Virus record (IMG/VR): IMGVR_UViG_3300037419_001325
Location: 1-54,706 of that record
DNA length: 54,706 bases
Origin: a virus
Lineage: Duplodnaviria; Caudoviricetes
Direction: 5' to 3' (one strand)
Part shown: in pieces, positions 1-54,706 of the stretch
Numbering within the stretch: the stretch's first letter is position 1
How the letters are laid out: each line of letters starts with the position of its first letter
Position numbers and translations under genes: made by a program
Notes under the pieces: generated by a model
Database searches by the model: none
What the model was told of the DNA's origin: nothing
The model's input: only the letters and a program-made list of their open reading frames with translations

Positions 1-1399
1 GCAAGATCGGTTCGAGGGTGGGGAACAGGGTAGCGTCGCGGCGCACCTGATCGGTGGCCCACCGCACCCAGCCCTCGCGTGTCGTCAGGTCGTATCCATC
101 CGAGTCCGCGTTCATCCCCAGTTCGCGAAGGTAGGCATCGGAGTTGACCAGGCCATCAGTGAAAGCGTTGCGCACCTTGTCGATCTGGTCCGGTTCGGCT
201 TCCACGTCGGAGGTGTCGTACCAGACGACCACCTCGGCGCCGTCTGGCAGCATCGGCCGCAGCAGTTCAGTGGTGAGGGCCGCGCAGATGGTTTCCATCT
301 CCGGCGCCGCGTGCCACCGGACCGCTTCCTCCTCGACGCCGTAGAGGCTCCAATGGTTCAGGTCAGCCAGCCCGAGTAGGACTTCGGGCGGCATGTCGAG
401 GGTCATCGCGAGGCGGCCGACCGCTTTCTCCCGCGCGGCTTGCGCCTTGTCGCTGACCTCGCTGTCGAACTTGATGTGCTGGATCTTGTCGATGTGCTCG
501 CCGGCCACCTGGATGATCAGCGGCACCAGGGCCGCCGCGCTCGACGGGTCGCTGATCGCGGTCGACATCGCTTCCTGCAACTGCACCCGCAGCTCGTCAG
601 CGGTGACGAACATATTCGGCATCGGCCCCGCAGGAAGATTCGGTGCGTCCGGATCGGTGGCGCCGGTGGGTGCGGGGCGCTGGGACATCGAGATTTCGTT
701 GGGCAGAACCAGCATCCCGTTACCGGCCTGCCTCGACTTGCCGGCCGCTTCGATGTTCTGCGACATGCGCACGATTTCCCGCAGGATCGGCAGCGCCGCT
801 TTCACCGGGGACCACGCCTGCCACGACCGGCGAGGGTCGGGCCGCCAAATGCGGGAGATCGTGTCGACTTTCGGCACCATCAGGTATTTGGTGCCGTCCT
901 GCAACGTGAGTTCCACGGTTTCGCCGCGGGCTTTCACCTCATCGTTGGACAGGATGTGCCACTGCTCCTCCCCATCCGGGTAGATGATGACCAGCCAGCC
1001 TTCGCCTGGGATCATCAGCAGCGGGGCGAGTTTCGACAGCATCTGTGACTGCCCGGTAGCGCCGCCAGCGATCCGGCGCACGATCTCTTGCGCGAGCGCG
1101 TTATCGGTGGTGCCGGTAGGTTTCCCTGTGTCGGGGTCGATGTCGGATGCGACCAACCGGAACCGGCTGAGGAGCGCGGTCTTCCACAGCAGCGCGAACG
1201 ACAGCTCACCGACGAGTTCCAGCATCGACCAGGCTTCGTCCTGCCACTTCCCGGCGTCCCCGGATTGAGGTTTGACGAGTTTGCCCCACTTCGCTGGCGG
1301 GACAGCGACCGCGGCGGCGGTGAGCGCGGACAGTCCGGTATCCACCTGCGGCTCGGTGGTGTCCGCGGTGGGCTTGCTGCGCCGCCAAATCATGCTCAT
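1..1399 (-). CDS. Phage portal protein (3' end truncated by window edge)
   Basis: Not in ORF track because it runs off the edge. Hand translation from ATG 1399: MSMIWRRSKP...KWQDEAWSMLELVGELSFALLWK...RFRLVASDIDPDTGKPTG...IWRPDPRR...SPVKAALPILREI, resembling cluster-B-like actinophage portals; preceded by late promoter motif. Confidence 0.85.
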   Translation of the reverse strand, partial: MSMIWRRSKPTADTTEPQVDTGLSALTAAAVAVPPAKWGKLVKPQSGDAGKWQDEAWSMLELVGELSFALLWKTALLSRFRLVASDIDPDTGKPTGTTDNALAQEIVRRIAGGATGQSQMLSKLAPLLMIPGEGWLVIIYPDGEEQWHILSNDEVKARGETVELTLQDGTKYLMVPKVDTISRIWRPDPRRSWQAWSPVKAALPILREIVRMSQNIEAAGKSRQAGNGMLVLPNEISMSQRPAPTGATDPDAPNLPAGPMPNMFVTADELRVQLQEAMSTAISDPSSAAALVPLIIQVAGEHIDKIQHIKFDSEVSDKAQAAREKAVGRLAMTLDMPPEVLLGLADLNHWSLYGVEEEAVRWHAAPEMETICAALTTELLRPMLPDGAEVVVWYDTSDVEAEPDQIDKVRNAFTDGLVNSDAYLRELGMNADSDGYDLTTREGWVRWATDQVRRDATLFPTLEPIL

Positions 1400-1407
1400 C
1401 GAGCGGC

Positions 1408-1428
1408 AAGCTAGTCATCGGGGGTGCA
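1408..1428 (-). promoter_or_regulatory. Late-type promoter motif copy 1 (TGCACCCC-N7-TAGCTT) before portal
   Basis: TGCA 11 nt upstream of TAnnnT; ATG 8 nt downstream. Confidence 0.7.
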
Positions 1429-1507
1429 ACCAGCCTGGACGCGAGAATGCCCCACTCCCAGGGGGTGAAGAGTGGGGCATCTACCCGCACAGCGGGCGAC
1501 CACGCCG

Positions 1508-1870
1508 CTACGGCAGCGGATTCTCGATGGAGGTCTCGGGGGTTTCGGCGAGCAACGCTCGATATCCGTGTGGGCGTTCGTAGGTTGTGCCGGTCGCGAG
1601 GTCGTGGATATCCACGAGGTCACCGAGGTCGGGTGGGATACGTCCCCGCAGGTGGGTGATGTCGGGGATCACGACGAGTTCGATCTTGTGGGTGAGGATG
1701 TGATCGATCAACGCCTCCGGCTGGTGCAGGGTCGAGGACCTGGTGAGACCGATGTAGTTGTAGCCCAGCCGGGCCGCGATCTGCACGCCCTGCCGGTTGA
1801 ACCCGGTCAGGGTTTCCATCAGATCCACGCACACGTACCCGATCGCGCGGGGCGGCGGCTCAACATCCAC
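1508..1870 (-). CDS. Small protein with degenerate resolvase-like fold
   Basis: RAIGYV...ARLGY...IELVVIPDITHL pattern; lacks the catalytic Y-x-R-x-S motif; start overlaps upstream ORF end. Confidence 0.55.
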   Translation of the reverse strand: MDVEPPPRAIGYVCVDLMETLTGFNRQGVQIAARLGYNYIGLTRSSTLHQPEALIDHILTHKIELVVIPDITHLRGRIPPDLGDLVDIHDLATGTTYERPHGYRALLAETPETSIENPLP

Positions 1871-2012
1871 GGTTATCTCCCTCAGCTTCGGCTTCGACCC
1901 GTTCCCGGATTCCGTCGACGCTTCGATCCCTCGGAATGCGCTGCGGCCACAACACCATCGCCGCGACGAATACGGCGGTGGCGATGAAACACACGATCAG
2001 GAATGCGGTCAC
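1860..2012 (-). CDS. 50-aa membrane-anchored protein
   Basis: GGAGGAG RBS, GTG start, MTAFLIVCFIATAVFVAAMVLWPQ... hydrophobic N-terminus; below ORF-track cutoff. Confidence 0.7.
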   Translation of the reverse strand: MTAFLIVCFIATAVFVAAMVLWPQRIPRDRSVDGIRERVEAEAEGDNRGC

Positions 2013-2103
2013 GGACTCCTCCTATGGTTCGCGCCCGCCGCCGAGGTCTGCGGCGCTCGGCGGCGGGGCGTCCCTGAACCGTATGAGCTGGGAGGAAACC
2101 CGA

Positions 2104-2122
2104 GGGGTACATTCCGTACCCC
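2104..2122. promoter_or_regulatory. Inverted repeat GGGGTAC-N5-GTACCCC, candidate XRE operator
   Basis: Perfect 7-bp IR in divergent intergenic region. Confidence 0.45.
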
Positions 2123-2176
2123 CTATATCGGGGATACGCTTGCAGTGACGAGCAATACAGCGGGGAGGCAGATATC

Positions 2177-3400
2177 GTGCATTCCGAAACAGGGCTGGCG
2201 ATCGGCCAGCGCATCCAGATTCAGCGCGAACGCGCAGGTATGACACGCCCCGTCCTCGCGGGGCTTATCGGGAAATCCACCGAGTGGGTGAAGGCTGTCG
2301 AAAAAGGGCGCCTGCAAACCCCTCGACTCCCCATGCTGCTGCGCATCGCGCAAGCATTGGAGATAGAGGACCTAGTCGAATTGACCGGAGATGACCACTC
2401 TGTGCCTGTCGCCGTGTTCGCAGGTGAACGTCACGCCGCCCTCACCCAAGTACAGGCAGCGCTCACAGACTTCCGGACCGCGCCGCGCGACCGGATACCC
2501 AGTGCCCAGCATCTAGCCGAGCGTCTACGGCAGGCGTGGCATATCCGGCACTCCAGCCCCGACCACCGCACCCAGTTGGGGACACTGCTACCCGGGTTAA
2601 TCCGCGACGCACAATCCGCCGCACGCATCACCGGGCCCGACCGCAGGACCGCGCGGAGACTGTTGGCCGGCGTCTACCAGCTGGCTGACTTCTATGTCGC
2701 CTACCAGCCTGCACCGGAGTTGGTGTGGATGGTCGCCGACCGCGGCCTGGAACAGGGTTACGAGGCGGATGACCCGTACGTGATCGCCTGCTCAGCGTGG
2801 GCGATGGTGCAGGCGCTACGAGAGTCGGGCCGGTGGGAGGAAGCTATCGACCTGTGCCGGGACTCCATCCAACGCCTCTCCCCGTATGTGGGCCGTGACG
2901 AAACCGCTGACGACTGGCGCGGGATTGTCGGCGCCCTGGAGGCGGAAGTGGCGTACGTGTATGCGCGGCGCGGCCGGTACGGGAATGCGTGGGCGGCGTG
3001 GGAACGCGCCGACGCGTACGCCCGGAAGCTGGGGCCCGCGTATCGGCATGTGCAGACATCGTTTTCGGCGCCAGTGATGTCCGCGCACGCCGTCACCCTC
3101 GGTGTCGAGCTGCGGCGGTCAGGGGAGGCGTTGCGGGCCGCGAACGGATTCGACCCGGATCAGATCGTGTCAGTGCCGCGACGCTCCCGGCATTTCATCG
3201 AGGTAGCCCGCGCACACTCCCAGCAGGGGGAATCGGTGGCGGCGTTCGCGTTGCTGGCGAAGTCGGAACGCACCGCGCCAGAAACCATCCGATACAACGG
3301 GTACGCGCGGGACATGATGATCGACCTGTTGAAGTCGCCGCCGGCGGGGATGCGTCAGGATGTGCGGGAACTCGGTCAACGTGTCGGGGTGTCAGCGTAA
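2177..3400 (+). CDS. XRE-family HTH regulator with large helical C-terminal domain
   Basis: N-terminal HTH (IGQRIQIQRERAGMTRPVLAGLIGKSTEWVKAVEKGR); about 400-aa architecture typical of actinomycete XRE regulators. Confidence 0.85.
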   Translation: MHSETGLAIGQRIQIQRERAGMTRPVLAGLIGKSTEWVKAVEKGRLQTPRLPMLLRIAQALEIEDLVELTGDDHSVPVAVFAGERHAALTQVQAALTDFRTAPRDRIPSAQHLAERLRQAWHIRHSSPDHRTQLGTLLPGLIRDAQSAARITGPDRRTARRLLAGVYQLADFYVAYQPAPELVWMVADRGLEQGYEADDPYVIACSAWAMVQALRESGRWEEAIDLCRDSIQRLSPYVGRDETADDWRGIVGALEAEVAYVYARRGRYGNAWAAWERADAYARKLGPAYRHVQTSFSAPVMSAHAVTLGVELRRSGEALRAANGFDPDQIVSVPRRSRHFIEVARAHSQQGESVAAFALLAKSERTAPETIRYNGYARDMMIDLLKSPPAGMRQDVRELGQRVGVSA

Positions 3401-3444
3401 ACTGGTGGCGCACATCAGGATCTAGTCCTCGCTGTGCTCGTCAC

Positions 3445-3478
3445 GAGAGCCGCCCCGTTCCCCCTCGGGGCGGCTCTC
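3445..3478. terminator. Hairpin between convergent genes
   Basis: GAGAGCCGCCCCG-N8-CGGGGCGGCTCTC, 13-bp perfect stem. Confidence 0.7.
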
Positions 3479-3484
3479 CACGTT

Positions 3485-3682
3485 TCACAACGCCGATAGC
3501 TCCCCGCGGTCGGTGTCTCGGCGGGCGTCGTTGAGGATGTCGGTAGCTTCACGGATCGCGGCCGACAGTTGCCGCAACCGCCACGATGGGATGGGACGCC
3601 CTGTGCGCGCGGCCTTCTGCAGTTCGAGTGCAACGCCGCCCAGGGACCTGGCTGCCTGGCCCGCGGGCGTCATATCGGCCAT
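3485..3682 (-). CDS. Hypothetical protein
   Basis: 65-aa ORF between two hairpins. Confidence 0.55.
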   Translation of the reverse strand: MADMTPAGQAARSLGGVALELQKAARTGRPIPSWRLRQLSAAIREATDILNDARRDTDRGELSAL

Positions 3683-3716
3683 ATGGGTGATATAGCACGA
3701 GGCACCGACAAACGTT

Positions 3717-3750
3717 ACGAGCCCCACCCAGAATGCCGAGTGGGGCTCGT
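3717..3750 (-). terminator. Hairpin/terminator
   Basis: ACGAGCCCCAC-N12-GTGGGGCTCGT, 11-bp stem downstream of the 3785 stop. Confidence 0.6.
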
Positions 3751-3784
3751 GGGTAATGCACTTGTTGGAGGGTGCGCGGTCAGT

Positions 3785-4405
3785 CTATCCGCCGGGTATC
3801 AGGCGCAGCTTCGGCCTTGGCGGTGTGGCCTCCCGACCGCCCTCCATCGGCGTCGATCCTGGGCGCGCCCACTGGTAGATCGAATCCCAGTCCGCCGAAA
3901 AATACCGGCGCAGAACCCCGCCCGTGTTCGCCGGTGGTATCGGCTTGCCGTTGGCGACCCATTCCGCATGGCGCCGGTCGTAATACGCCTGCACCTCGCC
4001 TCCACGATGCCGTGCGCACAGCCCGACATGCATGGACTCTCCCGTGATCGGATCAGAGTCGATCCAGGAGAGCGATGCGACCTTGCCGCACGGGCCCTCT
4101 CGCCGAATCATCGGCGCTACGCAGACAGTCCGCCCATGAGGCCGCGGCGCCTCGTATCGGGGGAAGTCGTCGCGGAGGACCGACTTGCCCCAGTACCGGA
4201 GGTAGTACGAGGTCTCCTCATGCGCGAGAACAGCAACCTCTTGCACCCAGTTCCGCAGCGTCCGGCGTCCCTGCTCCTTCCGGGTGACGATCACTTCATC
4301 GAGAGCGAGCGCGAACAACAGCAGTTCACCGGTGAGGTCTGGATCATTGAGCATTCGGCGGCGGCGTTCGTCTCGCGCCATGATCGCTTTGAGGTCAGAG
4401 GTCAT
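3785..4405 (-). CDS. Hypothetical phage protein
   Basis: Start MTSDLK overlaps methylase stop (ATGA). Confidence 0.7.
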   Translation of the reverse strand: MTSDLKAIMARDERRRRMLNDPDLTGELLLFALALDEVIVTRKEQGRRTLRNWVQEVAVLAHEETSYYLRYWGKSVLRDDFPRYEAPRPHGRTVCVAPMIRREGPCGKVASLSWIDSDPITGESMHVGLCARHRGGEVQAYYDRRHAEWVANGKPIPPANTGGVLRRYFSADWDSIYQWARPGSTPMEGGREATPPRPKLRLIPGG

Positions 4406-5046
4406 GCCGCACCGTCGAGCGCGCCCACAACGGCCAGTAGTTGACGGCCGATCCACTCGGTATATGCCGGCGGGATGGCCTCGCGCAGTTCGTCGCGGAT
4501 CATCCAGTCGATTCCCATCGCTGCCTTGGCCTGGGGGACGCCGGAGAAGTTGCCCACGACGTGCATGAACTCGCCCGGCTGTGGTGGGCGGCCCATCTTC
4601 GTCGTCGGCGCCACATGCTCCGGATGCGGAGGAACTGTGAGCGGGATGTTCGACTCGAACAGCCGATGCCGGTACGTCCGCAGCCCAGGGAACATCGCCC
4701 CGCACAACACGATCGGATCGTGCAACGGCGCCCCGGGGACGTTCTCGATCACGTATGGCTTCCCGAACGCCTTGAACAGGCCGCGCACCTCACGGATGTA
4801 GTCGCGATGGTCGCGGCCCTGGATACGCTGCGCCTTCGTGTGCGCCTGGCACGGTGGCGACGCAGCGAACGCATCGAACTCGTCCCCGTGCGCAATCAGG
4901 TAGGCGAGAGCATCACCCGGATGGAACTTGAAGGGGTACCGCGGTTGGGGTTCGATATCGACGCCGACGACCTCGAACCCCGCCGCGACGTACCCAGCGG
5001 ACGCGCCACCGGCCTTGCAGAACAGATCGAGCAGCCGCGGCCTCAT
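4402..5046 (-). CDS. Small C5-cytosine DNA methyltransferase
   Basis: Motif I LLDLFCKAGG, catalytic SPPCQ, ENVPG, RHRLFE, C-terminal EAIPP. Confidence 0.88.
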   Translation of the reverse strand: MRPRLLDLFCKAGGASAGYVAAGFEVVGVDIEPQPRYPFKFHPGDALAYLIAHGDEFDAFAASPPCQAHTKAQRIQGRDHRDYIREVRGLFKAFGKPYVIENVPGAPLHDPIVLCGAMFPGLRTYRHRLFESNIPLTVPPHPEHVAPTTKMGRPPQPGEFMHVVGNFSGVPQAKAAMGIDWMIRDELREAIPPAYTEWIGRQLLAVVGALDGAA

Positions 5047-5528
5047 GCTGATACCGGTTCCGTGGTGCGGGCGCCGGCACCGAGGGCCCATGTCACCAAA
5101 TCCACCACCTGCTGTGCGTGGGCGCGGCAGGACACTTCGACGGTGACGACACGGCGGGCGACTCCGGGCATGGACAGGGGCGGGTCGTAGAGGTTGACGG
5201 ACCAGGGTTCGGAGTCGCTGTCGTGGAAGAACGGTCCGGCGAGGAAGTAGCCGTCCGCGGTTTTGCAGGTGCGTCCCATGACCTGGACGAGGGGGTTGAT
5301 GGTGGCAGCGCAGATGACGTCGTGGGGGTCGATGTCGCCGAGGAGTCGCCGGTAGATGGAGTCGGCGGTTTCGTGGGTTTGGAATGCGGCTTGGTAGCCG
5401 TCGTTCCAGTGCTGCCAGGCCGGGTTGTTGTCGGAGGGTTCGTGGTTGAGGTAGTCCATCACTTCGGCGTCGGCGTTGATGACGGCGTGGGCGGCGGCGA
5501 GTTGTTCGGGGGTGTAGATGATGGTCAT
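5043..5528 (-). CDS. Hypothetical protein (behind two-hairpin leader)
   Basis: AGGAG RBS, ATG 5528. Confidence 0.75.
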   Translation of the reverse strand: MTIIYTPEQLAAAHAVINADAEVMDYLNHEPSDNNPAWQHWNDGYQAAFQTHETADSIYRRLLGDIDPHDVICAATINPLVQVMGRTCKTADGYFLAGPFFHDSDSEPWSVNLYDPPLSMPGVARRVVTVEVSCRAHAQQVVDLVTWALGAGARTTEPVSA

Positions 5529-5568
5529 GTCCAGCTCCTCTGGATAGGTGCCAGCTTGTTCTGGCGAT
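5529..5568 (-). ncRNA. Two-hairpin leader copy 1 (no obvious promoter)
   Basis: ATC-GCCAG-AACAAG-CTGGC-ACCTAT-CCAG-AGGAG-CTGG-AC-ATG. Confidence 0.7.
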
Positions 5569-5578
5569 GAATAGGGGG

Positions 5579-5776
5579 TCAGTAGTCGTAGCGGCTGTTG
5601 TCGAGCCATTCCCGGATCGCGTCACGCACTTCCTCGGGCAGGTCGGCGGCGCGTGGTGGACGATCGGCGGGCCGGTCCACGATGTTGTCCCAGCGTTGGA
5701 CCTCGATAGTCCACTTGCCGCAGTTGTCGCCAGGCAGGGACTCGTAGGTGACTTTGGTGGGCATGACGACGGTCAT
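5579..5776 (-). CDS. Hypothetical protein
   Basis: GAGGAG RBS, MTVVMPTK start. Confidence 0.65.
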   Translation of the reverse strand: MTVVMPTKVTYESLPGDNCGKWTIEVQRWDNIVDRPADRPPRAADLPEEVRDAIREWLDNSRYDY

Positions 5777-5778
5777 GT

Positions 5779-6039
5779 TCAGCTCCTCGGGGAGTATCGG
5801 GTGGGGAGTCCAGCAGCGCGACGCCACCACGACAGGTGGATAGCGCGCTTCGGCCAGATCAGCGACCGCAGCACCACAGCCGACCACAACAGGATTGTGG
5901 CGAGGGCGGGGTGGGCGTGGCTGGCGGCAGCGACTTCGGGGTCGGTGTCCTGGATGTAGTGCAGCTCGGGGGCGAGCATGGAAGCGTTCACCCCGTACCC
6001 GCACAGATAGACGGCGAGGGCCGCCCACAGCGGGGTCAC
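5779..6039 (-). CDS. Small membrane protein
   Basis: Two hydrophobic segments; GTGA overlap with upstream gene. Confidence 0.6.
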   Translation of the reverse strand: MTPLWAALAVYLCGYGVNASMLAPELHYIQDTDPEVAAASHAHPALATILLWSAVVLRSLIWPKRAIHLSWWRRAAGLPTRYSPRS

Positions 6040-6269
6040 AGGTTGCTCCCGTGGCCGGGGGCGCGGCAGTCGGGGCGCTCGCAGTCCGGGCAGTAGATGA
6101 TGGGGGAGGCTTCGTCACCGCAGTTGGGGCAGAACGCGATCCAGTCCTCACCGATCAGCCACAACGGGATAGCGCAGTTGAGGCAGCGGTGGGTGGGTTC
6201 ACGGTCGCCGCCGGTGGCGATGAGTCCGGTTGCGCCGTCGAGGGTTTCGCGGCAGATGGTGTGGGGCAT
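6036..6269 (-). CDS. Small Cys-rich zinc-finger-like protein
   Basis: CLNC, CPNC, CPDC motifs; first gene after promoter and leader. Confidence 0.7.
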   Translation of the reverse strand: MPHTICRETLDGATGLIATGGDREPTHRCLNCAIPLWLIGEDWIAFCPNCGDEASPIIYCPDCERPDCRAPGHGSNL

Positions 6270-6342
6270 TACCGGCCTTCCGGTTCGTGCCAGCTGTTCT
6301 GGCGATACGGTCGACTATACCAGCGAACGACTGTATAAACAA
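6270..6342 (-). promoter_or_regulatory. sigA-type promoter plus two-hairpin leader copy 2
   Basis: TTGTTT-N17-TATAGT then ATC-GCCAG-AACAG-CTGGC-ACGAA-CCGG-AAGG-CCGG-TA-ATG. Confidence 0.8.
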
Positions 6343-6363
6343 GCCTTCTGCTAGCGCGCCTAG

Positions 6364-6675
6364 CTAGCTTTCCGAATCCCAACGCCCCAACACACCAACC
6401 AGATACGAACCCGCCGGCCACAAACCGAACCCCATCCACCACGGCAGATGCGCCACCAACGCGGTCGGGAACGCCAGGGCCAGGCACACCCACCAGCCGA
6501 AACACCACGGGCAGTGGACCAGGAAGGTGACCATGGAGCCGGGCCCGTACTGGCGTATAGCGGCGTTGCGGATCGGGTCACCGATCTTGTCCACCACCAC
6601 GATCCGGGTCAGTCGGGCGGCGGCGAGCACATAGACGGCGAGGGTGAGCAGGGTTGCGAGAGTGCTGTGTGGCAT
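6364..6675 (-). CDS. DUF1360-like membrane protein
   Basis: RLTRIVVVDKIGDPIR...LVHCPWC signature, hydrophobic helices; own late-type promoter. Confidence 0.7.
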   Translation of the reverse strand: MPHSTLATLLTLAVYVLAAARLTRIVVVDKIGDPIRNAAIRQYGPGSMVTFLVHCPWCFGWWVCLALAFPTALVAHLPWWMGFGLWPAGSYLVGVLGRWDSES

Positions 6676-6683
6676 GGCCCGGC

Positions 6684-6704
6684 ACGGTATGCGCTGGGGA
6701 TGCA
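6684..6704 (-). promoter_or_regulatory. Late-type promoter motif copy 2
   Basis: TGCATCCC-N7-TACCGT, ATG 8 nt downstream. Confidence 0.7.
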
Positions 6705-6717
6705 GGAAGACGCAGGC

Positions 6718-7002
6718 TCAGCTGTCGAGCGCTCCCGGGGTGGCATCGGCGTCCACCACTACGGGGCCCTGTACGTGTCGGACGGTTTCGCCGCCTGTGG
6801 GGTACAAGCCGTCCGGGACCGTGGTCAGCACCGGCCATGCCTCGACTTCGATTCGCGTAAGGCGGCTTCCTGAGTTGTGGTCTGCCAGGCGTTCGGCGTA
6901 GGCGGTCGCAAGTCCGACGGTGTGGAATATGCCGCGCGTAACCCTGTTGTCGCCGTCACCCTCGTCCTCTATGACGGCGTAGACGGTCTGGTTGTTGGCC
7001 AT
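6718..7002 (-). CDS. Hypothetical protein
   Basis: MANNQTVYAV start. Confidence 0.65.
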   Translation of the reverse strand: MANNQTVYAVIEDEGDGDNRVTRGIFHTVGLATAYAERLADHNSGSRLTRIEVEAWPVLTTVPDGLYPTGGETVRHVQGPVVVDADATPGALDS

Positions 7003-7028
7003 GGTGTAAGTCTCTCGCAATCGATGAA

Positions 7029-7057
7029 GGCCCGCCCCGAACAATGCGGGGCGGGTC
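7029..7057 (-). terminator. Intergenic hairpin
   Basis: CCCGCCCCG-N7-CGGGGCGGG. Confidence 0.55.
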
Positions 7058-7073
7058 TCGCGGTGGAGTGCAA

Positions 7074-7457
7074 TCACTGAGCCTCGGCAGCTTCCTGGTC
7101 GGCGTCGCAGCCGGGGCAGGAATCGGTCAGGTAGTAATCGTGCGGGCACAACGTCACCGAGGCGAGCCGCCGACCGCGACCGCTGATGAAGTAGTCGGGA
7201 TACGCCCGGATGTCATCCTTGACGATCGGTCGGGCCAGGACCTCGGCGGGCGGTGCGGGGATCGTCTTGTGCCGCTCGAAGTTCGCGCGCACTTCGCCGA
7301 TGGTCCAGTCGCCGAGCGGCACGTTGCAGGTGACGCACTGGGCTCGGACGCGGGTGCGTCCGAACAGGATGCCTGGCCGTGTGATGAGCACGCAATCGTC
7401 GTTCAGGCGTGTGGCCAGGCGGGTGATGTCATCCTGATTGGGAGTGGGTTCGGTCAT
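7074..7457 (-). CDS. Hypothetical protein with Cys motifs (behind leader)
   Basis: CVTC, CPH, CPGC; ATG directly after leader. Confidence 0.75.
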   Translation of the reverse strand: MTEPTPNQDDITRLATRLNDDCVLITRPGILFGRTRVRAQCVTCNVPLGDWTIGEVRANFERHKTIPAPPAEVLARPIVKDDIRAYPDYFISGRGRRLASVTLCPHDYYLTDSCPGCDADQEAAEAQ

Positions 7458-7530
7458 GTCCGGCCTTCCGGTTGATGCCAGCTGATCTGGCGATAACGTC
7501 GACTATACCAGCACGGGACTGTACCGTCAA
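7458..7530 (-). promoter_or_regulatory. sigA-type promoter plus two-hairpin leader copy 3
   Basis: TTGACG-N17-TATAGT (-35 overlaps TerL stop); GCCAG-ATCAG-CTGGC, CCGG-AAGG-CCGG. Confidence 0.85.
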
Positions 7531-9086
7531 TGGATGCCATCAGGCATTTGGCCCCAGCTGCCAGGGTTGCGGGACGCCACAGTCTGCCCACCACCCGCCA
7601 GCTCGTCATACACGATCGTTCCGCCAGCCACCCGATCCGGTTGGTGTTGGCCCTCGAACCAGCGGATAGCGTGCGCCTCCATCGTCGCCAACCGATGCTG
7701 CACCACCCGCGCCCGACCATTCGACGTAGCGTGACGGAACCCTGTCGACCGGATCAGCGCGTTACCCTGCCGCTTCCACGGCCGAATATGGAACGGGCGA
7801 GATGCCGGTACCGGGATGTTGTCGACATAGCCGCCGTTCGTGGCGGCTTCAGTGGCGAGGTCTTCATACGCGCGTTTCAGCAGCCGATCGTAAGCGACCG
7901 CAGCGGAATAGGCTTCGTACACCAGATCGGTGGCGCCGGTTTTCAGTGCGAGCAGGCAGGCGCGGCGCGGCCATTCGGCTGAGGAGTATTGGCCGGACCA
8001 GTCATCGGTGAGGACCACTATCCCGTCAGCGGTGAGACCGCCGGCGATGATGCCCGCTTCGTCGCCTTGCCCTGTTTCGGCGGGGTCGACACCAACGATC
8101 CGCCGATAGAACGGGGGGACTGTTTCGAGGCGGTAGGTGTCGAACCAGGCGGCGTTGAACAGTCCACCATCGGCGGGGGTGGGGGAGCCTTGGTACATGC
8201 TGGACCAGACGCGGGCGGGTTTGGTGGCGCGGATGTGTTCCCAGTCGGTTCGGCCGCGCGGGTTCTCCAAATGCACGCCAGGCGCGCGGCCGAGGGAGTC
8301 GAGGACGCCGTGTTCGGCGATGGCGGGGAAGTTGAGGACCCGCCACCGTCCGGGTTCCTGTTCCATCAGGTAGGCGTGCGCGTCCTGCTCATTCCAACGC
8401 GTGCCGATCATGATGCAGGGCGCGTCCGGGCCGAGGCGTTGAGATGCGACGGTGTCCCACCACAGATTCACCCGCCGGCGTTCGGCAGGGGAATCGGCAG
8501 CCAGCATGCCTGCATAGAGGTCATCGAGGATCATGCAATCGGCTGGCCGGCCAGGCAGTGCGGTGCCTACGCCCGCTGCGAGGATGCCGCCGCGGTGCCC
8601 CGACAGTTGCCAGCGTGCGCCTGCCGACTTGTCGCCGATACCCAACCCGAGGCGGTCGGGCAGCGGGTGGCCAGTCATCGCGTCGCGGGCGCCGGTGCCG
8701 AACGTGCGGAGGATGGTGCGGATCTGCTCCGAATGGGTGCGGGCCAGGTCCTCGGAATGGGTGGCGACGATGATCCGCCAATCCGGATGCAACTGGAGCG
8801 CCCGCACCGCCCCCCACACCGCGGTCCGTAGCGACTTCCCGGTCTGGGATGGTTTGGAGATCATCAGACGCGCAGCCGGGGTGGAGAACGCCCACTCCAG
8901 CGCGTCATCGATCATGCGGAGGTCGGCGGTTTGCACGGTGGTGGGGTCGAGTGCTTGCGCGAGAGAGCCGGCGGATGGGTAGGTGCGGGCGATCTGGACC
9001 CTGGTGAGGTTTTGTCGCGCCCACGCGGTGAACGCGGCTCGCTCACCGGGCGGTAGCTTCGCCGCCCGCGCCCACACATCAGTCAT
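7527..9086 (-). CDS. terL: Terminase large subunit
   Basis: Walker A PSQTGKS, Walker B MILDD, coupling GTRW, RNase H-like IVGVDPA nuclease domain. Confidence 0.92.
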   Translation of the reverse strand: MTDVWARAAKLPPGERAAFTAWARQNLTRVQIARTYPSAGSLAQALDPTTVQTADLRMIDDALEWAFSTPAARLMISKPSQTGKSLRTAVWGAVRALQLHPDWRIIVATHSEDLARTHSEQIRTILRTFGTGARDAMTGHPLPDRLGLGIGDKSAGARWQLSGHRGGILAAGVGTALPGRPADCMILDDLYAGMLAADSPAERRRVNLWWDTVASQRLGPDAPCIMIGTRWNEQDAHAYLMEQEPGRWRVLNFPAIAEHGVLDSLGRAPGVHLENPRGRTDWEHIRATKPARVWSSMYQGSPTPADGGLFNAAWFDTYRLETVPPFYRRIVGVDPAETGQGDEAGIIAGGLTADGIVVLTDDWSGQYSSAEWPRRACLLALKTGATDLVYEAYSAAVAYDRLLKRAYEDLATEAATNGGYVDNIPVPASRPFHIRPWKRQGNALIRSTGFRHATSNGRARVVQHRLATMEAHAIRWFEGQHQPDRVAGGTIVYDELAGGGQTVASRNPGSWGQMPDGIH

Positions 9087-9089
9087 AGG

Positions 9090-9491
9090 TCAGCCCTGCG
9101 CCCACTCAGGCCGGTAATCCGGGTGATCAGACCACACTGCGGCGATATCGCGGTACATCAGATCGTCCGTGTACGCCCCGGTCTCTCGGCCGATGTAGCC
9201 GAGGTCGCTGGCGCGGTCACGCTCGTACTCCCCAACCTCCTTGGCGTGTCCCAGCATGGCGCGGAGCATGGCGCATTGCTGGAGTACGCGGGCGGGATCG
9301 TGGCGCGCCATATGGTGCGCCCACCCCAGCGGGACGACTTTCCCGATGAGTTCCGGGCGATCTTCCGACGTCCACAGGTTCCAGCCGTCGACTTGCCAGC
9401 GGTCGGCGCCGGGCGCACTGGTCCGGCCCGCCTGGCGGGCAATTGTCTCGTCCTCGTCCAGGCGGGCGCGGATGAAGTCCACTATGTTCAC
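9090..9491 (-). CDS. DUF6221-like protein
   Basis: FIRARLDEDE...ARHDPARVL...WSDHPDYRPEW signature. Confidence 0.75.
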   Translation of the reverse strand: MNIVDFIRARLDEDETIARQAGRTSAPGADRWQVDGWNLWTSEDRPELIGKVVPLGWAHHMARHDPARVLQQCAMLRAMLGHAKEVGEYERDRASDLGYIGRETGAYTDDLMYRDIAAVWSDHPDYRPEWAQG

Positions 9492-9494
9492 GGT

Positions 9495-9761
9495 TCAGCC
9501 CTCATTCCAGTTCTCGGCCACGTGCTCCTCGAGGTGGGCTTGCGCGAGCCGATCCATCTCGACCAAACCCCGCAAACGAGTAGCGCCCAACACCTTGTCG
9601 TGCCGCCATTCCATCGGCAGCAGCCAGTCACACCCGGCGTGCGGGCAGCCCTTCGCGGAGTGCACATACTCGCCTGGCTGTAGGGGTGCGTCGAGGTCGC
9701 CAAAACCGTGGCGGACCATGTCTGCGGCGGCCTGGTTGATGTAGTCGTGGAGGTCGGCCAC
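9495..9761 (-). CDS. Hypothetical protein
   Basis: Tightly packed operon ORF. Confidence 0.65.
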   Translation of the reverse strand: MADLHDYINQAAADMVRHGFGDLDAPLQPGEYVHSAKGCPHAGCDWLLPMEWRHDKVLGATRLRGLVEMDRLAQAHLEEHVAENWNEG

Positions 9762-9764
9762 AGG

Positions 9765-9953
9765 TCAGCCCTCCCGTCGATCCACGACGAAATTGCCATC
9801 CTCGAGCAGTCCGAGGTACGCCCGGATTTCGGGGGCGTCAGCCGAGACCGGCGGGGTGTCGGGGAACTCGATACGGCCCATGTCACTGCGCCACCCGGAC
9901 CACTGCCTGCCGTGCTCGTCGGTGAACTCCATACGCTCGATATCGGACATCAC
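9765..9953 (-). CDS. Hypothetical protein
   Basis: Tightly packed operon ORF. Confidence 0.6.
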   Translation of the reverse strand: MMSDIERMEFTDEHGRQWSGWRSDMGRIEFPDTPPVSADAPEIRAYLGLLEDGNFVVDRREG

Positions 9954-9959
9954 TCACCC

Positions 9960-10373
9960 TCAGTTGTCGAACCAGAACACGATGCGGGTCGCCGCTTGCT
10001 CGCCGAGCAACCTCAGCCGGTCCAGCTCGGCGAAGTACGCGTCCCCCAGGAACTCCCGGTACGTCAACGCATCGGGTGAGGGCGGCTGACAAGCCGCGTC
10101 GTAGTCGAATCCCGTCAGCTCCTTCAGCGACAGCCACGACACGCTGTGCCCATCCGAACCCCACGCCTCCACCTGGGCGCGCACCTGGTCCGACACGTCA
10201 TCCGGTAGGCCGCGAGGTTCCGCGATCGGCTGAATGTCGGTGTAGTTGCGCACGCCAGCGAGCCACGCGAACAGGTTGTAGTTCCGGAAGTCGAACAGCT
10301 CGAAGTGCGGCACCGACTCCCAGCGGCCGGACGGCGTCTGGCACTCGATGGTGGTGTGGATGTCGCAACCCAT
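9960..10373 (-). CDS. Conserved phage protein (MGCDIH...WFDN family)
   Basis: MGCDIH, RNYNLFAWLAGVRN, PRGLP, HSVSWL, RIVFWFDN. Confidence 0.75.
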   Translation of the reverse strand: MGCDIHTTIECQTPSGRWESVPHFELFDFRNYNLFAWLAGVRNYTDIQPIAEPRGLPDDVSDQVRAQVEAWGSDGHSVSWLSLKELTGFDYDAACQPPSPDALTYREFLGDAYFAELDRLRLLGEQAATRIVFWFDN

Positions 10374-10663
10374 CAGCCCTCCCCGTACGGATCGTTTCGG
10401 GACTTGCTGTCGATCCTGTCGAAACAGGTCGGGCACATCTGCCCACCTCGGCCTACATGACCCTCACGGCATATCTGACACAACCGAGGCGGGATCTCCA
10501 CCAGCTCGCCACCGGTGACCTTCCAACAGTCACGGGTACCGTCCGGGTGGTCGACGGTGAGGATGTGGCCGTTGAGTCCGTCCAGGGGTGGGCGGTCGGT
10601 GAAGGTGTCGCGTTGGACCCAGTCGACAGACCAGGTAGCCCATGGGTGTGCGGTATCGGCCAT
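10373..10663 (-). CDS. Hypothetical protein, C-terminal Zn finger
   Basis: CQIC...CPTC; TGATG coupling. Confidence 0.65.
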   Translation of the reverse strand: MADTAHPWATWSVDWVQRDTFTDRPPLDGLNGHILTVDHPDGTRDCWKVTGGELVEIPPRLCQICREGHVGRGGQMCPTCFDRIDSKSRNDPYGEG

Positions 10664-11013
10664 CAGTTGTCCTTGTCGTCTCGCGTCAGCGTCTCGCCTC
10701 CGAGCGCGTTGCTGATGGCTGCATTCAGGTCAGCCAAGCGAGCCTCTGCGGCGGCCACCTCGTCCTTAAGCCTCTCGTTGGTCAGCGCCAGGCGCGTCTG
10801 TTCGCTACGAAGTTTCTGCGTCTCTGATCGGAGCTCAGCCTGGCTCAACTGTTCGATGTCGAGATAGGCGTCACTGCTCCAATCGACCGTTCTGGCACGA
10901 ATCGGCGTGAACACCAACTGATCATCGGAGACGACCAGGACGAAACCGCGATCGTCCGTCAGCTCGTCGATCGCGGCACACAATTGGCGCTTCATATCGT
11001 CACGAAGACTCAT
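10663..11013 (-). CDS. Hypothetical coiled-coil protein
   Basis: Heptad-rich C-terminal half; TGATG coupling. Confidence 0.65.
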   Translation of the reverse strand: MSLRDDMKRQLCAAIDELTDDRGFVLVVSDDQLVFTPIRARTVDWSSDAYLDIEQLSQAELRSETQKLRSEQTRLALTNERLKDEVAAAEARLADLNAAISNALGGETLTRDDKDN

Positions 11014-11387
11014 CAGTCGTCCTTGTCGTCTTCCGGAAACACGGGTTCTATCCGCGGGTCACGCCGCATCCCCTCCGCCACAATCCGCTGCCACCACCTG
11101 TTCGGAGGCAACTCGTCCTTCCGGGTACGCCACACCCGAACTCGAACCTTGTCCCCGCCCTCGGGCACGGTCGCCATGAACTCGGCCACTTCACGATCGA
11201 ACCGTTCGAACAGGGCCTCGATCTCCGCCCAAATACCTGTCGGGATCGGGTCGCGCCCGGATTCCCACGACTGGTACGTGTTCGGGCGGACACCCAGCAT
11301 TTCCGCCATATCCACCTGCTCCAGGCCCAAGTATCGGCGGGATGCGGTCAATCGGCCGGCGCGTCCGTGTTCGCGTGCGGTGGGCAT
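11013..11387 (-). CDS. HTH protein of Aca2/YdiL (DUF1870)-like family
   Basis: RRYLGLEQVDMAEMLGVRPNTYQSWESGRDPIP HTH followed by VRVRVWRT...WWQRIVAE segment matching DUF1870 layout; GAAAGGGAG RBS. Confidence 0.7.
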   Translation of the reverse strand: MPTAREHGRAGRLTASRRYLGLEQVDMAEMLGVRPNTYQSWESGRDPIPTGIWAEIEALFERFDREVAEFMATVPEGGDKVRVRVWRTRKDELPPNRWWQRIVAEGMRRDPRIEPVFPEDDKDD

Positions 11388-11485
11388 AGACTCCCTTTCG
11401 TCCAGCACGGCCGCTGCTCGACCGTGCTGGGCACCATGATCACACGCTCTGCGGAGTGATCGTGGGGTGAGGGAGCGGCGTGGGG

Positions 11486-11857
11486 TCACGCGGCGATCCG
11501 GGTGGGCATGTCCACGCGGTCAGCGGTGTCCGCCAGGTGGGGGTGGACGAACCGCAGGTAGTTGCGGCACACCTTCACCGTGATGGTCTCGAACTCGTCG
11601 GTGTTCGCGGACATGAGCAGGGTGTTGATGTAGTCGCCTGCGATGCCACCGGCCAGGGTGCGGTCGGTGGTGAGGTAGCAGCCCTCTTCCCAGTCGTAGG
11701 TGTCCCACTGGACCTCGACAGCGCCGGGCTGTCCGGTCTCCTCGCACATGGCGTTGTCCCAACCGGTGTTGGTTACCTCGATGCGGATGCGCTCATCGGC
11801 TTGGATGCCCAGCGCTTCGGCGATCGCGGCGGCGGGGGTGGCGATGAAAGTGGTCAT
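11486..11857 (-). CDS. Small acidic protein upstream of Aca2-like gene (anti-defence candidate)
   Basis: 123 aa, D/E-rich, first gene behind promoter and leader. Confidence 0.75.
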   Translation of the reverse strand: MTTFIATPAAAIAEALGIQADERIRIEVTNTGWDNAMCEETGQPGAVEVQWDTYDWEEGCYLTTDRTLAGGIAGDYINTLLMSANTDEFETITVKVCRNYLRFVHPHLADTADRVDMPTRIAA

Positions 11858-11932
11858 GTCCGGCTCCTCCGGTGTTGTGCCAGCTGGTCTGGCGATACGG
11901 TCGACTATACATGCGAGTGATGGTGTTGTAAA
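11858..11932 (-). promoter_or_regulatory. sigA-type promoter plus two-hairpin leader copy 4
   Basis: TTTACA-N17-TATAGT; GCCAG-ACCAG-CTGGC, CCGG-AGGAG-CCGG-AC-ATG. Confidence 0.85.
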
Positions 11933-11978
11933 GCGAAACAGCCGCCCAACCATGATCGGTTGAGCGGCTGCCTGGGGG

Positions 11979-12203
11979 TTACGCTTCGCCCCAGTCGTAG
12001 CCCCGCTGGTACGCCTCATCTGCGACATCCTCGGGGACTCCGACACGTTCGGCGGTGGCGAAGGCTCGTTCGATCGCGGCCACCGTGTCCGGGGTGTCGG
12101 GGTAACCGTCTTCGGCTTCCTTCCGGGCCAGGCTGCCGATGCTGACCAGCGCGGAAATGGCGGCATCGAGGGTGGTTGCGGGGGCGGGGGTGATGGTGAG
12201 CAT
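11979..12203 (-). CDS. Small acidic hypothetical protein (behind leader)
   Basis: 74 aa, ATG directly after leader. Confidence 0.75.
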   Translation of the reverse strand: MLTITPAPATTLDAAISALVSIGSLARKEAEDGYPDTPDTVAAIERAFATAERVGVPEDVADEAYQRGYDWGEA

Positions 12204-12275
12204 GTCCGGCCTTCCGGTTGATGCCAGCTGTTCTGGCGATACGCACACTATACCAGCAAGCGACTGTACCGTCTA
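12204..12275 (-). promoter_or_regulatory. sigA-type promoter plus two-hairpin leader copy 5
   Basis: TAGACG-N17-TATAGT; GCCAG-AACAG-CTGGC, CCGG-AAGG-CCGG. Confidence 0.85.
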
Positions 12276-12295
12276 GTGAATGCGTCGGGCCGGCA

Positions 12296-12625
12296 TCACC
12301 CCGACGTGTGCCAGACGCACGGCCAATCCGGCACCCGATCCCGCATCTCCCGCAACACCCCGAGGAAGCCGTCATAGTTGCCCCAGCCGTTCGGCGGGTT
12401 CATGGCCCGAAACCGGTCCGGGTCAGCCTCCAGGCCCTCGATGATCCTGCCCAGGAACGCGGCGCCCGCCTTGCCCTCCATGCCGTCGAGGATTCGCCAC
12501 CAGGACTGCCCGGTGTCGTCGTCGGGATGGATGACCGAGTTCGCCATGTCGTTGGTGTTGTGGGTGTAGTCCCACCAGCCCTCTTGGTGGCCGCGGTCAT
12601 CGATCAGAGTTGCGTCCCAGCTCAT
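12296..12625 (-). CDS. Conserved phage hypothetical protein
   Basis: YTHN...NPPNGWGNY motif. Confidence 0.7.
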   Translation of the reverse strand: MSWDATLIDDRGHQEGWWDYTHNTNDMANSVIHPDDDTGQSWWRILDGMEGKAGAAFLGRIIEGLEADPDRFRAMNPPNGWGNYDGFLGVLREMRDRVPDWPCVWHTSG

Positions 12626-12837
12626 CGGTTGGCCACCTCATTGGGTTCCAGGCAGAAGAACAGCACGCTCGTTCGGACCCGTGGGGTACCGACCTGGTTC
12701 GTCGCATCCGCGAATAGGGCTTCGTACATCTGCTGGCGGGTACGCCCATCTGCTGGTGTTGTTCCTGTGAATGTGACGATGATTTGGCCGCTCGGCGCCG
12801 ACCACTGCAGGGTCAACACGTAATGCATGTCGCTCAT
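12622..12837 (-). CDS. Hypothetical protein
   Basis: Translationally coupled ORF. Confidence 0.65.
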   Translation of the reverse strand: MSDMHYVLTLQWSAPSGQIIVTFTGTTPADGRTRQQMYEALFADATNQVGTPRVRTSVLFFCLEPNEVANR

Positions 12838-13169
12838 CAGTTCCCCTTCTCCCTCCAGGGCTTACGCAGCTGGAATATCCCCAACGATCGACGCTCGTCC
12901 GGCGGCCAGCCCCCTGCCACTGCTGGGCCGTTCGCGGGGGCGGCCTGTTCTTCGGCTGTCTCCTCCGCCTCTTCCTCGGCCACGGATCGTTTGGCGGCGC
13001 ATGTCGAGCAGTACAGGACGTCTCCGTCCGGGTTCACCCAGTCGGAGCCCTCCGCTTCAGCCAGCGCGCCGAGTCTGTCGGTCCAGGCGGCGTAGTCCGA
13101 CCCCTCATCGAACGGGGTTATGCCGCAGTCGTCGCACACCGCGGCGTACATGGTCACTTCGCGAATCAT
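12837..13169 (-). CDS. Hypothetical Zn-binding protein
   Basis: CDDC...CSTC. Confidence 0.65.
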   Translation of the reverse strand: MIREVTMYAAVCDDCGITPFDEGSDYAAWTDRLGALAEAEGSDWVNPDGDVLYCSTCAAKRSVAEEEAEETAEEQAAPANGPAVAGGWPPDERRSLGIFQLRKPWREKGN

Positions 13170-13441
13170 TGGTTCACCTCGGTAGGCCAGAACTGCATCA
13201 ACGTGTACCGCTCCGCCCGCTGACGGAACCACGACCAACGCAACCGCACACGTACCAACTCCCAACCCGCCCCACGCGACTCCACCATCAGCAGGTCGCC
13301 CGGTTTCACGCCGGGAAGCATGTGGATGGTGAGGTGGAGTTCGCCGGCGGTGATGTGGGGGATGGGGTCGCTGTCGCCGTTGGGTTGGAGGGCGTGGAGT
13401 TGGCGGTCGGGGGACACCAACACCATCTGATCCGCGATCAC
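13166..13441 (-). CDS. Hypothetical protein
   Basis: Coupled ORF, GTG start. Confidence 0.55.
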   Translation of the reverse strand: MIADQMVLVSPDRQLHALQPNGDSDPIPHITAGELHLTIHMLPGVKPGDLLMVESRGAGWELVRVRLRWSWFRQRAERYTLMQFWPTEVNQ

Positions 13442-13944
13442 TGGTCGGCCTCCTCGGGCTCCCACAGCACGGTGGCAGGGAGGTCGTTATCGGAAAGCAT
13501 CCGCAGGCCCTCCAGGTTCGTCATGTACGCGCCGCGGCCGTGTTCCGAGTGAGTGCCGATAATCGCTGCGTAGCCGAGCCGAGTTCGAAGCATCGTCTCG
13601 TCGGGAAGCGTGGACAGGTCGGCGATGCTCTCGATGACGCGGGGCGGTGGACGCCAACCCTCCATCTGGTCGAGAACATCGGCAGCTTCGGCCAGACAGT
13701 CAGCGGGCCAGTGATGTTCGGACTTGCGGGCGGCGGCCGACGCCTGGCGCCACCGGTCCTGCAAAGACTCCCCGCCAGGTACGGCGTGTTCGGCGAGCCG
13801 TTGCGCCTGCCGGTAGGTGGTGAGCATGTCCAGCAGTTCCGGGCTGGCGAGAATCGAGGCAGCGGCCATCTTGCTCGTGAATGGCATGCAGGTGTCGCGC
13901 TCGATGATCTCGGCGAGCTGGTCGCGGGGTTCGTTACTGGACAT
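13438..13944 (-). CDS. Hypothetical protein (paralog of 20696..21034)
   Basis: RDQLAEII...EGWRPPPRVIE...ATVLWEPEEA. Confidence 0.65.
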   Translation of the reverse strand: MSSNEPRDQLAEIIERDTCMPFTSKMAAASILASPELLDMLTTYRQAQRLAEHAVPGGESLQDRWRQASAAARKSEHHWPADCLAEAADVLDQMEGWRPPPRVIESIADLSTLPDETMLRTRLGYAAIIGTHSEHGRGAYMTNLEGLRMLSDNDLPATVLWEPEEADQ

Positions 13945-14320
13945 CGGGTTTGGTCTCGCTTTCGGGTCGGGGGTTCACGATGTCGCCGATACGGGCACGC
14001 ACGTAGTCGGCGGCAGCGGCTTTGTCGTCGTAGCCCACTTCCAGCCAGTGACGCTCTTTGTCGATGCCAGCCTGGAATGCGGCTATGACGTTGGCGAGCT
14101 TCTGCTGTTCGAGCTGCTGCCGCTGCACCTCCACCTGGGCGCGGATCTGATCACTGACATGCACCAGCGCCAAGACGGCCGCGCCCTGCACCGTGGCGGC
14201 AGCGAGTCCGACATCGGCGACGTTCAGGCGGTTGATGTCGCCCATGGCTTTGGTGACCCCGGCGGTGATGGTCAGGGCGAGGTCGCGGAGCGATTTCGGC
14301 GCCTCATCGGATTCGGTCAC
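13934..14320 (-). CDS. Hypothetical protein
   Basis: GAAGGA RBS, GTG start. Confidence 0.6.
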   Translation of the reverse strand: MTESDEAPKSLRDLALTITAGVTKAMGDINRLNVADVGLAAATVQGAAVLALVHVSDQIRAQVEVQRQQLEQQKLANVIAAFQAGIDKERHWLEVGYDDKAAAADYVRARIGDIVNPRPESETKPDVQ

Positions 14321-14429
14321 GGTTGTTCCTTCGGTCAGAGGTACGGGAGGTGGCCGAGCCGAGGCCCGTGGCCCGGCCACCGAACCCAGCGCCCCCGATT
14401 CCGGCGGAGGCACTGGAGGGTTTCATGGA

Positions 14430-15041
14430 TCAGGACGCGGCAGCAGCCTCGGCCTCAGCACGCTTGCGGGCGACGACGGCCAGGCGGGCGTTGCGGTAGT
14501 TCTCCCGCTTCCGCTCGTCCTTCGCCTTCCGCTCCGCCAGGTCCTTCTCGAACCGCAACCGCTCCAACTGGTCCCGCGCGGCTTCATCCACCTCGTCCTG
14601 CGTCAGCTTCGGGCGCTTCAACCAGTCCTTACGCGGTTCGGCATGGGCGGCCATCCGCCACGGATGGAAGACTCCGACTCCGGTAGCGGCGGCGTAGAAC
14701 CGTTGCCCAGCGATCTCGTACGACCGGACTACGGCGGTGGTCTGCCGCAGCATCTTCGCCGCGGACCGGGACACCGGATACCAGTACCCGAACTCGACGG
14801 GCTGGGGGAGCTGGTCGGACGGGAATTCGGGAAGGCTCAACCGTTCCCGCATCGCGGCGGGGATGGGGCGGTGACTGTAGAACTCGGGCCGGGTGCCGTT
14901 GTTGAGGTCGGTCGCGATGCCCTTGGCCGTGACCGGGTTCGGGGAGGGGATGTAGATGAACGGGTTGGCGGCGGGGATGGTGGCCCACCGCCACATGTCG
15001 GTGGTCGTCCACGGGATGCTGACAGCCTGTTTGGGGATCAC
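14430..15041 (-). CDS. Hypothetical protein with basic coiled-coil C-terminus
   Basis: GTGA-coupled to upstream membrane ORF. Confidence 0.65.
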   Translation of the reverse strand: MIPKQAVSIPWTTTDMWRWATIPAANPFIYIPSPNPVTAKGIATDLNNGTRPEFYSHRPIPAAMRERLSLPEFPSDQLPQPVEFGYWYPVSRSAAKMLRQTTAVVRSYEIAGQRFYAAATGVGVFHPWRMAAHAEPRKDWLKRPKLTQDEVDEAARDQLERLRFEKDLAERKAKDERKRENYRNARLAVVARKRAEAEAAAAS

Positions 15042-15232
15042 AGTGCCACCGCCAGGGAGAACAGGGTCACGGCGACGATCCAGGTGACGACGGTGGCGGC
15101 GAGTCCGACAGCGACCGCGAGCGGCAGGACGAAGATCACGGTGAACAGCGACAGGCCCATCAGGAGCAGGGGGATTTCGACGCTGATGCGAGCCCGCGCT
15201 ACGGTGAATCGGTTGGGGTGTTTGATGTGCAT
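15038..15232 (-). CDS. Small membrane protein (behind leader)
   Basis: MHIKHPNRF start, long hydrophobic C-terminus. Confidence 0.7.
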   Translation of the reverse strand: MHIKHPNRFTVARARISVEIPLLLMGLSLFTVIFVLPLAVAVGLAATVVTWIVAVTLFSLAVAL

Positions 15233-15307
15233 TCCGGCTCTTTTCCGGTTGGTGACGGCTGTTCCGTCGATGTGGGTAACGATACCAGCGGGTGACTGTG
15301 TTGTCAC
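15233..15307 (-). promoter_or_regulatory. sigA-type promoter plus two-hairpin leader copy 6 (covariant)
   Basis: GTGACA-N17-TATCGT; ATC-GACGG-AACAG-CCGTC-ACCAA-CCGG-AAAAGAG-CCGG-A-ATG. Confidence 0.8.
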
Positions 15308-15468
15308 GTGTTCCGGCGATATTCCGGCCACCCGATCTGGCAACCGATCAGCGACCCGCGACGCCGGTCGGTCTCAGGGGCGCGTCCGGGAGATAATCTC
15401 CGCAGGTCGCACCCAAACGCCCGTCCGCCGAACTCCACCCCAAACCACACCACAGCAACCCGCCAGCA

Positions 15469-15972
15469 TCACTCCGGGGCCGAATCCACCACCTCACCCT
15501 CCACCACATCCCCAGCCGAACCATCCAGCAGCGCCATCGCCTCCGCCTTCAACCGCTCCAACTCACCCACATCCGCACCGAAATGCACCGACACATCCGG
15601 CCCCTCCAGATGATGCAACTTCGACAACCTCGTCAACGCCCTATCCGCCGAGTTCAACCCCTTGATCAGCACATCAGGGTCGCCCGTCTCCACGAACATC
15701 TGCTCACCCCGCTCCACCAGCCGATACGCCTTCACCCACAACGCCTCCGCCCGCGCGATCATCCGCGGTCGAGCCACCTCGGCGCCGGCGTTGTCCGCCC
15801 GCTGCAGTACCGCGTTCACGGCCGCCCGGACACTGGACTCGCCGGAATACCCGACCTCGTCCGCGATCTCGGCATAGGTGAGACCACCCTGCACCACCAG
15901 ATCCAGGCATCTCTGCTGCTTGACCTGCACCTCTTCCGGGACTTTGCCGCCCGCCTTCCCGGTCTTAGCCAT
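15469..15972 (-). CDS. HTH protein, putative terminase small subunit
   Basis: N-terminal HTH (GLTYAEIADEVGYSGESSV), helical middle, acidic tail (VVEGEVVD) as in actinophage TerS. Confidence 0.6.
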   Translation of the reverse strand: MAKTGKAGGKVPEEVQVKQQRCLDLVVQGGLTYAEIADEVGYSGESSVRAAVNAVLQRADNAGAEVARPRMIARAEALWVKAYRLVERGEQMFVETGDPDVLIKGLNSADRALTRLSKLHHLEGPDVSVHFGADVGELERLKAEAMALLDGSAGDVVEGEVVDSAPE

Positions 15973-16483
15973 TCGCATCACCCGTGAGCGCAGAGGAACC
16001 GGCGTCCAAGAAGCGTTCCATCCGCTGCACCGCTTCCTGCGGACTGTGGCCGTCCCACTCGGCTGCGACGTCGCGTGCTGGCACCTGGAAGCGGCCCCAA
16101 TCGGCCATCTCGTAGTGGTTGGAGACCTGCCCGGTGGGGAGTTGCGCGTAGACGACGAACCAGCCACCGCCGAAGCACAATTCATTATCGGAGTGCCGGA
16201 GACTCTTGTGGACGTCGTACATGCCCAGGCGTGCCCATTCGTTGAACAGCAGGGCGTTGTACAGCATCCGGTAGTGGTAGAGCTCGGTGAAGGTGTGGAA
16301 GCCGTCGGAGGTGTCCGGGCTGACCATGCAACGGCGGGCGATCTCCTGTTTCAGTTCGGCCAGTTTGCCTTTCCCGAAGTCGGCGCCGGTGGAGGTCTCC
16401 CACCATCCGGTGTCGCTCTCGCATTCGTCCTTGTCGATGCCGCGGAGTAGGTCGTCCACCCAGGACAGATCGGGCTCAGACAT
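15965..16483 (-). CDS. WDGH-domain phage protein
   Basis: SDGFHTFTELY...LPTGQVSNHY...EWDGH. Confidence 0.7.
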   Translation of the reverse strand: MSEPDLSWVDDLLRGIDKDECESDTGWWETSTGADFGKGKLAELKQEIARRCMVSPDTSDGFHTFTELYHYRMLYNALLFNEWARLGMYDVHKSLRHSDNELCFGGGWFVVYAQLPTGQVSNHYEMADWGRFQVPARDVAAEWDGHSPQEAVQRMERFLDAGSSALTGDANG

Positions 16484-16563
16484 CAGGACTCCCCGATGGT
16501 TGCGTAGAGGCCGCGGCCGAGCAGGGCGGCTATCACGATCACCCACAACCACTGGGCGGCCAT
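16483..16563 (-). CDS. 26-aa hydrophobic micro-protein
   Basis: MAAQWLWVIVIAALLGRGLYATIGES; TGATG coupling at both ends. Confidence 0.55.
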   Translation of the reverse strand: MAAQWLWVIVIAALLGRGLYATIGES

Positions 16564-16907
16564 CACAGCTCGTCCTCGATGGATTCGGGCAGGTGGGCTT
16601 CGAACATGTCCACCACTTCTCTCGTGGACATTCCGGCGCGGCTACCTACCTCGAGGAGGGCGGCGGCCATCGTGATCACCATGGCGGTGTCATCCACGCC
16701 GGAGCGGTGCGCGGTGACGGCGCGGTGCAGCTGCTCGATGGGCAGGTCCAGGTCATCGACATGCCGGATGATGCTCTGGATGTGCGGGGCGGCGACGTTG
16801 GCGTGTTTGCAGAAGTGGCGGGGGTTCCACCAGAAGTCCTGGATGAGGGTCAGGAGTATCCAGAAGGCGGCGAAGCTGAGGGCGCCGAGGAAGCTGTCCC
16901 AGTTCAT
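16563..16907 (-). CDS. Hypothetical membrane-anchored protein
   Basis: N-terminal hydrophobic helix. Confidence 0.6.
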   Translation of the reverse strand: MNWDSFLGALSFAAFWILLTLIQDFWWNPRHFCKHANVAAPHIQSIIRHVDDLDLPIEQLHRAVTAHRSGVDDTAMVITMAAALLEVGSRAGMSTREVVDMFEAHLPESIEDEL

Positions 16908-17395
16908 CGGTTGCTCCGTTCCTGCTGCCACCGGGTGAATGCTTGGTCCCGCTCCGCCTGGTCGGATGACTCCATACCGAGGGTGTGGAGGGACATGGAC
17001 TGCTCACGAGCCAGGTAGCCGGCCGCGAACGCTTCGTCTTGCCGTGCCTGCGCGGCCATCCGGGCGCGTTGGCCTGTCCATGGCAGGTGGAGACCATCGT
17101 CGGAGTGGCGGGGTACGAAGTGGACGTGCAGGTGCGCGATCGTCTGGGTGGCGGCCATGCCGCTGGAGGTGATCAGGTTGTACGCCTCGCCCGGTTCGGC
17201 GTACCGTGCGGCGGCCTCCATGCTGGCGCCCAGAGGGAAGGGCGACGGGTGCTCGGCATGTTCGGCGGGCAGGAACAGCATGTGCCCGGGAGTGACTGGG
17301 TTGAGCGGCCGGAAGCGGACCACATCCCGGCGGTACGTGAGTTCGTATTCGCCGTGGCTGATGCGGTCACAGAACGGGCACTGAGGGGAGCTCAC
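16904..17395 (-). CDS. HIT-family nucleotide hydrolase (copy 1)
   Basis: CPFC, PLNPVTPGH, QTIAHLHVHFVPR. Confidence 0.88.
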   Translation of the reverse strand: MSSPQCPFCDRISHGEYELTYRRDVVRFRPLNPVTPGHMLFLPAEHAEHPSPFPLGASMEAAARYAEPGEAYNLITSSGMAATQTIAHLHVHFVPRHSDDGLHLPWTGQRARMAAQARQDEAFAAGYLAREQSMSLHTLGMESSDQAERDQAFTRWQQERSNR

Positions 17396-17748
17396 AGCAG
17401 GCCCTCCATCGTCGTCCGGACGGTCTCGGCCTGCTCCGGTCCTCCGACGTAGTTGACGGGGGCGGTGACGATGCGCTGTGCGTTCGGCGACAGGGTTTCC
17501 ACGGCCTGCTGGAACTGGTCGAACGCCTCCAGTTCCTCGCCCGCGGTGGGTTCGGGTGCGCCGATGCGGGCGCGGGTGCTGGTGTACTCGATGTTCAGGG
17601 GCCGGGCCTGTACGTATACGGCGTCGATGCGTCCCTCGTGGATGTGGACTTCGACCAGTGCGCGGTCCGGGTTGTCTGCTTCGATCCCGAGCAGGCGCAT
17701 CGCTTCGGCGAAGTCGGTGGAGGGGATTCTGTTGGTGTTGCTGCCCAT
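17392..17748 (-). CDS. Hypothetical protein under late-type promoter
   Basis: Leaderless ATG 7 nt after TACCGT. Confidence 0.7.
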   Translation of the reverse strand: MGSNTNRIPSTDFAEAMRLLGIEADNPDRALVEVHIHEGRIDAVYVQARPLNIEYTSTRARIGAPEPTAGEELEAFDQFQQAVETLSPNAQRIVTAPVNYVGGPEQAETVRTTMEGLL

Positions 17749-17755
17749 GGCGGGG

Positions 17756-17776
17756 ACGGTATGACGGAGGGGTGCA
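17756..17776 (-). promoter_or_regulatory. Late-type promoter motif copy 3
   Basis: TGCACCCC-N7-TACCGT. Confidence 0.7.
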
Positions 17777-18383
17777 GGATTCGGATGCTCTGTTGCCGCG
17801 GTCATTTCTCGCTCGACCCGCCCATGTCGTCGCGCCCGAGCTGCTGGGGCGTGTACTGATCTCTGGGGGTGTGGCGTTGCGCATCACTGAGGTGGAGGCG
17901 TACGAGGGTGGGGATGATCCTGCGTCGCATGGGTGGCGGGGTAGGACGGCCCGTAACGCCACGATGTTCGGGCCTGCTGGGCATTTGTACGTGTATTGGG
18001 TGTACGGGATGCATCACGCCGCGAACATTGTGTGTGGTGGAGACGGTGAGTCTCATGCGGTGCTGGTGCGAGCTGGGGAGATCGTGGCCGGGGGTGTGGA
18101 GGCGGCGGGTCGGCGTGCTGCTGCGCGGTCGGTGAGGGAGTTGGCGCAGGGGCCTGGGCGGCTCGCTGGCGCGCTGGGGATCACTCGGGCCGTTGATGGG
18201 GTGGACCTCTGCGACTCGGGCTCGACCGTGCGTCTGGTTCGCGGCACCGCGGTGGGGGTGGATCGAGTGGAGAGTGGTCCCCGTGTTGGTGTGTCGCGTG
18301 CGCATGATGTTCCTTGGCGGTTCTGGATAGCGGATGATCCGACAGTCAGCCGATACCGCCGGCATGTGCCGCGCAGCCGGTGA
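17772..18383 (+). CDS. mpg: 3-methyladenine DNA glycosylase (AAG/MPG family)
   Basis: RITEVEAY, DPASH, MFGPAGHLYVY, YGMH, AVLVRA, GPGRL, GPRVGV, PWRF; start position uncertain. Confidence 0.92.
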   Translation: MQDSDALLPRSFLARPAHVVAPELLGRVLISGGVALRITEVEAYEGGDDPASHGWRGRTARNATMFGPAGHLYVYWVYGMHHAANIVCGGDGESHAVLVRAGEIVAGGVEAAGRRAAARSVRELAQGPGRLAGALGITRAVDGVDLCDSGSTVRLVRGTAVGVDRVESGPRVGVSRAHDVPWRFWIADDPTVSRYRRHVPRSR

Positions 18384-18472
18384 TGCCCCGGGGAGCCGCC
18401 CCAGCCGGAAGCGGGAAGTTATCCATGCAGCTGAGGCGGCCGTGCCCGGACGGGCACGATTGAGGGGGCACC

Positions 18473-18586
18473 TCAGCCGAGGAGAAGCCACAGGGCCCAC
18501 GCGAACAGGGCCATGGTCGACAACCACATGATCACGCCGGGCCACGGGTTGTTGGGCTTCGGTTCGGGCGGGCGTTGTTCCAGCAT
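18473..18586 (-). CDS. 37-aa membrane micro-protein
   Basis: MLEQRPPEPKPNNPWPGVIMWLSTMALFAWALWLLLG; AAGGA RBS. Confidence 0.55.
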   Translation of the reverse strand: MLEQRPPEPKPNNPWPGVIMWLSTMALFAWALWLLLG

Positions 18587-18589
18587 GGA

Positions 18590-18904
18590 TCAGTCCTTGG
18601 GTTGGGGTTTCAGGGTTCCGATGCAGTCGCGCAGCATCGCCACCACCGCGCCATCGAGCCGATACCGGGCGCCGCTGGCGCTGGCTACGTACCAGGTGGC
18701 GTTGTCGGTGTACGGGCCTTCGTCGCGGTAGTAGTCGATCTCGATACGGCCACCGTCGGGGAAGCGGTGGATGTGCTGTGCGTGGAGGCCAGGCATGTCG
18801 GGGTCGAGTCCGCCAGCGGTGAACCGGATCATGCCGTCGCCCATGTCGAACAGGTTGGCCGGAATCTCGGCCGGATCGCCTGCGGCGCTGGGGTCCTCGG
18901 TCAT
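18590..18904 (-). CDS. Hypothetical protein
   Basis: ATGA-coupled ORF. Confidence 0.6.
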   Translation of the reverse strand: MTEDPSAAGDPAEIPANLFDMGDGMIRFTAGGLDPDMPGLHAQHIHRFPDGGRIEIDYYRDEGPYTDNATWYVASASGARYRLDGAVVAMLRDCIGTLKPQPKD

Positions 18905-19341
18905 TCGGTGGGCCTATCGTCATCCAACTCGGCGGGCAGGTGGTAGTGGTCACTTGAGCCGCTGTCGGGTGCGCCGTCCGACCAGCCGATGCTGAATCCC
19001 CCAGCCGCAACGAATCGGTGGCGTTCGGTATCCAGGTGGGCGAGGTCGGTGCGCCCGCATTCCCATTCGACGCCGGAGCGGTACAGCACGCACTCATCCA
19101 GCGCGAGTGTCGCCCGGACCGGCGTCCGACCGGGCGCGATCAGGCCACCACGGTCGTACGGCGGTTCGATACCCAGCTCGGCGCGGTACGCGGATTCCGA
19201 CATGACCCCCGCTTCCCATGCCCGGTTCATGCGGTCGCAGAACCGCTGCACGCGCGCGATCGTGCGGCGGAAGCGGCGGCGGCCGGCCCGATCGTTCATG
19301 TCCGGGAAGTGGACAACGTTCCGGGGACGCTGGCGGCTCAT
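18901..19341 (-). CDS. Hypothetical protein
   Basis: ATGA-coupled ORF. Confidence 0.6.
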   Translation of the reverse strand: MSRQRPRNVVHFPDMNDRAGRRRFRRTIARVQRFCDRMNRAWEAGVMSESAYRAELGIEPPYDRGGLIAPGRTPVRATLALDECVLYRSGVEWECGRTDLAHLDTERHRFVAAGGFSIGWSDGAPDSGSSDHYHLPAELDDDRPTE

Positions 19342-19508
19342 TCCGAAGCCTTTCCGGTGAACATGCGGCCGATGGCGAGGATCTGATTGACCAGAGGCCG
19401 GGCGCCCTGGATCAGGGCGGTACCGGCTGCGTTCACCTCGGCGGCGAGCTGGTCCATTATCTGACCGATCGCCGGCTCGGGCGGGCGGGGGATCTGACCT
19501 CGGCTCAC
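19338..19508 (-). CDS. Hypothetical protein
   Basis: GGAGG RBS, GTG start. Confidence 0.55.
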   Translation of the reverse strand: MSRGQIPRPPEPAIGQIMDQLAAEVNAAGTALIQGARPLVNQILAIGRMFTGKASE

Positions 19509-19717
19509 GGATGCACCTCCCGCAGTGCGTGATCCATGGCTTCGCGCCAGGTGTCGAACGATGTCATGAACGGGCTGCGATACACGACCCGCCTGGACGC
19601 GTCGTGCTGGGTGATGGACACATGCCAGGCCCGGCAGGTGCCGAGTTTCAGCACCTCGTCGTGGAAGCCGCGGTGAGCGCGCCACACCCGGCAGCGGGTA
19701 TAGACGGGATGGTTCAT
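19505..19717 (-). CDS. Hypothetical protein
   Basis: GAGGT RBS, ATGA overlap. Confidence 0.55.
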   Translation of the reverse strand: MNHPVYTRCRVWRAHRGFHDEVLKLGTCRAWHVSITQHDASRRVVYRSPFMTSFDTWREAMDHALREVHP

Positions 19718-19815
19718 CCGTACACCTCGATGGTGAGGATGGGGGTGGTGTAGACGGGCCCGTACCCCTCCAGGCTGATGATCGGGTGATGCAACCAGGC
19801 GGTCAGGCAGTGCAT
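19714..19815 (-). CDS. 33-aa micro-protein
   Basis: AAGGAG RBS before MHCLTAW. Confidence 0.45.
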   Translation of the reverse strand: MHCLTAWLHHPIISLEGYGPVYTTPILTIEVYG

Positions 19816-20069
19816 GAAGTCTCCTTGGGGATTCGGGTGATGACGGTGGGTAGAGGTCGGGGACGGATGCGGCGGTAGGCGCGGACACCGGGCGCGGGTT
19901 GGGCTCCGTGGTGGAGGCAGGCGGGGCAGATGTCGCCGGTGTGTGAGCGGGTGACGAACCAGCCGCAGCGTTGGAAGACAGCGAGTGCGTCGGGGGTGTC
20001 GTCGGGGGCTTGGGCGGTGTTGCGGCAGTGGGGTTGGTCGCAGGCGATCTGCCACTTCTCCCGCCTCAC
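19803..20069 (-). CDS. Small Zn-finger-like protein
   Basis: CDQPHC...GW...DICPAC. Confidence 0.6.
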   Translation of the reverse strand: MRREKWQIACDQPHCRNTAQAPDDTPDALAVFQRCGWFVTRSHTGDICPACLHHGAQPAPGVRAYRRIRPRPLPTVITRIPKETSCTA

Positions 20070-20341
20070 AGCGTGTCCCCATTGGTGGGGGTGGTCTTCT
20101 CGTCGGTGGTGATGTATCCCCGTGCCTGGAAAATGTCGAGGACAAGACGCCGGAACCGCTCCCACCGCGCCACCTTCGCATCCAGTTGGCGATGCCAGTC
20201 CGCGTGCACCTCCGGACGGATCACGTACACGCCGCACGGCTCGCAGACCGACGACACCGGCGGTAGTCCCATCGGTGGGGACACCTGGGAAGGCTGCGGA
20301 GGGAGCGGGCGCCGGCGGGTGATCCGGCCCAAATTCGGCAT
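20066..20341 (-). CDS. Small Zn-finger-like protein
   Basis: CEPC...HADWH. Confidence 0.6.
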   Translation of the reverse strand: MPNLGRITRRRPLPPQPSQVSPPMGLPPVSSVCEPCGVYVIRPEVHADWHRQLDAKVARWERFRRLVLDIFQARGYITTDEKTTPTNGDTL

Positions 20342-20343
20342 GT

Positions 20344-20703
20344 TCACCGGAGCGGTCCCTTCTGCTGTCCGGTCCATGGCAGGGTCAGGCCATCGCCCTG
20401 CCGCCGCGGCACGTAATGCACATGGATGTGGGGGATGGTCTGGGTGGCGGCCGGGCCGCTGGAGGTGATCAGGTTGAAGTCCTCGCCCTGTTCGCCGCCG
20501 TACTGCTCGGCATACGACATCGCGCCCCGCATCGCCTCTGGGTTCGGGTGCTCGGCGTGCCAGATCGGGACGAACAGCACATGCCCGGGAGTGACCGGGT
20601 TCAACGGTTCGAACCTGACCACCGAGGCGTGGTACTCGTAGTCGAATTCGTCGGCGTCGATGCGTCGGCAGAACGGACAATCCGGGTCCAGGTCGTCATT
20701 CAT
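20344..20703 (-). CDS. HIT-family nucleotide hydrolase (copy 2)
   Basis: CPFC, PLNPVTPGH, QTIPHIHVHYVPR. Confidence 0.88.
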   Translation of the reverse strand: MNDDLDPDCPFCRRIDADEFDYEYHASVVRFEPLNPVTPGHVLFVPIWHAEHPNPEAMRGAMSYAEQYGGEQGEDFNLITSSGPAATQTIPHIHVHYVPRRQGDGLTLPWTGQQKGPLR

Positions 20704-21034
20704 TGGCGGCTTCCTCGGGTATGTGCAGGATGGTCGCTACGCCTTGGCGGGCCACCTGGGATGACGTCCACAGCAGGTACAGATCCATTGCCCGCCACAG
20801 CGCGCCCTTCGAGTTCCGTTGCTTGTGGCAGGCGACTCCGTTCACCAGGATCAGCGAGCCGAGCGGCAACGCCCGGAGTTCTTCGGCGGTCTCGATGCGG
20901 CGGGGTGGCGGGCACCAGCCCTCGGCGATGATCGCGGCGGCGGCGTCCTCCAGGTCCTCCCGGTCGTTGTCGATCAGCTGCGGATCGGCCGCGCGCTGGA
21001 TGATGTCGGCGAGCTGGTCGCGCAGATCAGGCAT
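20696..21034 (-). CDS. Hypothetical protein (paralog of 13438..13944)
   Basis: RDQLADII...EGWCPPPRRIE...ATILHIPEEA. Confidence 0.65.
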   Translation of the reverse strand: MPDLRDQLADIIQRAADPQLIDNDREDLEDAAAAIIAEGWCPPPRRIETAEELRALPLGSLILVNGVACHKQRNSKGALWRAMDLYLLWTSSQVARQGVATILHIPEEAANE

Positions 21035-21638
21035 CGCTGACCTTCCGCAGTGCGTACACGGCCACCCCCGGCAGAGCCGGACGCCGATACTCCGCCCTCT
21101 CCACAGCCTGACCACGAGTCGGATACGCCACATGCTCCAACCCGCACACACGGTCCTGATCGTTCAGGAAACCGGTCACATACCCGGCAGGGAACGGTTG
21201 GGAGGCTTCGAGTTTGATCGGCTCGGCGTGCGGTACCGGCTCCGAACTGCCCACGTCGCCGCGGGAGTGACATGGCCCCACCTCGTGCTCGCTGAGGACG
21301 CATGGGCCGTCGTCGGTCAGCTTGCCGCATTTCAGGTGGAAGATGTTTCGCACGACACCAAGCAGGTTCGCCCACGTGTCCGCGATGGAGTTGCGCTCCA
21401 TGTAGCCGTCGAACTCCTCGACAGGACAGCCCAATGCCATCCAGAGATCGAGAGCGAATCCAATCTGCACCGAGAGGGCCACGCGTCGGCTCTGCTCCTC
21501 CAGCTCCGCGATACGGGCTCGGGCGTCGATCAGTTCGGCCGCCATCGATCGCTCGTTCGCGTTGGTGCACACATACTCGTCGTCGCGGAGCTGCCGCAGG
21601 CGCGCGTCCGTGAGCGGTTCGGGTGTCTGGTCAGTCAC
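21027..21638 (-). CDS. Hypothetical mosaic protein
   Basis: GAGGAG RBS, GTG; ARARIAELE coiled segment. Confidence 0.65.
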   Translation of the reverse strand: MTDQTPEPLTDARLRQLRDDEYVCTNANERSMAAELIDARARIAELEEQSRRVALSVQIGFALDLWMALGCPVEEFDGYMERNSIADTWANLLGVVRNIFHLKCGKLTDDGPCVLSEHEVGPCHSRGDVGSSEPVPHAEPIKLEASQPFPAGYVTGFLNDQDRVCGLEHVAYPTRGQAVERAEYRRPALPGVAVYALRKVSDA

Positions 21639-22251
21639 GGTAGGGCTCCTCGTATGTTCCGTGTACGACCATCCGCAACTCCTCGATGGCGACATGAAGC
21701 CCTTCGGCGAGGCCGTACTCACCGGCGGCGCGATGCTCGGACTCCTCGGCCGCCCACTTTTCGAACAAGTCAGTGACCCTGCTGATGGTCTGGATTGCGG
21801 CGTGGAGAGCGTCTTGTTCGATCGCCCGGCCGGACTCCAGGCTGGTGATGCGGGCACGGGTGGCGGCCAGCTGGTCGTCACGTTCGGAGACGAGAGTCTG
21901 GGTCCCCCAGAGCTGCCCGGTGAGGACGTTGCGGTCGGCCCCCATGCAGTCGAGTGCTCGGCGGATGTAGTCACGCTCGGCAGCGAACCAGGCGGCCCAC
22001 CGGCACGCCTCGCCGAAACGCTTGAGTGGTGGCTCAGGTGATTCCAACTCGGCGATACGAGCGCGGGCGGCTTCGAGCTGATCGAGCAGTTTCAGCACAC
22101 CAGCAGGACTGCCCGCTGCCAGCGACCAATCCAAATACTGGCCCTTGACCACGTCGCTGAGGTCGTTGACCGAGTCGCGGGCTACCTCGGTGACCCTGCG
22201 CCACTCGGCGAGCTGTTCGTCCGTGAACTGCTCGGATGCTTGATCAGGCAT
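21631..22251 (-). CDS. Ead/Ea22-like coiled-coil protein
   Basis: AAGSPAGVLKLLDQLEAARARIAELE resembles the Ea22-type motif. Confidence 0.5.
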   Translation of the reverse strand: MPDQASEQFTDEQLAEWRRVTEVARDSVNDLSDVVKGQYLDWSLAAGSPAGVLKLLDQLEAARARIAELESPEPPLKRFGEACRWAAWFAAERDYIRRALDCMGADRNVLTGQLWGTQTLVSERDDQLAATRARITSLESGRAIEQDALHAAIQTISRVTDLFEKWAAEESEHRAAGEYGLAEGLHVAIEELRMVVHGTYEEPYRD

Positions 22252-22651
22252 TGGTCTGCACTTCCGTGAGGATCGGCCAGTCCACCGTGGCATCCGGATG
22301 GCCTGGTTGAGGGATGGTGCCGTGATGCCGCCCTGCGTGACCGTTCGGCAGCTCGCACCAGACGGTGCGGCCAGGATCGTTGACCAGCACGCCCGTGGTC
22401 GAGGTTGTGGCTTGGCAGCGGACAGCGGCGACCGCTTGATCGCAGCCGTATTCGTCGCGGGCCCGGTAGCCCGCCTCGTAACCCGTCCGATACAGACCGA
22501 ACGCATACGACAAACACACGACAGTCGCCCCACCAACCACGATGTGCGGCCACGAAGTAGTGATCAGCAACAACACCGGGACACCGAACAACACCACCAG
22601 GAGAGCGGTGCCGGCGTAGCGGACGAAGACACCGGATTCGCGGCGCATCAT
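22244..22651 (-). CDS. Membrane protein with C-terminal Cys/His motif
   Basis: Two TM segments; CELPNGHAGRH. Confidence 0.6.
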   Translation of the reverse strand: MMRRESGVFVRYAGTALLVVLFGVPVLLLITTSWPHIVVGGATVVCLSYAFGLYRTGYEAGYRARDEYGCDQAVAAVRCQATTSTTGVLVNDPGRTVWCELPNGHAGRHHGTIPQPGHPDATVDWPILTEVQTNA

Positions 22652-23148
22652 GACGCCTCCCGCTTCGCAGCGCGCAGGCAGGCAGCACACTCGGCGCGAC
22701 CACCGACTATGTGCCACTGCGCGGACCACGTGTAGGCGCGTGCCCGACCACAGACCGCTGCGACCTCCTCGCGGCGCCCGAACCCGCTGTGCTGACCCTT
22801 CTCGATGACCAGCGGGACCAGGTGCAGGACGCGACCGTCGTGCGTTCCGGCCCAGGTGTGACCTTCACGCTCCGGACGCGGCTCCACTCCCCACTTCGGG
22901 GTGTGAGCGCAGTTGTCGGCGATCCGGGTGTCCGAGTTCCGCTTGATCTGCACGGTGTAACCGGCCTTCTCGTCGCGGCGGCGGACCGCCTTCGATCCGA
23001 AGAAACCTTCTCGTGCTTCCTCTTCCGAACTTGTGTATCGGCAGGTAGCCCAAGCGCATTCGCACCCACAGGGGGCGATGAGTACCCAGGTGCATTCCTT
23101 GGCCGGGACAGGTTGTCCGTCGACTTCGAAATAAGTAGTGACAGCCAT
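22648..23148 (-). CDS. Cys-rich hypothetical protein
   Basis: PCGCEC, CAAC. Confidence 0.65.
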   Translation of the reverse strand: MAVTTYFEVDGQPVPAKECTWVLIAPCGCECAWATCRYTSSEEEAREGFFGSKAVRRRDEKAGYTVQIKRNSDTRIADNCAHTPKWGVEPRPEREGHTWAGTHDGRVLHLVPLVIEKGQHSGFGRREEVAAVCGRARAYTWSAQWHIVGGRAECAACLRAAKREAS

Positions 23149-23153
23149 TGCGA

Positions 23154-23570
23154 TCAGCCCTCGGCCGGGATGAGGGTGACGTCGTCCAACTTGATGTATC
23201 GGACGTCGGGGCCGATGGTGACGTAGTCGTTGCCGGTGATGAAGTCGTTCGCGATCCAACCCGGATCGCCCGGTTCGGCGCCGATACGCGACGTCGTTTC
23301 CCAGTAGCCGCCGAAGCTGTTGCGGGGGATGGCCTGATAGGTGCCGGGCGCGATCTGCTCGGGGACCTTCCAACGTCCATTGGTGGACAGCGGGTTCGCG
23401 GGCGGGGAAGTGTGGCGGATCGCGGGCTGCTCGGCGCGGGCGGGGACGAGGCCCGCGGTGGTGGACAGGCTGGCGGGGGAGCTGAGGTTGTTGTCGGGGT
23501 CGCAGGCGGTGACACCGAGAGCGAGGACAGCGGCGGCGATAACGGGGATGGCGCGGCGCAGGATGCGCAT
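23154..23570 (-). CDS. Lipoprotein
   Basis: Signal peptide with lipobox VTAC; GRWKVPEQIAPGTY...YWE domain common in actinobacterial lipoproteins. Confidence 0.75.
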   Translation of the reverse strand: MRILRRAIPVIAAAVLALGVTACDPDNNLSSPASLSTTAGLVPARAEQPAIRHTSPPANPLSTNGRWKVPEQIAPGTYQAIPRNSFGGYWETTSRIGAEPGDPGWIANDFITGNDYVTIGPDVRYIKLDDVTLIPAEG

Positions 23571-23628
23571 AGTCAATTGCCTTTCGGAGATCTCGGGACG
23601 TGCGGGGCAGCAGGGGCCCATCGCGGGG

Positions 23629-23973
23629 TTAGGAGTTGGCTTCGGTGTCGATCCGGGCGGCGTCCTGCACCATCACGATCGCGGCGCGAACGTCGTCGTT
23701 GCTGATCGCGTCGTCGCCCTTGTTGACGAGGATGTGTTCGAGGATCTGGTCGGTGTCGCAGGTGTAGGGGAGGTTGGTGTTCCAGTCCTCGTCCTCCACC
23801 GCGAAGCCGATGCCGATGGTCAGGAACTTGGGGAACCCGACAACGGCCTGGCGGTCGCTGAGCTTCACGCGATACGCCCAGTACGACTCATCGACTGCGG
23901 GCGTGATCAGCACCGGCCCGACTTGCTTCGTCTCGTTGTCCTGGTTGCGGCGTTCGAGCACGAGATCGGTCAT
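23629..23973 (-). CDS. Conserved hypothetical phage protein
   Basis: GFPKFLTIGIGFA...DWNTNLPY. Confidence 0.65.
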   Translation of the reverse strand: MTDLVLERRNQDNETKQVGPVLITPAVDESYWAYRVKLSDRQAVVGFPKFLTIGIGFAVEDEDWNTNLPYTCDTDQILEHILVNKGDDAISNDDVRAAIVMVQDAARIDTEANS

Positions 23974-24104
23974 CAGTAGTTCGCTTTCTGGTCGTTGTCG
24001 TGGGGGTCGCACCAGGTGGTGACTTCGCCTGTGCCGCCGCAGAACCGGCAGCCCTCACCGCGGCAGTGCTCGCACAAGCCCCAGTGCTGGATACGGGCGG
24101 GCAT
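23973..24104 (-). CDS. 43-aa DnaJ-like Zn-finger micro-protein
   Basis: CEHCRGEGCRFCGGTG; TGATG coupling. Confidence 0.55.
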   Translation of the reverse strand: MPARIQHWGLCEHCRGEGCRFCGGTGEVTTWCDPHDNDQKANY

Positions 24105-24352
24105 CAGCGGGCCGAGTTGCGGAAAGCGTCGGAGACGATCGCCATCAGATGGTTGGCGCGGGCCACGATCGCCTCGGCGTCGGCTTCCGCGATGTCGCTC
24201 AGACCGGGCCGACGCCAGGCAGCCGACGATTCGAACCGGGTCGCGAGGTGGTCGGTCACCAGGTGCCGGGCGAGCATGTCGATGGTCGCGACACGATCGT
24301 GCGCCATTGCGTGGGTGACGTATGCGCCGATATCGGCGGTGGGTGAACTCAA
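24104..24352 (-). CDS. Hypothetical protein (behind leader, TTG start)
   Basis: AGGAG RBS inside leader hairpin 2. Confidence 0.7.
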   Translation of the reverse strand: MSSPTADIGAYVTHAMAHDRVATIDMLARHLVTDHLATRFESSAAWRRPGLSDIAEADAEAIVARANHLMAIVSDAFRNSAR

Positions 24353-24427
24353 TTCCGGCTCCTATCCGGGTGATGCCAGCTGATCTGGCGATGGCTTGAA
24401 TATACCTGCGTTCGCAGGTGCGGTCAA
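24353..24427 (-). promoter_or_regulatory. sigA-type promoter plus two-hairpin leader copy 7
   Basis: TTGACC-N17-TATATT; spacer holds IR ACCTGCG-TT-CGCAGGT; GCCAG-ATCAG-CTGGC, CCGG-ATAGGAG-CCGG. Confidence 0.85.
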
Positions 24428-24469
24428 ACAGTGCGGCGTGTCGCCGAAATATCGACGTTCACACCGCTT

Positions 24470-25294
24470 TCACGCTGACAACTCGTCGCGACCATCGTCC
24501 ATGCTTACGCTCGTATCCGGTCGGTACCGCACCACGTGCCGTTTGCTGATGCCGAGCCGCACCGCTATCTGTTCGATGGACAGGCCGGCAGCGGTGAGGC
24601 GCGCGACTTCCTCCCGGCGGACGTCGGCGCGCTCCCGGAACCCGTTGCCCTTCGCTACACCGGACGGTTTCACGATCACGGTCGGATCATCGATGTCGTG
24701 GCCTTCCCAATCCAGCGGGGGAGCCCACCCGTGCTTGCGTGCACGGTTGCGGGCCTGCGTGCTGGACTGGCCTTTCGGGGCTGGGGTGGCGGACAACTGT
24801 TCGTACAGGTCGTGGATGGCCGACCAGGTGTCCCAGTTGATGTGCCTGCGCGGCGGGGCGGGGGCGGCGATTTTCGTGATCACCGCGGCGGTCAACGGGC
24901 AGCGCAGGGACAGGACATGCCAGGACCAGCCGAGGGCGTGGAGCGCGCGCAGGCGACGTACGGCGCCGATAGCGGATACGACTTGTTGGCGGGGGTTGGG
25001 GTGCCAGTCGACGGCGCGGATGGCGGTGGCTTGCCGGATGCGGGTGGTGTCCCATTTCCCGGTGCTGATGTTGAGCACGCAGTGGTAGCGGACCCCGGCG
25101 TCGCGGGCGATGGAGGACATGGGGAGCTGGTGGTCGACCAGGTATTGGATGTGTTCCCGGATCGGGGTGGAGTCGACGTAACCGGGCATCCCGGCGAACC
25201 GGGTTTTCATCTCGTATTTGGCGTGTTTGCGGCCTTTCGGGGTGGCGTACTGCGATTTCACGGCAGCGGACGGGGTGGCGATTCTCAATGGCAC
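24470..25294 (-). CDS. Multi-HTH DNA-binding protein
   Basis: RRLRALHALGW, GWAPPLDW, C-terminal HTH GLSIEQIAVRLGISKRHVVRY. Confidence 0.75.
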   Translation of the reverse strand: MPLRIATPSAAVKSQYATPKGRKHAKYEMKTRFAGMPGYVDSTPIREHIQYLVDHQLPMSSIARDAGVRYHCVLNISTGKWDTTRIRQATAIRAVDWHPNPRQQVVSAIGAVRRLRALHALGWSWHVLSLRCPLTAAVITKIAAPAPPRRHINWDTWSAIHDLYEQLSATPAPKGQSSTQARNRARKHGWAPPLDWEGHDIDDPTVIVKPSGVAKGNGFRERADVRREEVARLTAAGLSIEQIAVRLGISKRHVVRYRPDTSVSMDDGRDELSA

Positions 25295-25311
25295 TTCGGA
25301 TTCTCCGGTGG

Positions 25312-25803
25312 TCAGAACAGGGGCAGGGTGTCGATGTGGGCGAGGGGCCGGCGCCGGGTGCGGGGTGGGTGGACGACGATCACCGAGGGGGGACAGGGCT
25401 GGTCGGCGAGTCGCCGCATTTCGGCCAACTGTCCGATGAGCCGGTTTTCGGAGTCGCGGAGCCGGTCGCGGTCCGCCATGAGCTGGTTCATGGCGTCGGG
25501 GGTGACGCGGGAGGCACGAACCTTGCTCTCCGCCTTCTCCACTGCCGCCTCGGCGGCCAGCAACTGGGTGGTGAGGACGGCTACGGGTTCGGTGCGGGCC
25601 ATTTGGATGGTGCGGCGGGACACATGGAGCCATGCGGCGATGGTGTCGGTGGTGTGACCGCGGTGGGTGAGGTGAGCGACCAGCCATGCCCGGTCGCTGG
25701 CGGGGAGTTTCACGCCCTGGACACGCCCAGCTATCGCGGCGTCGATCAAGCATTCATCCGGGTTCCAACGGGGCTGGTGCATGGGCAGGACGGTCACGGT
25801 CAC
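25312..25803 (-). CDS. HTH plus coiled-coil protein
   Basis: RGHTTDTIAAWLHVSRRTIQ HTH. Confidence 0.65.
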   Translation of the reverse strand: MTVTVLPMHQPRWNPDECLIDAAIAGRVQGVKLPASDRAWLVAHLTHRGHTTDTIAAWLHVSRRTIQMARTEPVAVLTTQLLAAEAAVEKAESKVRASRVTPDAMNQLMADRDRLRDSENRLIGQLAEMRRLADQPCPPSVIVVHPPRTRRRPLAHIDTLPLF

Positions 25804-26813
25804 CTCCGGGTAGCGGTTACGGGGGCTGTACGGGCCATGGCCGGGCCAGAAAGGTCCGGCGGAGGGGTGGCGCTGTATCGGCGCGGCTTCGACGCGAGAG
25901 CGGCACGTACCTTGGCGGCGCCGCGGCGCGCGGTCTCCGCTGCGTGCGGGTCGTGGAGGCACTTCACCGCGGGAGCGCTGAATCCGTCGTCGTCGCACAT
26001 GCCGCACGCGGCGATCTCGTCGGCTTCGGCGCGGTGCTTCGCGGCCAGCTGTTCACGTTCGGCGGCGGCGCGGGCGTGGGCGGCGCGTTCCTCCCATGCT
26101 TTGCGTTCCAACCGGTTCGCCTTGCATCGACCGCACGCGACATCACCGGGATTGCCGGGATGGTCCGGGCACCACGGAGCCGGAGCCTCGTCGGTGGTTT
26201 CGATCGGATCTGCAGCGAGGGGGGTGGGGTTATCCACAGGCTCGGCGAGCGGCAAGTGAGGTACCCCGGAAACGCAACCCCCCTCTAGTTCAACTTGGTC
26301 TAGTTCCCCTGGGTTTAGTTTGAGGGACAAATCTGTCCCCCGGGGGGAGACAGATTTGTCGCCACCCCGGGGGACAGATTTGTCTCCCCCTTCACTCGGG
26401 GCCACGTCAGAAGGGGCGACAGATTTGTCCCCCCCTCCCACAAACGAAGCCGGCGGAAGGGACCGCAGGGTGTACAGCGAGCTCGTCTGCTCTGGATGGG
26501 TAGCGGACTTCTCGAACGAATACGACGGATTCGAGCCCGCGCTCTTCCACCGCAGACGCACCGTCACCGCACCCGCGGCCACGAGGTCCCGCATCGCACG
26601 ATCCAGTGTCTTCACGCTCCACCGGCACTCCTCGGCCAGCGTCTTCCGTTTACACCAGGACGTGCCAGAGGCGTTGTCGGCGTGCTGGCGCAGCACCACA
26701 TACAGGCGCAGGGCACGGTCAGTGATCAACTCGCACTGCGTCACCCACAGCGGAATCATCGTGAATCGCACATCGACGGAGATGCCGATCTCGTCGTCGT
26801 GGGTGTGGCTCAT
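25800..26813 (-). CDS. Replication initiator (winged-HTH Rep-like)
   Basis: FTMIP...ALRLYVVL...KRKTLAEECRWSVKTLDRAMRDL; internal iterons; C-terminal CPDH/CGRC/CGMCDDDG. Confidence 0.75.
   Translation of the reverse strand: MSHTHDDEIGISVDVRFTMIPLWVTQCELITDRALRLYVVLRQHADNASGTSWCKRKTLAEECRWSVKTLDRAMRDLVAAGAVTVRLRWKSAGSNPSYSFEKSATHPEQTSSLYTLRSLPPASFVGGGDKSVAPSDVAPSEGGDKSVPRGGDKSVSPRGTDLSLKLNPGELDQVELEGGCVSGVPHLPLAEPVDNPTPLAADPIETTDEAPAPWCPDHPGNPGDVACGRCKANRLERKAWEERAAHARAAAEREQLAAKHRAEADEIAACGMCDDDGFSAPAVKCLHDPHAAETARRGAAKVRAALASKPRRYSATPPPDLSGPAMARTAPVTATRR
26230..26429. repeat. Putative replication origin inside rep
   Basis: DnaA box TTATCCACA 26230-26238; TAGTT x3 at 15-bp spacing 26286-26320; GACAGATTTGTC at 26349, 26373, 26418 and inverted at 26326. 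Confidence 0.75.
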
Positions 26814-26864
26814 TTCCGGCTCCAATCCGGTTGGTGCCAGCTGACTGGCGATGACTTGATGATA
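26814..26864 (-). promoter_or_regulatory. Two-hairpin leader copy 8 with -10 TATCAT (weak -35)
   Basis: GCCAG-TCAG-CTGGC, CCGG-ATTGGAG-CCGG-AA-ATG. Confidence 0.75.
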
Positions 26865-26908
26865 TGGGCACAGCAGCGAGGGGACCGCGCAAACACGGCC
26901 CCCTCTCC

Positions 26909-27235
26909 TCAGATGGCGGGCTCAACTTCGAGCAACCCACCAACGTCGTCCAATAGGACCCAACGACCCCACAACCACACCGGGGTCTCCTGCGACGTCT
27001 GACCGTGACGCAGCCAGAACCCGAGCAGATGCGCGGCCTTCGGGTTCGCTTCCACCCAGCCATGACAGCCGGTCGTCCCGGAACCGTGGAGCGCCAACAG
27101 ATTCGATGGGTCCCAGCGACCTCCCTGGGACCGCTTACGCCTGTGGTGAACCGTGTAGCCGGGATGGCCGCAACGCTCACACCGGCCGCCACAGCGTTCC
27201 GCGATGATCGCGCGGGCCTGCCGCTCGGTCGTCAT
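26909..27235 (-). CDS. HNH endonuclease
   Basis: CERC, HHRRKRSQGG, NLLAL, GCHGWVE. Confidence 0.82.
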   Translation of the reverse strand: MTTERQARAIIAERCGGRCERCGHPGYTVHHRRKRSQGGRWDPSNLLALHGSGTTGCHGWVEANPKAAHLLGFWLRHGQTSQETPVWLWGRWVLLDDVGGLLEVEPAI

Positions 27236-27627
27236 CGCGCACCCGCATATCTGCGCATCAGGCGGCGCACTTCCCGATCCGACAGAGTGACCAACGGGTC
27301 GTACACCGACAGCACACGAGCCGACGCACAGCCCCACGAGGGCGCCGGGTCATGCGTCCCGGTCCGATCCGTCAACTCCCCGATGGGCTCCACCACGTAC
27401 AGGCCGCCGCGCGGATACCCGGCCGCATAGATCCGGGCGTAGTCACGGTCGGTCGTGACATACACCAGTCCCGGATCGTTGTCGTCGGTGGCGAGAGGTT
27501 CACCGCGGCGGCGCGCTTCGCACGTCGGACAGCCGTCAACCAGGTGCCGGCCATCGCTATCGGGGCGGGGTTCGATGATGTCGCCCGGTTTCAGGTCGGG
27601 CGCGCCACCATGCCAATACCGTTCCAT
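27232..27627 (-). CDS. Arr-like ADP-ribosyltransferase-fold protein
   Basis: YWHGG..DLKPGD, VYVTTDRDYA, LYVVEPIGEL resemble rifampin ADP-ribosyltransferase motifs. Confidence 0.6.
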   Translation of the reverse strand: MERYWHGGAPDLKPGDIIEPRPDSDGRHLVDGCPTCEARRRGEPLATDDNDPGLVYVTTDRDYARIYAAGYPRGGLYVVEPIGELTDRTGTHDPAPSWGCASARVLSVYDPLVTLSDREVRRLMRRYAGAR

Positions 27628-27992
27628 CAGAACTCACCCCGCCCCGCCACCTTGTACGCCTCGCGGGTCGACGCTCCGACCGACTGCCAAGCGCGGAGCT
27701 CGCTTTCGAGCGCCTTCGCCAGACGATCGGCATACCGATATGCCACCTCGGCGATATCCCGAGCCCGACGTTGGTCCTTGGTCGCCAGGACAGCCCGCGA
27801 CTTCTTCGTGTGCGCGGGACCGTCGCAGTTGTCGGACGCCTCGTGAAACGCCCACTCATACTCACGATCCGCCTCGAGGAATGCGTCGTACCGGTCGGCG
27901 CACACCTTGACCGATGCGGCGATCCGATTCGCTACGTCGTGGATCGCACGCTCGATCTGCACCGGCGAGAACGCCTCGGTGTTCTCACTCAT
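27627..27992 (-). CDS. Conserved helical phage protein
   Basis: SPVQIE...ELRAWQSVGAS. Confidence 0.7.
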   Translation of the reverse strand: MSENTEAFSPVQIERAIHDVANRIAASVKVCADRYDAFLEADREYEWAFHEASDNCDGPAHTKKSRAVLATKDQRRARDIAEVAYRYADRLAKALESELRAWQSVGASTREAYKVAGRGEF

Positions 27993-28605
27993 AGGCGATG
28001 GCCGCCATCTCGCGGTCGTACTCCGCCTGATAGTCGTCGCCGTGGTCGGTCTCGTCGTTGCCGAGGGAGACCTGCTTCTCCACGCCGTCCTGCACATCGA
28101 CCGGCGGCGTGGCCGCTGAGGCGGCAGGCATCACCAATGTGCCCCGGACCAGCGCCGACAACTGCCCCTTGTTGTAGAGCGACAGCCCGAACTGATCACC
28201 CAGGTTGATCGCGGTCCGCTTCTTCGCCAACGAGATCGAAGACTTGTACGCGAGATCGTGCGCGTCGCCGCGGGTTTGGTTCTGCGCCGTCGCTGTCGAA
28301 CCATCCTCGTAGTGCGCCAACTCGTTGCCGTCAGCATCACGGATGGTGAGCCGGACCAGCGCCCGGTAGCAGACATCCCACCGGCCAGTCGGGCGGTCGC
28401 CATTCATGCGCGGGTCCTCGAACACGAGGCTCACGTTCAGGACCTCGACGTCGAACGAGCAGAACCCGAACACCCGGATCAGGTGCGCGGTCACGTCCTG
28501 CTGCGAAACGTGGGAGTGGCCCTTGCCGTCCTCCAGGACGCGGTTCTCGTTGATCGGCCGGAGCAGCTGATCGACCTGCCGCGCGGTCAGTTTCGCCACG
28601 CTCAC
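27985..28605 (-). CDS. Rad52/Sak-like single-strand annealing protein
   Basis: LIRVFGF, YRALVRLTI, AYKSSISLAKKR..INLGDQFGLSLY. Confidence 0.8.
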   Translation of the reverse strand: MSVAKLTARQVDQLLRPINENRVLEDGKGHSHVSQQDVTAHLIRVFGFCSFDVEVLNVSLVFEDPRMNGDRPTGRWDVCYRALVRLTIRDADGNELAHYEDGSTATAQNQTRGDAHDLAYKSSISLAKKRTAINLGDQFGLSLYNKGQLSALVRGTLVMPAASAATPPVDVQDGVEKQVSLGNDETDHGDDYQAEYDREMAAIAYE

Positions 28606-29171
28606 GCCTCCAGCTCACGCAGAACCGGCGACGCAGCGATCATCGACGCAATCACCGTCCGCGCGTTCTTCGCCGGCGTCACCGTCAACGTCGGAGTAGC
28701 GAGACGGCGTTGCGTGCCCGGAACATCCTCGGACGCGGCGCGATCCAGGGCGCGTTCCTTCAACGTCGCCGGGACCGACGAATGCACCGTCACCAGGTGA
28801 GGTGCGTGCTCCCGGAGAACGTCGATCACCTCATCGTTATCGGGATCGATCTCGGTCCACACCTCGATCTTGTCGGGCCAGGTTGCGCGGCAATACTGTT
28901 CGAACACCTCCCGATCGGTGACGTAGGCGACCGGGTCCGGGTTCGACATGGTGGCGGTACCGAGGGTGAGGGTTTCGTCCTGCGGGTTGAACGCGGTCAC
29001 CTTGGAGCCGCGTTCGAGGCGGGTTTTCAGTTCGGCCCGGTGCGCGTCGTTCTGCTCCTTCACCCACTTGGTGAGGGCGGCGAGGGCAGCCGCGCGGGCG
29101 GCCAGAGTTTGGGTGTCCATTTCCTCGAGGGGGTTACTCACGGCGCGCTCCTGATCGGTTATGGTGGACAT
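28602..29171 (-). CDS. Hypothetical recombination-region protein
   Basis: GAAAGGGA RBS; ends DVPG...TLTV. Confidence 0.65.
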   Translation of the reverse strand: MSTITDQERAVSNPLEEMDTQTLAARAAALAALTKWVKEQNDAHRAELKTRLERGSKVTAFNPQDETLTLGTATMSNPDPVAYVTDREVFEQYCRATWPDKIEVWTEIDPDNDEVIDVLREHAPHLVTVHSSVPATLKERALDRAASEDVPGTQRRLATPTLTVTPAKNARTVIASMIAASPVLRELEA

Positions 29172-29248
29172 GGCGATTGATTCCCTTTCGTTTGTTGGTT
29201 GGGGCCCGCACCTGGTTGAGTCAGGTGCGGGTTTCGTCTTTTTGGGGG

Positions 29249-29560
29249 TCATTGCAGTTCGGGGTCTGGCGGCCAGACGATCTCCGAGGACCGCTGGATT
29301 ACCGCTGTCGCGCCGTAGCTTTCGAGGAGTCGTTGCAAGCGACGCGCCGACGCGCGTGACCTCCACTCGCGCTCGGTGCTCGGCCAGAAGAACGACGACC
29401 CGGTGTCACGGCCGTACAGCGCAACCCACCTCGGGTGCGGGTCCCAGCCTTCCGGCTCCCAATCCGGGTTGATCTCCATCAGGTCAGGGCAATACGAGGT
29501 CGGCCTCAATGCGCCCTCGGGGTACTTCGCGATACGGACGCGATAGAGGTAGTGCTTCAC
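29249..29560 (-). CDS. Hypothetical protein
   Basis: GTGA-coupled ORF. Confidence 0.65.
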   Translation of the reverse strand: MKHYLYRVRIAKYPEGALRPTSYCPDLMEINPDWEPEGWDPHPRWVALYGRDTGSSFFWPSTEREWRSRASARRLQRLLESYGATAVIQRSSEIVWPPDPELQ

Positions 29561-30432
29561 GCGCCCAGCTCTTTCATGTCGTCGTCGGTGATCAGCACCA
29601 GGCCGGTGGAGTGCTGGTTGACCGGAAGCCCCTCGGCCGCCAACGCATCCCGCAGGGCGATCTCCATTTGCGGGCGGACACGGGGCACGAACCGACGACG
29701 GCCGCCGTAGGTCCCCTGGTCGTGGGCGTAGAAGTAGGCTCGCCCCTTCGCGGTCGGCTTGCGATGGTCGTAGCCGTCAGCGGTGCTGCCGTCCGGCCGC
29801 ACGCGGGTGTTGTGCTGGTTGATCAGGTATCCGTGGTCGTAGAGGTGCTTCTCGAAATCGGTCTTGCGGACCGATGAGAAGTACTTCTTCCCGAACGTGG
29901 TGGGGTCGATACCGTCGCCGCCCTCGATCGCGGCCCGGTGCTTCTGCTCGGCGGCGAGCCGCTTCTCAGCCTTGTCGGCCCGGATGCGTTCGCCGCGAGC
30001 GATCTCGACCGCCTTGGCGACTCGCGCCGACTCGGCCTCGATGACAGCCAGCGGGTCGGACATGTCGATCGCTTCGGCCGCCTCGGCCTCGCGGGTGCGG
30101 ATCGCGAAATACGCCTGTGCCGCAGCGACTTGCGGCTTACGCGGGTCGCCGTTCATCGCGACGAGGTAGGCGGCGAATCGGGACAGGTGAACGTCTTCGC
30201 GCGGCTTCGTGCCCCCGTGGAGATTTTCCCGGAGCCGGGAAAATCCCTGATCGCGCCCTTGGTTGCGTGCGGTGACTTCCGCGCGGTCGATCGCGTCCGC
30301 GAACCGCTCCCACTTGTCGTACCCAAGGCGTGGTTGAAGATCGCGGGCGGACCAGTATTCGGAGCCGTCCGGACGGGTGCGTCGGATCGCGTCAAACGGC
30401 GATGCGGAGTGAGGGATCAGAGTATTGCTCAC
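29557..30432 (-). CDS. Phage antirepressor (BRO-like N-terminus, ANT/KilAC-like C-terminus)
   Basis: EYWSARDLQPRLGY.KWERF, MNGDPRKPQVAAAQAYFA, KPTAKG. Confidence 0.8.
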   Translation of the reverse strand: MSNTLIPHSASPFDAIRRTRPDGSEYWSARDLQPRLGYDKWERFADAIDRAEVTARNQGRDQGFSRLRENLHGGTKPREDVHLSRFAAYLVAMNGDPRKPQVAAAQAYFAIRTREAEAAEAIDMSDPLAVIEAESARVAKAVEIARGERIRADKAEKRLAAEQKHRAAIEGGDGIDPTTFGKKYFSSVRKTDFEKHLYDHGYLINQHNTRVRPDGSTADGYDHRKPTAKGRAYFYAHDQGTYGGRRRFVPRVRPQMEIALRDALAAEGLPVNQHSTGLVLITDDDMKELGA

Positions 30433-30584
30433 GCTGCCTCACCCCGCTGTCGCCGGATGACCGGGAGCAGTGCCCCCCGGATGATGGCCTTCTGACGGTC
30501 GGAGAGTGGTGGGGCTGCAGCCACCAACTCCTCGATCCGCTTCGCCATGTTGGCTTCGCTCTTCGCGGACCGGCGTGCGCTCAT
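30429..30584 (-). CDS. 51-aa protein after cro
   Basis: IEELVAAAPPLSDRQKAII; 4-bp overlaps at both ends. Confidence 0.6.
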   Translation of the reverse strand: MSARRSAKSEANMAKRIEELVAAAPPLSDRQKAIIRGALLPVIRRQRGEAA

Positions 30585-30820
30585 ACCGCATCACCTGCCG
30601 CTGCCTCGTCATCGGGGAGTAGATCGGCGGCTCGGACGCCGAGTACTCGCGCGATGGCGATTAGCTGGGCTGCTTTGATATCGCGCCTGCCGTTTTCGAG
30701 TCGGAAGATCGTCGCGGAGCTGAGGCCGGCGCGCGAAGCCAGCTCCTCTTGCGTGATCCTGAGCCTTGCCCTTGCTGCGCGTAGCTCGTCAGCGAGCTTC
30801 GCCCTGCCCTTGCCTTCCAT
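30581..30820 (-). CDS. Cro-like XRE HTH regulator
   Basis: ITQEELASRAGLSSATIFRLENG; divergent from repressor, heads lytic operon. Confidence 0.8.
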   Translation of the reverse strand: MEGKGRAKLADELRAARARLRITQEELASRAGLSSATIFRLENGRRDIKAAQLIAIARVLGVRAADLLPDDEAAAGDAV

Positions 30821-30827
30821 GCGGAAA

Positions 30828-30935
30828 ATTCAACCAGCCAATTGGATGGCCGTCAAGTCTGAACGGCTGGCTGTTTGCTGGCACGGCATGGGAATACGCT
30901 CGTTTGCCAAACCTCCGTACAGGCGACACAATTGG
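30828..30935. promoter_or_regulatory. Divergent immunity promoters and operators
   Basis: Minus: TTGACG-N17-TTGAAT, 7 nt from cro ATG; plus: TTGCCA-N17-CACAAT, 7 nt from repressor ATG; palindrome CCAGCCAATTGGATGG 30834-30849 and CAATTGG 30929-30935. Confidence 0.65.
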
Positions 30936-30939
30936 CCGC

Positions 30940-31200
30940 ATGGACGGTACAGACATCCAGGCCGACGAAACGTTGGTCGACAAGGCTCACCGCGCGATAT
31001 CGGATCATTTACGTGCGGAGCGAGCGCGGGCGAGCTTGACGCAAGCTCAGCTCGCGGAGAAGAGTGGACTGGCTGAGATCACTATCTACCGGCTCGAGAA
31101 GAACCAGCGAAAGATGACGCTTACCCAGCTTTTCGCGATAGCTGAGGCACTCGGGGTCAAGCCGGGCGACTTTCTGGATTCAGCACAGTCCCATATGTGA
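30940..31200 (+). CDS. Immunity repressor (HTH only, leaderless)
   Basis: LTQAQLAEKSGLAEITIYRLEKN; 86 aa, no S24 peptidase domain. Confidence 0.78.
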   Translation: MDGTDIQADETLVDKAHRAISDHLRAERARASLTQAQLAEKSGLAEITIYRLEKNQRKMTLTQLFAIAEALGVKPGDFLDSAQSHM

Positions 31201-31377
31201 CAGCAGGCGACTCGGTTCGAGACCGAGGCGCATTGCCACGGCAACAACATCGGCTGCCGCCATGTACCGCGCACAGGCGCGCGTGGACTCGGGATCGCCG
31301 GGCGCGGGCGTGAGCGCAGGCAGTGGTTGCAGCCGTTGTGTCAGTCCAGTGTTACTGCGAAGCGTTTCGTTCGACAT
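31180..31377 (-). CDS. Small protein downstream of a LexA box
   Basis: GGAGG RBS before MSNETL; convergent on repressor. Confidence 0.55.
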   Translation of the reverse strand: MSNETLRSNTGLTQRLQPLPALTPAPGDPESTRACARYMAAADVVAVAMRLGLEPSRLLSHMGLC

Positions 31378-31408
31378 GAGCCCTCCGCCTCGTGCAATCG
31401 TCCCGCAA

Positions 31409-31424
31409 TCGAACATACATTCGA
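31409..31424. promoter_or_regulatory. Actinobacterial LexA (SOS) box
   Basis: TCGAAC-ATAC-ATTCGA versus consensus TCGAAC-N4-GTTCGA, one mismatch. Confidence 0.7.
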
Positions 31425-31773
31425 ACGATGTCGATTGGAAGGACCCTCGCAAAGATGTGGCAGCCGCTGGTCTAGACCACCGAGCAGTCGGATCGACTTG
31501 CCCAGGCTCATGGTGTGAAACGCCATCGGTGCTGGATGGCATCTTGTGCCCCCTCGCGCTGGGGCAAGATCGCCGATCTTGCTGTTTACCAAAAGTTTTC
31601 AAATCGATAATACGAGCGCGTGACAGGTATTTGCCGGAGAATCGTCCCATCTTCCGGATTCGTTACCGAAGGCAACAGCCAGCAACGGCCAACCCTCGAC
31701 AGCGACCTGTAACGACTCCCCCTGTCGCCCCGATCCATTCGGCAACCCAACCCAACACCGAACGGAGCACACT

Positions 31774-32334
31774 GTGAAATACGCAGGGGGAGTGGCTGTT
31801 GCCCTCATCGCCGCAGCAGCCGTCGCCGGATGCTCATCCGACGACAACACCACCGCCCACGCCGACACCAGCATCGGCACCCCAGCCAAGGCGCCGGCCA
31901 CCGCCGCGCCCATCCCGGTCACCATCGGTCAGCCGTTCCTGATCAGCAGTTCCAAGGGCACAACCGGACTGGTCACCGTCGACAAGATCGAGCTCAACCC
32001 GACCTGCACCACCAAGTTCGGTCCGGTCACCCCGCCAAAAGGCACCAACGTAGCCGTCGAACTGGACGTGCAAACCAACGCGATCCCACCCAGCACCTAC
32101 ATCACCGAAAACTGGTTCCAGGAACTCACCCCCGACGGCTACACCAAACGCCTGCCGATGGCCGACAACCTTTGCATCGCCGACCGCGAAGACATGGGCA
32201 CCCCCTACCAGCCGAACTCGAAGTATCACGGCTGGGTACTGCTCGATGTCTCCAATACCGCGTCCTCCCTGCTGATGTCGGACATCTACGACGGCCGCCC
32301 GGTCCCCGAGGTGCATCGCATCCCGATCAGCTGA
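31774..32334 (+). CDS. Lipoprotein in lysogeny module (superinfection-exclusion candidate)
   Basis: Lipobox VAGC; beta-rich C-terminal domain; sits between repressor and integrase. Confidence 0.7.
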   Translation: MKYAGGVAVALIAAAAVAGCSSDDNTTAHADTSIGTPAKAPATAAPIPVTIGQPFLISSSKGTTGLVTVDKIELNPTCTTKFGPVTPPKGTNVAVELDVQTNAIPPSTYITENWFQELTPDGYTKRLPMADNLCIADREDMGTPYQPNSKYHGWVLLDVSNTASSLLMSDIYDGRPVPEVHRIPIS

Positions 32335-33682
32335 GCCAGTCGATGTGGATGTCGTCCGGCTGAAACTCCGCGCCCTTGCGTGTCGGCCGGATGACGATCC
32401 GCATCAGCGCGGCCACCATCTCCCGCTGCCGATCCAACCCCGCAGCATCGAACGCGGCCTGTACATCGTCGGCGCCGATCACCCCCTCGAAGATCCTGGC
32501 CTTCTGCGAATCCGCCATCCGCGCCTCAATCTCCGCCAACTCCGTCGTCAGGCGTTTCGCCGTCTTCAACGCGAACGAAGCCATCATCTGATCGTCCTGC
32601 GTGAACTCCGCTTCCAGTGCTTCCAGCTTCCCGCGCAGCACAGCCGCTTTCGCACTCAACTCCCCAACCCCCTCCCGATCCCGGTCCACCAGCAGTTCTT
32701 TCGCGTCCGGCCGCGACAGGCGACCCACCACCAGGCCCGTAACGAACTTGTCCACCATCACCTGATTCCGGCCGATCCCATGACATTCACGGCAGATGTA
32801 CATGGTCGACTTCCATGCCGTCTGCCCAGACCCCAACGTCGTCCCGTCATCGCACTTGCCGCACAACGCCAACCCCGACAACAGGTACTTCCGGCCACCG
32901 CTGCCCGGCCGCCGCCGCTCCGGATCAGCCCGGATCGCGCACACAGCCCTCCACGTCTCCTCATCCACCAACGCCGGCCAATCGCCCTTACGCACGATCT
33001 CCCCGTTGTAGGCGAGCAGCCCAGCCAATTTCGGGTTCACCATGTACTGGGACACGGTCGGCCCCCGCCACTGATTCCCCACCGTGGTCGTCAAACCGGC
33101 GAGGTTCCATGCCTGCGCGATCGAACCGAACGACGAGCCTGCCAGGAACCGTTCGAACCCCTCCCGCGCCGCGGGCGCCTCTACCGGGTGGGGTTGCATG
33201 TCCTCGGTGTAGCCGAACAGTCGGCGGTTTCCCCACGGCTTCCCCGCCTCCGCGCGCTGCCGGTGAGATGCTTTCTGCCGCGCCGACTTCTGATCCATCT
33301 CCGCCCGCGCCACCGCGCCTTTGATACGTGCGTACAACCGACCATTGTGAGTAGCGAGGTCGATCTCACCGGTGACGGTGACGAGCATCAGCCCCTTCCG
33401 GTCCGCGAGATCGATGAACGTCTCCAACTCGGCCGGATGCCGGTGCAGCCGGTCCAGGTCCCACGCCACTACCGCGCCGATCTTCCCTTCCTGGATATCG
33501 GTGATCAGCTGTTGATACGCGGGCCGTGTGCCCTTCATCGCGGACCGGTCGTTGTCGATGTATTCGGTGGCGTCCCAACCGTGCTCGTCGCACTTCTCCC
33601 GGCATGGGCCGCGCTGGCGAGAGATGGCGAGCATGTTGCCTTCACGGTCGAGGGACTGGCGGAGGTAGATGGCTGCGTGCAT
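32327..33682 (-). CDS. int: Large serine integrase
   Basis: YLRQS catalytic motif, DLDRLHR, recombinase domain, Zn ribbon LLSGLALCGKC...YIC..C, coiled coil. Confidence 0.95.
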   Translation of the reverse strand: MHAAIYLRQSLDREGNMLAISRQRGPCREKCDEHGWDATEYIDNDRSAMKGTRPAYQQLITDIQEGKIGAVVAWDLDRLHRHPAELETFIDLADRKGLMLVTVTGEIDLATHNGRLYARIKGAVARAEMDQKSARQKASHRQRAEAGKPWGNRRLFGYTEDMQPHPVEAPAAREGFERFLAGSSFGSIAQAWNLAGLTTTVGNQWRGPTVSQYMVNPKLAGLLAYNGEIVRKGDWPALVDEETWRAVCAIRADPERRRPGSGGRKYLLSGLALCGKCDDGTTLGSGQTAWKSTMYICRECHGIGRNQVMVDKFVTGLVVGRLSRPDAKELLVDRDREGVGELSAKAAVLRGKLEALEAEFTQDDQMMASFALKTAKRLTTELAEIEARMADSQKARIFEGVIGADDVQAAFDAAGLDRQREMVAALMRIVIRPTRKGAEFQPDDIHIDWLS

Positions 33683-33690
33683 CCCCCGAG

Positions 33691-33759
33691 GCTACCCGAT
33701 ATACGTTCTCCAGTAATGAGTTACGGCATGTAGATGACCGAAGCACGTATATGGGTTGC
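33691..33759. mobile_element. Candidate attP
   Basis: AT-rich imperfect IR GCTACCCGATATACGT / ACGTATATGGGTTGC immediately upstream of int. Confidence 0.55.
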
Positions 33760-33819
33760 GCTGGGGACATGCGAAAGGCCGCGACCCGCACCCAGCGGAC
33801 CGCGGCCCTCGCCCAGCTG

Positions 33820-33924
33820 TCAGCCGACCAGAGCGGTCAGAACAGCGATGAGAACGACGCCCACGACATGGGCGACGGTCCCCCACGGCACCGCGGAAGC
33901 GGCAGCCGAAAGACTCGCGATCAT
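33820..33924 (-). CDS. 34-aa hydrophobic micro-protein
   Basis: AAGGAG RBS; MIASLSAAASAVPWGTVAHVVGVVLIAVLTALVG. Confidence 0.6.
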   Translation of the reverse strand: MIASLSAAASAVPWGTVAHVVGVVLIAVLTALVG

Positions 33925-34115
33925 AATTGCTCTCCTTCTATTTCTCGTGTTTCCGAGGACTTGGCGTGATGCGCCGCGAAACTCGATTCAGCGTTCGCGT
34001 ACAGGCTGAGCAGAATCACCCAGATAATCGAGTCCTTCCACCACAGGACCGAAGGAACCGCCAACAGAATCCACACCCACCCGAGAATGCGGTGACGATT
34101 GTCGGCGATCCACAT
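33921..34115 (-). CDS. Small two-TM membrane protein (holin candidate)
   Basis: ILGWVWILLAVPSVLWWKDSIIWVILLSLYAN, charged tail; in endolysin operon. Confidence 0.6.
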   Translation of the reverse strand: MWIADNRHRILGWVWILLAVPSVLWWKDSIIWVILLSLYANAESSFAAHHAKSSETREIEGEQL

Positions 34116-34192
34116 CAGCGCGGGCTGATGCCGAAGACACGCAGCAGGCATTGCACTGCGGCGAACCAGGCGGCATCCAGGCGGTCGATCAC
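34115..34192 (-). CDS. 25-aa micro-ORF
   Basis: GTGA and TGATG overlaps; MIDRLDAAWFAAVQCLLRVFGISPR. Confidence 0.5.
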   Translation of the reverse strand: MIDRLDAAWFAAVQCLLRVFGISPR

Positions 34193-34257
34193 CATGGCCT
34201 CGCCATGTGGAGCAGCCACTGAATCAGCTGATACGCCAGCCACGGATTGACAATCAC
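34189..34257 (-). CDS. 22-aa micro-ORF
   Basis: GTGA overlap with endolysin stop; MIVNPWLAYQLIQWLLHMARPW. Confidence 0.5.
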   Translation of the reverse strand: MIVNPWLAYQLIQWLLHMARPW

Positions 34258-35495
34258 TTACCCGATACTTTTCGGATAAGCGCCGCGATCCCATCGCGCA
34301 TCGTCAGTTCCTCGCCCTTCGAATTCTGGCCCAGCGAAGAATCCGCACTCCAATCGGGATGCTTCGGGCCGAGCTGTTCGAAAATGTAATTCAGCTTCGC
34401 CCGATCCTCGTCGGTGAATGCCATATCGTCGTCCTCTCCGTTCGCCGACCACTGCCCGTAATCGGCTGTCGTTGCCTTGTTGATGTCGCACTGGACCCCG
34501 CCGACCCAGGCGTATCCGGTGTTGTTCAGCTGCAGCAGCTGCGCGCGGCTATCGACGTTGCCGCCCGACCACGCCTCCGCCTGCCACCCCCACCGCGCCG
34601 TCCCGTTGTCCAGGCAGCGCTTCACCACCCAATAGCCGCCGTACACGCCGACGTTGTCCTCGCCGATCACGGTGGCGGCGCCGCGGAGGTAGTCGTCTAT
34701 CGCGCGTTGCTGAGACTCGAATGCATCCCAGTCCGCGGAGAAGTAGATCGGCCGATCCCGCTGGCCGCCGCACCGAAGCACCTGCGCGAGGGCGGCGTTG
34801 GCGTCGTCCACGCCTGCTTGCCAGCCCTCCAACATGCGGTCCGCGTAGGTTTCCCAGTTCGACACGATCTCCACCCCGGCAGCGCGGAGCCGGTCGGCCT
34901 CGTCGGGGGTAAGTAGCTTGCCGGGCAGGTTCGGTCCGCCATCGGACAGGTAGCGGACAACGAACTCGTATCCGGCGGCCCGGATCGCGGCAGGGTCCGG
35001 GCGGCCACCGGCATAGTCCAGGCCGAGCGGGTACGACATACGTGTTCCTCCAGGTTCGAGTGCGCCGTTCAGCCACGGCAGCGGGGGAAGGCGGTCCGAG
35101 CCGGGCGGCACCCACACCGACCGGTGCACCTCGAAATGCAGGTGCGGGGCAACATTTCCGTTCGTCGCGGGATTGGGGTTGATGTGTCCGATCTGCTGCC
35201 CGGCCGCCACCCGGTCACCCACCGCAACCTCGCGCACGATGTGCCCATACACGGTGGTGCCGGCCCCGGCCTCGGTGGGATGGTCGATGACGACCCACCC
35301 GGCGGGATCGGGGCCACCGAAACCAGCCGCGGGCCCGGCGTAGACGACTTGGCCGGCCTGCGCCGCGTACACAGGTAGGCCGCCGCTGCCGCCGTTCTTG
35401 CCGAAGTCCACGCCCCAGTGGAAGCCTTCGGGGCGTTGGCCGAATCCGCTGGTGACTACCCGGCCCGAGCCGAGAGGCCAATAGCGTTCGCTCAT
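34254..35495 (-). CDS. lysA: Endolysin: M23 peptidase + DUF1906/GH25-like hydrolase + C-terminal domain
   Basis: HWGVDF, YGH, PHLHFEVH (M23); GLDY..RYLS..IYFSAD..GVYG..CDIN (GH25-like); leaderless start after late promoter. Confidence 0.9.
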   Translation of the reverse strand: MSERYWPLGSGRVVTSGFGQRPEGFHWGVDFGKNGGSGGLPVYAAQAGQVVYAGPAAGFGGPDPAGWVVIDHPTEAGAGTTVYGHIVREVAVGDRVAAGQQIGHINPNPATNGNVAPHLHFEVHRSVWVPPGSDRLPPLPWLNGALEPGGTRMSYPLGLDYAGGRPDPAAIRAAGYEFVVRYLSDGGPNLPGKLLTPDEADRLRAAGVEIVSNWETYADRMLEGWQAGVDDANAALAQVLRCGGQRDRPIYFSADWDAFESQQRAIDDYLRGAATVIGEDNVGVYGGYWVVKRCLDNGTARWGWQAEAWSGGNVDSRAQLLQLNNTGYAWVGGVQCDINKATTADYGQWSANGEDDDMAFTDEDRAKLNYIFEQLGPKHPDWSADSSLGQNSKGEELTMRDGIAALIRKVSGK

Positions 35496-35502
35496 GGCGC
35501 GC

Positions 35503-35523
35503 ACGGTAGGCGGTGGGGGTGCA
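35503..35523 (-). promoter_or_regulatory. Late-type promoter motif copy 4
   Basis: TGCACCCC-N7-TACCGT, ATG 7 nt downstream. Confidence 0.75.
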
Positions 35524-35672
35524 ACCCTCGCGCGCGTACGCGGGTACGCGCACGAACGCGCGGCACTATCCGCGACGCTGCTGGTGCCGGGTAGTGACCT
35601 ACGCAGCATTGATGCCAGCTAACTACCCGTACGCGAGCATGTATGATCATGGCGTACGAAAGGAATCCAGCC

Positions 35673-35975
35673 GTGACCATCCGCTACCTCAACGCCCGCG
35701 AGTTCGCCGAGCGCATCGGCGTAGGCCGCAACACCCTGTGGCAGTACAAGCTGCCGCCGCCGGACGCGATGATCGGTGACCGGAAAGGCTGGCTCCCGCA
35801 GACGATCGATGCATGGCAGGAACGCCGCCCCGGCCACCGCACCAAGCAGGCGGACGAGAACTGGCACCTCCCTCCGGAGGTAGCAGCCACGCTGGTGCCC
35901 GCTACTCGCCCGCCATCGCGGCGAAAGCGTCAAACGACGCCAACTCATCCTCCGGAGCAAAGCCAGCCGGAATAA
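35673..35975 (+). CDS. AlpA/excisionase-like winged-HTH protein
   Basis: YLNAREFAERIGV..TL..YKLPPPDAMIG..KGW...TIDAW; GAAAGGA RBS. Confidence 0.75.
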   Translation: MTIRYLNAREFAERIGVGRNTLWQYKLPPPDAMIGDRKGWLPQTIDAWQERRPGHRTKQADENWHLPPEVAATLVPATRPPSRRKRQTTPTHPPEQSQPE

Positions 35976-36788
35976 CCTTCAACTCGCCCGACCGCGTATC
36001 GATGGTCTCTTCCCGGTACATTTCCCGGTTGAACTCGGCCAATTCCTTCTCGCCCATATTCTCGGTCCACAACACCTCCACGAAATCCAGCACCGCGTGC
36101 ATATCCGGCAGTTGCCGTAGTGGATCGGGAATTCCGGACTTGATGAATTGGCCTCGGACTACGCGCCAATTACGCGCCGCGAATTGCGCTAGGGCCGCGA
36201 CGGCTCGATAGGGCGGGCCGTGTCCAGGGTGGCGATTTTCTCGATCACCCGGCCGAAGTCATCGACCGTGAAATTGTCGTCCGGGTTCATCATCCGTTCC
36301 AGCATCCGCTGATAGCTCAACGGCGAAATGTGGCGCTGCACGAACAGCGTCATCATCTGGACTTTGATTTCGTCGGGCGTGTACTTCGAGGCCGCCATCG
36401 AAAACGCCTGCAACGCGGCCGGTTGCGGTTTCCGCACCTGGATCAGCTCACCGTCGAGTTCAACGGTGGCGTGCTTCCACTTCGGGATCGGCTTCCCGAA
36501 CCCGTCGAGGATCACCTCACCGGTGTCGATGTCGACCTCGTACTCCTCACCATCGGAATCCACGACAGCCGGGGTGTACGGGCGCGGTGTCTCGGTGCGC
36601 ACGGGGGAGGGCTCGCCGGTGGGCTGGATGATCTGCGGCTGATCCTCCTGGAAACGCCGCTGACGGATCAGCGCCTTCTCGGCCTCCAGCTCCGCCTTCT
36701 CGCGCTCGAGCTGTGCGCGGTCGGCCTCGATGCTGTTCACCTGGCCGTTCAGGTCGGCCATCCCGCTGGGGGGTTCGATGTTCGTCAT
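35902..36788 (-). CDS. Tail assembly chaperone with probable -1 frameshift (short form 36189..36788)
   Basis: GGAGG RBS; short ORF ends ARPIEPSRP; -1 frame stays open through AVAALAQF...FDAFAAMAGE. Confidence 0.7.
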
Positions 36789-36831
36789 GGTGTCCTCCAT
36801 CCGTTACTGCTGCCCTGGGGTACAGGCGCGC

Positions 36832-36852
36832 ACGGTAGGGGGCAGGGGTGCA
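36832..36852 (-). promoter_or_regulatory. Late-type promoter motif copy 5
   Basis: TGCACCCC-N7-TACCGT, leadered transcript. Confidence 0.75.
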
Positions 36853-36956
36853 GAACTCCCGCCATCAAGATTCGGGCCCCAGACTTGAAACTGAGGGCTC
36901 TACTTTCAAGACTGTTTGTGAGTACACTCTGCGGTGGGCGGGTTGATCGCCGCCTG

Positions 36957-37139
36957 CTCGGGTTGAGGATTACCGGCGGAAGCGCGCATCCAAAACAGCG
37001 AGAACCACATCCCACGGGAGTAGCTACCCAGTTGGGCGAGGGGAGGCCCCTCTAGTGGTCGGCCTGGCAGCGCAGTTTAGAGGACCGCATTCGTGGCGCC
37101 TCGCATATCGGGTTCGACTCCCGACACCTCAGACCCGAG
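36957..37139 (+). ncRNA. Structured RNA with T-arm, tRNA-like element 1
   Basis: Terminal stem CTCGGGT-TGAGG / CCTCA-G-ACCCGAG; T-arm TCGGG-TTCGACT-CCCGA 37108-37124. Confidence 0.5.
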
Positions 37140-37144
37140 GCCGA

Positions 37145-37226
37145 TGGCTGTTCCTCGGCGCGACCTCGTGAGAAAACTCGGTTAAGTCCGGGCCGCGAGT
37201 GCCGGGTTCGATTCCCGGGCAGCCAC
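37145..37226 (+). ncRNA. tRNA-like element 2 (non-canonical D and anticodon arms)
   Basis: 7-bp acceptor TGGCTGT/GCAGCCA directly adjoining T-arm CCGGG-TTCGATT-CCCGG; 82 nt; no encoded CCA. Confidence 0.6.
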
Positions 37227-37341
37227 TACAGGTTTACCCCCGGGTCAGGCTCCACCCTGATCACCGCGAACTTTCAGTGGTGCATGCGGTCCACGTACTC
37301 GTCTGCGGGACACTGCGATCGGTGCCCGGGGTACGGCCAGC

Positions 37342-37956
37342 TTACGGGATGGCGGGCACGCTGAACAGGTCCAACCGGACGGGCCCGACCTTGCCGAGCC
37401 GGGACGGTATCGGGTCACCCCATGCGGTGGTGTACCAGTCGATACCCCACGCCGACGTGTACCACGACACCTCCACCTTGGCCTTCATCTGCTGCCCCGG
37501 GGCGAGGGTGGCGATATCGCCGATCGGGACCGAGTTGGTGGGTTGCCGGTCCTCCAGCAGGAAATAGATGGCCGCGGTGCCGCCGCCCGATCCGGTGGAC
37601 CCGGTGCCGAGGTCCCCGTACCCGCGCATCAGGGATTCATCCGTCAGGGTCGGATCAGCGGGGGAGGTACCGGAGGACACACCCCACCGGGTGCGGATCG
37701 TCAGATCCTTCAACCCGTCGATCGAATACCGTTGCGGGCCCTGCGTCATCAACGCATACACCTGCTGCGATATCCCGGTGTCGTTCGTCCACACCACATT
37801 CACCGTGAACAACACCGTCCCCGGGGAGACGTTGGACGCTGGGGTGAAGGTCGCGCCACCACCCTGCGCGGTCGCCCGCTGCGCCCACTGCCACCGCCGC
37901 AACGGGTCGAGCGCCCCATCTGTCGTGTCGAAGAAAGAACTATCAGCACAGGTCAT
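37342..37956 (-). CDS. Minor tail protein
   Basis: Last of three paralogous beta-rich ORFs (WTN motif) in the tail operon. Confidence 0.75.
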   Translation of the reverse strand: MTCADSSFFDTTDGALDPLRRWQWAQRATAQGGGATFTPASNVSPGTVLFTVNVVWTNDTGISQQVYALMTQGPQRYSIDGLKDLTIRTRWGVSSGTSPADPTLTDESLMRGYGDLGTGSTGSGGGTAAIYFLLEDRQPTNSVPIGDIATLAPGQQMKAKVEVSWYTSAWGIDWYTTAWGDPIPSRLGKVGPVRLDLFSVPAIP

Positions 37957-37959
37957 GAT

Positions 37960-38538
37960 CTACTCCGGAGCCGCCCACAGCAGCAGCCGCACCCAGTAGG
38001 CGCGCACCACCTGGAACGCCTGGTTAGGGTCACGCCACTGCCCCGGCGTGGTGTAGAGGGCGCGGTAACGGATGTGCGCGGTCTGCCCGGCCGGCACCAC
38101 CCCCAACGACTGAAATCGAGTGTTGTCGTCCCAGCCACGGAAGAACCTGCCGTAGTTGATCTGGTTCAACGCAAACGGGGTAATGGAGGCGCGGCACCCG
38201 ATACCGTCCTCCGTCGCGTACGGGTCCGGAGCATTCGGCGAGACGGCGATATCGAAGCTCACCGCGTCATCGAGGGCGTACGTGTTCGGATTGGTCGCGA
38301 CGATCGTCCGCGGTGCGCGATGGGTCGACAGCCAGCACTGCTGATCGGAGCCGGTGGCGTTGGTCCACGACATCTCCGCGTCGATGAAGATCACCGGGTC
38401 CGGCGCGCGCTGAACGTTGCCGTCCTTCGTGCTGGTGGTGAATCGTTCGGCGACAATGCGCGGCATCCACGCTTCCGCGAACCCTGTCCCGCGGGGCCCG
38501 GAGATCATCATCTCCGACGAGCAGATCGCGATACTCAT
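37960..38538 (-). CDS. Minor tail protein
   Basis: Paralog: ICSS...WTN...NPN...RYRA...RLLLWAAP. Confidence 0.75.
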   Translation of the reverse strand: MSIAICSSEMMISGPRGTGFAEAWMPRIVAERFTTSTKDGNVQRAPDPVIFIDAEMSWTNATGSDQQCWLSTHRAPRTIVATNPNTYALDDAVSFDIAVSPNAPDPYATEDGIGCRASITPFALNQINYGRFFRGWDDNTRFQSLGVVPAGQTAHIRYRALYTTPGQWRDPNQAFQVVRAYWVRLLLWAAPE

Positions 38539-39149
38539 CGAACCGCCTCATCCAAGGTAGGGAACGCCCACAACCGCAACGTGACCCCGCGCGCCCACGC
38601 CTCATGCAGCGGATTGTTGGCGCTGGCGTTGTTGCTCCAGGGTGGGGGAGTCCAGCAATACGCGCGGTATTTGATCTGGATTGAGGACCCGGCCGGCAGG
38701 TCGTACCACTCCTCCGACGCGCTGGCTGGGTAGTGCTGGTGGATGCGCGCATAGAACGGCTGGGATGCCTGGTCGGTGCCCATGTCCCACGACAGCGTGG
38801 TCAGCGAGTTGACGAGGTTGTAGGAGTCGGGAGTGACCGCGGACCGGTCGATACCCACATTCCAGGAGTCCCAGATTTGCACGGCGTTAGGGTTTGACGC
38901 GATCAGGGTCCGGTATTTGCGGATGACCTGCAACCGCATCACCGAAGCTAGCGGCGAATCCGACGTCCACGACACCGAGGTGTCGATCATCAACCGACCC
39001 GGCTGAGACGGGAGACCCGCACTGCTGATCGTGCCGTCACCGGTGGAGGTGGCGGTCTGCTGCGCGACCAAGCGGGGCGCGGACCACTTCGCGATCCCCA
39101 GCACACCGGAGGTGATGGACAGGTTGCGGCTGGCACAGACTTTCGGCAT
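38535..39149 (-). CDS. Minor tail protein
   Basis: Paralog: VCAS...WTS...NPN...KYRA...LRLWAFP. Confidence 0.75.
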   Translation of the reverse strand: MPKVCASRNLSITSGVLGIAKWSAPRLVAQQTATSTGDGTISSAGLPSQPGRLMIDTSVSWTSDSPLASVMRLQVIRKYRTLIASNPNAVQIWDSWNVGIDRSAVTPDSYNLVNSLTTLSWDMGTDQASQPFYARIHQHYPASASEEWYDLPAGSSIQIKYRAYCWTPPPWSNNASANNPLHEAWARGVTLRLWAFPTLDEAVR

Positions 39150-39153
39150 CGGT

Positions 39154-39825
39154 TCAGCTCCTCTGTACCAGGGACATGGAGAACACGGTCGGCACCGGGG
39201 ATGTGGTCAGGGTGGTCGACCCGATCCCCTGCCCCGAGTAGGCAGCGGCCCATAGTTGAATCTTCTGGCCTGCGTTCACCCGCAATAGCCCGTTGACCTG
39301 CGAGGTGAGCCAAATGTTGTTCTGCCCGGAGTTGTCGGAGATCCGGCCGTACAACAGCGGCTGGTCATCCACGAGAACGATCACCATCCAGTAACCCGAC
39401 CCGTCGCGGAAGTGCACCGACCCCGACACCTGATAGATCCCCGACACTGGGGCGTTGATCGCGTCGAACGTGGTCTTTCCGCCCGTCCAATCCCCGCCGG
39501 ACTGGAACCGTGCGCCGTCGAAGATCACCGCGGCCCCACCCGACGGGAGGGTTTGGGAGGCGTTGCGCACCACCGACACCGCGGGCACAGCGTCGTCCTG
39601 AATGGTGTCCGGGTCGTTCTCCCCGCCGGCGGGCTGGCGGGCGATGACCACGCTGCCGCCGTTGACGTTGGATGCGATCAAACTGCCATCGGTGCTGGTG
39701 GACAGCACCCATTCACCGACCCGCATCGACGTCGGGTTCTCCACCGAGTCCAACCGGCGGGAGGTATCGCGCGCCCACTCAGCATCGTTCTTCGGCGGGC
39801 GCACCGATTCCGCGGTTCCGCTCAT
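39154..39825 (-). CDS. Minor tail protein with C1q/TNF-like C-terminal domain
   Basis: PPKNDAEWAR N-terminus; APVSGIYQVSGSV beta-sandwich. Confidence 0.7.
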   Translation of the reverse strand: MSGTAESVRPPKNDAEWARDTSRRLDSVENPTSMRVGEWVLSTSTDGSLIASNVNGGSVVIARQPAGGENDPDTIQDDAVPAVSVVRNASQTLPSGGAAVIFDGARFQSGGDWTGGKTTFDAINAPVSGIYQVSGSVHFRDGSGYWMVIVLVDDQPLLYGRISDNSGQNNIWLTSQVNGLLRVNAGQKIQLWAAAYSGQGIGSTTLTTSPVPTVFSMSLVQRS

Positions 39826-40835
39826 TGCACCTGCGCTCCCGCCTTCTCCAGGGCTGTGGGGTTGTCCGGGGTGGACAGCGACACAGCCACCTGCGTGCCA
39901 GACGACGAACCCGACACCTGCACCTGATCCAGGCGCAGGATCGTACGGAGGCCCAGCGCAGACACTGACACGTTGATGCCAGGCACCAACATGTCCAACT
40001 CCACGGGTGCATCGGGGGACAGGGTCGCAGACTGCGGCACCACCAGTTCGTCACGGATCACCGCCGACCGGGACACATACTCCGCCGCCGCCCTCTGGAT
40101 GTTCGATACCCCGAACAGATCATCCAGGCTGACGATGGATTGCAGGCGCAACCCGGCGAGCTCCTTGCGCTCTGTCCAGGCCGCGTTCTTCCCCTGCACC
40201 CGCACGTCGTTGGCCGTCCTGGCTCCGGATCGTTTGATGCTCATACCCACGGTGAAATCGCAGTCCGACAGCTCCGCCGCGATCTCGATGGGTTGGCTGC
40301 CGAGGATCGGCCGGCCCCGCACCACAGTCCACCGCAACCCGAGTTTCGTCAGGTCGGCCATGTCCTGCTGCACATATTTCAGGTCCGCCGTCACCTGGTA
40401 GTCGTATCGGGACGCGGTAGCCAGGGCGGGCAGCACAACGGGGTCCGCGTCGATGCCGTGGAAAGACAGCATGTCGCGCCACATATCCGCCGCGATCGGG
40501 GCGATATTGAGCTGCGACCATTTGCGCGTGATTTGTGTACGGGTGTGCCACATCAGGTTGGACAAATCCCGGGCGTCGATCGTCATGCTGGTGCGGTCGC
40601 GGGTCGGCTCGAGGACGGGCCCGAACCACTGCAAGTCGCCGTCGTGCCACGCCGATATCCAGTGCTCCCATGGCGTGATCAGGGTGGATAGCTCCTGCAA
40701 CGGAGCCTGCACCTGGCAGCGCGACACCTCGTTCAGTTCCCGCGACCAGGTGAAGCTGGTCGGAGCCTCCACCGTGCCCAACGTCGACCCGTCCCTGATG
40801 GAATGGATGGCGAACGCCGCGTTGCCCAGCTTCAC
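39822..40835 (-). CDS. Minor tail (baseplate hub-like) protein
   Basis: WSRELNEVSRC, WFGPV; position after distal-tail-like gene. Confidence 0.75.
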   Translation of the reverse strand: MKLGNAAFAIHSIRDGSTLGTVEAPTSFTWSRELNEVSRCQVQAPLQELSTLITPWEHWISAWHDGDLQWFGPVLEPTRDRTSMTIDARDLSNLMWHTRTQITRKWSQLNIAPIAADMWRDMLSFHGIDADPVVLPALATASRYDYQVTADLKYVQQDMADLTKLGLRWTVVRGRPILGSQPIEIAAELSDCDFTVGMSIKRSGARTANDVRVQGKNAAWTERKELAGLRLQSIVSLDDLFGVSNIQRAAAEYVSRSAVIRDELVVPQSATLSPDAPVELDMLVPGINVSVSALGLRTILRLDQVQVSGSSSGTQVAVSLSTPDNPTALEKAGAQVQ

Positions 40836-42088
40836 GATTGCCGCCCCCGCACCGAGACCTGGACAGTGAAGTCGATTCCCGGCTCGTGCTGCGCGACCAG
40901 CTCCCAGCACTGCCCGGCATCCAGCACGACGGGTGTCCACGGCGCACCGGTGGGGGTGTGCACGATCCCCACCTGCCGCACCTGCTGACTGTTCACCACG
41001 CCGTAGGGGCGGCCCATCACCGAATCAGCGACGATCGTGGACCCCGCAGGGAGACCCGCCAGCGACAGAAACCCGGTCCGGTCGCAGGTGGCGGTGGACC
41101 CGCGCGGCCGAAACCAGAAATTCACCGACACCGGATCAGCGCCAGCAGTGACGGTGAGGGTCACCGTTTCGTCCCGGCACATCACACCCTCCGCCGCCGG
41201 CACCTGCGCCACCCGAGTCTGCACCTCGCAGACGGGGATACAGCCCGCGCACACCGGCGGCTGCACCGCGGTCACGTCCACGGTCGCCGGGACGCACACC
41301 GCCGATGCGAGCGTTGGGATTTCCGCGCACGAACTGGGGTCCTCGCAGTCGGGTGGGTGCGCCCATTCGATGGACTCGGTGACCGAGGACGCCCACACGA
41401 CCGTGCGGGAGGTGGCGGGCCCATACACGTACGGGTCCAAGACGCCCATCTCCCAGTCCACGGTTTTCACCGCGCCCTGCCGATGCTGCTGCCCCCGCGT
41501 CCCGAAGCTCTTCGTTTCCCGCAGCTCCCGCGTGTAGACCACCCGGGACATGACCCGCCGCAACAGTTCCGGGTCCGCGCTCGAATCCTCCGGGTGCGCC
41601 GACAGGTACTCCAGAGTGGTCCCGGCCAGACTCGTGGCGTCGCGCAGGCGGCACGCCAGCCACTCCTTGCCGTACTCCACCCCGGCGTTCGTGCAGCCGA
41701 TGAGGATTGCTTCGAACGTGAGTCCGCGCGCCTTGTCCCGGTGTGGGCCGGTCACGCCGCCCGCGCAGATCGCGTCGGAAATTTGCCGGTCCACCGGCGC
41801 GGGACCGAACCCATCCGTACTGGTCACCCAAACACCCAGGAACTCCGCTGATTGGGGGACGGTCGCGTCATACCATGGCGCGTTCGACAGCACGTACGGT
41901 TCGTCACCGAGGAACGTGGCGAGGTCGGGCCAGGAGTCGTCATAGCGGATGTAGTCGCGGGGAGCGACGCATCGGCATTGGGCGCGGGCTTCCTCCATCG
42001 AGGACGGCACACCGGGGACGGCGTGCGCGACCAACCGGCTGGTGTTGGTCAACTCCAGGCCGGCGAGAGCGATATAGCCTCGGAACAC
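40832..42088 (-). CDS. Minor tail (distal tail-like) protein
   Basis: MFRGY..L.G.EL.N, APWYD...S.EF.G; follows tape measure. Confidence 0.8.
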   Translation of the reverse strand: MFRGYIALAGLELTNTSRLVAHAVPGVPSSMEEARAQCRCVAPRDYIRYDDSWPDLATFLGDEPYVLSNAPWYDATVPQSAEFLGVWVTSTDGFGPAPVDRQISDAICAGGVTGPHRDKARGLTFEAILIGCTNAGVEYGKEWLACRLRDATSLAGTTLEYLSAHPEDSSADPELLRRVMSRVVYTRELRETKSFGTRGQQHRQGAVKTVDWEMGVLDPYVYGPATSRTVVWASSVTESIEWAHPPDCEDPSSCAEIPTLASAVCVPATVDVTAVQPPVCAGCIPVCEVQTRVAQVPAAEGVMCRDETVTLTVTAGADPVSVNFWFRPRGSTATCDRTGFLSLAGLPAGSTIVADSVMGRPYGVVNSQQVRQVGIVHTPTGAPWTPVVLDAGQCWELVAQHEPGIDFTVQVSVRGRQS

Positions 42089-42235
42089 CTACTCCTCCGG
42101 TTCCGCGAGCACGGGAGTAGGCGCGGTCAATCCCACCACGGCGAGATAGGTGGGTTCAGGCTCATGATCGGGCGGGACAGCGTCCGCGTCCGACACGGTC
42201 CGTTGCCCCAGGTCCACGATCTGTGATTGGTCCAC
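42089..42235 (-). CDS. Small acidic protein
   Basis: GGGAGG RBS, GTG start. Confidence 0.55.
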   Translation of the reverse strand: MDQSQIVDLGQRTVSDADAVPPDHEPEPTYLAVVGLTAPTPVLAEPEE

Positions 42236-42245
42236 GACAGCCTCC

Positions 42246-45200
42246 CTATAGCAGCGACAGCAGATGGTCTTGGAGCGCGACCGGCCCACCCGACCCGACG
42301 TAATGGATGGGGGCGTTCACGGTGGTGTTGCCGCGGCGCCGGCCACCGTTCTCCAGTGCGGCCACGAGCCGGTCGAACGACTCCGTCTGCCGCGGGGACA
42401 GGACGCGTTCGGGGCTGATGGTGTCTTTCGGCATGTAGCCCTTGCCGTAGGCGATACCGCCCTCATCGAAGCTGTCGATCGCCGCGCCTGCGCCGACCGC
42501 GATACCCGACACCACCACCGCCGCCAGGCCAGCCAGAGCCGCGCCCACAACGGCGCCGATAGCCGCACCGATGGCTGTGCCGATGCCGGGGATGATGGAG
42601 CCGATAGCGGCGCCGATCGCGGTGACGACGAGTTGGATCATCGCCGAGAGGATCGCGGTCAGGATTGGGATCAGCACGGCCGTAATCAGGTACCGCAACA
42701 CCGCTTTCATCAGCGCTGTGTTCAGCCGGTTCATCTCCTGGATGACCAGGTCGCGGGACGATTCGTTGCGTTGCATCAGGTCCGCGGTATCGGCGACGAT
42801 TCGGCCCGTCGCGTCGAACGCCGACTGCTGATCGCCACGGAACCGGCGGATCTCGTCGTTCGCTTTCACCAAGTTGTCGCGGATCTCGATGTTCACACCG
42901 GTCAGGCGGACGATCATGTCCACCAGTGGACCGCCGGAGATGTCCTTGCCGAGCGTGCCCCTGGAGTTCTGGACCTTCGAATCCTGCTGCGCGAGGGCCG
43001 CATTGGCGACCTGCTGCGCCACCTGCTGGAACGCGCTCGTAGCAGCCTGCGCCACCGACTGCACAGCCTTCGATATCTCCGCCACCGCGTCGAACGCCGA
43101 GCCTGGCGCGCCAAACGGGGACACCGCGCCCGGACCGGGGTTGTTGCCGCCCGGTGTCGTCGCCACCGTGCCGTTCAAGTTGTTCACCGCGGCCGTCGTC
43201 GCGTTCGCCGCATCCACCACCGTGCCGAACCCGGACCCCAGCCAGTCCTTCACCACGCCCAGCGCGGAATCGAACGCGGACTGCATGATCGGGGTCAGCA
43301 CCCCGCCCGTGAGCCTGTTCGAAATCTCTGTCAGGACGGCCCGGAGTTGTTCGGTCTGCTGCTGGGTCACCAATTCCTGGCTGGACTCCGAACGCAGCAC
43401 CAGATCCCGCGTCTGGGCCGCAACCTGTCCCGTCTGGGAGATTGCTTCCGCGGTCTGCTCCTGGAACTTCTGATCCTCCGGCGTCTGCCGCGGCGCGAGC
43501 TGCACGCCCAGCAGGTTCGACAACACATCTATCCCGGAGGTGAACACCGCATTCGTCAGCAAGTCGGGATCGGAGCGGCCGGGGGAGCCGCCCGCGATCT
43601 GCTGCAAACTCATCACCATCGCGTCGAACAAACGGGTCTGCTCGGGGCTGAGGACGCGTTCGGGCGCGATCACGTTCTTCGGCATGAACCCGGTACCCGA
43701 CGCGAGACCGCCGGAGTCGAAAGGCGTCACGAAGTCCAGCACCTTGCGGCCGGCATCCACGACGGAGCTGCCCACCGACTTCGCCTTGGTCCACGCGGAC
43801 GACAGGCCATCGGTCAGCCCATCCGCCAGGCCGGTCAGGTACTTCACCGACCCGTTCTCGAATGCGCCCAGGTATTCGCCCGGGATCTTCCGGAATTGGG
43901 GCGGCGGCGCCCCGATCTCGGTATCGATGCGCCGGCGGATCGGTTCCGTCAGACCGTGCACGATATCGGCGATCTTCCGCGCCAGGAAACCATGCTGATC
44001 TGACACCGAAGGACCGACGGACCCGCCGCCCGCGCCGGGCTGGAAATAGCCGTTGGCGCCGATTGGCAGGTGGTAGATGGACGCGAAGCTGGTCGGGTCG
44101 GTGCCCGCCCCGTAATGCACGTCGCCGAGCGCGCCACCGGATTCCGCGCGCATCGCTGTAGCGATACCGAGCAGCGGGATAGCGCCGAGAACACCCGCGG
44201 TGTGGCCGCCGCCGGGCCCGCCGGGGTCGTCGGTGACGCCGATGGTGAACCCGGCATCCGGACCCGATGTGAACCCCATGGGCCCGGTCTGCGGGTAGCC
44301 CGCGAACGAACTGGTCGACCAATACCGCTGCCACGGATTGAGACCGAGGATCGACGCGGCGATAGATCCCATGAAGCCGGAGCAGTCGAACGAATCCCCG
44401 ACGAACCGCGGCCCCGCCCACTGGTACGGCTTCCCCGACTGCTCACGCGCGAAGTTGTGACCGGCGAGCAACTGATACATCCACGGTTCGACTGCGCCGC
44501 CCTGCGCAAACCGCGGCTGCAGCTGATCGAACAACCCTTCGGGGCTGACGTTGCCGATGCCCTTCGCCGCCACCGCGGCGCCGTACCGGTCCAGGTTGTC
44601 CCGGCCGAGGTCGGTGACGATCTTGCCGTTGTCCCACGTGAAGGGGATGCCGCGGGCGATCATGTCGCGGATCGCGTACAGCACGTTCTGGCCGCCGGCG
44701 GCGATCACTTCCCGCGCGGTGACGACGTGCTCGCCGTTGGACAGGTAGGCGAGGATGTCGTCGGAGGTGCCGGAGCCGGGGCCGTTGACGCCACCGCCGC
44801 GCGCGAATGCGAGTTCAACAGGCTTGAGCTCTCCCAGGCCCGGAAGGAACCCAGCGACCGCGTTCCAGGCTTTGAGTAGCCCGCCGTTCCAGACGGTGCC
44901 GATGACGAACCTCACCGGATCGGCGGCGGCACTCTTCAGTCCATCCCAAATGGTTCGGATGCCCTTGACACCGTCATCGAACCAGCCTTTGACCTTGTCA
45001 ATAGCGTCGCCGATCTTCGGGAACAGTGTGTCGGTCAACCAGTCGACGCCCTTGCCGATGGAGTCATTCATCGTCTGCCAGTCGTCGGTGATCAACCGCA
45101 GCGCAGGCAGCAGCAGCTTCTGTACGACCTCGGTGACGAACCAGGTCCAGGCATTGATGAGGTCGGTGAGGATCGGTAGCAGGATCTTCAATATGTCGAT

Positions 45201-47657
45201 CAGGCCAGGCATGACCTGCACTGCGAGGTCCACCAGCTGCGGCAGCAGCGGGATCACAGCCAGCAGCAGATTCGCGAACGCACCCACCAGTTGCGGCAGG
45301 AACGGCGCCAGCTCCTGCAAAGCGCTCGCGAGCGCCTGCCCGAGTGTCATCGCGACCTGCGCCAGCACCGGCGCCAACTGCTGAATCACCGGCTGCATCT
45401 GCTGCGCGAACGACTGAATCACCGGCGCCAACGCCTGGAACACCGTCGACAGCGCAGGCGCGAGAGCCTGGATAGCGACCGACAGGTTCTCCGCGATCAG
45501 CGGGACAATCGGCGCGACCGCGGTCAACAGGTCAGCGAACGCCTGCGCCAGCGGCCCCATGGCGGGGGCGAGCGCATTCACAGCGCCGACCAAGGCGTTG
45601 CCGATCACCTGAACGATCTGCGACAGCGGCCCGATCATCGGGGTCAGCGCGGTCATCAACGCGGACAGCAGGTTCGAGATCACCGGCAGAATCGGGGCCA
45701 GCCCCTCCGCCAGATCCCCGATGAACGTGCCCAACTGCGGCAGGATGGGGGTCAGGGCGTCCGCGAATGCCGCTCCCAGGTCCCCGAGTCCCGGCGCGAG
45801 GTTCACCAGTCCCTGGCCGAGCGCTTCGAGCATCGGCCCCAGCGACGGCAATACCCTGTCCGCGATCGTGAGCAGCGCGGTGGTGAAATTGCCGAGCAAC
45901 GGCCCTATCCCGGACAGGGTTTGCGCGAACCCGTCCAGCACCGAATCCAGCAACCCCGAGTTCGCGGCATCCGAGAACGCGGCCCCGATGCTGTCGCCGA
46001 TCAACGCGACCTGCTGCCCGATCCCGACCAGCGCCGGGGTCACGACGTGGACGAAATCCAACAGTCCCTGTGTCGCTTCACCGGTGCCCATGCGGAAACC
46101 GGCCATCAGGTTCGTCGCACCCTGGAAGACATCGGTCAGCCCTTGCAGGCCGCGCGCGGACCCGAGGAAGTCCAGGGCCGATTTCGCGGCGCCGTTGAAC
46201 TGGGTGGCGACACCCACCATTCCGGTCTGCAACACCGGCAGCACCCGACCGGACACATCCGTCAATGTGGCGCCGAGGCCGGCGAATCCCGCGTCTTGGA
46301 CGGCGTTCTTCACGCCCTCCATCGCCGGTTTCAATCCGACGAGGGCGCGCACGAACTCTTGCGCGTTCGGCGACAGCTTCGACATCGCCTCCGCGTAAGC
46401 CTGCTGAGTGGTCGTGCCTTTCGCCTGCTCGGCCGCCAAATCCCGCACAGCTTTCGCCGCATCCCTGGACGCGATCGACGCCTCATACTGGGCGTCCGCC
46501 AGGCGCTGCTCGGCCTGCTGCTGTTTGTCCTTCGCCGCGGTGACCGCGTCGCTGCCTTCGATGCCCTTCTTCTGCGCTTCGGCGTTGTCCTGCTGCGCGC
46601 GAGTGTTCTCGTCAACGGCCTGGTCGTAACGCAGCTGGGCCCGCTCCAACGCGACGAGATCCTTCTCATGCTGCGCCGGATTGAACACCGACTGCTGCGC
46701 CGTCTTCGTGGCCTCCCGCAGGTCGATCGCCGCTTCCTTCTGCGAGATCGACGCCCCCCGCGCCCGCAACATCGCGTCCTCGAGATCACGACCCGCCTGC
46801 TGATACGCCCGACCCACATCCTCGGCAGCGGTCTTCGCGTCCTTCTGCGCATCCGCTAGAGACCGTTGCGCGATCTGCGCGTTATGCGCGGCATCCGACA
46901 CCCGGTCCTGCGCGTCCGCCAACGCCCTCGACTTATCCGCCGCTTCGAGGGCTTCCTTCGGGCCGTGCTCGCTCGCGTCGTTCGCGGCCTTGATCGCGTC
47001 CTTGAAGCCGTTCAACCCGACTACCGCGGTCGCCATGATCCCGCCGGCCGCCGGACCCACCGCAGCCAACGCGGTCGCCAGACCACCCACCAAACCGGTC
47101 GCCGCCCCAGCGGCACCGCCGATACCAGCGACGATTCCGGTGAGCCCGGCCAGCTTCCCGGTATTCAGCGCAACCGAGCCAATCGCAGAACCGAGCCGCG
47201 TGAACGCCGCGGTGCTGGCGTCAGCATCACCTTTCAGCCGGGATGTTCCGCTCGAGGAAGTCGAGAACCGCGATCCCGCTGTGGCCGCTGCCGCAGCTGA
47301 TCGGGCGCGAGCCACGGTGGACTGGTCGACCTCCACCCGGACCTGCTGCGTGATCGGACGCGCTTCACGCTCCAGATCAGCGTGGACGGCCCGCATGTGT
47401 TCGGTGACACCAGTAGCGTCGAGGTCGACGGCGATTTCTACGCCGAGATTCGCTGCGTCCAAACGGGTTTGGAGTGCCCGCAAATGGTCGTTGACGGTGG
47501 AGTCATCGAAGTTGATGTTGATGGGGACGGTGAGCGGCCGGGCGTCCATCTGCAACTGGACTTTCCGCATCGCGGAGATGACCACGCGCGACAGGTCCGC
47601 TTCGAACCCGCGCGCGTCCGCGGTGATAGGTATGCGGATTCCGCCGGGCGCAGTCAC
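42246..47657 (-). CDS. Tape measure protein
   Basis: 1803 aa, Ala/Gly/Leu-rich helical repeats; NlpC/P60-like PYQWAG...FDCSG...GHT segment. Confidence 0.95.
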   Translation of the reverse strand: MTAPGGIRIPITADARGFEADLSRVVISAMRKVQLQMDARPLTVPININFDDSTVNDHLRALQTRLDAANLGVEIAVDLDATGVTEHMRAVHADLEREARPITQQVRVEVDQSTVARARSAAAAATAGSRFSTSSSGTSRLKGDADASTAAFTRLGSAIGSVALNTGKLAGLTGIVAGIGGAAGAATGLVGGLATALAAVGPAAGGIMATAVVGLNGFKDAIKAANDASEHGPKEALEAADKSRALADAQDRVSDAAHNAQIAQRSLADAQKDAKTAAEDVGRAYQQAGRDLEDAMLRARGASISQKEAAIDLREATKTAQQSVFNPAQHEKDLVALERAQLRYDQAVDENTRAQQDNAEAQKKGIEGSDAVTAAKDKQQQAEQRLADAQYEASIASRDAAKAVRDLAAEQAKGTTTQQAYAEAMSKLSPNAQEFVRALVGLKPAMEGVKNAVQDAGFAGLGATLTDVSGRVLPVLQTGMVGVATQFNGAAKSALDFLGSARGLQGLTDVFQGATNLMAGFRMGTGEATQGLLDFVHVVTPALVGIGQQVALIGDSIGAAFSDAANSGLLDSVLDGFAQTLSGIGPLLGNFTTALLTIADRVLPSLGPMLEALGQGLVNLAPGLGDLGAAFADALTPILPQLGTFIGDLAEGLAPILPVISNLLSALMTALTPMIGPLSQIVQVIGNALVGAVNALAPAMGPLAQAFADLLTAVAPIVPLIAENLSVAIQALAPALSTVFQALAPVIQSFAQQMQPVIQQLAPVLAQVAMTLGQALASALQELAPFLPQLVGAFANLLLAVIPLLPQLVDLAVQVMPGLIDILKILLPILTDLINAWTWFVTEVVQKLLLPALRLITDDWQTMNDSIGKGVDWLTDTLFPKIGDAIDKVKGWFDDGVKGIRTIWDGLKSAAADPVRFVIGTVWNGGLLKAWNAVAGFLPGLGELKPVELAFARGGGVNGPGSGTSDDILAYLSNGEHVVTAREVIAAGGQNVLYAIRDMIARGIPFTWDNGKIVTDLGRDNLDRYGAAVAAKGIGNVSPEGLFDQLQPRFAQGGAVEPWMYQLLAGHNFAREQSGKPYQWAGPRFVGDSFDCSGFMGSIAASILGLNPWQRYWSTSSFAGYPQTGPMGFTSGPDAGFTIGVTDDPGGPGGGHTAGVLGAIPLLGIATAMRAESGGALGDVHYGAGTDPTSFASIYHLPIGANGYFQPGAGGGSVGPSVSDQHGFLARKIADIVHGLTEPIRRRIDTEIGAPPPQFRKIPGEYLGAFENGSVKYLTGLADGLTDGLSSAWTKAKSVGSSVVDAGRKVLDFVTPFDSGGLASGTGFMPKNVIAPERVLSPEQTRLFDAMVMSLQQIAGGSPGRSDPDLLTNAVFTSGIDVLSNLLGVQLAPRQTPEDQKFQEQTAEAISQTGQVAAQTRDLVLRSESSQELVTQQQTEQLRAVLTEISNRLTGGVLTPIMQSAFDSALGVVKDWLGSGFGTVVDAANATTAAVNNLNGTVATTPGGNNPGPGAVSPFGAPGSAFDAVAEISKAVQSVAQAATSAFQQVAQQVANAALAQQDSKVQNSRGTLGKDISGGPLVDMIVRLTGVNIEIRDNLVKANDEIRRFRGDQQSAFDATGRIVADTADLMQRNESSRDLVIQEMNRLNTALMKAVLRYLITAVLIPILTAILSAMIQLVVTAIGAAIGSIIPGIGTAIGAAIGAVVGAALAGLAAVVVSGIAVGAGAAIDSFDEGGIAYGKGYMPKDTISPERVLSPRQTESFDRLVAALENGGRRRGNTTVNAPIHYVGSGGPVALQDHLLSLL

Positions 47658-47663
47658 GCGCGG

Positions 47664-47684
47664 AGACTGGCAAACCGGGGTGCA
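47664..47684 (-). promoter_or_regulatory. Late-type promoter motif copy 6
   Basis: TGCACCCC-N7-CAGTCT, GTG 6 nt downstream. Confidence 0.65.
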
Positions 47685-47693
47685 AACCCAAGG

Positions 47694-48104
47694 TCAGAGC
47701 AGTTTCGCCCGCGCCATCTCGTCCCGCACCGACGACTGGAGGAACGGATTTCCGCGGTAGCCAGGATGGTTCACGCGCCGCGCGAACACGGTCCGGCCAC
47801 CGACCTCGAACCGCAGCACCCGCGCGCGGCGCGGCGCGATCACATGTGGCCGAGTCCCATCGTGGACCCACCTCGCATACCGCGCGGTGGCATACACCTC
47901 AGTCAACACAGTCGGGCCCAGGACAGCGGTTCGGTCACCGAGCGTGGATCGCAGGTGCCCAGTGCGCACATTCACCCGCCGCCGCGCTGTCCGGGTGATC
48001 GCGCGCCCGAGCTTCCGCATCGTCGGCGCGGCCTGCTGCGCCGCCTCCAGGTCGACACCAGCGGGTGGGATGAAGTACGACCCGGCACGGACCTTGATCG
48101 TCAT
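47694..48104 (-). CDS. HK97-gp10-like tail completion protein
   Basis: VRTGHLRS, YARWVHDGTRPH, VNHPG..GNPFL. Confidence 0.8.
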   Translation of the reverse strand: MTIKVRAGSYFIPPAGVDLEAAQQAAPTMRKLGRAITRTARRRVNVRTGHLRSTLGDRTAVLGPTVLTEVYATARYARWVHDGTRPHVIAPRRARVLRFEVGGRTVFARRVNHPGYRGNPFLQSSVRDEMARAKLL

Positions 48105-48313
48105 TCGGTTACCGCGCGCCGCCGCCGTTTCCGCGGGGCAGGCTCGGGAGCCTTCTCTACGGCAGGCTCCTCGGGTTCGTCGTGGTGCCAGTCGACGATT
48201 TCAATGATCCGGTTCGCGGCAAGAGCTTTCAACCGGTCGGTCAACTCCACGGTGTGCTGTTCACCGCGCGCGCACACGTCGCTGTTGATGACGCCCTCGA
48301 TGGTCACCTTCAT
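48101..48313 (-). CDS. Small structural-region protein
   Basis: AAGGAG RBS, MKVTIEG. Confidence 0.6.
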   Translation of the reverse strand: MKVTIEGVINSDVCARGEQHTVELTDRLKALAANRIIEIVDWHHDEPEEPAVEKAPEPAPRKRRRRAVTE

Positions 48314-48837
48314 TACTGCTCCTTCTCCAGTTCCGCGTACGCGAGCTGTGTCCACACCAACACGAGACCTTCCGGCCCCCATGGCTCCCCGGCACCGAGC
48401 GCCGTATCCGACGCCTTTCCGGCTCGTTTCGCATCGGCCATGGCCGCGCACAACGCCAAGTCGATGCGCCAGGCGTCGTCCCACTGCACCGCCGCCAACT
48501 GCTCCAACTCATCCGGGTCGTCTGTGAGGGGATGGCAGCGAGCTATACCGGCTTCGATGGTGATGGCCTTCTGGAGCGTGCACCGTGCCGTCACAGCCTC
48601 GGTGGGGAATTCCTCTGTCCGCCACCGCCGCACGAGCCGCACCCACACAAACGGACCACACCCGTCGCACGAATCGGAGTCGGTGCCGACCCATTCCGGC
48701 GGGGTGACCGCTTCGCCAGCGACTACACGCACACGGTCCGTGCCGCCGCCGAGCGGGCGAACCGAGGCGTCGGGCGCGAACACTTCCTGTAGGCGGGTGA
48801 CCGCGAACCCGACGATCGTTGCAACCGCGTCCATCAT
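48313..48837 (-). CDS. Putative tail terminator
   Basis: PFVWVRL, GIARC, PWGPEG; position in head-tail module. Confidence 0.65.
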   Translation of the reverse strand: MMDAVATIVGFAVTRLQEVFAPDASVRPLGGGTDRVRVVAGEAVTPPEWVGTDSDSCDGCGPFVWVRLVRRWRTEEFPTEAVTARCTLQKAITIEAGIARCHPLTDDPDELEQLAAVQWDDAWRIDLALCAAMADAKRAGKASDTALGAGEPWGPEGLVLVWTQLAYAELEKEQ

Positions 48838-49577
48838 GCGCCGCCCGGAAAATCTGGACTGATCACGGCAGGCGGGGCTGAGAGGCGGTTTGGGTTCACC
48901 GCGGCGATCCACAAATCCACTTCCGGTATCCCGGTCTGCATGTTCTGGAACAGGACGGTCGGGTCAGCGATCTTCATCGACACCCCTTGCCGGGACACCG
49001 ATTCCGTGCCACGAGGCAAACGACATTTCTGGCCCTTGCACAGGTTCCAGAACTCCAAGGCCAGAGTCCCCACCATCTGGTCCGCGCCCGCCGGCGGCTC
49101 TCGTCCCTGTAAATACTCGACAGTCCATGTCCCCGGCGACCCTGCCGGCCGGGACAGGTCTTGGTCCGGCCAGCGTCCTGATGTGGCGTACAGGCGGTCA
49201 CCCTCGAGGACATACAGGCTGGAGTCGATCACCGCCCCGTCGATAGTGACGGAGGTGATGGAGCAAACCGGGCCCGGCAGGTGCACGACGCCGGGACCGC
49301 TTGTGCGGCAGAGAGGTCCGCAGCCGCAGCCGATGTTGCGCCACACCCCGGAATCCAGGTCCGGGAACCACGCGTAGCCGGGCAACCATCCGAGATAGCC
49401 ACGGTCGTGGTCGCGTGGGCACGGCCGGACAGTGATCGGGCAGCACCCGAACTGCCGGCCTGTGAAGCTCCACAGAACGTGGACGGCGGTGTCGATCGCG
49501 GCCTGCAGCTGCGCAACATCCTCCGGCGCGGTCACCTCAGGTAGACACGCGCGCGAGACGGGCCAAGTGCAGCTCAT
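48834..49577 (-). CDS. Head-to-tail adaptor
   Basis: LWSFTGRQFGCC..TVRPC, CRLP, RQGVS, TGIPEVDLWI..VNP. Confidence 0.85.
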   Translation of the reverse strand: MSCTWPVSRACLPEVTAPEDVAQLQAAIDTAVHVLWSFTGRQFGCCPITVRPCPRDHDRGYLGWLPGYAWFPDLDSGVWRNIGCGCGPLCRTSGPGVVHLPGPVCSITSVTIDGAVIDSSLYVLEGDRLYATSGRWPDQDLSRPAGSPGTWTVEYLQGREPPAGADQMVGTLALEFWNLCKGQKCRLPRGTESVSRQGVSMKIADPTVLFQNMQTGIPEVDLWIAAVNPNRLSAPPAVISPDFPGGA

Positions 49578-49584
49578 AGCGGGG

Positions 49585-49605
49585 ACCGTAGGCGGGAGGG
49601 GTGCA
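49585..49605 (-). promoter_or_regulatory. Late-type promoter motif copy 7
   Basis: TGCACCCC-N7-TACGGT, ATG 7 nt downstream. Confidence 0.75.
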
Positions 49606-49609
49606 GGGA

Positions 49610-50014
49610 CTACGAGCCGTAGATGGCGTTACGCGGGTAGGTGATAGTCGGCACCGCCGCCAGGTCGTCGCCCTCGAGGATGACGAGCGGATCAGTCTGG
49701 TAGGTCAACGTGACCTGGGCCATCCAGAAAAAGAACTCCCCGTTGAGGAACAGGACCGATCCTTCCATCCCGGAATCCGCAGGAAGGTAGTTCGGCGGCA
49801 CCGTGGGGATGCCCCCGCCGGGAAGGCTCAGCAATTCTCCCTGCCGGATCAGCCACACGTTTCCGGTGCTCGGCTCGGGGGATTTGACCCAGTAGGTGGC
49901 GACCTTGCCGTCGCCGATGTCTTCGGCCCACACCATTCGGCTATCGGTGGGCGCCATCGGAATCGCGGTCCACGACGTGCTCGGAATGATGTCGACTCGG
50001 CTCATGGATGTCAT
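49610..50014 (-). CDS. Hypothetical protein
   Basis: 134-aa ORF ending the operon. Confidence 0.6.
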   Translation of the reverse strand: MTSMSRVDIIPSTSWTAIPMAPTDSRMVWAEDIGDGKVATYWVKSPEPSTGNVWLIRQGELLSLPGGGIPTVPPNYLPADSGMEGSVLFLNGEFFFWMAQVTLTYQTDPLVILEGDDLAAVPTITYPRNAIYGS

Positions 50015-50038
50015 CAGAAACCCTCTCGGTCAGTGCTG

Positions 50039-51280
50039 CTACGGCAGTGTGGCGGCGAGCTCGACCGCCATGCGGCGGTGCCCGAGCCAGGATGGGTGGA
50101 TGGTGTCGGTGGTGTAGTCCGGCCACAGGGCGGTGCCGGAGGTGCCGCGCATCGCGCCGGCGAAGTCGACTACCGCGGATACGAATGAGGGGCCTTGCCC
50201 CATCCAGTCGTTGTAGGACAGGCGTACCGCGTCGTTGGTTGTGCCCCGCGATAGGACGGTGCCGAGATAGACGGAGCCTGTGAATCCGTATGTGGTGCGC
50301 AGTCTCGACAGGATGGTGTTGATAGACGACTGCAGCGCCGCCAAAGTGGCGTTGTTGCCGAATATGTCGTTGCTGCCGCCGCAGATCAGCACCTCGTCCA
50401 GCGCATACGTATCCAGGGACAACCGGTTCCACAGGTGCGCCGCACCAGCAACACTGGCTGGGTCGAGCGCGTAGTCCGACAGTTTGAACCCTGCCAAAGA
50501 CATGTTCACGATCAGCCGATTGTGTTGCGCCGCCCAGAGATACACGTTCCCGCGATGCAGCGGTGTCGGGGTGATACTCGCGACCGTGGTGCCTTTCGGT
50601 CCGGCGATCGGCTCGAAGATCGAATCACCGATCACCAGACACACTTTGCGGCGTGTCGTGGACTGGTACTCGATGACATATTCGAACGGCACCGAAGTGA
50701 CTGTCCCGCCTGAGCCCGCGATCGTTGGGTCTGTGGCGGAGGTCGAGTTCGCCCAATACCAGGCTTTCCCCGCGCCGGTCTGCACCGCGGTGGAGCTGGC
50801 GAACGTCCACCCGAACGCGACCAGGAACTCAGTGTTCGCCGTGAATACGGCGCCCGCCGTTGTCACCCATGGGGACGTGTAGTAGCTGCCGTCCCCAGGG
50901 ATTGTCTGATCGGTTGACACGATCGTCGTGGCGGTAGAGCCGGTGAAGCTGCCGGAGTCGGCGCCGGTAGCGTCAGTGGTCGGCAGGGAGTGCAAGCCCA
51001 CGATCAGCTTTTTCAGCGTCGCCGCGGTCTTCGCGGTTTCGGCTGTGTCGCGGTTGCGGATCTTGATGCGCCACTGCGAGGCGTCCACTGGCAGTTTGAC
51101 CGAAAACCGGACACTGCCAGCGGTGCTCGCGCTCAGTGACGTGGTCACCGTGCCACCCAAACCGCCGTTCGTGTACGGCAGTGTGCGAGTCACGAGAGGC
51201 CCGTAGAGGCTCGTTAACACGCTGTCGACGGTGGCCGCGTCCTGAGTCGCTGAGGGCGTCGGCCCGAGTAGCTTCACCAT
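50039..51280 (-). CDS. SGNH/GDSL hydrolase-domain protein
   Basis: VIGDS, GGSND, DTIHP blocks. Confidence 0.85.
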   Translation of the reverse strand: MVKLLGPTPSATQDAATVDSVLTSLYGPLVTRTLPYTNGGLGGTVTTSLSASTAGSVRFSVKLPVDASQWRIKIRNRDTAETAKTAATLKKLIVGLHSLPTTDATGADSGSFTGSTATTIVSTDQTIPGDGSYYTSPWVTTAGAVFTANTEFLVAFGWTFASSTAVQTGAGKAWYWANSTSATDPTIAGSGGTVTSVPFEYVIEYQSTTRRKVCLVIGDSIFEPIAGPKGTTVASITPTPLHRGNVYLWAAQHNRLIVNMSLAGFKLSDYALDPASVAGAAHLWNRLSLDTYALDEVLICGGSNDIFGNNATLAALQSSINTILSRLRTTYGFTGSVYLGTVLSRGTTNDAVRLSYNDWMGQGPSFVSAVVDFAGAMRGTSGTALWPDYTTDTIHPSWLGHRRMAVELAATLP

Positions 51281-51295
51281 GAATGCGACGCCGCC

Positions 51296-52090
51296 TTACC
51301 CATGCACGACGACGCGATACGCGTTCGACGCCGGCGCGACCGCGAACACGAGGGTGACGGTGTTGGTGTCGGTGTGGGTGATGTCGGGGATCACCTCTGC
51401 GAAGGTCGCCGAGTCGTACACGGCCACGGTGATATCGCGGGTGCCGAGGTTGTGGGAGACCGCGATGGATGTGGACGATCCGTTGCCGATGTTCTGCGCG
51501 AACTTCCGGACCGCCACCGCCGGATCGAGTTTCAGCCCTGACCCCGACAGCGACAGGCCGGAACTGGTGTCCAGCTTCACCGACACCACGTTCGAGGTGA
51601 CGTCGATACCGTTGCCCGCGGTGTAAACGCCGCCCGCGCCGCCCCATTGGGCCCACACGGTAGCGGTGGTGCCGATGGTGATTGGGTTGTTAGTGGTCTG
51701 CACCCACCGCGTGTCGGCGTTGGTGGTGCCTTCCCCGACGAACACGGCTGTGCCGTCCACGATCTCGCCTGCGCCGTCGGCGTCGGTGGCGCGGGTCAAC
51801 GGCGAGGAGCTGCCGTTGAACACGTAGATGCCGTTCTCCGAACCAGTGGATTGGTTCTTGAGCAGTACCCGGTCACCGTTGGTCAGGGTGACACCGTCGA
51901 TCGCGGCGCCGGGCGACGCGACGGTGACGTTCGCTGTGGAGGCGGCGCGGACAGCCGGCTTCCACGACAAACCCGCCTGCTGCGCCTGCAGGGTCTGCAG
52001 GTTCACCACGTCCATCGCGGACGAGGGGTCGGCGACGTTCTGGATGCGCTGGGCTTGCAGATCCAGCCCATTCATGATCTTGGTAGCGAT
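51296..52090 (-). CDS. Fibre/decoration structural protein
   Basis: WKPAVRAAST, DGVTLTNGDRVLLKNQ...ENGIY, HNLGT; RBS position points to ATC at 52090, first ATG at 52075. Confidence 0.75.
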   Translation of the reverse strand: MATKIMNGLDLQAQRIQNVADPSSAMDVVNLQTLQAQQAGLSWKPAVRAASTANVTVASPGAAIDGVTLTNGDRVLLKNQSTGSENGIYVFNGSSSPLTRATDADGAGEIVDGTAVFVGEGTTNADTRWVQTTNNPITIGTTATVWAQWGGAGGVYTAGNGIDVTSNVVSVKLDTSSGLSLSGSGLKLDPAVAVRKFAQNIGNGSSTSIAVSHNLGTRDITVAVYDSATFAEVIPDITHTDTNTVTLVFAVAPASNAYRVVVHG

Positions 52091-52103
52091 GGCTACTGCC
52101 CTC

Positions 52104-52730
52104 CTAAGACAGTTCGGCGCGGCCCGCGGTTGGGGTCGCGAAGGTCAGGACGGCTGTGTTCCCGTCCGGGAATTCGGCGTCCGGGATCACGACCCGGCCG
52201 CCGACAACGACGAGCAGCGAATACGGGGTACGCCCGAACCCATGCGCCACGGTCCATGTCGCGGCGGGTGTGGACTGCACGTGCTCGTAACCCGACGAAC
52301 TCCCACCCCCACCACCGGGCGGCCCAGCCGGGCCGGGCACTGGCACCGCGACCGCCTGACTGTCAGGCAGCGGGACCGCGGTGGGGCAGCCGATACCTGT
52401 TGGCCCGCACCCGCTATCGACGCGCCCCTCAACCCAGATGAATGCTGGGTTGTCCGGGTAGTCCAGCCACAATTCGGCGTACGCGGACCGAGGCACAGCG
52501 GCCACCTGGTCGGCGGTCACATGCCACGACATCACCGCCCCCGAAATCGTCGCCGGCCATTGCACATCGAAGCTCGTGCCCCGCGCGGACAGGTGCAGCC
52601 ACGCCGATGTTCCCGACGGCCACGACATGGGTGTTCCGAGCGGCTGCTGTAGCTCGATCCGGCCGACGAAGTCCGCGGCGGGGTCGAGCGCGAGGCGCAG
52701 CCGACCAGCGACAGCGCCCAGGGTCAGCAT
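52104..52730 (-). CDS. Minor tail/fibre-associated protein
   Basis: PGPAGPPG collagen-like triplets, WTVAHGFG C-terminal domain. Confidence 0.7.
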   Translation of the reverse strand: MLTLGAVAGRLRLALDPAADFVGRIELQQPLGTPMSWPSGTSAWLHLSARGTSFDVQWPATISGAVMSWHVTADQVAAVPRSAYAELWLDYPDNPAFIWVEGRVDSGCGPTGIGCPTAVPLPDSQAVAVPVPGPAGPPGGGGGSSSGYEHVQSTPAATWTVAHGFGRTPYSLLVVVGGRVVIPDAEFPDGNTAVLTFATPTAGRAELS

Positions 52731-52737
52731 GGCCCGG

Positions 52738-52758
52738 AGGGTAGGTGGGAGGGGTGCA
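52738..52758 (-). promoter_or_regulatory. Late-type promoter motif copy 8
   Basis: TGCACCCC-N7-TACCCT, ATG 7 nt downstream. Confidence 0.75.
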
Positions 52759-52762
52759 GATG

Positions 52763-53182
52763 TTATGCGGCGTCGATCTGAACGAACGTGCTCGACGCGG
52801 CCAGAGTGGCGCCGGTGGTGCTCGCCGCGACCCGCATATCCAGGGTGTCGTTTACGCCGACCACCACGCCCGCGATATCGAGATTGATTGTCCCGGTGCC
52901 GGATATGGCGGCGGATTTGATCTGTGCGCCGTTGAGGTAGATGTAGCCGGTGATCGTCGCGGAGAACGTGTTCGAACTGATCACCATCCGCGCCGTGACA
53001 TTCACGGTGCCCGCCCGGTCCACCACCAGTGCGTTACTGACAATGTTGGTGGCCGGATATCCAGCATCAGCGGTCCAGGTCGGCACGACCGTCGGTGTCG
53101 TGCCGGACAGGGACTGGTTGCCGGACTTGTTCATCCGCTGCGACGACGGCGGCGAACCGCCACCCATGACGGCGAGCAACAT
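52763..53182 (-). CDS. Minor tail protein
   Basis: WTADAGYPATNI beta-sandwich; TGATG-coupled. Confidence 0.65.
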   Translation of the reverse strand: MLLAVMGGGSPPSSQRMNKSGNQSLSGTTPTVVPTWTADAGYPATNIVSNALVVDRAGTVNVTARMVISSNTFSATITGYIYLNGAQIKSAAISGTGTINLDIAGVVVGVNDTLDMRVAASTTGATLAASSTFVQIDAA

Positions 53183-54615
53183 CAGCGCGTCACCGCCGTA
53201 ATCTCCACGATCAGACCGAGCCCGGGTGTGGTTCCGACAGCGGTGATCCACGGCAGCAGAATGTCGCCGGCGTCGTAATCAAATGTGCCGGTGGCGGTCG
53301 CGTTCGCGCCGCCAGCTGTCTGATCGGCGACGGCGATGGATTTGTTCGTGCTGGCGACCTGGCTGCCGTTCTTCCGCAGCTCGACATCCAGCGTCCCGGA
53401 CACGCCTGCGGTAGCGCCGCGGTATCGGACCTGCGTGATCCGGATGTTGCGGGTGAGCTTGATGCCCTGGGAGGCGACGTTTCCGCCGCCGGTGGCGCGG
53501 GTGGTGGCGGAGTTGGTGTGGACGTACACGATGTCGTACACCTGCCCCGCCGCGGTCGGGGTGCGTGAGTCGGACAGTCGCGGGTCGGTGTCGGCGATGG
53601 TGGATATGACGCCCCGCGCGGCGGCGGCGTCGGTGGCCTTCATCAGGTTCCGGCCGACCGTGGTGGAGTCGCTGATATCGGTGGCCGGATGGGTGTGGCC
53701 CACATTGGATTTGCCCGCGAGTCCCGGCACGGTGGGGGATGCCGCGGTGCCGCCGAGGTCGCCGGCGAGTTGGAGGATGCCCTTCACGCTGGAGGTGGCA
53801 TCCGGCGCAGGCGGGCCCGCTGGTCCGGTAGCGCCCTGCGGCAGGGTGAGGTTCAGCAGCCAGTGCGGGGAGGGGCCAGTAACGCTGGCGGCGGCTGAGC
53901 TGCCGGGCGCACCGGTGGTGACGGTTCCGATACCGAGCGTGAACGACGCTGCAGCCGTCTGCGCCGCCGTGGCCGAATCAGCTGCGTCGCTGGCGCTGTC
54001 GGCCGCCGCATCGGCCGCGGCTTGCGCGTCGGTGATCGCTGGAATGGGAACACCGGGCAGTGTGGACCCGTCCGACAGGGAGAACACCAGTGCGTCCCCG
54101 ACGAGAGCCACACCGACCACGGACACGCCCGCTGTGACCGCGTTACCGAGCGAGCCGGGCACCGGGCTCACTTTCGTGAGGTCGGTGAGGCCGGTCGATC
54201 CGGTGTCGGGGTCGGCCGGGTTGGGGCCGGGCGTGTACTCGGTGACGTAGAACGAGAACGACGGCAGTTTGACCGGTTTCGTCCCGTAGTACAGGTTGAA
54301 CGACACCCGATACGTGAAGGTGCTGGGATTGGTGGTGCCCGGTGTGGGTGCGATGACCCGCACCCCGCGCTCCCCCTGATTCGAGAGGTAGCCCTGATCA
54401 TCGAGGGTGCACACGTAATAGTCCGGCAGCTGAACCACAGTCGTCGGGTCCGGGTCGCCCTGCGGTACCAGGATTTTCGGGGGCTCGGCCTTGATCGTGA
54501 CCTCACCTGACAGCGGCTCGAATTCCGGGAGGTCGTCGGAGTCGACGCCATCGGCGACGTTGGCCAGGAATCGGCCGACGATCTTGCCGAACTTCAAACC
54601 GAGAGGGTCGGTCAC
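53182..54615 (-). CDS. Tail fibre / minor tail protein
   Basis: DATSSVKGILQLAGDLGG, HTHPATDISD fibre repeats; GAGGGAG RBS. Confidence 0.8.
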   Translation of the reverse strand: MTDPLGLKFGKIVGRFLANVADGVDSDDLPEFEPLSGEVTIKAEPPKILVPQGDPDPTTVVQLPDYYVCTLDDQGYLSNQGERGVRVIAPTPGTTNPSTFTYRVSFNLYYGTKPVKLPSFSFYVTEYTPGPNPADPDTGSTGLTDLTKVSPVPGSLGNAVTAGVSVVGVALVGDALVFSLSDGSTLPGVPIPAITDAQAAADAAADSASDAADSATAAQTAAASFTLGIGTVTTGAPGSSAAASVTGPSPHWLLNLTLPQGATGPAGPPAPDATSSVKGILQLAGDLGGTAASPTVPGLAGKSNVGHTHPATDISDSTTVGRNLMKATDAAAARGVISTIADTDPRLSDSRTPTAAGQVYDIVYVHTNSATTRATGGGNVASQGIKLTRNIRITQVRYRGATAGVSGTLDVELRKNGSQVASTNKSIAVADQTAGGANATATGTFDYDAGDILLPWITAVGTTPGLGLIVEITAVTR

Positions 54616-54706
54616 GAATTACTCCCTCGAACAGGACGGAGTGGTGGGGGGGGGGGGGGGGGGGCGCCCCCCCCCCACCTACGGTCGAGGCGCCCGAGCG
54701 GGGCGG

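Follow-up and report, generated by a model that had tools for sequence, protein, structure and literature searches.

A leader made of two small hairpins and running into a start codon occurs eight times in the complete 54.7-kb genome of a phage from soil (the whole stretch of 54,706 nucleotides, called the window here). The leader is real, and it resembles the known Aca2-type two-hairpin 5'-UTR motifs. Our preferred reading, which we hold at a probability of roughly 0.4, is that it is a cis-regulatory RNA module to which a dimeric phage regulator would bind and so repress translation, the best candidate for that regulator being the HTH protein encoded at 11013-11387.

Eight copies of the leader in the window

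The sequence-only reading had placed eight minus-strand copies in this genome, and each of them, position and anatomy alike, is verified in the sequence. In order, a copy consists of 3 nt, a 5-bp hairpin, a linker of 5-6 nt, a 4-bp hairpin with the SD in its loop, and a start codon 1-2 nt past stem 2 (ATG in seven copies, TTG in one). Stem 1 is GCCAG/CTGGC in seven of the eight and GACGG/CCGTC at 15233-15271; stem 2 is CCGG/CCGG in seven and CCAG/CTGG at 5529-5568. An SD-like purine run (AAGG, AGGAG, AAAAGAG, ATAGGAG, ATTGGAG) lies inside loop 2 every time. The copies, with their covariance-model scores, the genes behind them and any promoter-like sequence upstream, are as follows.

5526..5568, minus strand: copy 1; ATC, GCCAG/CTGGC hairpin, UCCAG-AGGAG-CUGGA hairpin, ATG; 63.9 bits; gene behind 5043-5528 (161 aa, no Pfam or PHROG family)
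6267..6306, minus strand: copy 2; 52.7 bits; gene behind 6036-6269 (77 aa); -10 TGgTATAGT at about 6314-6322 with a poor -35, read by eye
7455..7494, minus strand: copy 3, directly downstream of the large terminase gene; 58 bits; gene behind 7074-7457 (127 aa)
7502-7530, minus strand: promoter of copy 3, TTGACG-17-TATAGT
11855..11896, minus strand: copy 4; 62.7 bits; genes behind 11486-11857 (123 aa), then the HTH gene
11013..11387, minus strand: HTH gene, 124 aa, putative Aca2/YdiL type; stands second in the copy-4 operon
11904-11932, minus strand: promoter of copy 4, TTTACA-17-TATAGT
12201..12240, minus strand: copy 5; 58.7 bits; gene behind 11979-12203 (74 aa)
12247-12275, minus strand: promoter of copy 5, TAGACG-17-TATAGT
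15230..15271, minus strand: copy 6, whose stem 1 is the compensatory GACGG/CCGTC; 53.9 bits; gene behind 15038-15232 (64 aa, hydrophobic-looking when judged by eye)
15279-15307, minus strand: promoter of copy 6, GTGACA-17-TATCGT
24350..24392, minus strand: copy 7, TTG start; 56.8 bits; gene behind 24104-24352 (82 aa)
24399-24427, minus strand: promoter of copy 7, TTGACC-17-TATATT
26811..26852, minus strand: copy 8; 52.7 bits; only a -10-like TATCAT upstream, read by eye; gene behind 25800-26813 (337 aa, replication initiator: PHROG replication initiation, Pfam HTH_36)

A 19-nt stem-1 pattern has five exact matches in the window against 0.18 expected, and its total of six matches (one of them with three mismatches) was equalled in none of 100 shuffles. 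A sequence-only profile, trained on 24 copies from a script scan, recovers the eight copies at E<=1.2e-8 and nothing further in the window below E=0.36; a covariance model scores them at 52.7-63.9 bits, with the next-best window match at 10.6 bits. Given these gaps in score, the window holds exactly eight copies. Folding energies are modest copy by copy (-12.8 to -15.4 kcal/mol; z = -0.6 to -2.7 against shuffles). Both hairpins appear in the minimum-free-energy fold of all eight copies when the segment runs from 2 nt upstream through the start codon, and of seven when 10 nt of coding sequence are appended. Comparison with Rfam had been proposed earlier; a search of Rfam 15 matched the leader to no family.

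A consensus (sigma-70-like) promoter scan of positions 4500-36000 on both strands gives seven promoter-like sites, five of which lie directly upstream of copies 3, 4, 5, 6 and 7, the -10 ending 7 nt before ATC in each, so placed that ATC would be the probable +1. Together with copies 2 and 8, and with copy 1, where no promoter is visible either by eye or in the scan, this agrees with the layout described earlier (six with a promoter, one with a -10 only, one with none). About 7 of the 28 copies in the three closest genomes likewise have no -10 when the upstream sequence is read by eye, so that leader function would not be tied to a 5' end.

Selection for pairing

The comparison set consists of the window and four related (pro)phage genomes (G001, its closest relative, and G002, G541 and G542), all five forming one lineage; G541 was located through HTH homology alone and then found to carry 13 leader copies. 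The covariance-model search of homologs that the sequence-only reading had suggested was run, and covariation is present among 50 copies, 8 in the window and 42 in the relatives (the script scan, which requires pairing, supplied 24, the sequence-only profile a further 4, and the covariance model the other 22). Watson-Crick pairs fill 250 of the 250 cells of hairpin 1, which has seven stem types, and 198 of the 200 of hairpin 2; RNAfold returns the two hairpins for 50 of 50 copies, and shuffling of the 3' arms reached the observed pairing in 0 of 10000 trials for each helix. Among the 28 copies of the three closest genomes, helix 1 is 100% paired, both partners having changed in 11 cells; its covariation score is 0.276 against 0.104 shuffled (0/500), and at most 37% is paired once the partners are slid. 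Compensation is seen at orthologous sites as well: leaders of the gene-4 orthologues have the stems GCCAG, GCCAG, GGCAG, GACGG and GAGGG over the five genomes, always with a matching 3' arm. This supports the earlier claim that the leader is a selected nucleic-acid structure. Orthologous leaders differ from one another by double changes that compensate, and this argues for a single-stranded (RNA) structure over a plain DNA operator. No G-U pair occurs among the 450 pair cells, so strand and RNA nature have to be taken from context. The leader is always co-oriented with its gene, including three plus-strand copies in the relatives.

Over all copies, hairpin 1 has the consensus G-N-N-R-G and a loop of 4-6 nt whose first base is A; the linker is short and C/A-rich (5-8 nt), hairpin 2 has 4-5 bp, the SD lies inside loop 2 in 49 of 50, and the start codon follows stem 2 by 1-6 nt. 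An extra U-A pair accompanies 10 of the 11 copies with a CCAG/CTGG stem 2 and 3 of the 38 with CCGG, and so compensates for the weaker stem. When 47 distinct copies are compared position by position, pair 5 (G-C) is invariant and pair 1 varies once; constraint on sequence beyond structure is apparent at these two pairs, at the first loop base and at the CAC that follows stem 1. Within each genome one stem type predominates, though several variants coexist in one genome.

A candidate regulator and its resemblance to Aca2

Two reports describe Aca2 dimers that bind a pair of conserved 5'-UTR hairpins just past the transcription start and block the ribosome-binding site, and they predict further such motifs ahead of several neighbouring operons as well as between genes (PMC13551039; PMC6765145). 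The translational repression through paired 5'-UTR hairpins cited by the sequence-only reading agrees with the first of these. Since Aca2 dimers act in this way, the HTH protein of 11013-11387 is the best candidate ligand of the leader, and binding is predicted. It matches Pfam PF08965 at 26.8 bits (cut-off 23.8), and its best PDB sequence match is Aca2 itself (7ezy, E=6e-5). A Foldseek search with the modelled protein returns Aca2 chains and 1s4k as its top seven matches, including the best full-length one (TMq 0.61-0.66 over 115-121 columns), and the homodimer model scores 0.85 against 0.00 for the best control, which points to an Aca2-like fold and a dimer. Orthologues are present in all four relatives, and in five of five genomes the gene lies in the operon behind the same copy, copy 4.

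The family assignment is nevertheless borderline. Orthologues from G542 (23.2) and G541 (19.5) miss the PF08965 cut-off, and the Pfam scan gives no PF08965 match in the homologues of G002, Vincenzo, Mariokart and Chah; in all, one passes out of four distinct orthologues that were scanned, a set without the 99%-identical G001 protein. The earlier interpretation stands in part: the selected structure, its place before the replication initiator gene (rep), the want of an Rfam match and the operon position of the HTH gene are borne out, and the Aca2-like identity is backed by family, sequence and fold matches with the assignment itself at the edge of its cut-off.

By the mechanism that we prefer, the leader would begin about 3 nt past the probable transcription start, form its hairpins in the RNA, and be re-used ahead of the first gene in eight or more units of transcription or translation. 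A regulator dimer would place one subunit on each hairpin and cover or lock the ribosome-binding site, repressing translation in all units together. If true, the Aca2-type circuit, which elsewhere serves one anti-CRISPR operon, would here extend over a regulon spanning the genome.

Set side by side by description rather than by motif consensus with the Aca2 "proteo-" and "actino-motifs", the leader shares two short hairpins just past a (here probable) transcription start, a conserved distance to the RBS and start codon, and an Aca2/YdiL-fold HTH protein (here modelled) encoded in a regulated operon (here predicted). It differs in having 8-13 copies over about 21-30 kb rather than serving 1-3 neighbouring operons, and in targets that include a replication initiator, with no recognised anti-CRISPR present. 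Unlike in the Aca2 system, a promoter inverted repeat sharing the hairpin core is not evident, and the G541 promoter repeat, ACACAC/GTGTGT, is unrelated to the G541 stems. This counts against the preferred mechanism, as do the borderline assignment (only the window protein reaches the Pfam cut-off) and the unexceptional folding energies of single copies. A strictly sequence-reading protein would also have to tolerate several stem variants in one genome, and GCCAG stems are shared by the window and G002, whose HTH proteins nevertheless have different recognition helices. The co-occurrence of leader and HTH gene could reflect shared ancestry, because the five genomes form one lineage.

Related cassettes in other phages

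A generic finder (hairpin, then SD, then start codon), written after the positive genomes had been seen, reports 6-13 sites in each of six genomes with an HTH homologue, which represent only three lineages (shuffled means 0.4-1.1), and 0 sites in four of four phages without one (Anaya, L5, Giles, Che9c); the Anaya right arm has neither an HTH homologue nor hairpin-SD-start sites. Among more distant phages, promoter-hairpin-SD cassettes occur in at least 9, 7 and 2 copies in Mycobacterium phage Vincenzo, Tsukamurella phage TPA2 and Gordonia phage Mariokart, where a TTGAC-type promoter is followed after 12-17 nt by a 5-6-bp G...G hairpin and after about 6-10 nt more by the SD and ATG. In all three, one copy heads the operon encoding the HTH homologue (30-35% identity). 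The 5-nt loop beginning with A recalls hairpin 1 of the leader; unlike the leader, these cassettes have a single hairpin that leaves the SD unenclosed, and the stem GCGGG/CCCGC is invariant within and between Vincenzo and TPA2. A literature search found no description of these cassettes, though one may exist.

PMC3203893 describes the start-associated sequence (SAS) of Cluster K phages, GGGATAGGAGCCC, as a G/C clamp around AGGAG placed 3-7 nt before ATG, and the ESAS as a 15-17-bp imperfect repeat overlapping the promoter, whose departures, in its authors' view, do not support RNA pairing. The leader and the SAS are both multi-copy and gene-proximal and keep a single orientation; in both, a G/C clamp encloses AGGAG a few nt ahead of a usually ATG start codon, a C/A-rich stretch precedes the clamp, and a SigA-like promoter often lies upstream. 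The leader is unlike the ESAS in lying downstream of the -10 and in covarying. Copy 7 reads CGGATAGGAGCCG, two mismatches from the SAS consensus, although only one window site comes within two mismatches, against 1.5 expected by chance.

Alternative readings

PeSL (promoter-early stem-loop) cassettes of T4-type phages carry a terminator-like stem-loop upstream of a promoter. It is possible, if doubtful, that the leader copies are mainly the by-product of a mobile promoter-leader cassette of this kind that shuffles genes, an account compatible with a regulatory role. Repeated promoter and stem-loop units bordering small variable genes, with mosaic junctions at their edges, are common to both; the leader hairpins differ in lying in the 5' leader, enclosing the RBS and covarying. 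At 5 of the 8 copies, a block of homology shared with G001 breaks no more than 30 nt from a cassette edge, a weak contrast with 8 of 33 other gene starts; one more break, at 7543 beside the copy-3 promoter, appears in the full list of blocks. At copies 2, 3 and 8, G001 keeps the leader, whereas the gene that follows is either missing or a different one, and RNA-library contigs of relatives (a single study, with short sides) have joints 6707-7543 and 5571-5787 at cassette edges. Phage mosaic junctions sit at gene boundaries anyway, however, and shuffling leaves the compensatory changes and the stability compensation unexplained. Such shuffling may be the evolutionary side of the same cassette.

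5'-terminal stem-loops can protect mRNA, and the leader might act without any protein, hairpin 1 shielding the message from 5'-end-dependent decay and hairpin 2 keeping the SD single-stranded in a loop beside the start codon, so setting a uniform translation rate. We consider this unlikely, though it accommodates a good deal: hairpin 1 starts at a fixed 10 nt past the -10 in promoter-linked copies, the SD lies inside loop 2 in nearly every copy, and the extra U-A pair would be expected of a role that is purely structural. The Cluster K SAS (PMC3203893) has the same form. The promoter-less copies inside transcripts would need processing before a 5'-end shield could work, and the conserved pairs, loop base and CAC exceed structural need. 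One dominant stem type per genome also speaks for a protein, as does the restriction of the cassette type to genomes with an HTH homologue (6/6 vs 0/4).

The same structural and conservation evidence would serve a different phage or host factor, such as the HTH protein of 24470-25294 or a small protein, and several proteins besides the Aca2-like one are conserved in all genomes, among them the 274-aa HTH_23 protein that lies a short way upstream of copy 7. None has a known RNA-binding precedent and only the Aca2-like gene holds a fixed place behind a leader copy (5/5 genomes); we consider this reading improbable.

We give still less credence to hairpin 1 as a boxB/nut-like or put-like antitermination signal that would act on RNA polymerase after each promoter. 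Its 15 nt, 5-bp stem and 5-nt loop just downstream of promoters are comparable in anatomy to boxB and put hairpins, and GC-rich terminator-like hairpins stand directly before several promoter-less copies (G002 56687, 66859, 73535; G541 17785, 21559, 23763). Lambda boxB/nut and ompA-type stabiliser hairpins likewise sit near the 5' end of early transcripts, but the leader is many-copy, partly promoter-less and tightly coupled to SD and start codon, a coupling needless for a polymerase signal, and no N-like protein was identified.

Least probable is that stem 1 is a double-stranded DNA operator for an HTH repressor dimer (a palindrome at about +4 to +18, half-sites 10 bp apart): its 5-bp arms and 5-bp spacer directly downstream of the -10, its identity in seven of eight window copies and the lack of G-U pairs would fit, but every stem-1 change is matched in the opposite arm, with seven stem types and several within one genome, whereas unread positions would vary independently in each half-site and variable positions that are read would require several repressors. 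The element is moreover oriented with its gene on either strand, has an asymmetric loop and flanks, and exists without promoters, and although G001 has the same elements, its counterpart of the 407-aa repressor-like protein (2177-3400) shares only 26% identity.

Leader copies in the window

The sequence-only reading described a two-hairpin 5' leader at eight minus-strand sites, numbered here as copies 1 to 8 along the window, and the sequence at these sites bears out the anatomy it proposed: ATC, a 5-bp stem 1 with a 4-6-nt loop, a C/A-rich linker of 5-6 nt, and a 4-bp stem 2 whose loop is the Shine-Dalgarno sequence (SD), followed after 1-2 nt by ATG (TTG in one copy). The stem-1 pattern has five exact matches in the window against 0.18 expected. 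A covariance model, which that reading had proposed as a check, recovers all eight copies and no others (next best match 10.6 bits), as does a sequence-only profile (next best E = 0.36). The suggested novelty with respect to Rfam also holds, as the whole window gives 0 matches at the family gathering thresholds of Rfam 15, and positions 5400-15400 give nothing relevant at E <= 10.

A promoter scan from 4.5 to 36 kb yields seven promoter-like sites, five of which lie directly upstream of copies 3-7, where the -10 ends 7 nt ahead of ATC. Copy 2 has an extended -10 and a poor -35, copy 8 has a -10-like hexamer alone upstream, and copy 1 has no promoter elements. Two partial look-alikes occur elsewhere. 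At 5774-5802 (minus strand), where the gene following 5779-6039 starts, the sequence GAGGAGCTGAACATG corresponds to the 3' half of a leader (SD, 3' arm and spacer) without the 5' arm or hairpin 1, and may be a decayed copy. At 29452-29467 (minus strand), CCGGATTGGGAGCCGG forms a stem-2-like clamp around an SD-like run, without hairpin 1 or a directly adjoining start codon.

The record is a complete virus of 54,706 bp (G+C about 65%, no tRNA genes in the window) with nearly all genes on the minus strand. An endolysin, tail genes and an Ant-like protein were identified in addition to the following genes.

2177-3400, plus strand: 407-aa "transcriptional regulator" with an N-terminal helix-turn-helix (phrog_5823, E = 1.4e-98), the sole large plus-strand gene in the record's left part
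7527-9086, minus strand: large terminase
11013-11387, minus strand: 124-aa helix-turn-helix protein (hereafter HTH), a candidate member of the Aca2/YdiL type, second gene of the operon behind copy 4
24470-25294, minus strand: 274-aa protein, HTH_23 domain at its C-terminal end, encoded between leader copy 7 and the replication initiator gene
25800-26813, minus strand: replication initiator
32327-33634, minus strand: serine integrase

The terminase gene sits amid small genes and far from the tail and lysis genes (36000-54615), so the record probably represents a circular permutation or an arbitrary cut. Seven of the eight genes downstream of leaders match no Pfam or PHROG family, and these small genes are candidates for early host-takeover or anti-defence functions.

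Related genomes

Pattern and protein searches found four related phage or prophage genomes, whose terminases range in identity to that of the window from 77% down to 51-52%; together they bring the number of leader copies to 50.

G001: IMG/VR contig, 63.7 kb, 8 copies, one of them on the plus strand
G002: prophage on contig 8 of an Actinomycetota MAG, 12 copies at 56.5-86.3 kb
G541: 48-kb provirus, 13 copies, reached only via alignment of the HTH protein
G542: 27.8-kb provirus fragment, 9 copies

The first scan for copies demanded pairing; a sequence-only profile added four in G002, and the covariance model supplied those of G541 and G542. Over all five genomes the SD lies within loop 2 in 49 of 50 copies, and the start codon 1-6 nt past stem 2.

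Wider scans, over 151 genomes of the G002 family, 56 metagenome loci and the phage collection, yielded chance matches alone. Against the phage collection, megablast with 15 kb of the window finds no close relative, blastn with 7 kb finds only short terminase fragments, and a 76-nt promoter-plus-leader query has no match at E <= 1; locus searches started from one protein, the terminase or the replication initiator, give nothing new. A scan of the genome collection with the stem-1 pattern returns 116 stretches, nearly all of them lone chance matches, the sole real one being the MAG contig that carries the G002 prophage. Among 151 genomes of the G002 family, 97 have weak matches (<= 34.3 bits) and G002 alone has real copies; one weak match is in G071, a genome marked as unpublished, which supports none of the conclusions here. 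The three best matches outside G002 in that family represent a single conserved host locus, which matches no Rfam family; in three genomes it reads ATCGACGGAC(G/C)AGCCGTCACC...CCGGGTAGCCGGG, is leader-like, and scores 29-34 bits with model R1. Covariance model R2, too narrow for distant relatives, gives 30 matches at E <= 1e-4, with two in G542 and none in G541. A set of 56 metagenome loci collected with a 22-base pattern was rejected as a source of relatives, as all have weak covariance-model scores (E <= 0.001 for 12 of 56; top score 26.1 bits).

Four RNA-library runs of one root-metagenome study contain contigs 90-99% alike to the stretch at window 4900-24800. They fill 30 of 30 depth bins (29 of 30 in run X4) and represent several relatives; such contigs show no starts, strand or level, and break at repeats.

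Pairing is maintained by compensatory change

The leader is a genuine repeated element in which selection maintains two hairpins. RNAfold predicts both in all 50 copies. With the stem arms read off the predicted fold, all 250 stem-1 cells are Watson-Crick, in seven types (GCCAG, GACGG, GAGGG, GGCAG, GCCGG, GACAG and UGGGG) that each come with the exact complement, and 198 of the 200 stem-2 cells are paired, as either CCGG/CCGG or CCAG/CUGG; two copies have a weakened stem 2, and one G542 copy lacks the SD. When 3' arms are shuffled among the 47 distinct copies, with arms read in the same way, the observed pairing is reached in 0 of 10,000 trials for each helix. The 28 closest copies show helix 1 paired at 100% with 11 cells altered on both sides, a covariation score of 0.276 against 0.104 after shuffling (0 of 500), and at most 37% pairing for sliding partners in helix 1; the figure of 79% for helix 2 in that count is an artefact, because 10 rows of the alignment have stem 2 out of register.

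Compensatory changes distinguish orthologous leaders. The leaders of gene 4 orthologues (those behind copy 4) have four different stems over five genomes, and for genes 3, 4, 6, 7 and 8 the window and G002 leaders diverge in at least one of the two stems, always pairwise. An extra U-A pair accompanies the weaker CCAG form of stem 2 in 10 of 11 copies, and the CCGG form in 3 of 38. Single-copy folding energies are unremarkable. Since G-U pairs are absent, only orientation and position speak for RNA over single-stranded DNA.

Constraint extends beyond pairing. In the 47 distinct copies pair 5 is invariant and pair 1 varies once, the hairpin-1 loop nearly always begins with A, and most copies have CAC after stem 1. 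A single stem type dominates in every genome: GCCAG for the window, G001 and G002, GACGG for G541, and GAGGG for G542.

A putative RNA operator for an Aca2-like protein

We read the leader as a putative RNA operator for a dimer of the Aca2-like HTH protein, controlling translation of a genome-wide set of units, and give this reading a probability of roughly 0.4. In all five genomes, an HTH orthologue comes after the same leader copy and the same small gene. The window protein scores 26.8 against Pfam PF08965 (Aca2_YdiL; cut-off 23.8), with its orthologues at 23.2, at 19.5, or without a match, and its best PDB sequence match is Aca2 itself (7ezy, E = 6e-5). Its structural model (pLDDT 86.8) has Aca2 chains and 1s4k as top Foldseek matches, with TMq 0.61-0.66 over 115-121 of 124 columns, whereas ordinary HTH proteins align over about 50-60 columns only. 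A homodimer model scores 0.85 against 0.00 for the best control (runs agree 100%, pLDDT 90) with a tool whose mark was reached in calibration by 20 of 30 same-chain-pair proteins and 1 of 23 single-chain proteins; because Aca2 dimers are solved, this pass may merely show likeness to Aca2. Recognition helices and stem types do not correspond neatly.

Published accounts of Aca2 place its RNA motif directly after the transcription start, distinguish "actino-" and "proteo-" motifs, and have Aca2 controlling possibly up to three operons as well as sites between genes (PMC13551039, PMC6765145). The window leader is like such a motif in its two conserved covarying hairpins, in an RBS that lies inside the structure and keeps its spacing to the start codon, and in the predicted dimer state of the accompanying HTH protein; the leader and the published actino- and proteo-motifs are set side by side by description only, which may bear on its novelty. 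It differs in that the window promoters, read by eye, carry no inverted repeat sharing the hairpin core (the Aca2 DNA site), showing at most ACAG-N7-CTGG beside the -10, with its TG also serving as that of the extended -10. Should the HTH protein bind the leaders, translation from eight to thirteen operons, among them that of the replication initiator, could be silenced or timed at the RNA level by a single small protein; the reach described for Aca2, one to three operons, is far narrower.

The main rival, rather unlikely in our judgement, is a self-contained leader acting on both stability and translation. Read by eye, about 7 of 28 copies in the three closest genomes lack a -10, and some of these stand right behind terminator-like hairpins; with such promoter-less copies, a 5'-end shield alone cannot be the whole story. 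That another protein is the ligand of the leader we consider improbable; the 274-aa HTH_23 protein, kept in all four relatives at 42-55% identity, is a second candidate regulator in the window. We give very little credence to the leader as an antitermination signal. Least likely of all is a plain DNA operator: the palindrome geometry is operator-like, but the variable pairs 2, 3 and 4 always change on both arms, several stem types occur within one genome, the element is always co-directed with its gene (including three plus-strand copies in relatives), some copies have no promoter, and the repressor-like 407-aa protein has only 26% identity with its counterpart in G001, a genome otherwise close, yet the G001 elements are the same. 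Such low identity is as expected of an immunity-type repressor with changed specificity.

In the promoters of G541 a palindrome ACACAC-N4-6-GTGTGT lies between TTGAC and the -10 (TATTGT), upstream of the copies at 15247, 18541, 18827, 21357, 23404 and 36682; its sequence is unrelated to the GACGG leader stems, and it may serve as a DNA operator in its own right. At the corresponding position, the promoters of G542 contain GTGTGTGT runs.

Similar cassettes in cultured actinophages

A tblastn search with the HTH protein matches 499 phage records, 475 of them from Mycobacterium phages and the others including TPA2 and Gordonia phages. Most of the Mycobacterium phage records among the matches listed are about 68-70 kb long, and we take these to be Cluster B-type. 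In phage Vincenzo the operon of the HTH homologue is headed by TTGACT-17-TAGTCT, the hairpin GCGGG-ACUGA-CCCGC, AGGAG and ATG, and a promoter-hairpin-SD-ATG unit of this kind occurs at at least nine gene starts; TPA2 has seven, and in Mariokart an equivalent unit heads the gp40-gp39 (HTH) operon, with one copy elsewhere.

Vincenzo (NC_028934), unit positions and strands: 72072-, 71188-, 69932-, 66793-, 63302-, 41101-, 18378-, 2292+, 5849+
TPA2 (NC_015210), unit positions and strands: 58445+, 40125-, 38496-, 7530-, 2915-, 1977-, 1660-

In these three phages, each of which carries an HTH homologue with one cassette heading its operon, the hairpin takes the form GCGGG-A(C/A)NG(A/T)-CCCGC, then AGGAG, then ATG, and the stem is the same in Vincenzo and TPA2 despite their different hosts. 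No clear equivalent hairpin was found in the leaders of Chah and Bipper, both of which have an HTH homologue. A Vincenzo promoter repeat, ACCCG/CGGGT, was considered as a shared core and not counted, as it is the inside-out form of the hairpin GCGGG/CCCGC. Our literature search found no published description of cassettes of this type.

A generic finder (perfect 5-bp G...G hairpin, loop starting with A, then SD, then start codon) was run on ten genomes. It was designed after the positive genomes were known, and the six positives stand for three lineages only, so that co-occurrence of cassette and HTH homologue across phages is a lead, not proof.

Hairpin-SD-start sites found by the generic finder (genome; sites; mean in shuffled sequence; HTH homologue)
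Window; 7; 0.7; yes
G001; 6; 0.4; yes
G541; 12; 0.8; yes
G542; 7; 0.7; yes
Vincenzo; 13; 1.1; yes
TPA2; 8; 0.6; yes
Anaya (40.8 kb); 0; 0.6; none
L5 (first 50 kb); 0; 0.4; none
Giles (first 50 kb); 0; 0.6; none
Che9c (first 50 kb); 0; 0.7; none

A wider proposal, which we regard as doubtful, is that the Aca2/YdiL-type HTH protein is a master translational regulator for all promoter-proximal genes of the phage, acting through short 5'-UTR hairpins behind nearly every strong promoter, here and likewise in the 499-record actinophage group. If that were true, control by Aca2-like RNA-binding HTH proteins would be a general phage device for gene timing, beyond anti-CRISPR operons, and the enclosed-SD hairpin would be the first structural reading of motifs like the start-associated sequences (SAS) of Cluster K mycobacteriophages. 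The idea is directly testable at the bench, as isolated Mycobacterium smegmatis, Tsukamurella and Gordonia phages have similar cassettes.

Comparison with start-associated sequences

In form, the closest look-alike of the leader is the SAS/ESAS of Cluster K, whose role has been unexplained since 2011 and whose function is still called unknown in published accounts (PMC3203893, PMC12699233, PMC11373665). The window does not carry SAS by sequence: the 13-bp GGGATAGGAGCCC, allowing up to 2 mismatches at 3-9 bp before starts, has 1 match against 1.5 expected, and this lone match (copy 7, 2 mismatches) is of a kind seen at least once in 80 of 100 shuffles. ESAS overlies the promoter and was judged by its authors not to pair (PMC3203893). 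Set against the ESAS sites of phage Anaya, read for this comparison, the difference is that ESAS is a 15-17-bp imperfect inverted repeat spanning the promoter, and the window repeat is 5 bp, perfectly paired, and downstream of the -10. Covariation in the leader is direct comparative evidence that a SAS-like, SD-enclosing clamp works as a hairpin.

Cassettes as possible module borders

The cassette may also behave as a module border, in the manner of a PeSL-type mobile promoter cassette; such behaviour is consistent with regulation and leaves the covariation unexplained. Homology blocks shared by the window and G001 have a boundary no more than 30 nt from a cassette edge at 5 of the 8 copies, compared with 8 of 33 other gene starts; the collinearity filter left out two blocks, whose ends (7543 and 11935) are also at cassette edges. 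G001 retains the leaders of copies 2, 3 and 8, with the genes that follow them exchanged or absent. For copy 8, window 26791-26852 and G001 29440-29500 share the leader and the first five codons of the initiator (MSHTH), after which G001 runs into a different gene of 165 aa, placing a recombination joint about 20 nt inside the coding sequence. RNA-library contigs of relatives have the same kind of joints at cassette edges, and one contig form is, like G001, without the copy-3 cassette (joint 6707-7543).

Follow-up and report, generated by a model that had tools for sequence, protein, structure and literature searches.

An Aca2/YdiL-fold protein and a repeated promoter-leader cassette next to the terminase gene of a probable temperate actinophage

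Aca2-controlled operons and the SAS/ESAS elements are two of the three described systems closest to the locus analyzed here. As far as the available text of PMC6765145 and PMC13551039 goes, operons controlled by Aca2 have a strong sigma-70-like promoter whose spacer contains a dyad, followed by a 5' UTR whose two hairpins block or enclose the ribosome binding site, and Aca2 motifs, an "actino-motif" included, also occur upstream of several neighboring operons and between genes. The available portion of PMC6765145 describes Aca2 as a dimer and reports that the Aca2 of ZF40 needs R30 for DNA binding and has a conserved Q33, and the two-hairpin 5' UTR is reported to be bound by Aca2 in the part of PMC13551039 at hand. 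The second system is the SAS of cluster K mycobacteriophages, which the accessible text of PMC3203893 presents as an asymmetric repeat with a Shine-Dalgarno core, lying 3-7 nt before start codons in the non-structural half of the genome. In that 2011 description, as available, the function of SAS and ESAS in actinophages was left open; since 2011, Aca2-type HTH proteins have been reported to bind promoter DNA and 5'-UTR hairpins.

The window, meaning the whole 54,706-nucleotide stretch of viral DNA analyzed, is most likely a temperate actinophage with Nocardia as its host. A serine integrase and an Ant-like protein are encoded in it, indicating a temperate phage. Near-identical DNA was not found among 50,697 phage records; no Rfam family reached its gathering score over the whole window, and only rows at chance level (E >= 0.7) were returned for 11800-12320. 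The locus lies where replication and packaging genes meet. Its genes p74 (11979..12203, an orphan), p123 (11486..11857), and the gene for a 124-aa HTH protein (11013..11387), as well as their promoters and leaders, are all on the minus strand, as are the six small genes that follow (9090..11013; 116, 96, 137, 62, 88, and 133 aa, the last a DUF6221 protein) and the gene for the large terminase subunit, TerL (7527..9086), which is the final gene of the operon. Starts were set at 11387, 11857, and 12203 on the evidence of the leaders and of the AAAGGGAG Shine-Dalgarno sequence; the latter two, both ATG and giving 123 and 74 aa, are the starts that had been chosen in the first-pass annotation. Longer forms of the HTH protein (158 aa, from GTG 11489), p123 (226 aa), and p74 (89 aa) were rejected, as their N-terminal extensions are not kept as protein in the related loci L008 and L015.

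By model-based comparison the HTH protein is shown to belong to the Aca2/YdiL (DUF1870) fold family, its predicted structure aligning over the full length with Aca2, YdiL, and SO3848. It scores 26.8 bits against Pfam Aca2_YdiL PF08965 (cut-off 23.8), its residues 12-88 covering profile positions 5-83 of 118, and 27.0 bits against HTH_31, and a Nocardia panacis homolog with 63% identity is named a "DUF1870 family protein" by NCBI. Aca2 and YdiL were the best matches in a PDB profile search, and the WESGR.P.P stretch was aligned with Aca2 7ezy in the profile alignment. The AlphaFold2 model (pLDDT 84.4) contains the C-terminal strand-helix-strand, and the ten chains ranked best by Foldseek all come from Aca2, YdiL, or SO3848 entries, with alignments of 115-130 columns and TMq 0.60-0.73; other XRE proteins matched the HTH part only, at TMq ~0.38. 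VIA-align gave Z 10.8-11.5 over 106-118 residues for the same three proteins (7ezy 11.5 over 111 residues with rmsd 2.9, 2ox6 11.3, 7vjq 11.3, 7b5j 11.2, and 1s4k 10.8), and Z <= 9.3 over 54-62 residues for the remaining, HTH-only matches. An earlier reading from the letters alone had likened the WESGR.P HTH and the C-terminal strand and helix to Aca2/YdiL, which the 7ezy alignment and the model bear out, and the DUF1870 fold on which that comparison turned is present by PF08965, PDB profiles, Foldseek, and VIA-align alike. Identity to Aca2 is only ~20-24%. Aca2, YdiL, and the HTH protein all begin with an XRE-type HTH and have an alpha/beta domain at the C-terminus; compared with Aca2, the WESGR.P.P stretch is kept as well, and Q33 aligns with Q39 here. 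In the profile alignment to 7ezy, R30 of ZF40 Aca2 corresponds to N36 of the HTH protein, which has R34 two residues before. The R30 and Q33 residues come from one studied Aca2 member and are not family-defining. The protein ends in a conserved acidic tail, IEPVFPEDD.

Among protein families, the best match of the HTH protein was phrog_955, "HTH DNA binding protein" (E 9.6e-22), and tblastn found 33-35% identity in 499 phage records. phrog_955 is carried by cluster B mycobacteriophages and Tsukamurella phage TPA2, and cluster B phages also have the TerL closest to that of the window (~42%). In the two phages viewed, Vincenzo and TPA2, the phrog_955 gene lies between lysis and tail genes, away from the terminase, with another small DNA-binding gene (AlpA-like according to the Vincenzo annotation) after it; unlike the window, these loci are without p123 or p74. 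Gene 9 of Rhodococcus phage Tonitrus, annotated as HTH, was considered as a further homolog and dropped after tblastn gave no match.

p74 and p123 are phage proteins confined to this lineage. Neither matches a Pfam, PHROG, or NCBIfam family or, by tblastn, any of the 50,697 phage records, and ESM Atlas look-alikes of the two offered nothing usable. For the p123 model (pLDDT 76.8), the best PDB matches reached E 0.13 with Foldseek and Z 3.8 with VIA-align wide, and the best BFVD match E 0.035, none of them credible, and the earlier description of both ORFs as lacking a known function holds throughout these searches. p74 has six close relatives only. p123 comes from a small family, confined to this lineage, in which Cys38 and Pro44 are invariant; it has 12 representatives among 1.84 billion, and it occurs in 5 of 401 genomes of the family sampled. 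Its middle part is 74% identical beside an HTH protein that is 99% identical. Around more distant p123 homologs, an HTH or TerL gene was found within ~5 kb in none of three loci (G139, G191, and G300). Complex prediction for a pair of HTH copies and p123 as partner, run without controls, gave a score of 0.01 and a mark of 0.32 and is uninformative either way. Both proteins had been singled out as acidic, and their pI values of 4.05 (p74) and 4.26 (p123) agree with this; however, 11 of the 12 proteins of the region for which pI was computed fall below 5.6, and acidity, being the background of this phage's proteins, therefore does not discriminate p74 or p123.

Two tandem promoter and leader cassettes heading the 74-aa and 123-aa ORFs were proposed in the first-pass annotation and are confirmed by promoter sites and covariance-model leaders. 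The p74 promoter (12247..12275; TAGACG-17 nt-TATAGT, with TG ahead of the -10, aligned with the other copies) is followed by a two-hairpin leader at 12204..12243 (HP1 12237..12223, GCCAG-AACAG-CTGGC; HP2 12217..12206, CCGG-AAGG-CCGG), and the promoter of the p123 operon (11904..11932; TTTACA-17 nt-TATAGT) by a leader at 11858..11898 (HP1 11893..11879, GCCAG-ACCAG-CTGGC; HP2 11872..11860, CCGG-AGGAG-CCGG). Between 5000 and 16000 the search gave four promoter-like sites, these two included, where shuffles gave 1.5 +/- 1.1; each of the four stands directly upstream of a leader copy. The leader core CGTATCGCCAGANCAGCTGGCA occurs five times at <=3 mismatches, against 0.01 expected, and a covariance model finds eight copies (E <= 3e-16), all on the minus (coding) strand between 5.5 and 26.9 kb, each ending in the start codon and positioned 1-8 nt before ATG or TTG. 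A promoter was called in five of the eight. The other copies comprise full cassettes ahead of a 127-aa ORF (7455..7530), a 64-aa membrane-like ORF (15230..15307, with the alternative HP1 stem GACGG/CCGTC), and an 82-aa ORF (24350..24427, with the dyad ACCTGCG-AA-CGCAGGT in its promoter spacer), and leaders ahead of a 77-aa zinc-ribbon-like ORF (6267..6315, with a -10 TATAGT and no promoter called), a 161-aa ORF (5526..5576, without a promoter and with the CCAG/CTGG variant of HP2), and a 337-aa replication-initiator homolog (26811..26862). Thus one copy precedes a replication-initiator gene and another directly follows the terminase gene, the TerL stop codon falling inside the -35 box of this next cassette. 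Promoter-less leaders lie between genes and after terminator-like hairpins.

In a full cassette, a sigma-A-type promoter whose spacer contains a dyad comes first. It is followed by a 5-bp hairpin (HP1) close to where the transcript is predicted to start, and then by a 4-bp hairpin (HP2) that lies 1-8 nt ahead of the start codon and carries the Shine-Dalgarno purines in its loop. Minimum-free-energy folds formed both hairpins in 7/7 copies folded. HP1 stems vary as GCCAG/CTGGC, GGCAG/CTGCC, GACGG/CCGTC, and GAGGG/CCCTC, and HP2 stems as CCGG/CCGG and CCAG/CTGG, with pairing maintained in every variant; two HP1 types are present within the window itself, and HP2 reads CCGG-AAGG/AGGAG/ATAGGAG/ATTGGAG-CCGG or CCAG-AGGAG-CTGG. 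For pair counts, a 35-copy leader alignment was assembled by patterns demanding perfect complementarity, so its 100% pairing and its lack of G-U pairs are built in by selection and its stem variety alone is informative. The spacer between p123 and the HTH gene (11388..11485) is structured as well: two adjacent hairpins sit inside a CTCCCT/AGGGAG helix that is predicted to pair with the HTH gene's own Shine-Dalgarno sequence, and 9 of the 32 predicted pairs are kept through changes on both sides.

The HTH gene is not the end of a small operon; with gaps of -1, -1, -1, 6, 3, 3, and 3 nt from HTH to TerL, it is coupled translationally through the six small genes to TerL. The order p123-HTH-TerL is kept in 6/6 related loci, and p123 therefore behaves as a core gene; p74 varies, as do the genes that separate HTH from TerL, in the manner of exchangeable cargo. 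The block at 9090..11013 has another content in L007 and is missing from L008, L012, and L015. L007, L013, and the window have ~1-2 kb between HTH and TerL, in the window and L007 made up of 1.9-2 kb of other genes, and in L008/L014, L012, and L015 the HTH gene is directly upstream of TerL, the matches being ~40-240 nt apart. The slot upstream of p123 is variable: L007, L012, and L013 have p74 there, L008 and L015 have other small ORFs, and in L007 the two cassettes are separated by an additional 150-aa gene. Small acidic ORFs likewise precede the more distantly related DUF1870 genes of L030 and L037. A small terminase was not recognizable near TerL of the window. The closest phage TerL genes, those of cluster B mycobacteriophages and Tonitrus, are annotated just "terminase," and neither the listed rows nor the single region inspected shows a small subunit.

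The explanation we favor, and to which we give roughly an even chance, is that the HTH protein is an Aca2-type feedback regulator within a phage-wide, SAS/ESAS-like cassette system. Eight copies of one cassette punctuate early, replication, and packaging genes, two neighboring copies presumably driving p74 and an operon running from p123 through HTH and six small genes to TerL. The HTH protein, probably a dimer, would bind dyad DNA, hairpin RNA, or both, and would exert feedback on the strong expression driven by the cassettes, in the way Aca2 acts on the promoter and 5' UTR of its own operon; translation of the HTH protein may be kept low by the structured spacer pairing with its ribosome binding site, and p123 would be a core partner of the HTH-TerL module. 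Candidate sites for the HTH protein in the window are the promoter-spacer dyads, HP1/HP2, and the spacer hairpins. Like Aca2 operons as described in the available text, the window has the regulator gene after small ORFs, a near-consensus sigma-70 promoter with 17-nt spacing, a promoter dyad, and hairpins around the ribosome binding site. However, Aca2 is at the end of a two-gene operon, whereas the HTH gene is in the middle of a nine-gene operon ending in TerL; eight cis elements spread over 21 kb here compare with up to three clustered Aca2 motifs in the accessible part of PMC13551039; and no known Acr was recognized upstream of the HTH gene in the window. That the protein would be a master feedback regulator of a phage-wide regulon, binding dyad DNA and leader RNA at all eight cassettes and dosing replication, accessory, and packaging genes, with Aca2 dual control and SAS/ESAS being one mechanism, we hold to be quite improbable. 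If the HTH protein does bind the cassettes, SAS-like elements would gain a mechanism and the Aca2-type role would widen beyond anti-defense operons. The phage group offers a compact test case, with an Aca2-fold protein and eight near-identical cassettes bearing natural compensatory stem variants, and lysogens of the group exist in culture-collection Nocardia strains, the hosts of L012, L014, and L015 being strains of this kind.

Several observations speak against the regulator view. The HTH recognition helix does not follow HP1 stem, promoter dyad, or spacer hairpin type across six loci: L012 has a window-like helix (PNTVQSWESGRD) yet GACGG hairpins and ACACG dyads, and L013 has a different helix (DKTVETWESGHT) yet GCCAG hairpins. 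By alignment, N36 would stand where ZF40 Aca2 has its required R30. An HTH protein that closed its own promoter would also close TerL, which is needed late, and the leader copies without promoters imply that the leader can act without a promoter-bound factor. The promoter dyads could equally be explained as prophage-repressor operators of a temperate phage. In an alternative that falls somewhat short of an even chance, the cassette is independent of the HTH protein: the dyads would be immunity-repressor operators, the leader an SAS/ESAS-like cis element, and the DUF1870 protein would regulate something else. As a joint part of this reading and held with the same reserve, the 5' stem-loop would protect the transcript and the second hairpin would present the Shine-Dalgarno sequence. 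The integrase and Ant-like protein, the promoter-less leaders between genes and after terminator-like hairpins, and dyad and hairpin types that follow phage lineage rather than the HTH recognition helix are all in its favor, as is the confinement of leaders to the non-structural part, in one orientation and 1-8 nt from start codons, as for SAS in the available text of PMC3203893. On the other hand, a repressor was not identified in the window, where the plus-strand ORF 31774..32334 is without a family, and a two-hairpin 5' UTR is also bound by Aca2 (PMC13551039, available text). Independent cassettes and the favored Aca2-type regulation are not mutually exclusive.

In many temperate siphoviruses late activators are encoded at the replication/packaging junction, and in acr-aca loci the usual pattern is that the acr is swapped while the adjoining aca is conserved. 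The first-pass annotation had proposed an acr-aca2-like operon, and while the Aca2 fold and the operon layout stand, the step from adjacency to anti-defense is not supported. An acr-aca2-type locus in which p74 and/or p123 inhibit a host defense (CRISPR-Cas, restriction, or other) in a strong burst followed by Aca2-like turn-down is in our judgment unlikely. Besides the fold, it can draw on strong promoters and structured 5' UTRs as in Aca2 operons (PMC13551039, in the text available), on p74 and p123 being small, rare, and family-less, on the variable slot upstream of p123 with its extra gene in L007, on the divergence of the p123 middle beside a 99%-identical HTH protein, and on the small acidic ORFs ahead of DUF1870 genes in L030 and L037. 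Yet p74 and p123 resemble no known protein in the families, phage records, and folds searched, their acidity is proteome background, the operon continues without a break into TerL, Cas1 was found in only one of four genomes carrying a relative, distant p123 homologs have neither an HTH nor a TerL gene nearby in the three loci noted above, and the HTH recognition helix does not track hairpin or dyad type. The conserved p123-HTH-TerL synteny makes p123 look like a core gene rather than a swapped acr beside a conserved aca. The suggestion had been extended, as a possibility, to other leader-headed ORFs; the same cassette heads eight genes, including the replication initiator and genes after TerL, and the leader is therefore no marker of anti-defense genes. 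The same synteny, together with the proximity of HTH to TerL in L008/L014, L012, and L015, its translational coupling to TerL in the window, the location at the replication/packaging junction, the lack of a recognizable small terminase here and beside the closest TerL genes viewed, and the acidic tail, favors a role of the HTH protein, possibly with p123, in a terminase module, as a small-terminase-like DNA recognition component or a packaging/late-operon activator. This too has a low probability, since the protein matches XRE/Aca2-type families only and no terminase-small family in Pfam, PHROGs, or NCBIfam; its full-length fold matches Aca2/YdiL, and Aca2 is a dimer (PMC6765145, available text), not a ring-forming small terminase; mycobacteriophage phrog_955 homologs have tail and lysis genes as neighbors and are distant from the terminase; and other genes intervene before TerL in the window and L007. 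For guilt-by-association screens the locus is a caution: an Aca2-fold gene that neighbors small orphan ORFs can be part of a conserved packaging module, and adjacency alone therefore over-calls anti-defense genes.

Compared with SAS and ESAS as given in the available text of PMC3203893, the window leaders have the SAS layout in 8/8 copies with respect to coding strand, distance to ATG/TTG, and restriction to 5.5-26.9 kb. Their sequences fall outside the SAS consensus 5'-GGGATAGGAGCCC with <=2 deviations, the closest being CCGGATAGGAGCCGG with 11 of its 13 bases, and the leader is therefore an SAS analog and not a member. GGG-N7-CCC in SAS and CCGG-N4-7-CCGG in the window both place an outer symmetry around an AGGAG-type core near start codons, mostly ATG. 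Both sets of elements occur in many copies in one orientation, confined to the non-structural half, and in both a subset has an inverted repeat just upstream, with a variable spacer and a consensus that varies by phage lineage. The upstream repeat of the described ESAS has 17-bp arms, against 5-bp arms in the window, and departures within ESAS arms give no support to RNA pairing (PMC3203893, in the portion available), whereas the stem variants of the window keep their base pairing. Unlike SAS and ESAS in that description, many window copies are fused to a sigma-70-like promoter.

The layout claimed by the first-pass annotation, two promoter and leader cassettes with two small ORFs and an HTH gene, is present in full on the minus strand. 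Sigma-70-like promoters lie at 12275-12247 and 11932-11904, each followed by a leader of two hairpins (HP1, then HP2), and the position of the leaders fixes the starts of the p74 ORF (12203..11979, 74 aa) and the p123 ORF (11857..11486, 123 aa), with the HTH gene (11387..11013, 124 aa) next after p123. Both small products are acidic as described (pI 4.05 for p74, 4.26 for p123), but this does not set them apart, as 11 of 12 proteins encoded in this region fall below pI 5.6.

The HTH protein was confirmed by profile searches and a predicted model as a genuine DUF1870/Aca2-YdiL member. It matches Pfam PF08965 at 26.8 bits against a cut-off of 23.8, and a Nocardia homolog with 63% identity is named DUF1870 family protein at NCBI. 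A PDB search with a profile of six homologs returned Aca2 (7ezy, 8w35, 7b5j, 7vjo) and YdiL (1s4k) among the best matches (E 1e-4 to 1e-3). Aca2, YdiL, and SO3848 match the AlphaFold2 model (pLDDT 84.4) from end to end (Foldseek TMq 0.60-0.73; VIA-align Z 10.8-11.5 over 106-118 residues), while for ordinary XRE proteins the alignment is limited to the first 54-62 residues (Z ≤ 9.3). The DUF1870 fold is thus present, and the annotation is not refuted on this point. The nearest phage family is phrog_955 (E 9.6e-22; 499 records), the "HTH DNA binding protein" of cluster B mycobacteriophages and TPA2, at 33-35% identity; its gene sits between lysis and tail genes in the two phages viewed, Vincenzo and TPA2. 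In a more distant locus, L037 (G191:C18, 1231-2193), a 122-aa DUF1870-like gene has small acidic ORFs on both flanks. The frames leading into both flanking starts encode a common ...GEQPQP.GKEP(D/E)M stretch, a hint of a conserved GGAGCC-type leader, and a comparable cassette system seems to be present in this other genome of the family. A weak DUF1870-like match in L032 (G324:C5, 1447-1854) lies between chromosomal-looking genes, whose translations resemble by eye an isoprenyl transferase and a RecO-type protein; in these bacteria the fold family is therefore not confined to phages.

The gaps from the HTH stop to the start of the large terminase gene (TerL, 7527..9086) are -1, -1, -1, 6, 3, 3, and 3 nt, and no credible terminator was found between the two genes, which places HTH in the middle of a nine-gene operon (p123, HTH, six small genes, TerL). 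All six related loci compared (L007; L008 = L014; L012; L013; L015) share the order p123-HTH-TerL, with ~40-240 nt between the end of the HTH match and the start of the TerL match in four of them. In contrast, p74 occurs in three of these loci, and in L008 and L015 its slot is taken by other small ORFs headed by a leader. Between its two cassettes L007 has an additional 150-aa gene, and in place of the genes at 9090-11013, between HTH and TerL, it has a different set; L008, L012, and L015 lack these genes. By these comparisons p123, HTH, and TerL appear as anchors and p74 and the 9090-11013 genes as exchangeable cargo, the latter forming a hypervariable cargo island between conserved anchors. 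The island holds six small genes, one encoding a DUF6221 protein and the rest belonging to PHROGs of unknown function or to no family.

The 98-nt spacer between p123 and HTH (11388-11485, minus strand) shows higher conservation than the coding sequence on either side. In its predicted fold, two adjacent hairpins are enclosed by a helix, CTCCCT/AGGGAG, in which the HTH ribosome binding site is paired; double changes preserve 9 of the 32 predicted pairs. This points to production of HTH at a low level relative to p123.

The cassettes extend well beyond this locus. Four sigma-70-like promoter sites, the two described above among them, were called in 5000-16000, compared with 1.5 ± 1.1 in shuffles, and a leader copy abuts each. 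Eight leader copies in the window reach E ≤ 3e-16 with a covariance model trained on 35 copies; every one is on the coding strand and ends in a start codon. The leader core occurs five times at up to 3 mismatches, against 0.01 expected. These minus-strand copies head a 337-aa replication-initiator homolog (copy at 26811), an 82-aa ORF (24350), a 64-aa membrane-like ORF (15230), p74 (12201), p123 (11855), a 127-aa ORF directly after TerL (7455), a 77-aa zinc-ribbon-like ORF (6267), and a 161-aa ORF (5526). Given this variety, replication initiator included, the leader is the mark of a unit's first gene rather than of an anti-defense gene. A called promoter accompanies five of the eight copies and is lacking at three, and the occurrence of promoterless copies between genes argues that the leader acts on the transcript. 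The TerL stop codon falls within the -35 hexamer (TTGACG) of the next cassette (7527-7533; promoter 7502-7530), and the 69-nt spacer between TerL and the 127-aa ORF is exactly one promoter plus one leader.

HP1, with a 5-bp stem and a 4-6 nt loop, begins a few nt past the expected transcription start. The stem of HP2 is 4 bp long, its loop carries the Shine-Dalgarno purines, and the hairpin closes 1-8 nt upstream of the start codon. Minimum-free-energy folding predicts both in all seven window copies folded. Stem sequences differ among the copies in the window and five related loci yet stay complementary, with HP1 as GCCAG/CTGGC, GGCAG/CTGCC, GACGG/CCGTC, or GAGGG/CCCTC and HP2 as CCGG/CCGG or CCAG/CTGG; two HP1 types occur inside the window and two inside L008. 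The 35 copies were chosen by patterns demanding perfect complementarity, so their 100% pairing and missing G-U pairs are built in. In an unbiased set, the leaders upstream of orthologous p123 genes taken without regard to structure, the 5-bp stem is kept in six of six through three stem sequences. The eighth window copy (15230-15307, minus strand), found by the covariance model, has the GACGG/CCGTC stem that characterizes the L008, L012, and L015 phages; the remaining seven have GCCAG/CTGGC. Either both types work in one phage or this cassette came by recombination.

The cassette system is analogous to the start-associated sequences (SAS) and extended SAS (ESAS) of cluster K mycobacteriophages. 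As PMC3203893 describes it, the SAS is GGG-N7-CCC around AGGAG, 3-7 nt before starts, in a single orientation and located in the non-structural half of the genome, with no function assigned; HP2 is its analog and HP1 that of the ESAS inverted repeats. The authors did not find base-pairing support in the ESAS repeat variants, whereas the HP1 variants seen here do support pairing. Membership of the window leader in the SAS family was rejected because the consensus differs.

The HTH protein may regulate these cassettes. By analogy with Aca2, the fold, promoter strength, dyads in the promoter spacers, and two-hairpin 5' UTR would fit an Aca2-like feedback loop. Against this, or at least not for it, the HTH recognition helix does not track the hairpin or dyad type across the six loci, profile alignment places N36 where ZF40 Aca2 has R30, and repression of this promoter would shut down TerL as well. 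The dyads would be equally expected as operators of a prophage repressor in a temperate phage; no such repressor was identified among the window genes. Among the minus-strand promoters compared (24399-24427, 12247-12275, 7502-7530, 11904-11932) there are two spacer subtypes, GGTACAGTC-N5-GCTGGTATAGT at 12275, 7530, and a promoter region that was not called, immediately ahead of the 6267-6315 leader, versus CCGCACC...GTATA(G/T)T at 11932 and 24427; related phages have ACACAC...GTGTGT dyads instead, and these variants may represent operator classes. Overall, the locus is best described as encoding an Aca2/DUF1870-type regulator, set within a system of promoter-leader cassettes that spans the phage and is analogous to SAS/ESAS; a link between regulator and cassettes is possible.

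This context weakens the earlier proposal that p74 and p123 are new anti-defense or host-takeover proteins. Family, fold, and phage-record searches found no match for either. The p123 family is tiny, with 12 representatives (50% identity) in a set of 1.84 billion proteins, and occurs in 5 of the 401 genomes of the family sampled; no HTH or TerL gene lies near its three distant members. Cas1 was found in one of four genomes carrying a relative. An anti-defense role is possible, with the variable p74 slot and the HTH-TerL cargo being likelier candidates than the conserved p123.

The IMG/VR record (54,706 bases, ~65% G+C) is estimated to be 89% complete, and its minus strand holds nearly all genes with coding-type third-position G+C. 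The recognizable genes, a portal cut by the contig end (2..1399, matching profile positions 18-462 of 620), TerL, the replication-initiator homolog (25800..26813), a recombinase/DNA-repair-type protein (27985..28605), an Ant-like protein (29557..30432), a serine integrase (32327..33682), and an endolysin (34254..35609), identify a temperate, siphovirus-type phage. Its host is probably a Nocardia, as close homologs of the locus proteins occur in Nocardia panacis, N. cerradoensis, N. nova, N. miyunensis, and N. pulmonis. TerL is ~42% identical to terminases of cluster B mycobacteriophages and Rhodococcus phage Tonitrus, which likewise has a dozen small genes between TerL and portal, where the window has ~6 kb of them. 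Adjoining the integrase is an ORF (31774..32334) that is among the few on the plus strand to show coding-type composition; it has no Pfam or PHROG family and an NCBIfam lipoprotein match far below threshold (16.8 bits against 105), and it might be an immunity repressor or lysogeny gene. In 16-32 kb a single strong terminator-like site was seen, a G+C-rich 17-pair hairpin followed by a T run (29200-29236, plus strand), which separates a 254-aa ORF from the Ant-like gene.

What the first reader, a model, noticed from the sequence alone, without database searches (positions are those of the whole stretch)
36884..37333. About 400-nt structured non-coding locus with two tRNA-mimic modules, antisense to the tail operon
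Seen: a roughly 490-bp gap without a credible gene on the plus strand carries (i) a 183-nt unit closed by a 12-bp bulged stem, with inner helices GCGAGG/CCTCGC and CCTCTAG/TTAGAGG and a canonical T-arm (TTCGACT loop) near its 3' end; (ii) an 82-nt unit with a 7-bp acceptor stem adjoining a T-arm (TTCGATT) but no canonical D-loop or anticodon loop (best 7-nt loop AAGTCCG lacks U33 and purine 37); (iii) a third multi-hairpin unit 37235-37333. Upstream is the IR CTTGAAA/TTTCAAG (36884-36910) and TACACT at 36923. Inference: a tRNA-mimic ncRNA, for example a decoy for anticodon nucleases, an RNase P/Z processing tag, or a Y-RNA/tmRNA-like RNA, rather than decoding tRNAs.
Basis: partly seen in the sequence, partly recalled or inferred. 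Interest (0 to 1): 0.75.

Follow-up and report, generated by a model that had tools for sequence, protein, structure and literature searches.

The report
tRNA and tmRNA remnants in phage
A dispensable stretch of non-coding DNA between two tail genes of an uncultured soil phage carries a fragment of a tmRNA gene end and one broken tRNA-shaped unit, most likely leftovers of recombination and not a working RNA gene.

Summary
The gap is real: 541 nt (36801-37341) between two minus-strand tail-module genes. The two T-arms are real and non-random: GGTTCRANTCC occurs twice in 54.7 kb, both here, against 0.22 expected.

No detector calls a tRNA, tmRNA or Rfam family at normal thresholds. No unit folds better than shuffled sequence, with z from -0.96 to +0.32.

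Unit i's T-arm plus 3' acceptor strand is a 23-nt tmRNA-type 3' end: I read 7 of 9 genomic matches as tmRNA ends. Its 5' partner is at chance level. Unit ii is a full tRNA-shaped unit; its 7/7 acceptor stem was reached by 149 of 20000 shuffles, but its anticodon arm is broken.

The locus is accessory. The one close relative lacks units ii and iii. Other near-identical variants lack about 490 nt. None of 50 distant relatives has a T-loop motif.

Best reading (0.5): non-decoding tRNA/tmRNA remnants in an indel-prone insert. A working tRNA-like decoy RNA is not excluded (about 0.17). Strand and expression remain untested.

The parts
36801..37341 (.). Intergenic gap (541 nt) between two minus-strand tail-module genes.
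   Evidence: ORF list and Pfam. The only ORFs inside are short and Arg/Pro-rich. The 76-aa minus-strand ORF 36785-37015 is broken by a net -64 nt change in the X3 variant.
36855..37135 (+). Segment A. It is shared with relative G001/L003 and absent from the 'empty-site' variants. Ends are good to about 2 nt.
   Evidence: Alignment with L003. Contig joints 36852/36854 -> 37344/37346 in run X2 and loose ends in X4. The letters after the L003 insert match the filler of the empty variants at 24 of 34 positions (my reading).
37141..37343 (+). Segment B (units ii and iii). It is present in the window and in the X3 variant. In L003 about 33 nt carrying a short hairpin stand in its place.
   Evidence: X3 contig, record 14, covers 36944-37650.
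36880..36914 (.). Inverted repeat CAGACTTGAAA / TTTCAAGACTG, 13-nt spacer. The 25 letters that replace 36855-36943 in the X3 variant do not include it.
   Evidence: pair I3, 91% complementary. tables 5 and 5c.
36923..36928 (+). TACACT box (a TAnnnT, -10-like hexamer). It is kept in the window, L003 and the X3 filler.
   Evidence: table 5c. The consensus scan does not call it a promoter.
36932..36960 (.). GC-rich 10-bp hairpin, identical in L003. It overlaps the '5' tRNA domain' of a relaxed ARAGORN tmRNA guess.
   Evidence: (pairs at columns 3-31).
36957..37139 (+).
   Evidence: MFE fold. Duplex test: window 120 of 1000 shuffles as good, L003 5 of 1000, with the same upstream partner in both.
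37108..37130 (+). tmRNA-type 3' end block: T-arm plus the first 6 nt of the 3' acceptor strand.
   Evidence: 9 genomic matches. By ARAGORN, 5 are 3' ends of tmRNA genes, 2 are tRNAs and 2 are uncalled; I read the 2 uncalled as tmRNA-type ends. 22 of 23 nt match the annotated tmRNA 3' end of Mycobacterium phage Kumao. Similarity to 6 tmRNAs stops at 42 nt or less.
37043..37131 (+). Relaxed-threshold ARAGORN 'tRNA-Ser(aga)', 89 nt, with only 4 acceptor pairs.
   Evidence: 80% thresholds only. A best 5' partner of 6 of 7 pairs is reached by 12273 of 20000 shuffles.
37145..37226 (+). Unit ii: an 82-nt tRNA-shaped unit. It has a 7-bp acceptor stem, a 4-bp D stem (one G-T pair), a perfect T-arm, an aberrant anticodon arm (3 pairs, 6-nt loop) and a long variable region.
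   Evidence: 14.0 bits mascRNA, 13.8 bits tRNA-Sec; 149 of 20000.
37227..37341 (+). Unit iii: hairpins no better than chance, with no homolog.
   Evidence: z -0.96, 34 of 200 shuffles as good. Absent from L003.
36988..37015 (-). Terminator-like hairpin followed by TGTTTTGG on the operon strand. L003 has a different hairpin before the same T-run.
   Evidence: and my reading.
37342..37956 (-). Third DUF7172 paralog; its stop codon abuts the insert.
   Evidence: PF23787, E 6.2e-08.
36189..36800 (-). Phage_TAC_16-like gene downstream of the gap.
   Evidence: PF23781, E 9.8e-34. It is 56% aa identical to its L003 counterpart.

Best explanation
The gap holds an accessory, indel-prone insert of about 490 nt. 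It was built in at least two steps: segment A (36855-37135) and segment B (37141-37343). Some near-identical phages lack it.

On the + strand, antisense to the tail operon, it carries non-decoding remnants of tRNA-type genes:
1. A 23-nt block that matches the 3' end (T-arm plus 3' acceptor strand) of tmRNA genes. Nothing upstream of it is recognisably tmRNA.
2. One complete but degenerate tRNA-shaped unit: acceptor, D stem and T-arm are kept, and the anticodon arm is broken.

Shown: the modules exist, they derive from tRNA/tmRNA-type genes, they fail every tRNA, tmRNA and Rfam test, and they are dispensable in this lineage.

Inferred: they arrived by illegitimate or att-type recombination. The source was either a tRNA/tmRNA gene array of another phage or a tmRNA/tRNA integration hot spot. 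They now ride along as passengers and are read, if at all, as antisense by read-through of the tail operon. Any present effect would come from the hairpin-plus-T-run and the inverted repeat that the insert places in front of the TAC_16-like gene. It would not come from a tRNA-like RNA.
For: - ARAGORN at default finds 0 genes in the window, in L003 and in the whole relative G001.
- Rfam at gathering thresholds gives 0 matches, and 0 at E<=10 over 36700-37500. RF00005 gives 0 and RF00023 gives 0 at E<=10.
- No fold beats shuffles.
- By ARAGORN, 5 of the 9 genomic matches to unit i's block are tmRNA 3' ends; with 2 uncalled ends that I read as tmRNA-type, 7 of 9. Similarity to 6 tmRNAs stops at 42 nt or less. 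Its 5' acceptor partner is at chance level (12273 of 20000 shuffles).
- The acceptor and CCA positions differ by indels between the window (CACCTCAGACC) and L003 (CATCCTCGACC). So the exact 3' end is not held constant.
- L003 lacks units ii and iii.
- Contigs in runs X2 and X4 skip 36853-37345, with 27-34 other letters in between. The X3 variant drops the inverted repeat (all three runs belong to one study).
- 0 of 50 distant relatives have a tRNA call or the T-loop motif. Annotated Bclasvirinae have 29 and 34 nt at this junction.
- No + strand promoter or terminator is found.
- The window has no tyrosine integrase, SmpB, TROVE or CCA-adding enzyme gene. G001 was searched only for the tyrosine integrase and has none.
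- Known precedents: tRNA gene fragments left by integrating elements (PMC9897764, abstract), and a 24-bp tmRNA 3'-end core in cluster K1 phage attP (PMC3203893, passages).
Against: - Both T-arms are perfect: 5-bp stems with consensus loops. The single T-loop change in L003 (G to A) keeps the purine.
- Unit ii's 7/7 acceptor stem is unlikely by chance (149 of 20000). Neutral decay should erode the stems as fast as the anticodon arm.
- In L003 the tail after the T-arm pairs with the same upstream site better than 995 of 1000 shuffles, despite three indels relative to the window.
- The full form occurs in two diverged variants, the window and X3.
- Only two full sequences could be compared, so conservation is poorly sampled.
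- Strand and expression are untested.
- No donor array or host tmRNA was found.
Confidence: 0.5

Rival explanations
1. A working tRNA-like small RNA, or two, is made from the + strand. An acceptor/T-arm minihelix would be processed by RNase P/Z. It would act as a decoy or competitor for factors that bind tRNA or the tRNA-like domain of tmRNA, such as SmpB, EF-Tu, the CCA enzyme or tRNA-targeting defence nucleases.
For: - Both T-arms are perfect and confined to this locus.
- Unit ii's acceptor stem is non-random.
- Unit ii gets its only Rfam matches from models that share an acceptor and T-arm: mascRNA 14.0 bits and tRNA-Sec 13.8 bits.
- The L003 closing stem is significant.
- TACACT is kept in three variants.
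- My reading: unit ii has GG..CGAC a few nt after the acceptor strand, where the tmRNAs have GGnnTCGAC.
- A Mu-like phage contig (L114) has an 86-nt non-canonical tRNA-like unit with 29 of 32 nt the same at the T-arm and 3' end, followed by a terminator-like hairpin.
- Phage use of t(m)RNA fragments against defence has a precedent in AcrIIIA1 (PMC11662646, passages).
Against: - All scores lie far below family cut-offs (14 against 42.5 and 47 bits).
- Neither unit has G3-U70 or an encoded CCA.
- There is no thermodynamic signal.
- No + strand promoter or terminator is found.
- Units ii and iii are absent from L003, and the whole locus is absent from other variants.
- The GG..CGAC and L114 resemblances are post hoc and untested.
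Confidence: 0.17
2. The functional content is on the operon strand. The insert is a terminator-plus-promoter or operator cassette that re-times expression of the TAC_16-like gene and the lysis genes behind it. The T-arms would be incidental cargo.
For: - A minus-strand hairpin plus TGTTTTGG lies at 37015-36988. L003 has a different hairpin before the same T-run.
- A 35-bp inverted repeat contains TTGAAA on both strands, about 75 nt upstream of the gene.
- In L003 and the empty variants a short hairpin follows the DUF7172 stop codon. One pair in it changes on both sides (T-A to C-G) (my reading).
Against: - The scan finds no sigma-70-like promoter on either strand.
- The terminator-like stem is weak: 6 pairs, 2 of them G-T.
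- The X3 variant lacks the inverted repeat.
- Relatives do without any of it.
Confidence: 0.15
3. It is an att-type recombination site or scar. The tmRNA 3'-end block would be the core of an attP/attB-like site, used by, or left by, an integrase that targets the tmRNA gene.
For: - The 23-nt block is the size and position of known cores. Cluster K1 phages carry a 24-bp core equal to the extreme 3' end of tmRNA (PMC3203893).
- 15 of the 31 IMG/VR hits for unit ii's T-arm that carry no gene call are bare tmRNA-type 3' ends, several at contig ends.
- Segment A ends at the tmRNA-like 3' terminus. It begins with AACTCCCGCCATC, which resembles the distal T-arm of unit i (12 of 13 nt in L003, my reading).
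Against: - There is no tyrosine integrase in the window or in the complete relative G001.
- The only recombinase is a serine type, 3 kb away.
- The left-end resemblance scores 19, below the window-wide 99th percentile of 22.
- The exact 25-nt 3' end of unit ii is in none of the representative genomes.
- Unit ii has a real 5' acceptor strand, which an att fragment would lack.
Confidence: 0.1
4. It is a miniature or decaying tmRNA gene spanning about 36930-37135.
For: - ARAGORN at 80% thresholds proposes a tmRNA at 36930-37132, with 5' TGCGGTG pairing 6 of 7 with CACCTCA.
- The 3' end is of tmRNA type.
- Phages of this host range can carry a tmRNA: Kumao has one of 407 nt.
Against: - Nothing is called at 90% thresholds. 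At 70% ARAGORN adds tmRNA guesses on the other strand as well. L003 gets none at 80%.
- RF00023 gives 0 at E<=10.
- Position 3-70 is C-U, not G-U.
- The proposed tag differs between the window and L003: 23 and 11 residues in that frame (my reading).
- A 6-of-7 partner is expected by chance.
- At 203 nt it is about half the normal size.
Confidence: 0.05

Closest known systems
tRNA/tmRNA gene fragments left or carried by integrating elements. Examples: the 24-bp tmRNA 3'-end core of cluster K1 mycobacteriophage attP (PMC3203893), and tRNA gene fragments in prokaryote genomes (PMC9897764).
   Same: A short block equal to the T-arm plus 3' acceptor strand of a tmRNA/tRNA gene sits in non-coding mobile DNA. 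Standard detectors do not call it as a gene.
   Different: There is no tyrosine integrase next to it or anywhere in the genome. It lies inside a tail operon on the opposite strand. One module (unit ii) also has the 5' acceptor strand and a D stem.
Phage-encoded tmRNA genes, for example Mycobacterium phage Kumao gene 80 (407 nt).
   Same: 22 of 23 nt are the same at the T-arm and 3' acceptor end, and the host group is similar.
   Different: Here there is no GGGG 5' end, no G3-U70, no conserved tag frame and no covariance-model or ARAGORN call. The best candidate span is 203 nt.
Pseudo-tRNAs and decayed members of phage tRNA arrays.
   Same: The units are tRNA-sized with a good T-arm and acceptor but a defective anticodon arm, spaced a few nt apart on one strand.
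   Different: No intact tRNA is found in the window (an 89%-complete record) or in the complete relative G001. The units are antisense to the neighbouring genes, and no donor array was found.
Acceptor/T-arm tRNA-like RNAs processed by RNase P/Z (mascRNA, Rfam RF01684), and TLD-only tmRNAs.
   Same: Unit ii aligns to the acceptor and T-arm of the mascRNA model.
   Different: The score is 14.0 bits against a 42.5-bit cut-off. mascRNA is a vertebrate family, so this is a likeness in shape only.
Bacterial Y RNAs (YrlA) with Ro60.
   Different: There is no Rfam match and no TROVE/Ro60 gene in the window.

Membership tests
tRNA (Rfam RF00005; ARAGORN) | Cloverleaf recognised by a covariance model or by ARAGORN at default thresholds. 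| tested here: not met
   0 genes and 0 matches at E<=10. Calls appear only at 80% ARAGORN thresholds.
tRNA (Rfam RF00005; ARAGORN) | 7-bp acceptor stem directly abutting a 5-bp T stem with a TTCRANY loop. | tested here: met
   Met for unit ii: 7/7, reached by 149 of 20000 shuffles. For unit i the T-arm is met, but the acceptor partner is at chance level (12273 of 20000).
tRNA (Rfam RF00005; ARAGORN) | 5-bp anticodon stem, 7-nt loop with U33 and purine 37, and a D loop with GG. | tested here: not met
   Unit ii has 3 pairs, a 6-nt loop and a D loop (GCGCGACCTCG) without GG. Unit i's relaxed model has 4 of 5 pairs and only 4 acceptor pairs.
tRNA (Rfam RF00005; ARAGORN) | Processing, CCA addition and aminoacylation. 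| not testable with these tools
   No CCA is encoded. The only RNA data are unstranded contigs.
tmRNA (Rfam RF00023; ARAGORN -m) | tmRNA-type T-arm and 3' acceptor strand. | tested here: met
   Unit i block 37108-37130: by ARAGORN 5 of 9 genomic matches are tmRNA ends, 7 of 9 with 2 uncalled ends that I read as tmRNA-type. Kumao tmRNA matches 22 of 23 nt.
tmRNA (Rfam RF00023; ARAGORN -m) | 5' GGGG acceptor strand with G3-U70, and the whole gene recognised by a model. | tested here: not met
   RF00023 gives 0 at E<=10. ARAGORN -m gives 0 at default and at 90%. The best candidate has C3-U70.
tmRNA (Rfam RF00023; ARAGORN -m) | Conserved tag reading frame after a resume codon. | tested here: not met
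   The frame proposed gives 23 residues in the window and 11 in L003, with different ends (my reading).
attP/att core of a tRNA- or tmRNA-integrating element | Core identical to the 3' end of the host tRNA/tmRNA gene. | tested here: inconclusive
   Unit i's block equals tmRNA ends of several phyla, but the host is unknown. Unit ii's 25-nt end has 0 exact matches in the representative genomes.
attP/att core of a tRNA- or tmRNA-integrating element | A tyrosine integrase gene beside the site. | tested here: not met
   PF00589 is absent from the window and from the complete relative G001. A serine recombinase lies at 32327-33682.
Y RNA / YrlA | Rfam match and a Ro60 (TROVE) partner gene. | tested here: not met
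mascRNA-like tRNA-like RNA (RF01684) | Score at or above the family's gathering cut-off. | tested here: not met
   14.0 bits against 42.5.

The most novel reading that the evidence does not exclude
Unit ii, and perhaps unit i with its closing stem, is a phage-made acceptor/T-arm mimic of the tRNA-like domain of tmRNA or of a tRNA. It cannot be charged: it has U1-A72 and no G3-U70. Made from the + strand, it would soak up SmpB, EF-Tu, RNase P or a tRNA-targeting defence nuclease during infection. It would be an optional counter-defence or translation-control module that related phages gain and lose. The similar unit in the Mu-like contig L114 would then be a second member of an undescribed family.
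Probability: 0.12. Interest if true: 0.7.

Novelty: new member of a known kind. Interest (0 to 1): 0.3.

Why it matters
As read here it is ordinary. It is one more case of tRNA/tmRNA gene pieces scattered by recombination in mobile DNA.

It also carries two practical points:
- A perfect T-arm is not evidence of an RNA gene.
- It shows at fine scale how a tightly packed tail operon tolerates a variable non-coding insert.

It would matter if stranded RNA data showed a discrete + strand RNA. Uncharged tRNA-like or tmRNA-like decoys made by phages have not been described, as far as two searches show (title and abstract listings only).

Tried and rejected
- **Homologs of the locus.**
  - blastn 'distant' of 36750-37400 against 50,697 phage records gave no match at 1e-5.
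  - At E<=10 there were only T-arm-sized hits.
  - Three exact or gapped patterns in IMG/VR found only the one relative.
  - The TAC_16-like protein or its alignment found the same relative in IMG/VR and nothing in JGI metagenomes.
  - The second metagenome scan (TACACT pattern) gave 2 chance hits in unrelated coding DNA.
- **Consensus folding.** With only two sequences it gave '6' and '4' double changes on the two strands. I do not count these, because the alignment in the variable patch is unreliable.
- **Further T-arm-like repeats at the insert ends.** They scored 19 and 18, below the window-wide 99th percentile of 22-23. This is a lead only.
- **Small protein genes in the gap.** Rejected, since the ORFs are not kept across variants.
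- **Group I intron, retron, MITE/MPME, Y RNA.** No supporting feature was found; MPME and retron were judged from recall only.
- **Run X5 (DNA).** It has no cover over 36876-37411. A hole in contigs proves nothing.
- **Depth in the RNA libraries.** It cannot rank expression, and transcription is not shown.
Full report
**Context**

The window is a 54,706-nt IMG/VR virus record, estimated 89% complete. Its GC content is about 64%.

Around the finding all credible genes run on the minus strand:
- three DUF7172 paralogs (39149-37342);
- the gap;
- a Phage_TAC_16-like gene (36800-36189);
- a lysin A with M23 peptidase and Rv2525c-like domains (35609-34254);
- a serine recombinase at 33682-32327.

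The nearest cultured phages are Gordonia and Mycobacterium phages (Bclasvirinae and Sourvirus). They share only 26-45% protein identity. Imvubu and Funsized have the same gene order, with just 29 and 34 nt where this window has 541 nt.

Real features:
- The gap 36801-37341 has no credible ORF on either strand.
- The two T-arms are exactly as described.
- The motif GGTTCRANTCC occurs twice in the whole window, both times here, 94 nt apart on the + strand. Chance gives 0.22, and 3 of 100 shuffles give 2 or more anywhere.
- Unit ii (37145-37226) has a 7-bp acceptor stem. I shuffled the tRNA-sized stretch upstream, and a 7/7 partner appeared in 149 of 20000 trials. So unit ii is a complete tRNA-shaped unit, not just a 3' piece.
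- The 12-bp bulged stem, the nested inner helices, the inverted repeat 36880-36914 and TACACT at 36923 are all in the sequence.

Features that do not hold up as "structured":

| Region | Folding z-score |
|---|---|
| Unit i | -0.65 |
| Unit ii | -0.39 |
| Unit iii | -0.96 |
| Whole insert, + strand | +0.32 |
| Whole insert, - strand | -0.20 |

- The closing stem of unit i is matched by 120 of 1000 dinucleotide shuffles in the window.
- For unit i's 3' acceptor strand, the best 5' partner within 200 nt pairs 6 of 7. That is reached by 12273 of 20000 shuffles.

**Detectors**

- ARAGORN at default thresholds finds no tRNA or tmRNA in the window.
- Rfam finds nothing at gathering thresholds, and nothing at E<=10 over 36700-37500.
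- The tRNA model RF00005 and the tmRNA model RF00023 give nothing at E<=10.
- On a 301-nt slice the only matches are mascRNA (14.0 bits, cut-off 42.5) and tRNA-Sec (13.8 bits, cut-off 47). Both cover unit ii and align only its acceptor and T-arm.
- With ARAGORN thresholds lowered to 80%, two pseudo-tRNAs appear. One is 'Ser(aga)' at 37043-37131, with only four acceptor pairs. The other is an unassignable 82-nt unit at 37145-37226 with a 6-nt anticodon loop.
- At the same 80% level ARAGORN also proposes a 203-nt tmRNA at 36930-37132. It proposes none at 90%, none for the relative at 80%, and at 70% it adds guesses on the other strand as well. I treat that as noise with a grain of truth, described next.

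**What unit i's T-arm is**

I scanned one genome per species for TCGGGTTCRACTCCCGACA(N)CCTC. That is unit i's T-arm plus the start of the 3' acceptor strand, written to fit both the window and its relative. It gave 9 places:
- 5 are the 3' ends of ARAGORN-called tmRNA genes;
- 2 are tRNAs (Lys, Ile);
- 2 carry no call. One of these lies 28 nt from a contig end and continues CCACCA. The other, in a Sphingopyxis MAG, continues CCACACC. I read both as tmRNA-type ends.

A genome holds far more tRNA genes than tmRNA genes (general knowledge), so this block looks characteristic of tmRNA. The annotated tmRNA of Mycobacterium phage Kumao shares 22 of 23 nt.

Similarity of the locus to six tmRNAs ends at 42 nt or less, that is, at the T-arm and acceptor. 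The relative's 3' end (CATCCTCGACC) and the window's (CACCTCAGACC) both look like mutated copies of CACCTCCACC. Each carries different indels.

For unit ii, 43 IMG/VR contigs carry the same T-arm followed by CAGC:
- 5 are tmRNA genes;
- 7 are tRNAs;
- 31 carry no call. Of these, 15 are bare tmRNA-type ends (CAGCTCCA), several at contig ends.

So that T-arm is common to tmRNAs and tRNAs and does not decide unit ii's origin. The exact 25-nt end of unit ii is in none of the representative genomes.

**Conservation**

Only one close relative could be fetched: G001/L003, 63.6 kb and 100% complete.

*G001/L003.* Genome-wide it is mostly 77-98% identical to the window, in mosaic blocks with two more divergent ones. 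The near-perfect identity of 36790-37000 is therefore just background. Within the locus:
- it keeps the 3' part of unit i, with the T-loop changed from G to A;
- it has a quite different 60-nt patch at 37000-37060;
- it lacks 37136-37343 (units ii and iii), with about 33 nt holding a short hairpin in their place.

*Variants in public runs.* I laid public contigs on 35000-39000 and found more variants. All the informative runs come from one study.
- In run X2, four contigs join 36852-36854 to 37334-37346; for three of them the tool gives the 27-34 letters that lie between.
- X4 shows matching loose ends.
- In X3 a contig covers 36944-37650 with 44 differences and indels clustered in 36996-37042. 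It replaces 36855-43 by 25 letters that keep TACACTCT..GGTGGGCGG but not the inverted repeat.

*How the insert was built.* The filler of the empty variants is 24 of 34 identical to the letters that follow unit i in L003, and its hairpin shows one change on both sides (my reading). The simplest history is therefore:
1. an ancestral short spacer with a hairpin;
2. then segment A (36855-37135);
3. then segment B (37141-37343) replacing the hairpin.

The reverse order, by deletions, is equally possible.

*Distant relatives.* I found 50 through a DUF7172 alignment, at 34-43% identity. None has a tRNA call, and none has the T-loop motif within 4 kb.

**Reading**

The locus is real tRNA/tmRNA-derived DNA, but I find no positive evidence that it is a working RNA gene:
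- it fails every family test;
- it has no fold signal;
- no promoter or terminator was found on its strand;
- it has no partner genes: no TROVE, SmpB or CCA enzyme in the window, and no tyrosine integrase in the window or G001;
- it is gained and lost among near-identical phages;
- the positions that matter most for a tRNA-like 3' end differ by indels between the two copies.

I therefore rate 'non-decoding remnants in an accessory insert' at 0.5. tRNA gene fragments produced by integrating elements are well known (PMC9897764, abstract). Actinophage attP sites can carry a 24-bp tmRNA 3'-end core (PMC3203893, passages).

**What argues the other way**

These points keep the functional reading alive, though they are few and partly post hoc:
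- Both T-arms are perfect.
- Unit ii's acceptor stem is non-random.
- In L003 the tail after the T-arm pairs with the same upstream site as in the window, at -24.3 kcal/mol. Only 5 of 1000 shuffles do as well, despite three indels.
- The full form exists in two diverged variants.
- A Mu-like phage contig (L114) holds an 86-nt non-canonical tRNA-like unit. 29 of 32 nt are the same around the T-arm and 3' end, and a terminator-like hairpin follows it.

**Rivals**

| Reading | Confidence |
|---|---|
| + strand decoy RNA | 0.17 |
| Minus-strand terminator/promoter cassette | 0.15 |
| att-type site or scar | 0.10 |
| Decayed mini-tmRNA | 0.05 |

**Novelty**

This is a new example of a known kind of thing. 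Two literature searches for phage pseudo-tRNAs or tRNA-like RNAs, and for phage-encoded tmRNA-domain mimics, listed no title or abstract describing such a decoy. I saw listings only, plus passages of PMC11662646 on t(m)RNA fragments bound by an anti-CRISPR.

The decisive test is stranded, end-resolved RNA data. The tools here could not give that.

Noticed in passing
window 32327-33682 (-) and 33683-34253: A 451-aa serine recombinase (Resolvase domain, E 2.6e-32) is followed by a 570-nt stretch without a clear gene. This may be a serine integrase with its attP, so the phage may be temperate.
   Followed up: partly
window 36000-36760 compared with G001: The TAC_16-like gene is a divergent patch between the two genomes: 29-47 of 60 nt identical in sliding windows, and 56% aa identity. 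Its flanks are mostly 54-60 of 60 identical. This looks like a mosaic module swap right next to the insert.
   Followed up: partly
window 37342-39149 (-): Three tandem DUF7172 paralogs lie here. The third is much more diverged from the family profile (E 6e-08 against 2e-63 and 5e-68). The TAC_16-like gene sits after them and not before the long 1803-aa ORF 42246-47657, which is probably the tape measure (not checked).
   Followed up: no
L114 6843-6928 (-), IMG/VR contig of a Mu-like phage: A non-canonical 86-nt tRNA-like unit (ARAGORN only at 80% thresholds; tRNA-Sec 15 bits) lies between a MuA-like rve gene and the next gene. A terminator-like hairpin follows it. Its T-arm and 3' end match unit ii at 29 of 32 nt.
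   Followed up: partly
L003 about 3625-3655, and the fillers of runs X2/X4 at window 36853/37345: A short hairpin directly after the DUF7172 stop codon is kept between the relative and the 'empty-site' variants. One pair changes on both sides (T-A to C-G). It may be a terminator or stability element of the ancestral spacer.
   Followed up: partly
runs X2-X4 laid on window 35000-39000: Root metatranscriptome libraries of one study hold several co-existing variants of this phage, 88-99% alike and covering 26-30 of 30 bins. They are a ready source for population-level comparison.
   Followed up: partly
L081, L088, L093, L097, L098, L103, L106, L108, L112, L113, L115, L116, L118, L120, L121: 15 IMG/VR contigs carry bare tmRNA-type 3' ends (..CCGGGTTCGATTCCCGGCAGCTCCA..) without a tmRNA gene, several at contig ends. 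They are probably att sites of proviruses integrated at ssrA.
   Followed up: no
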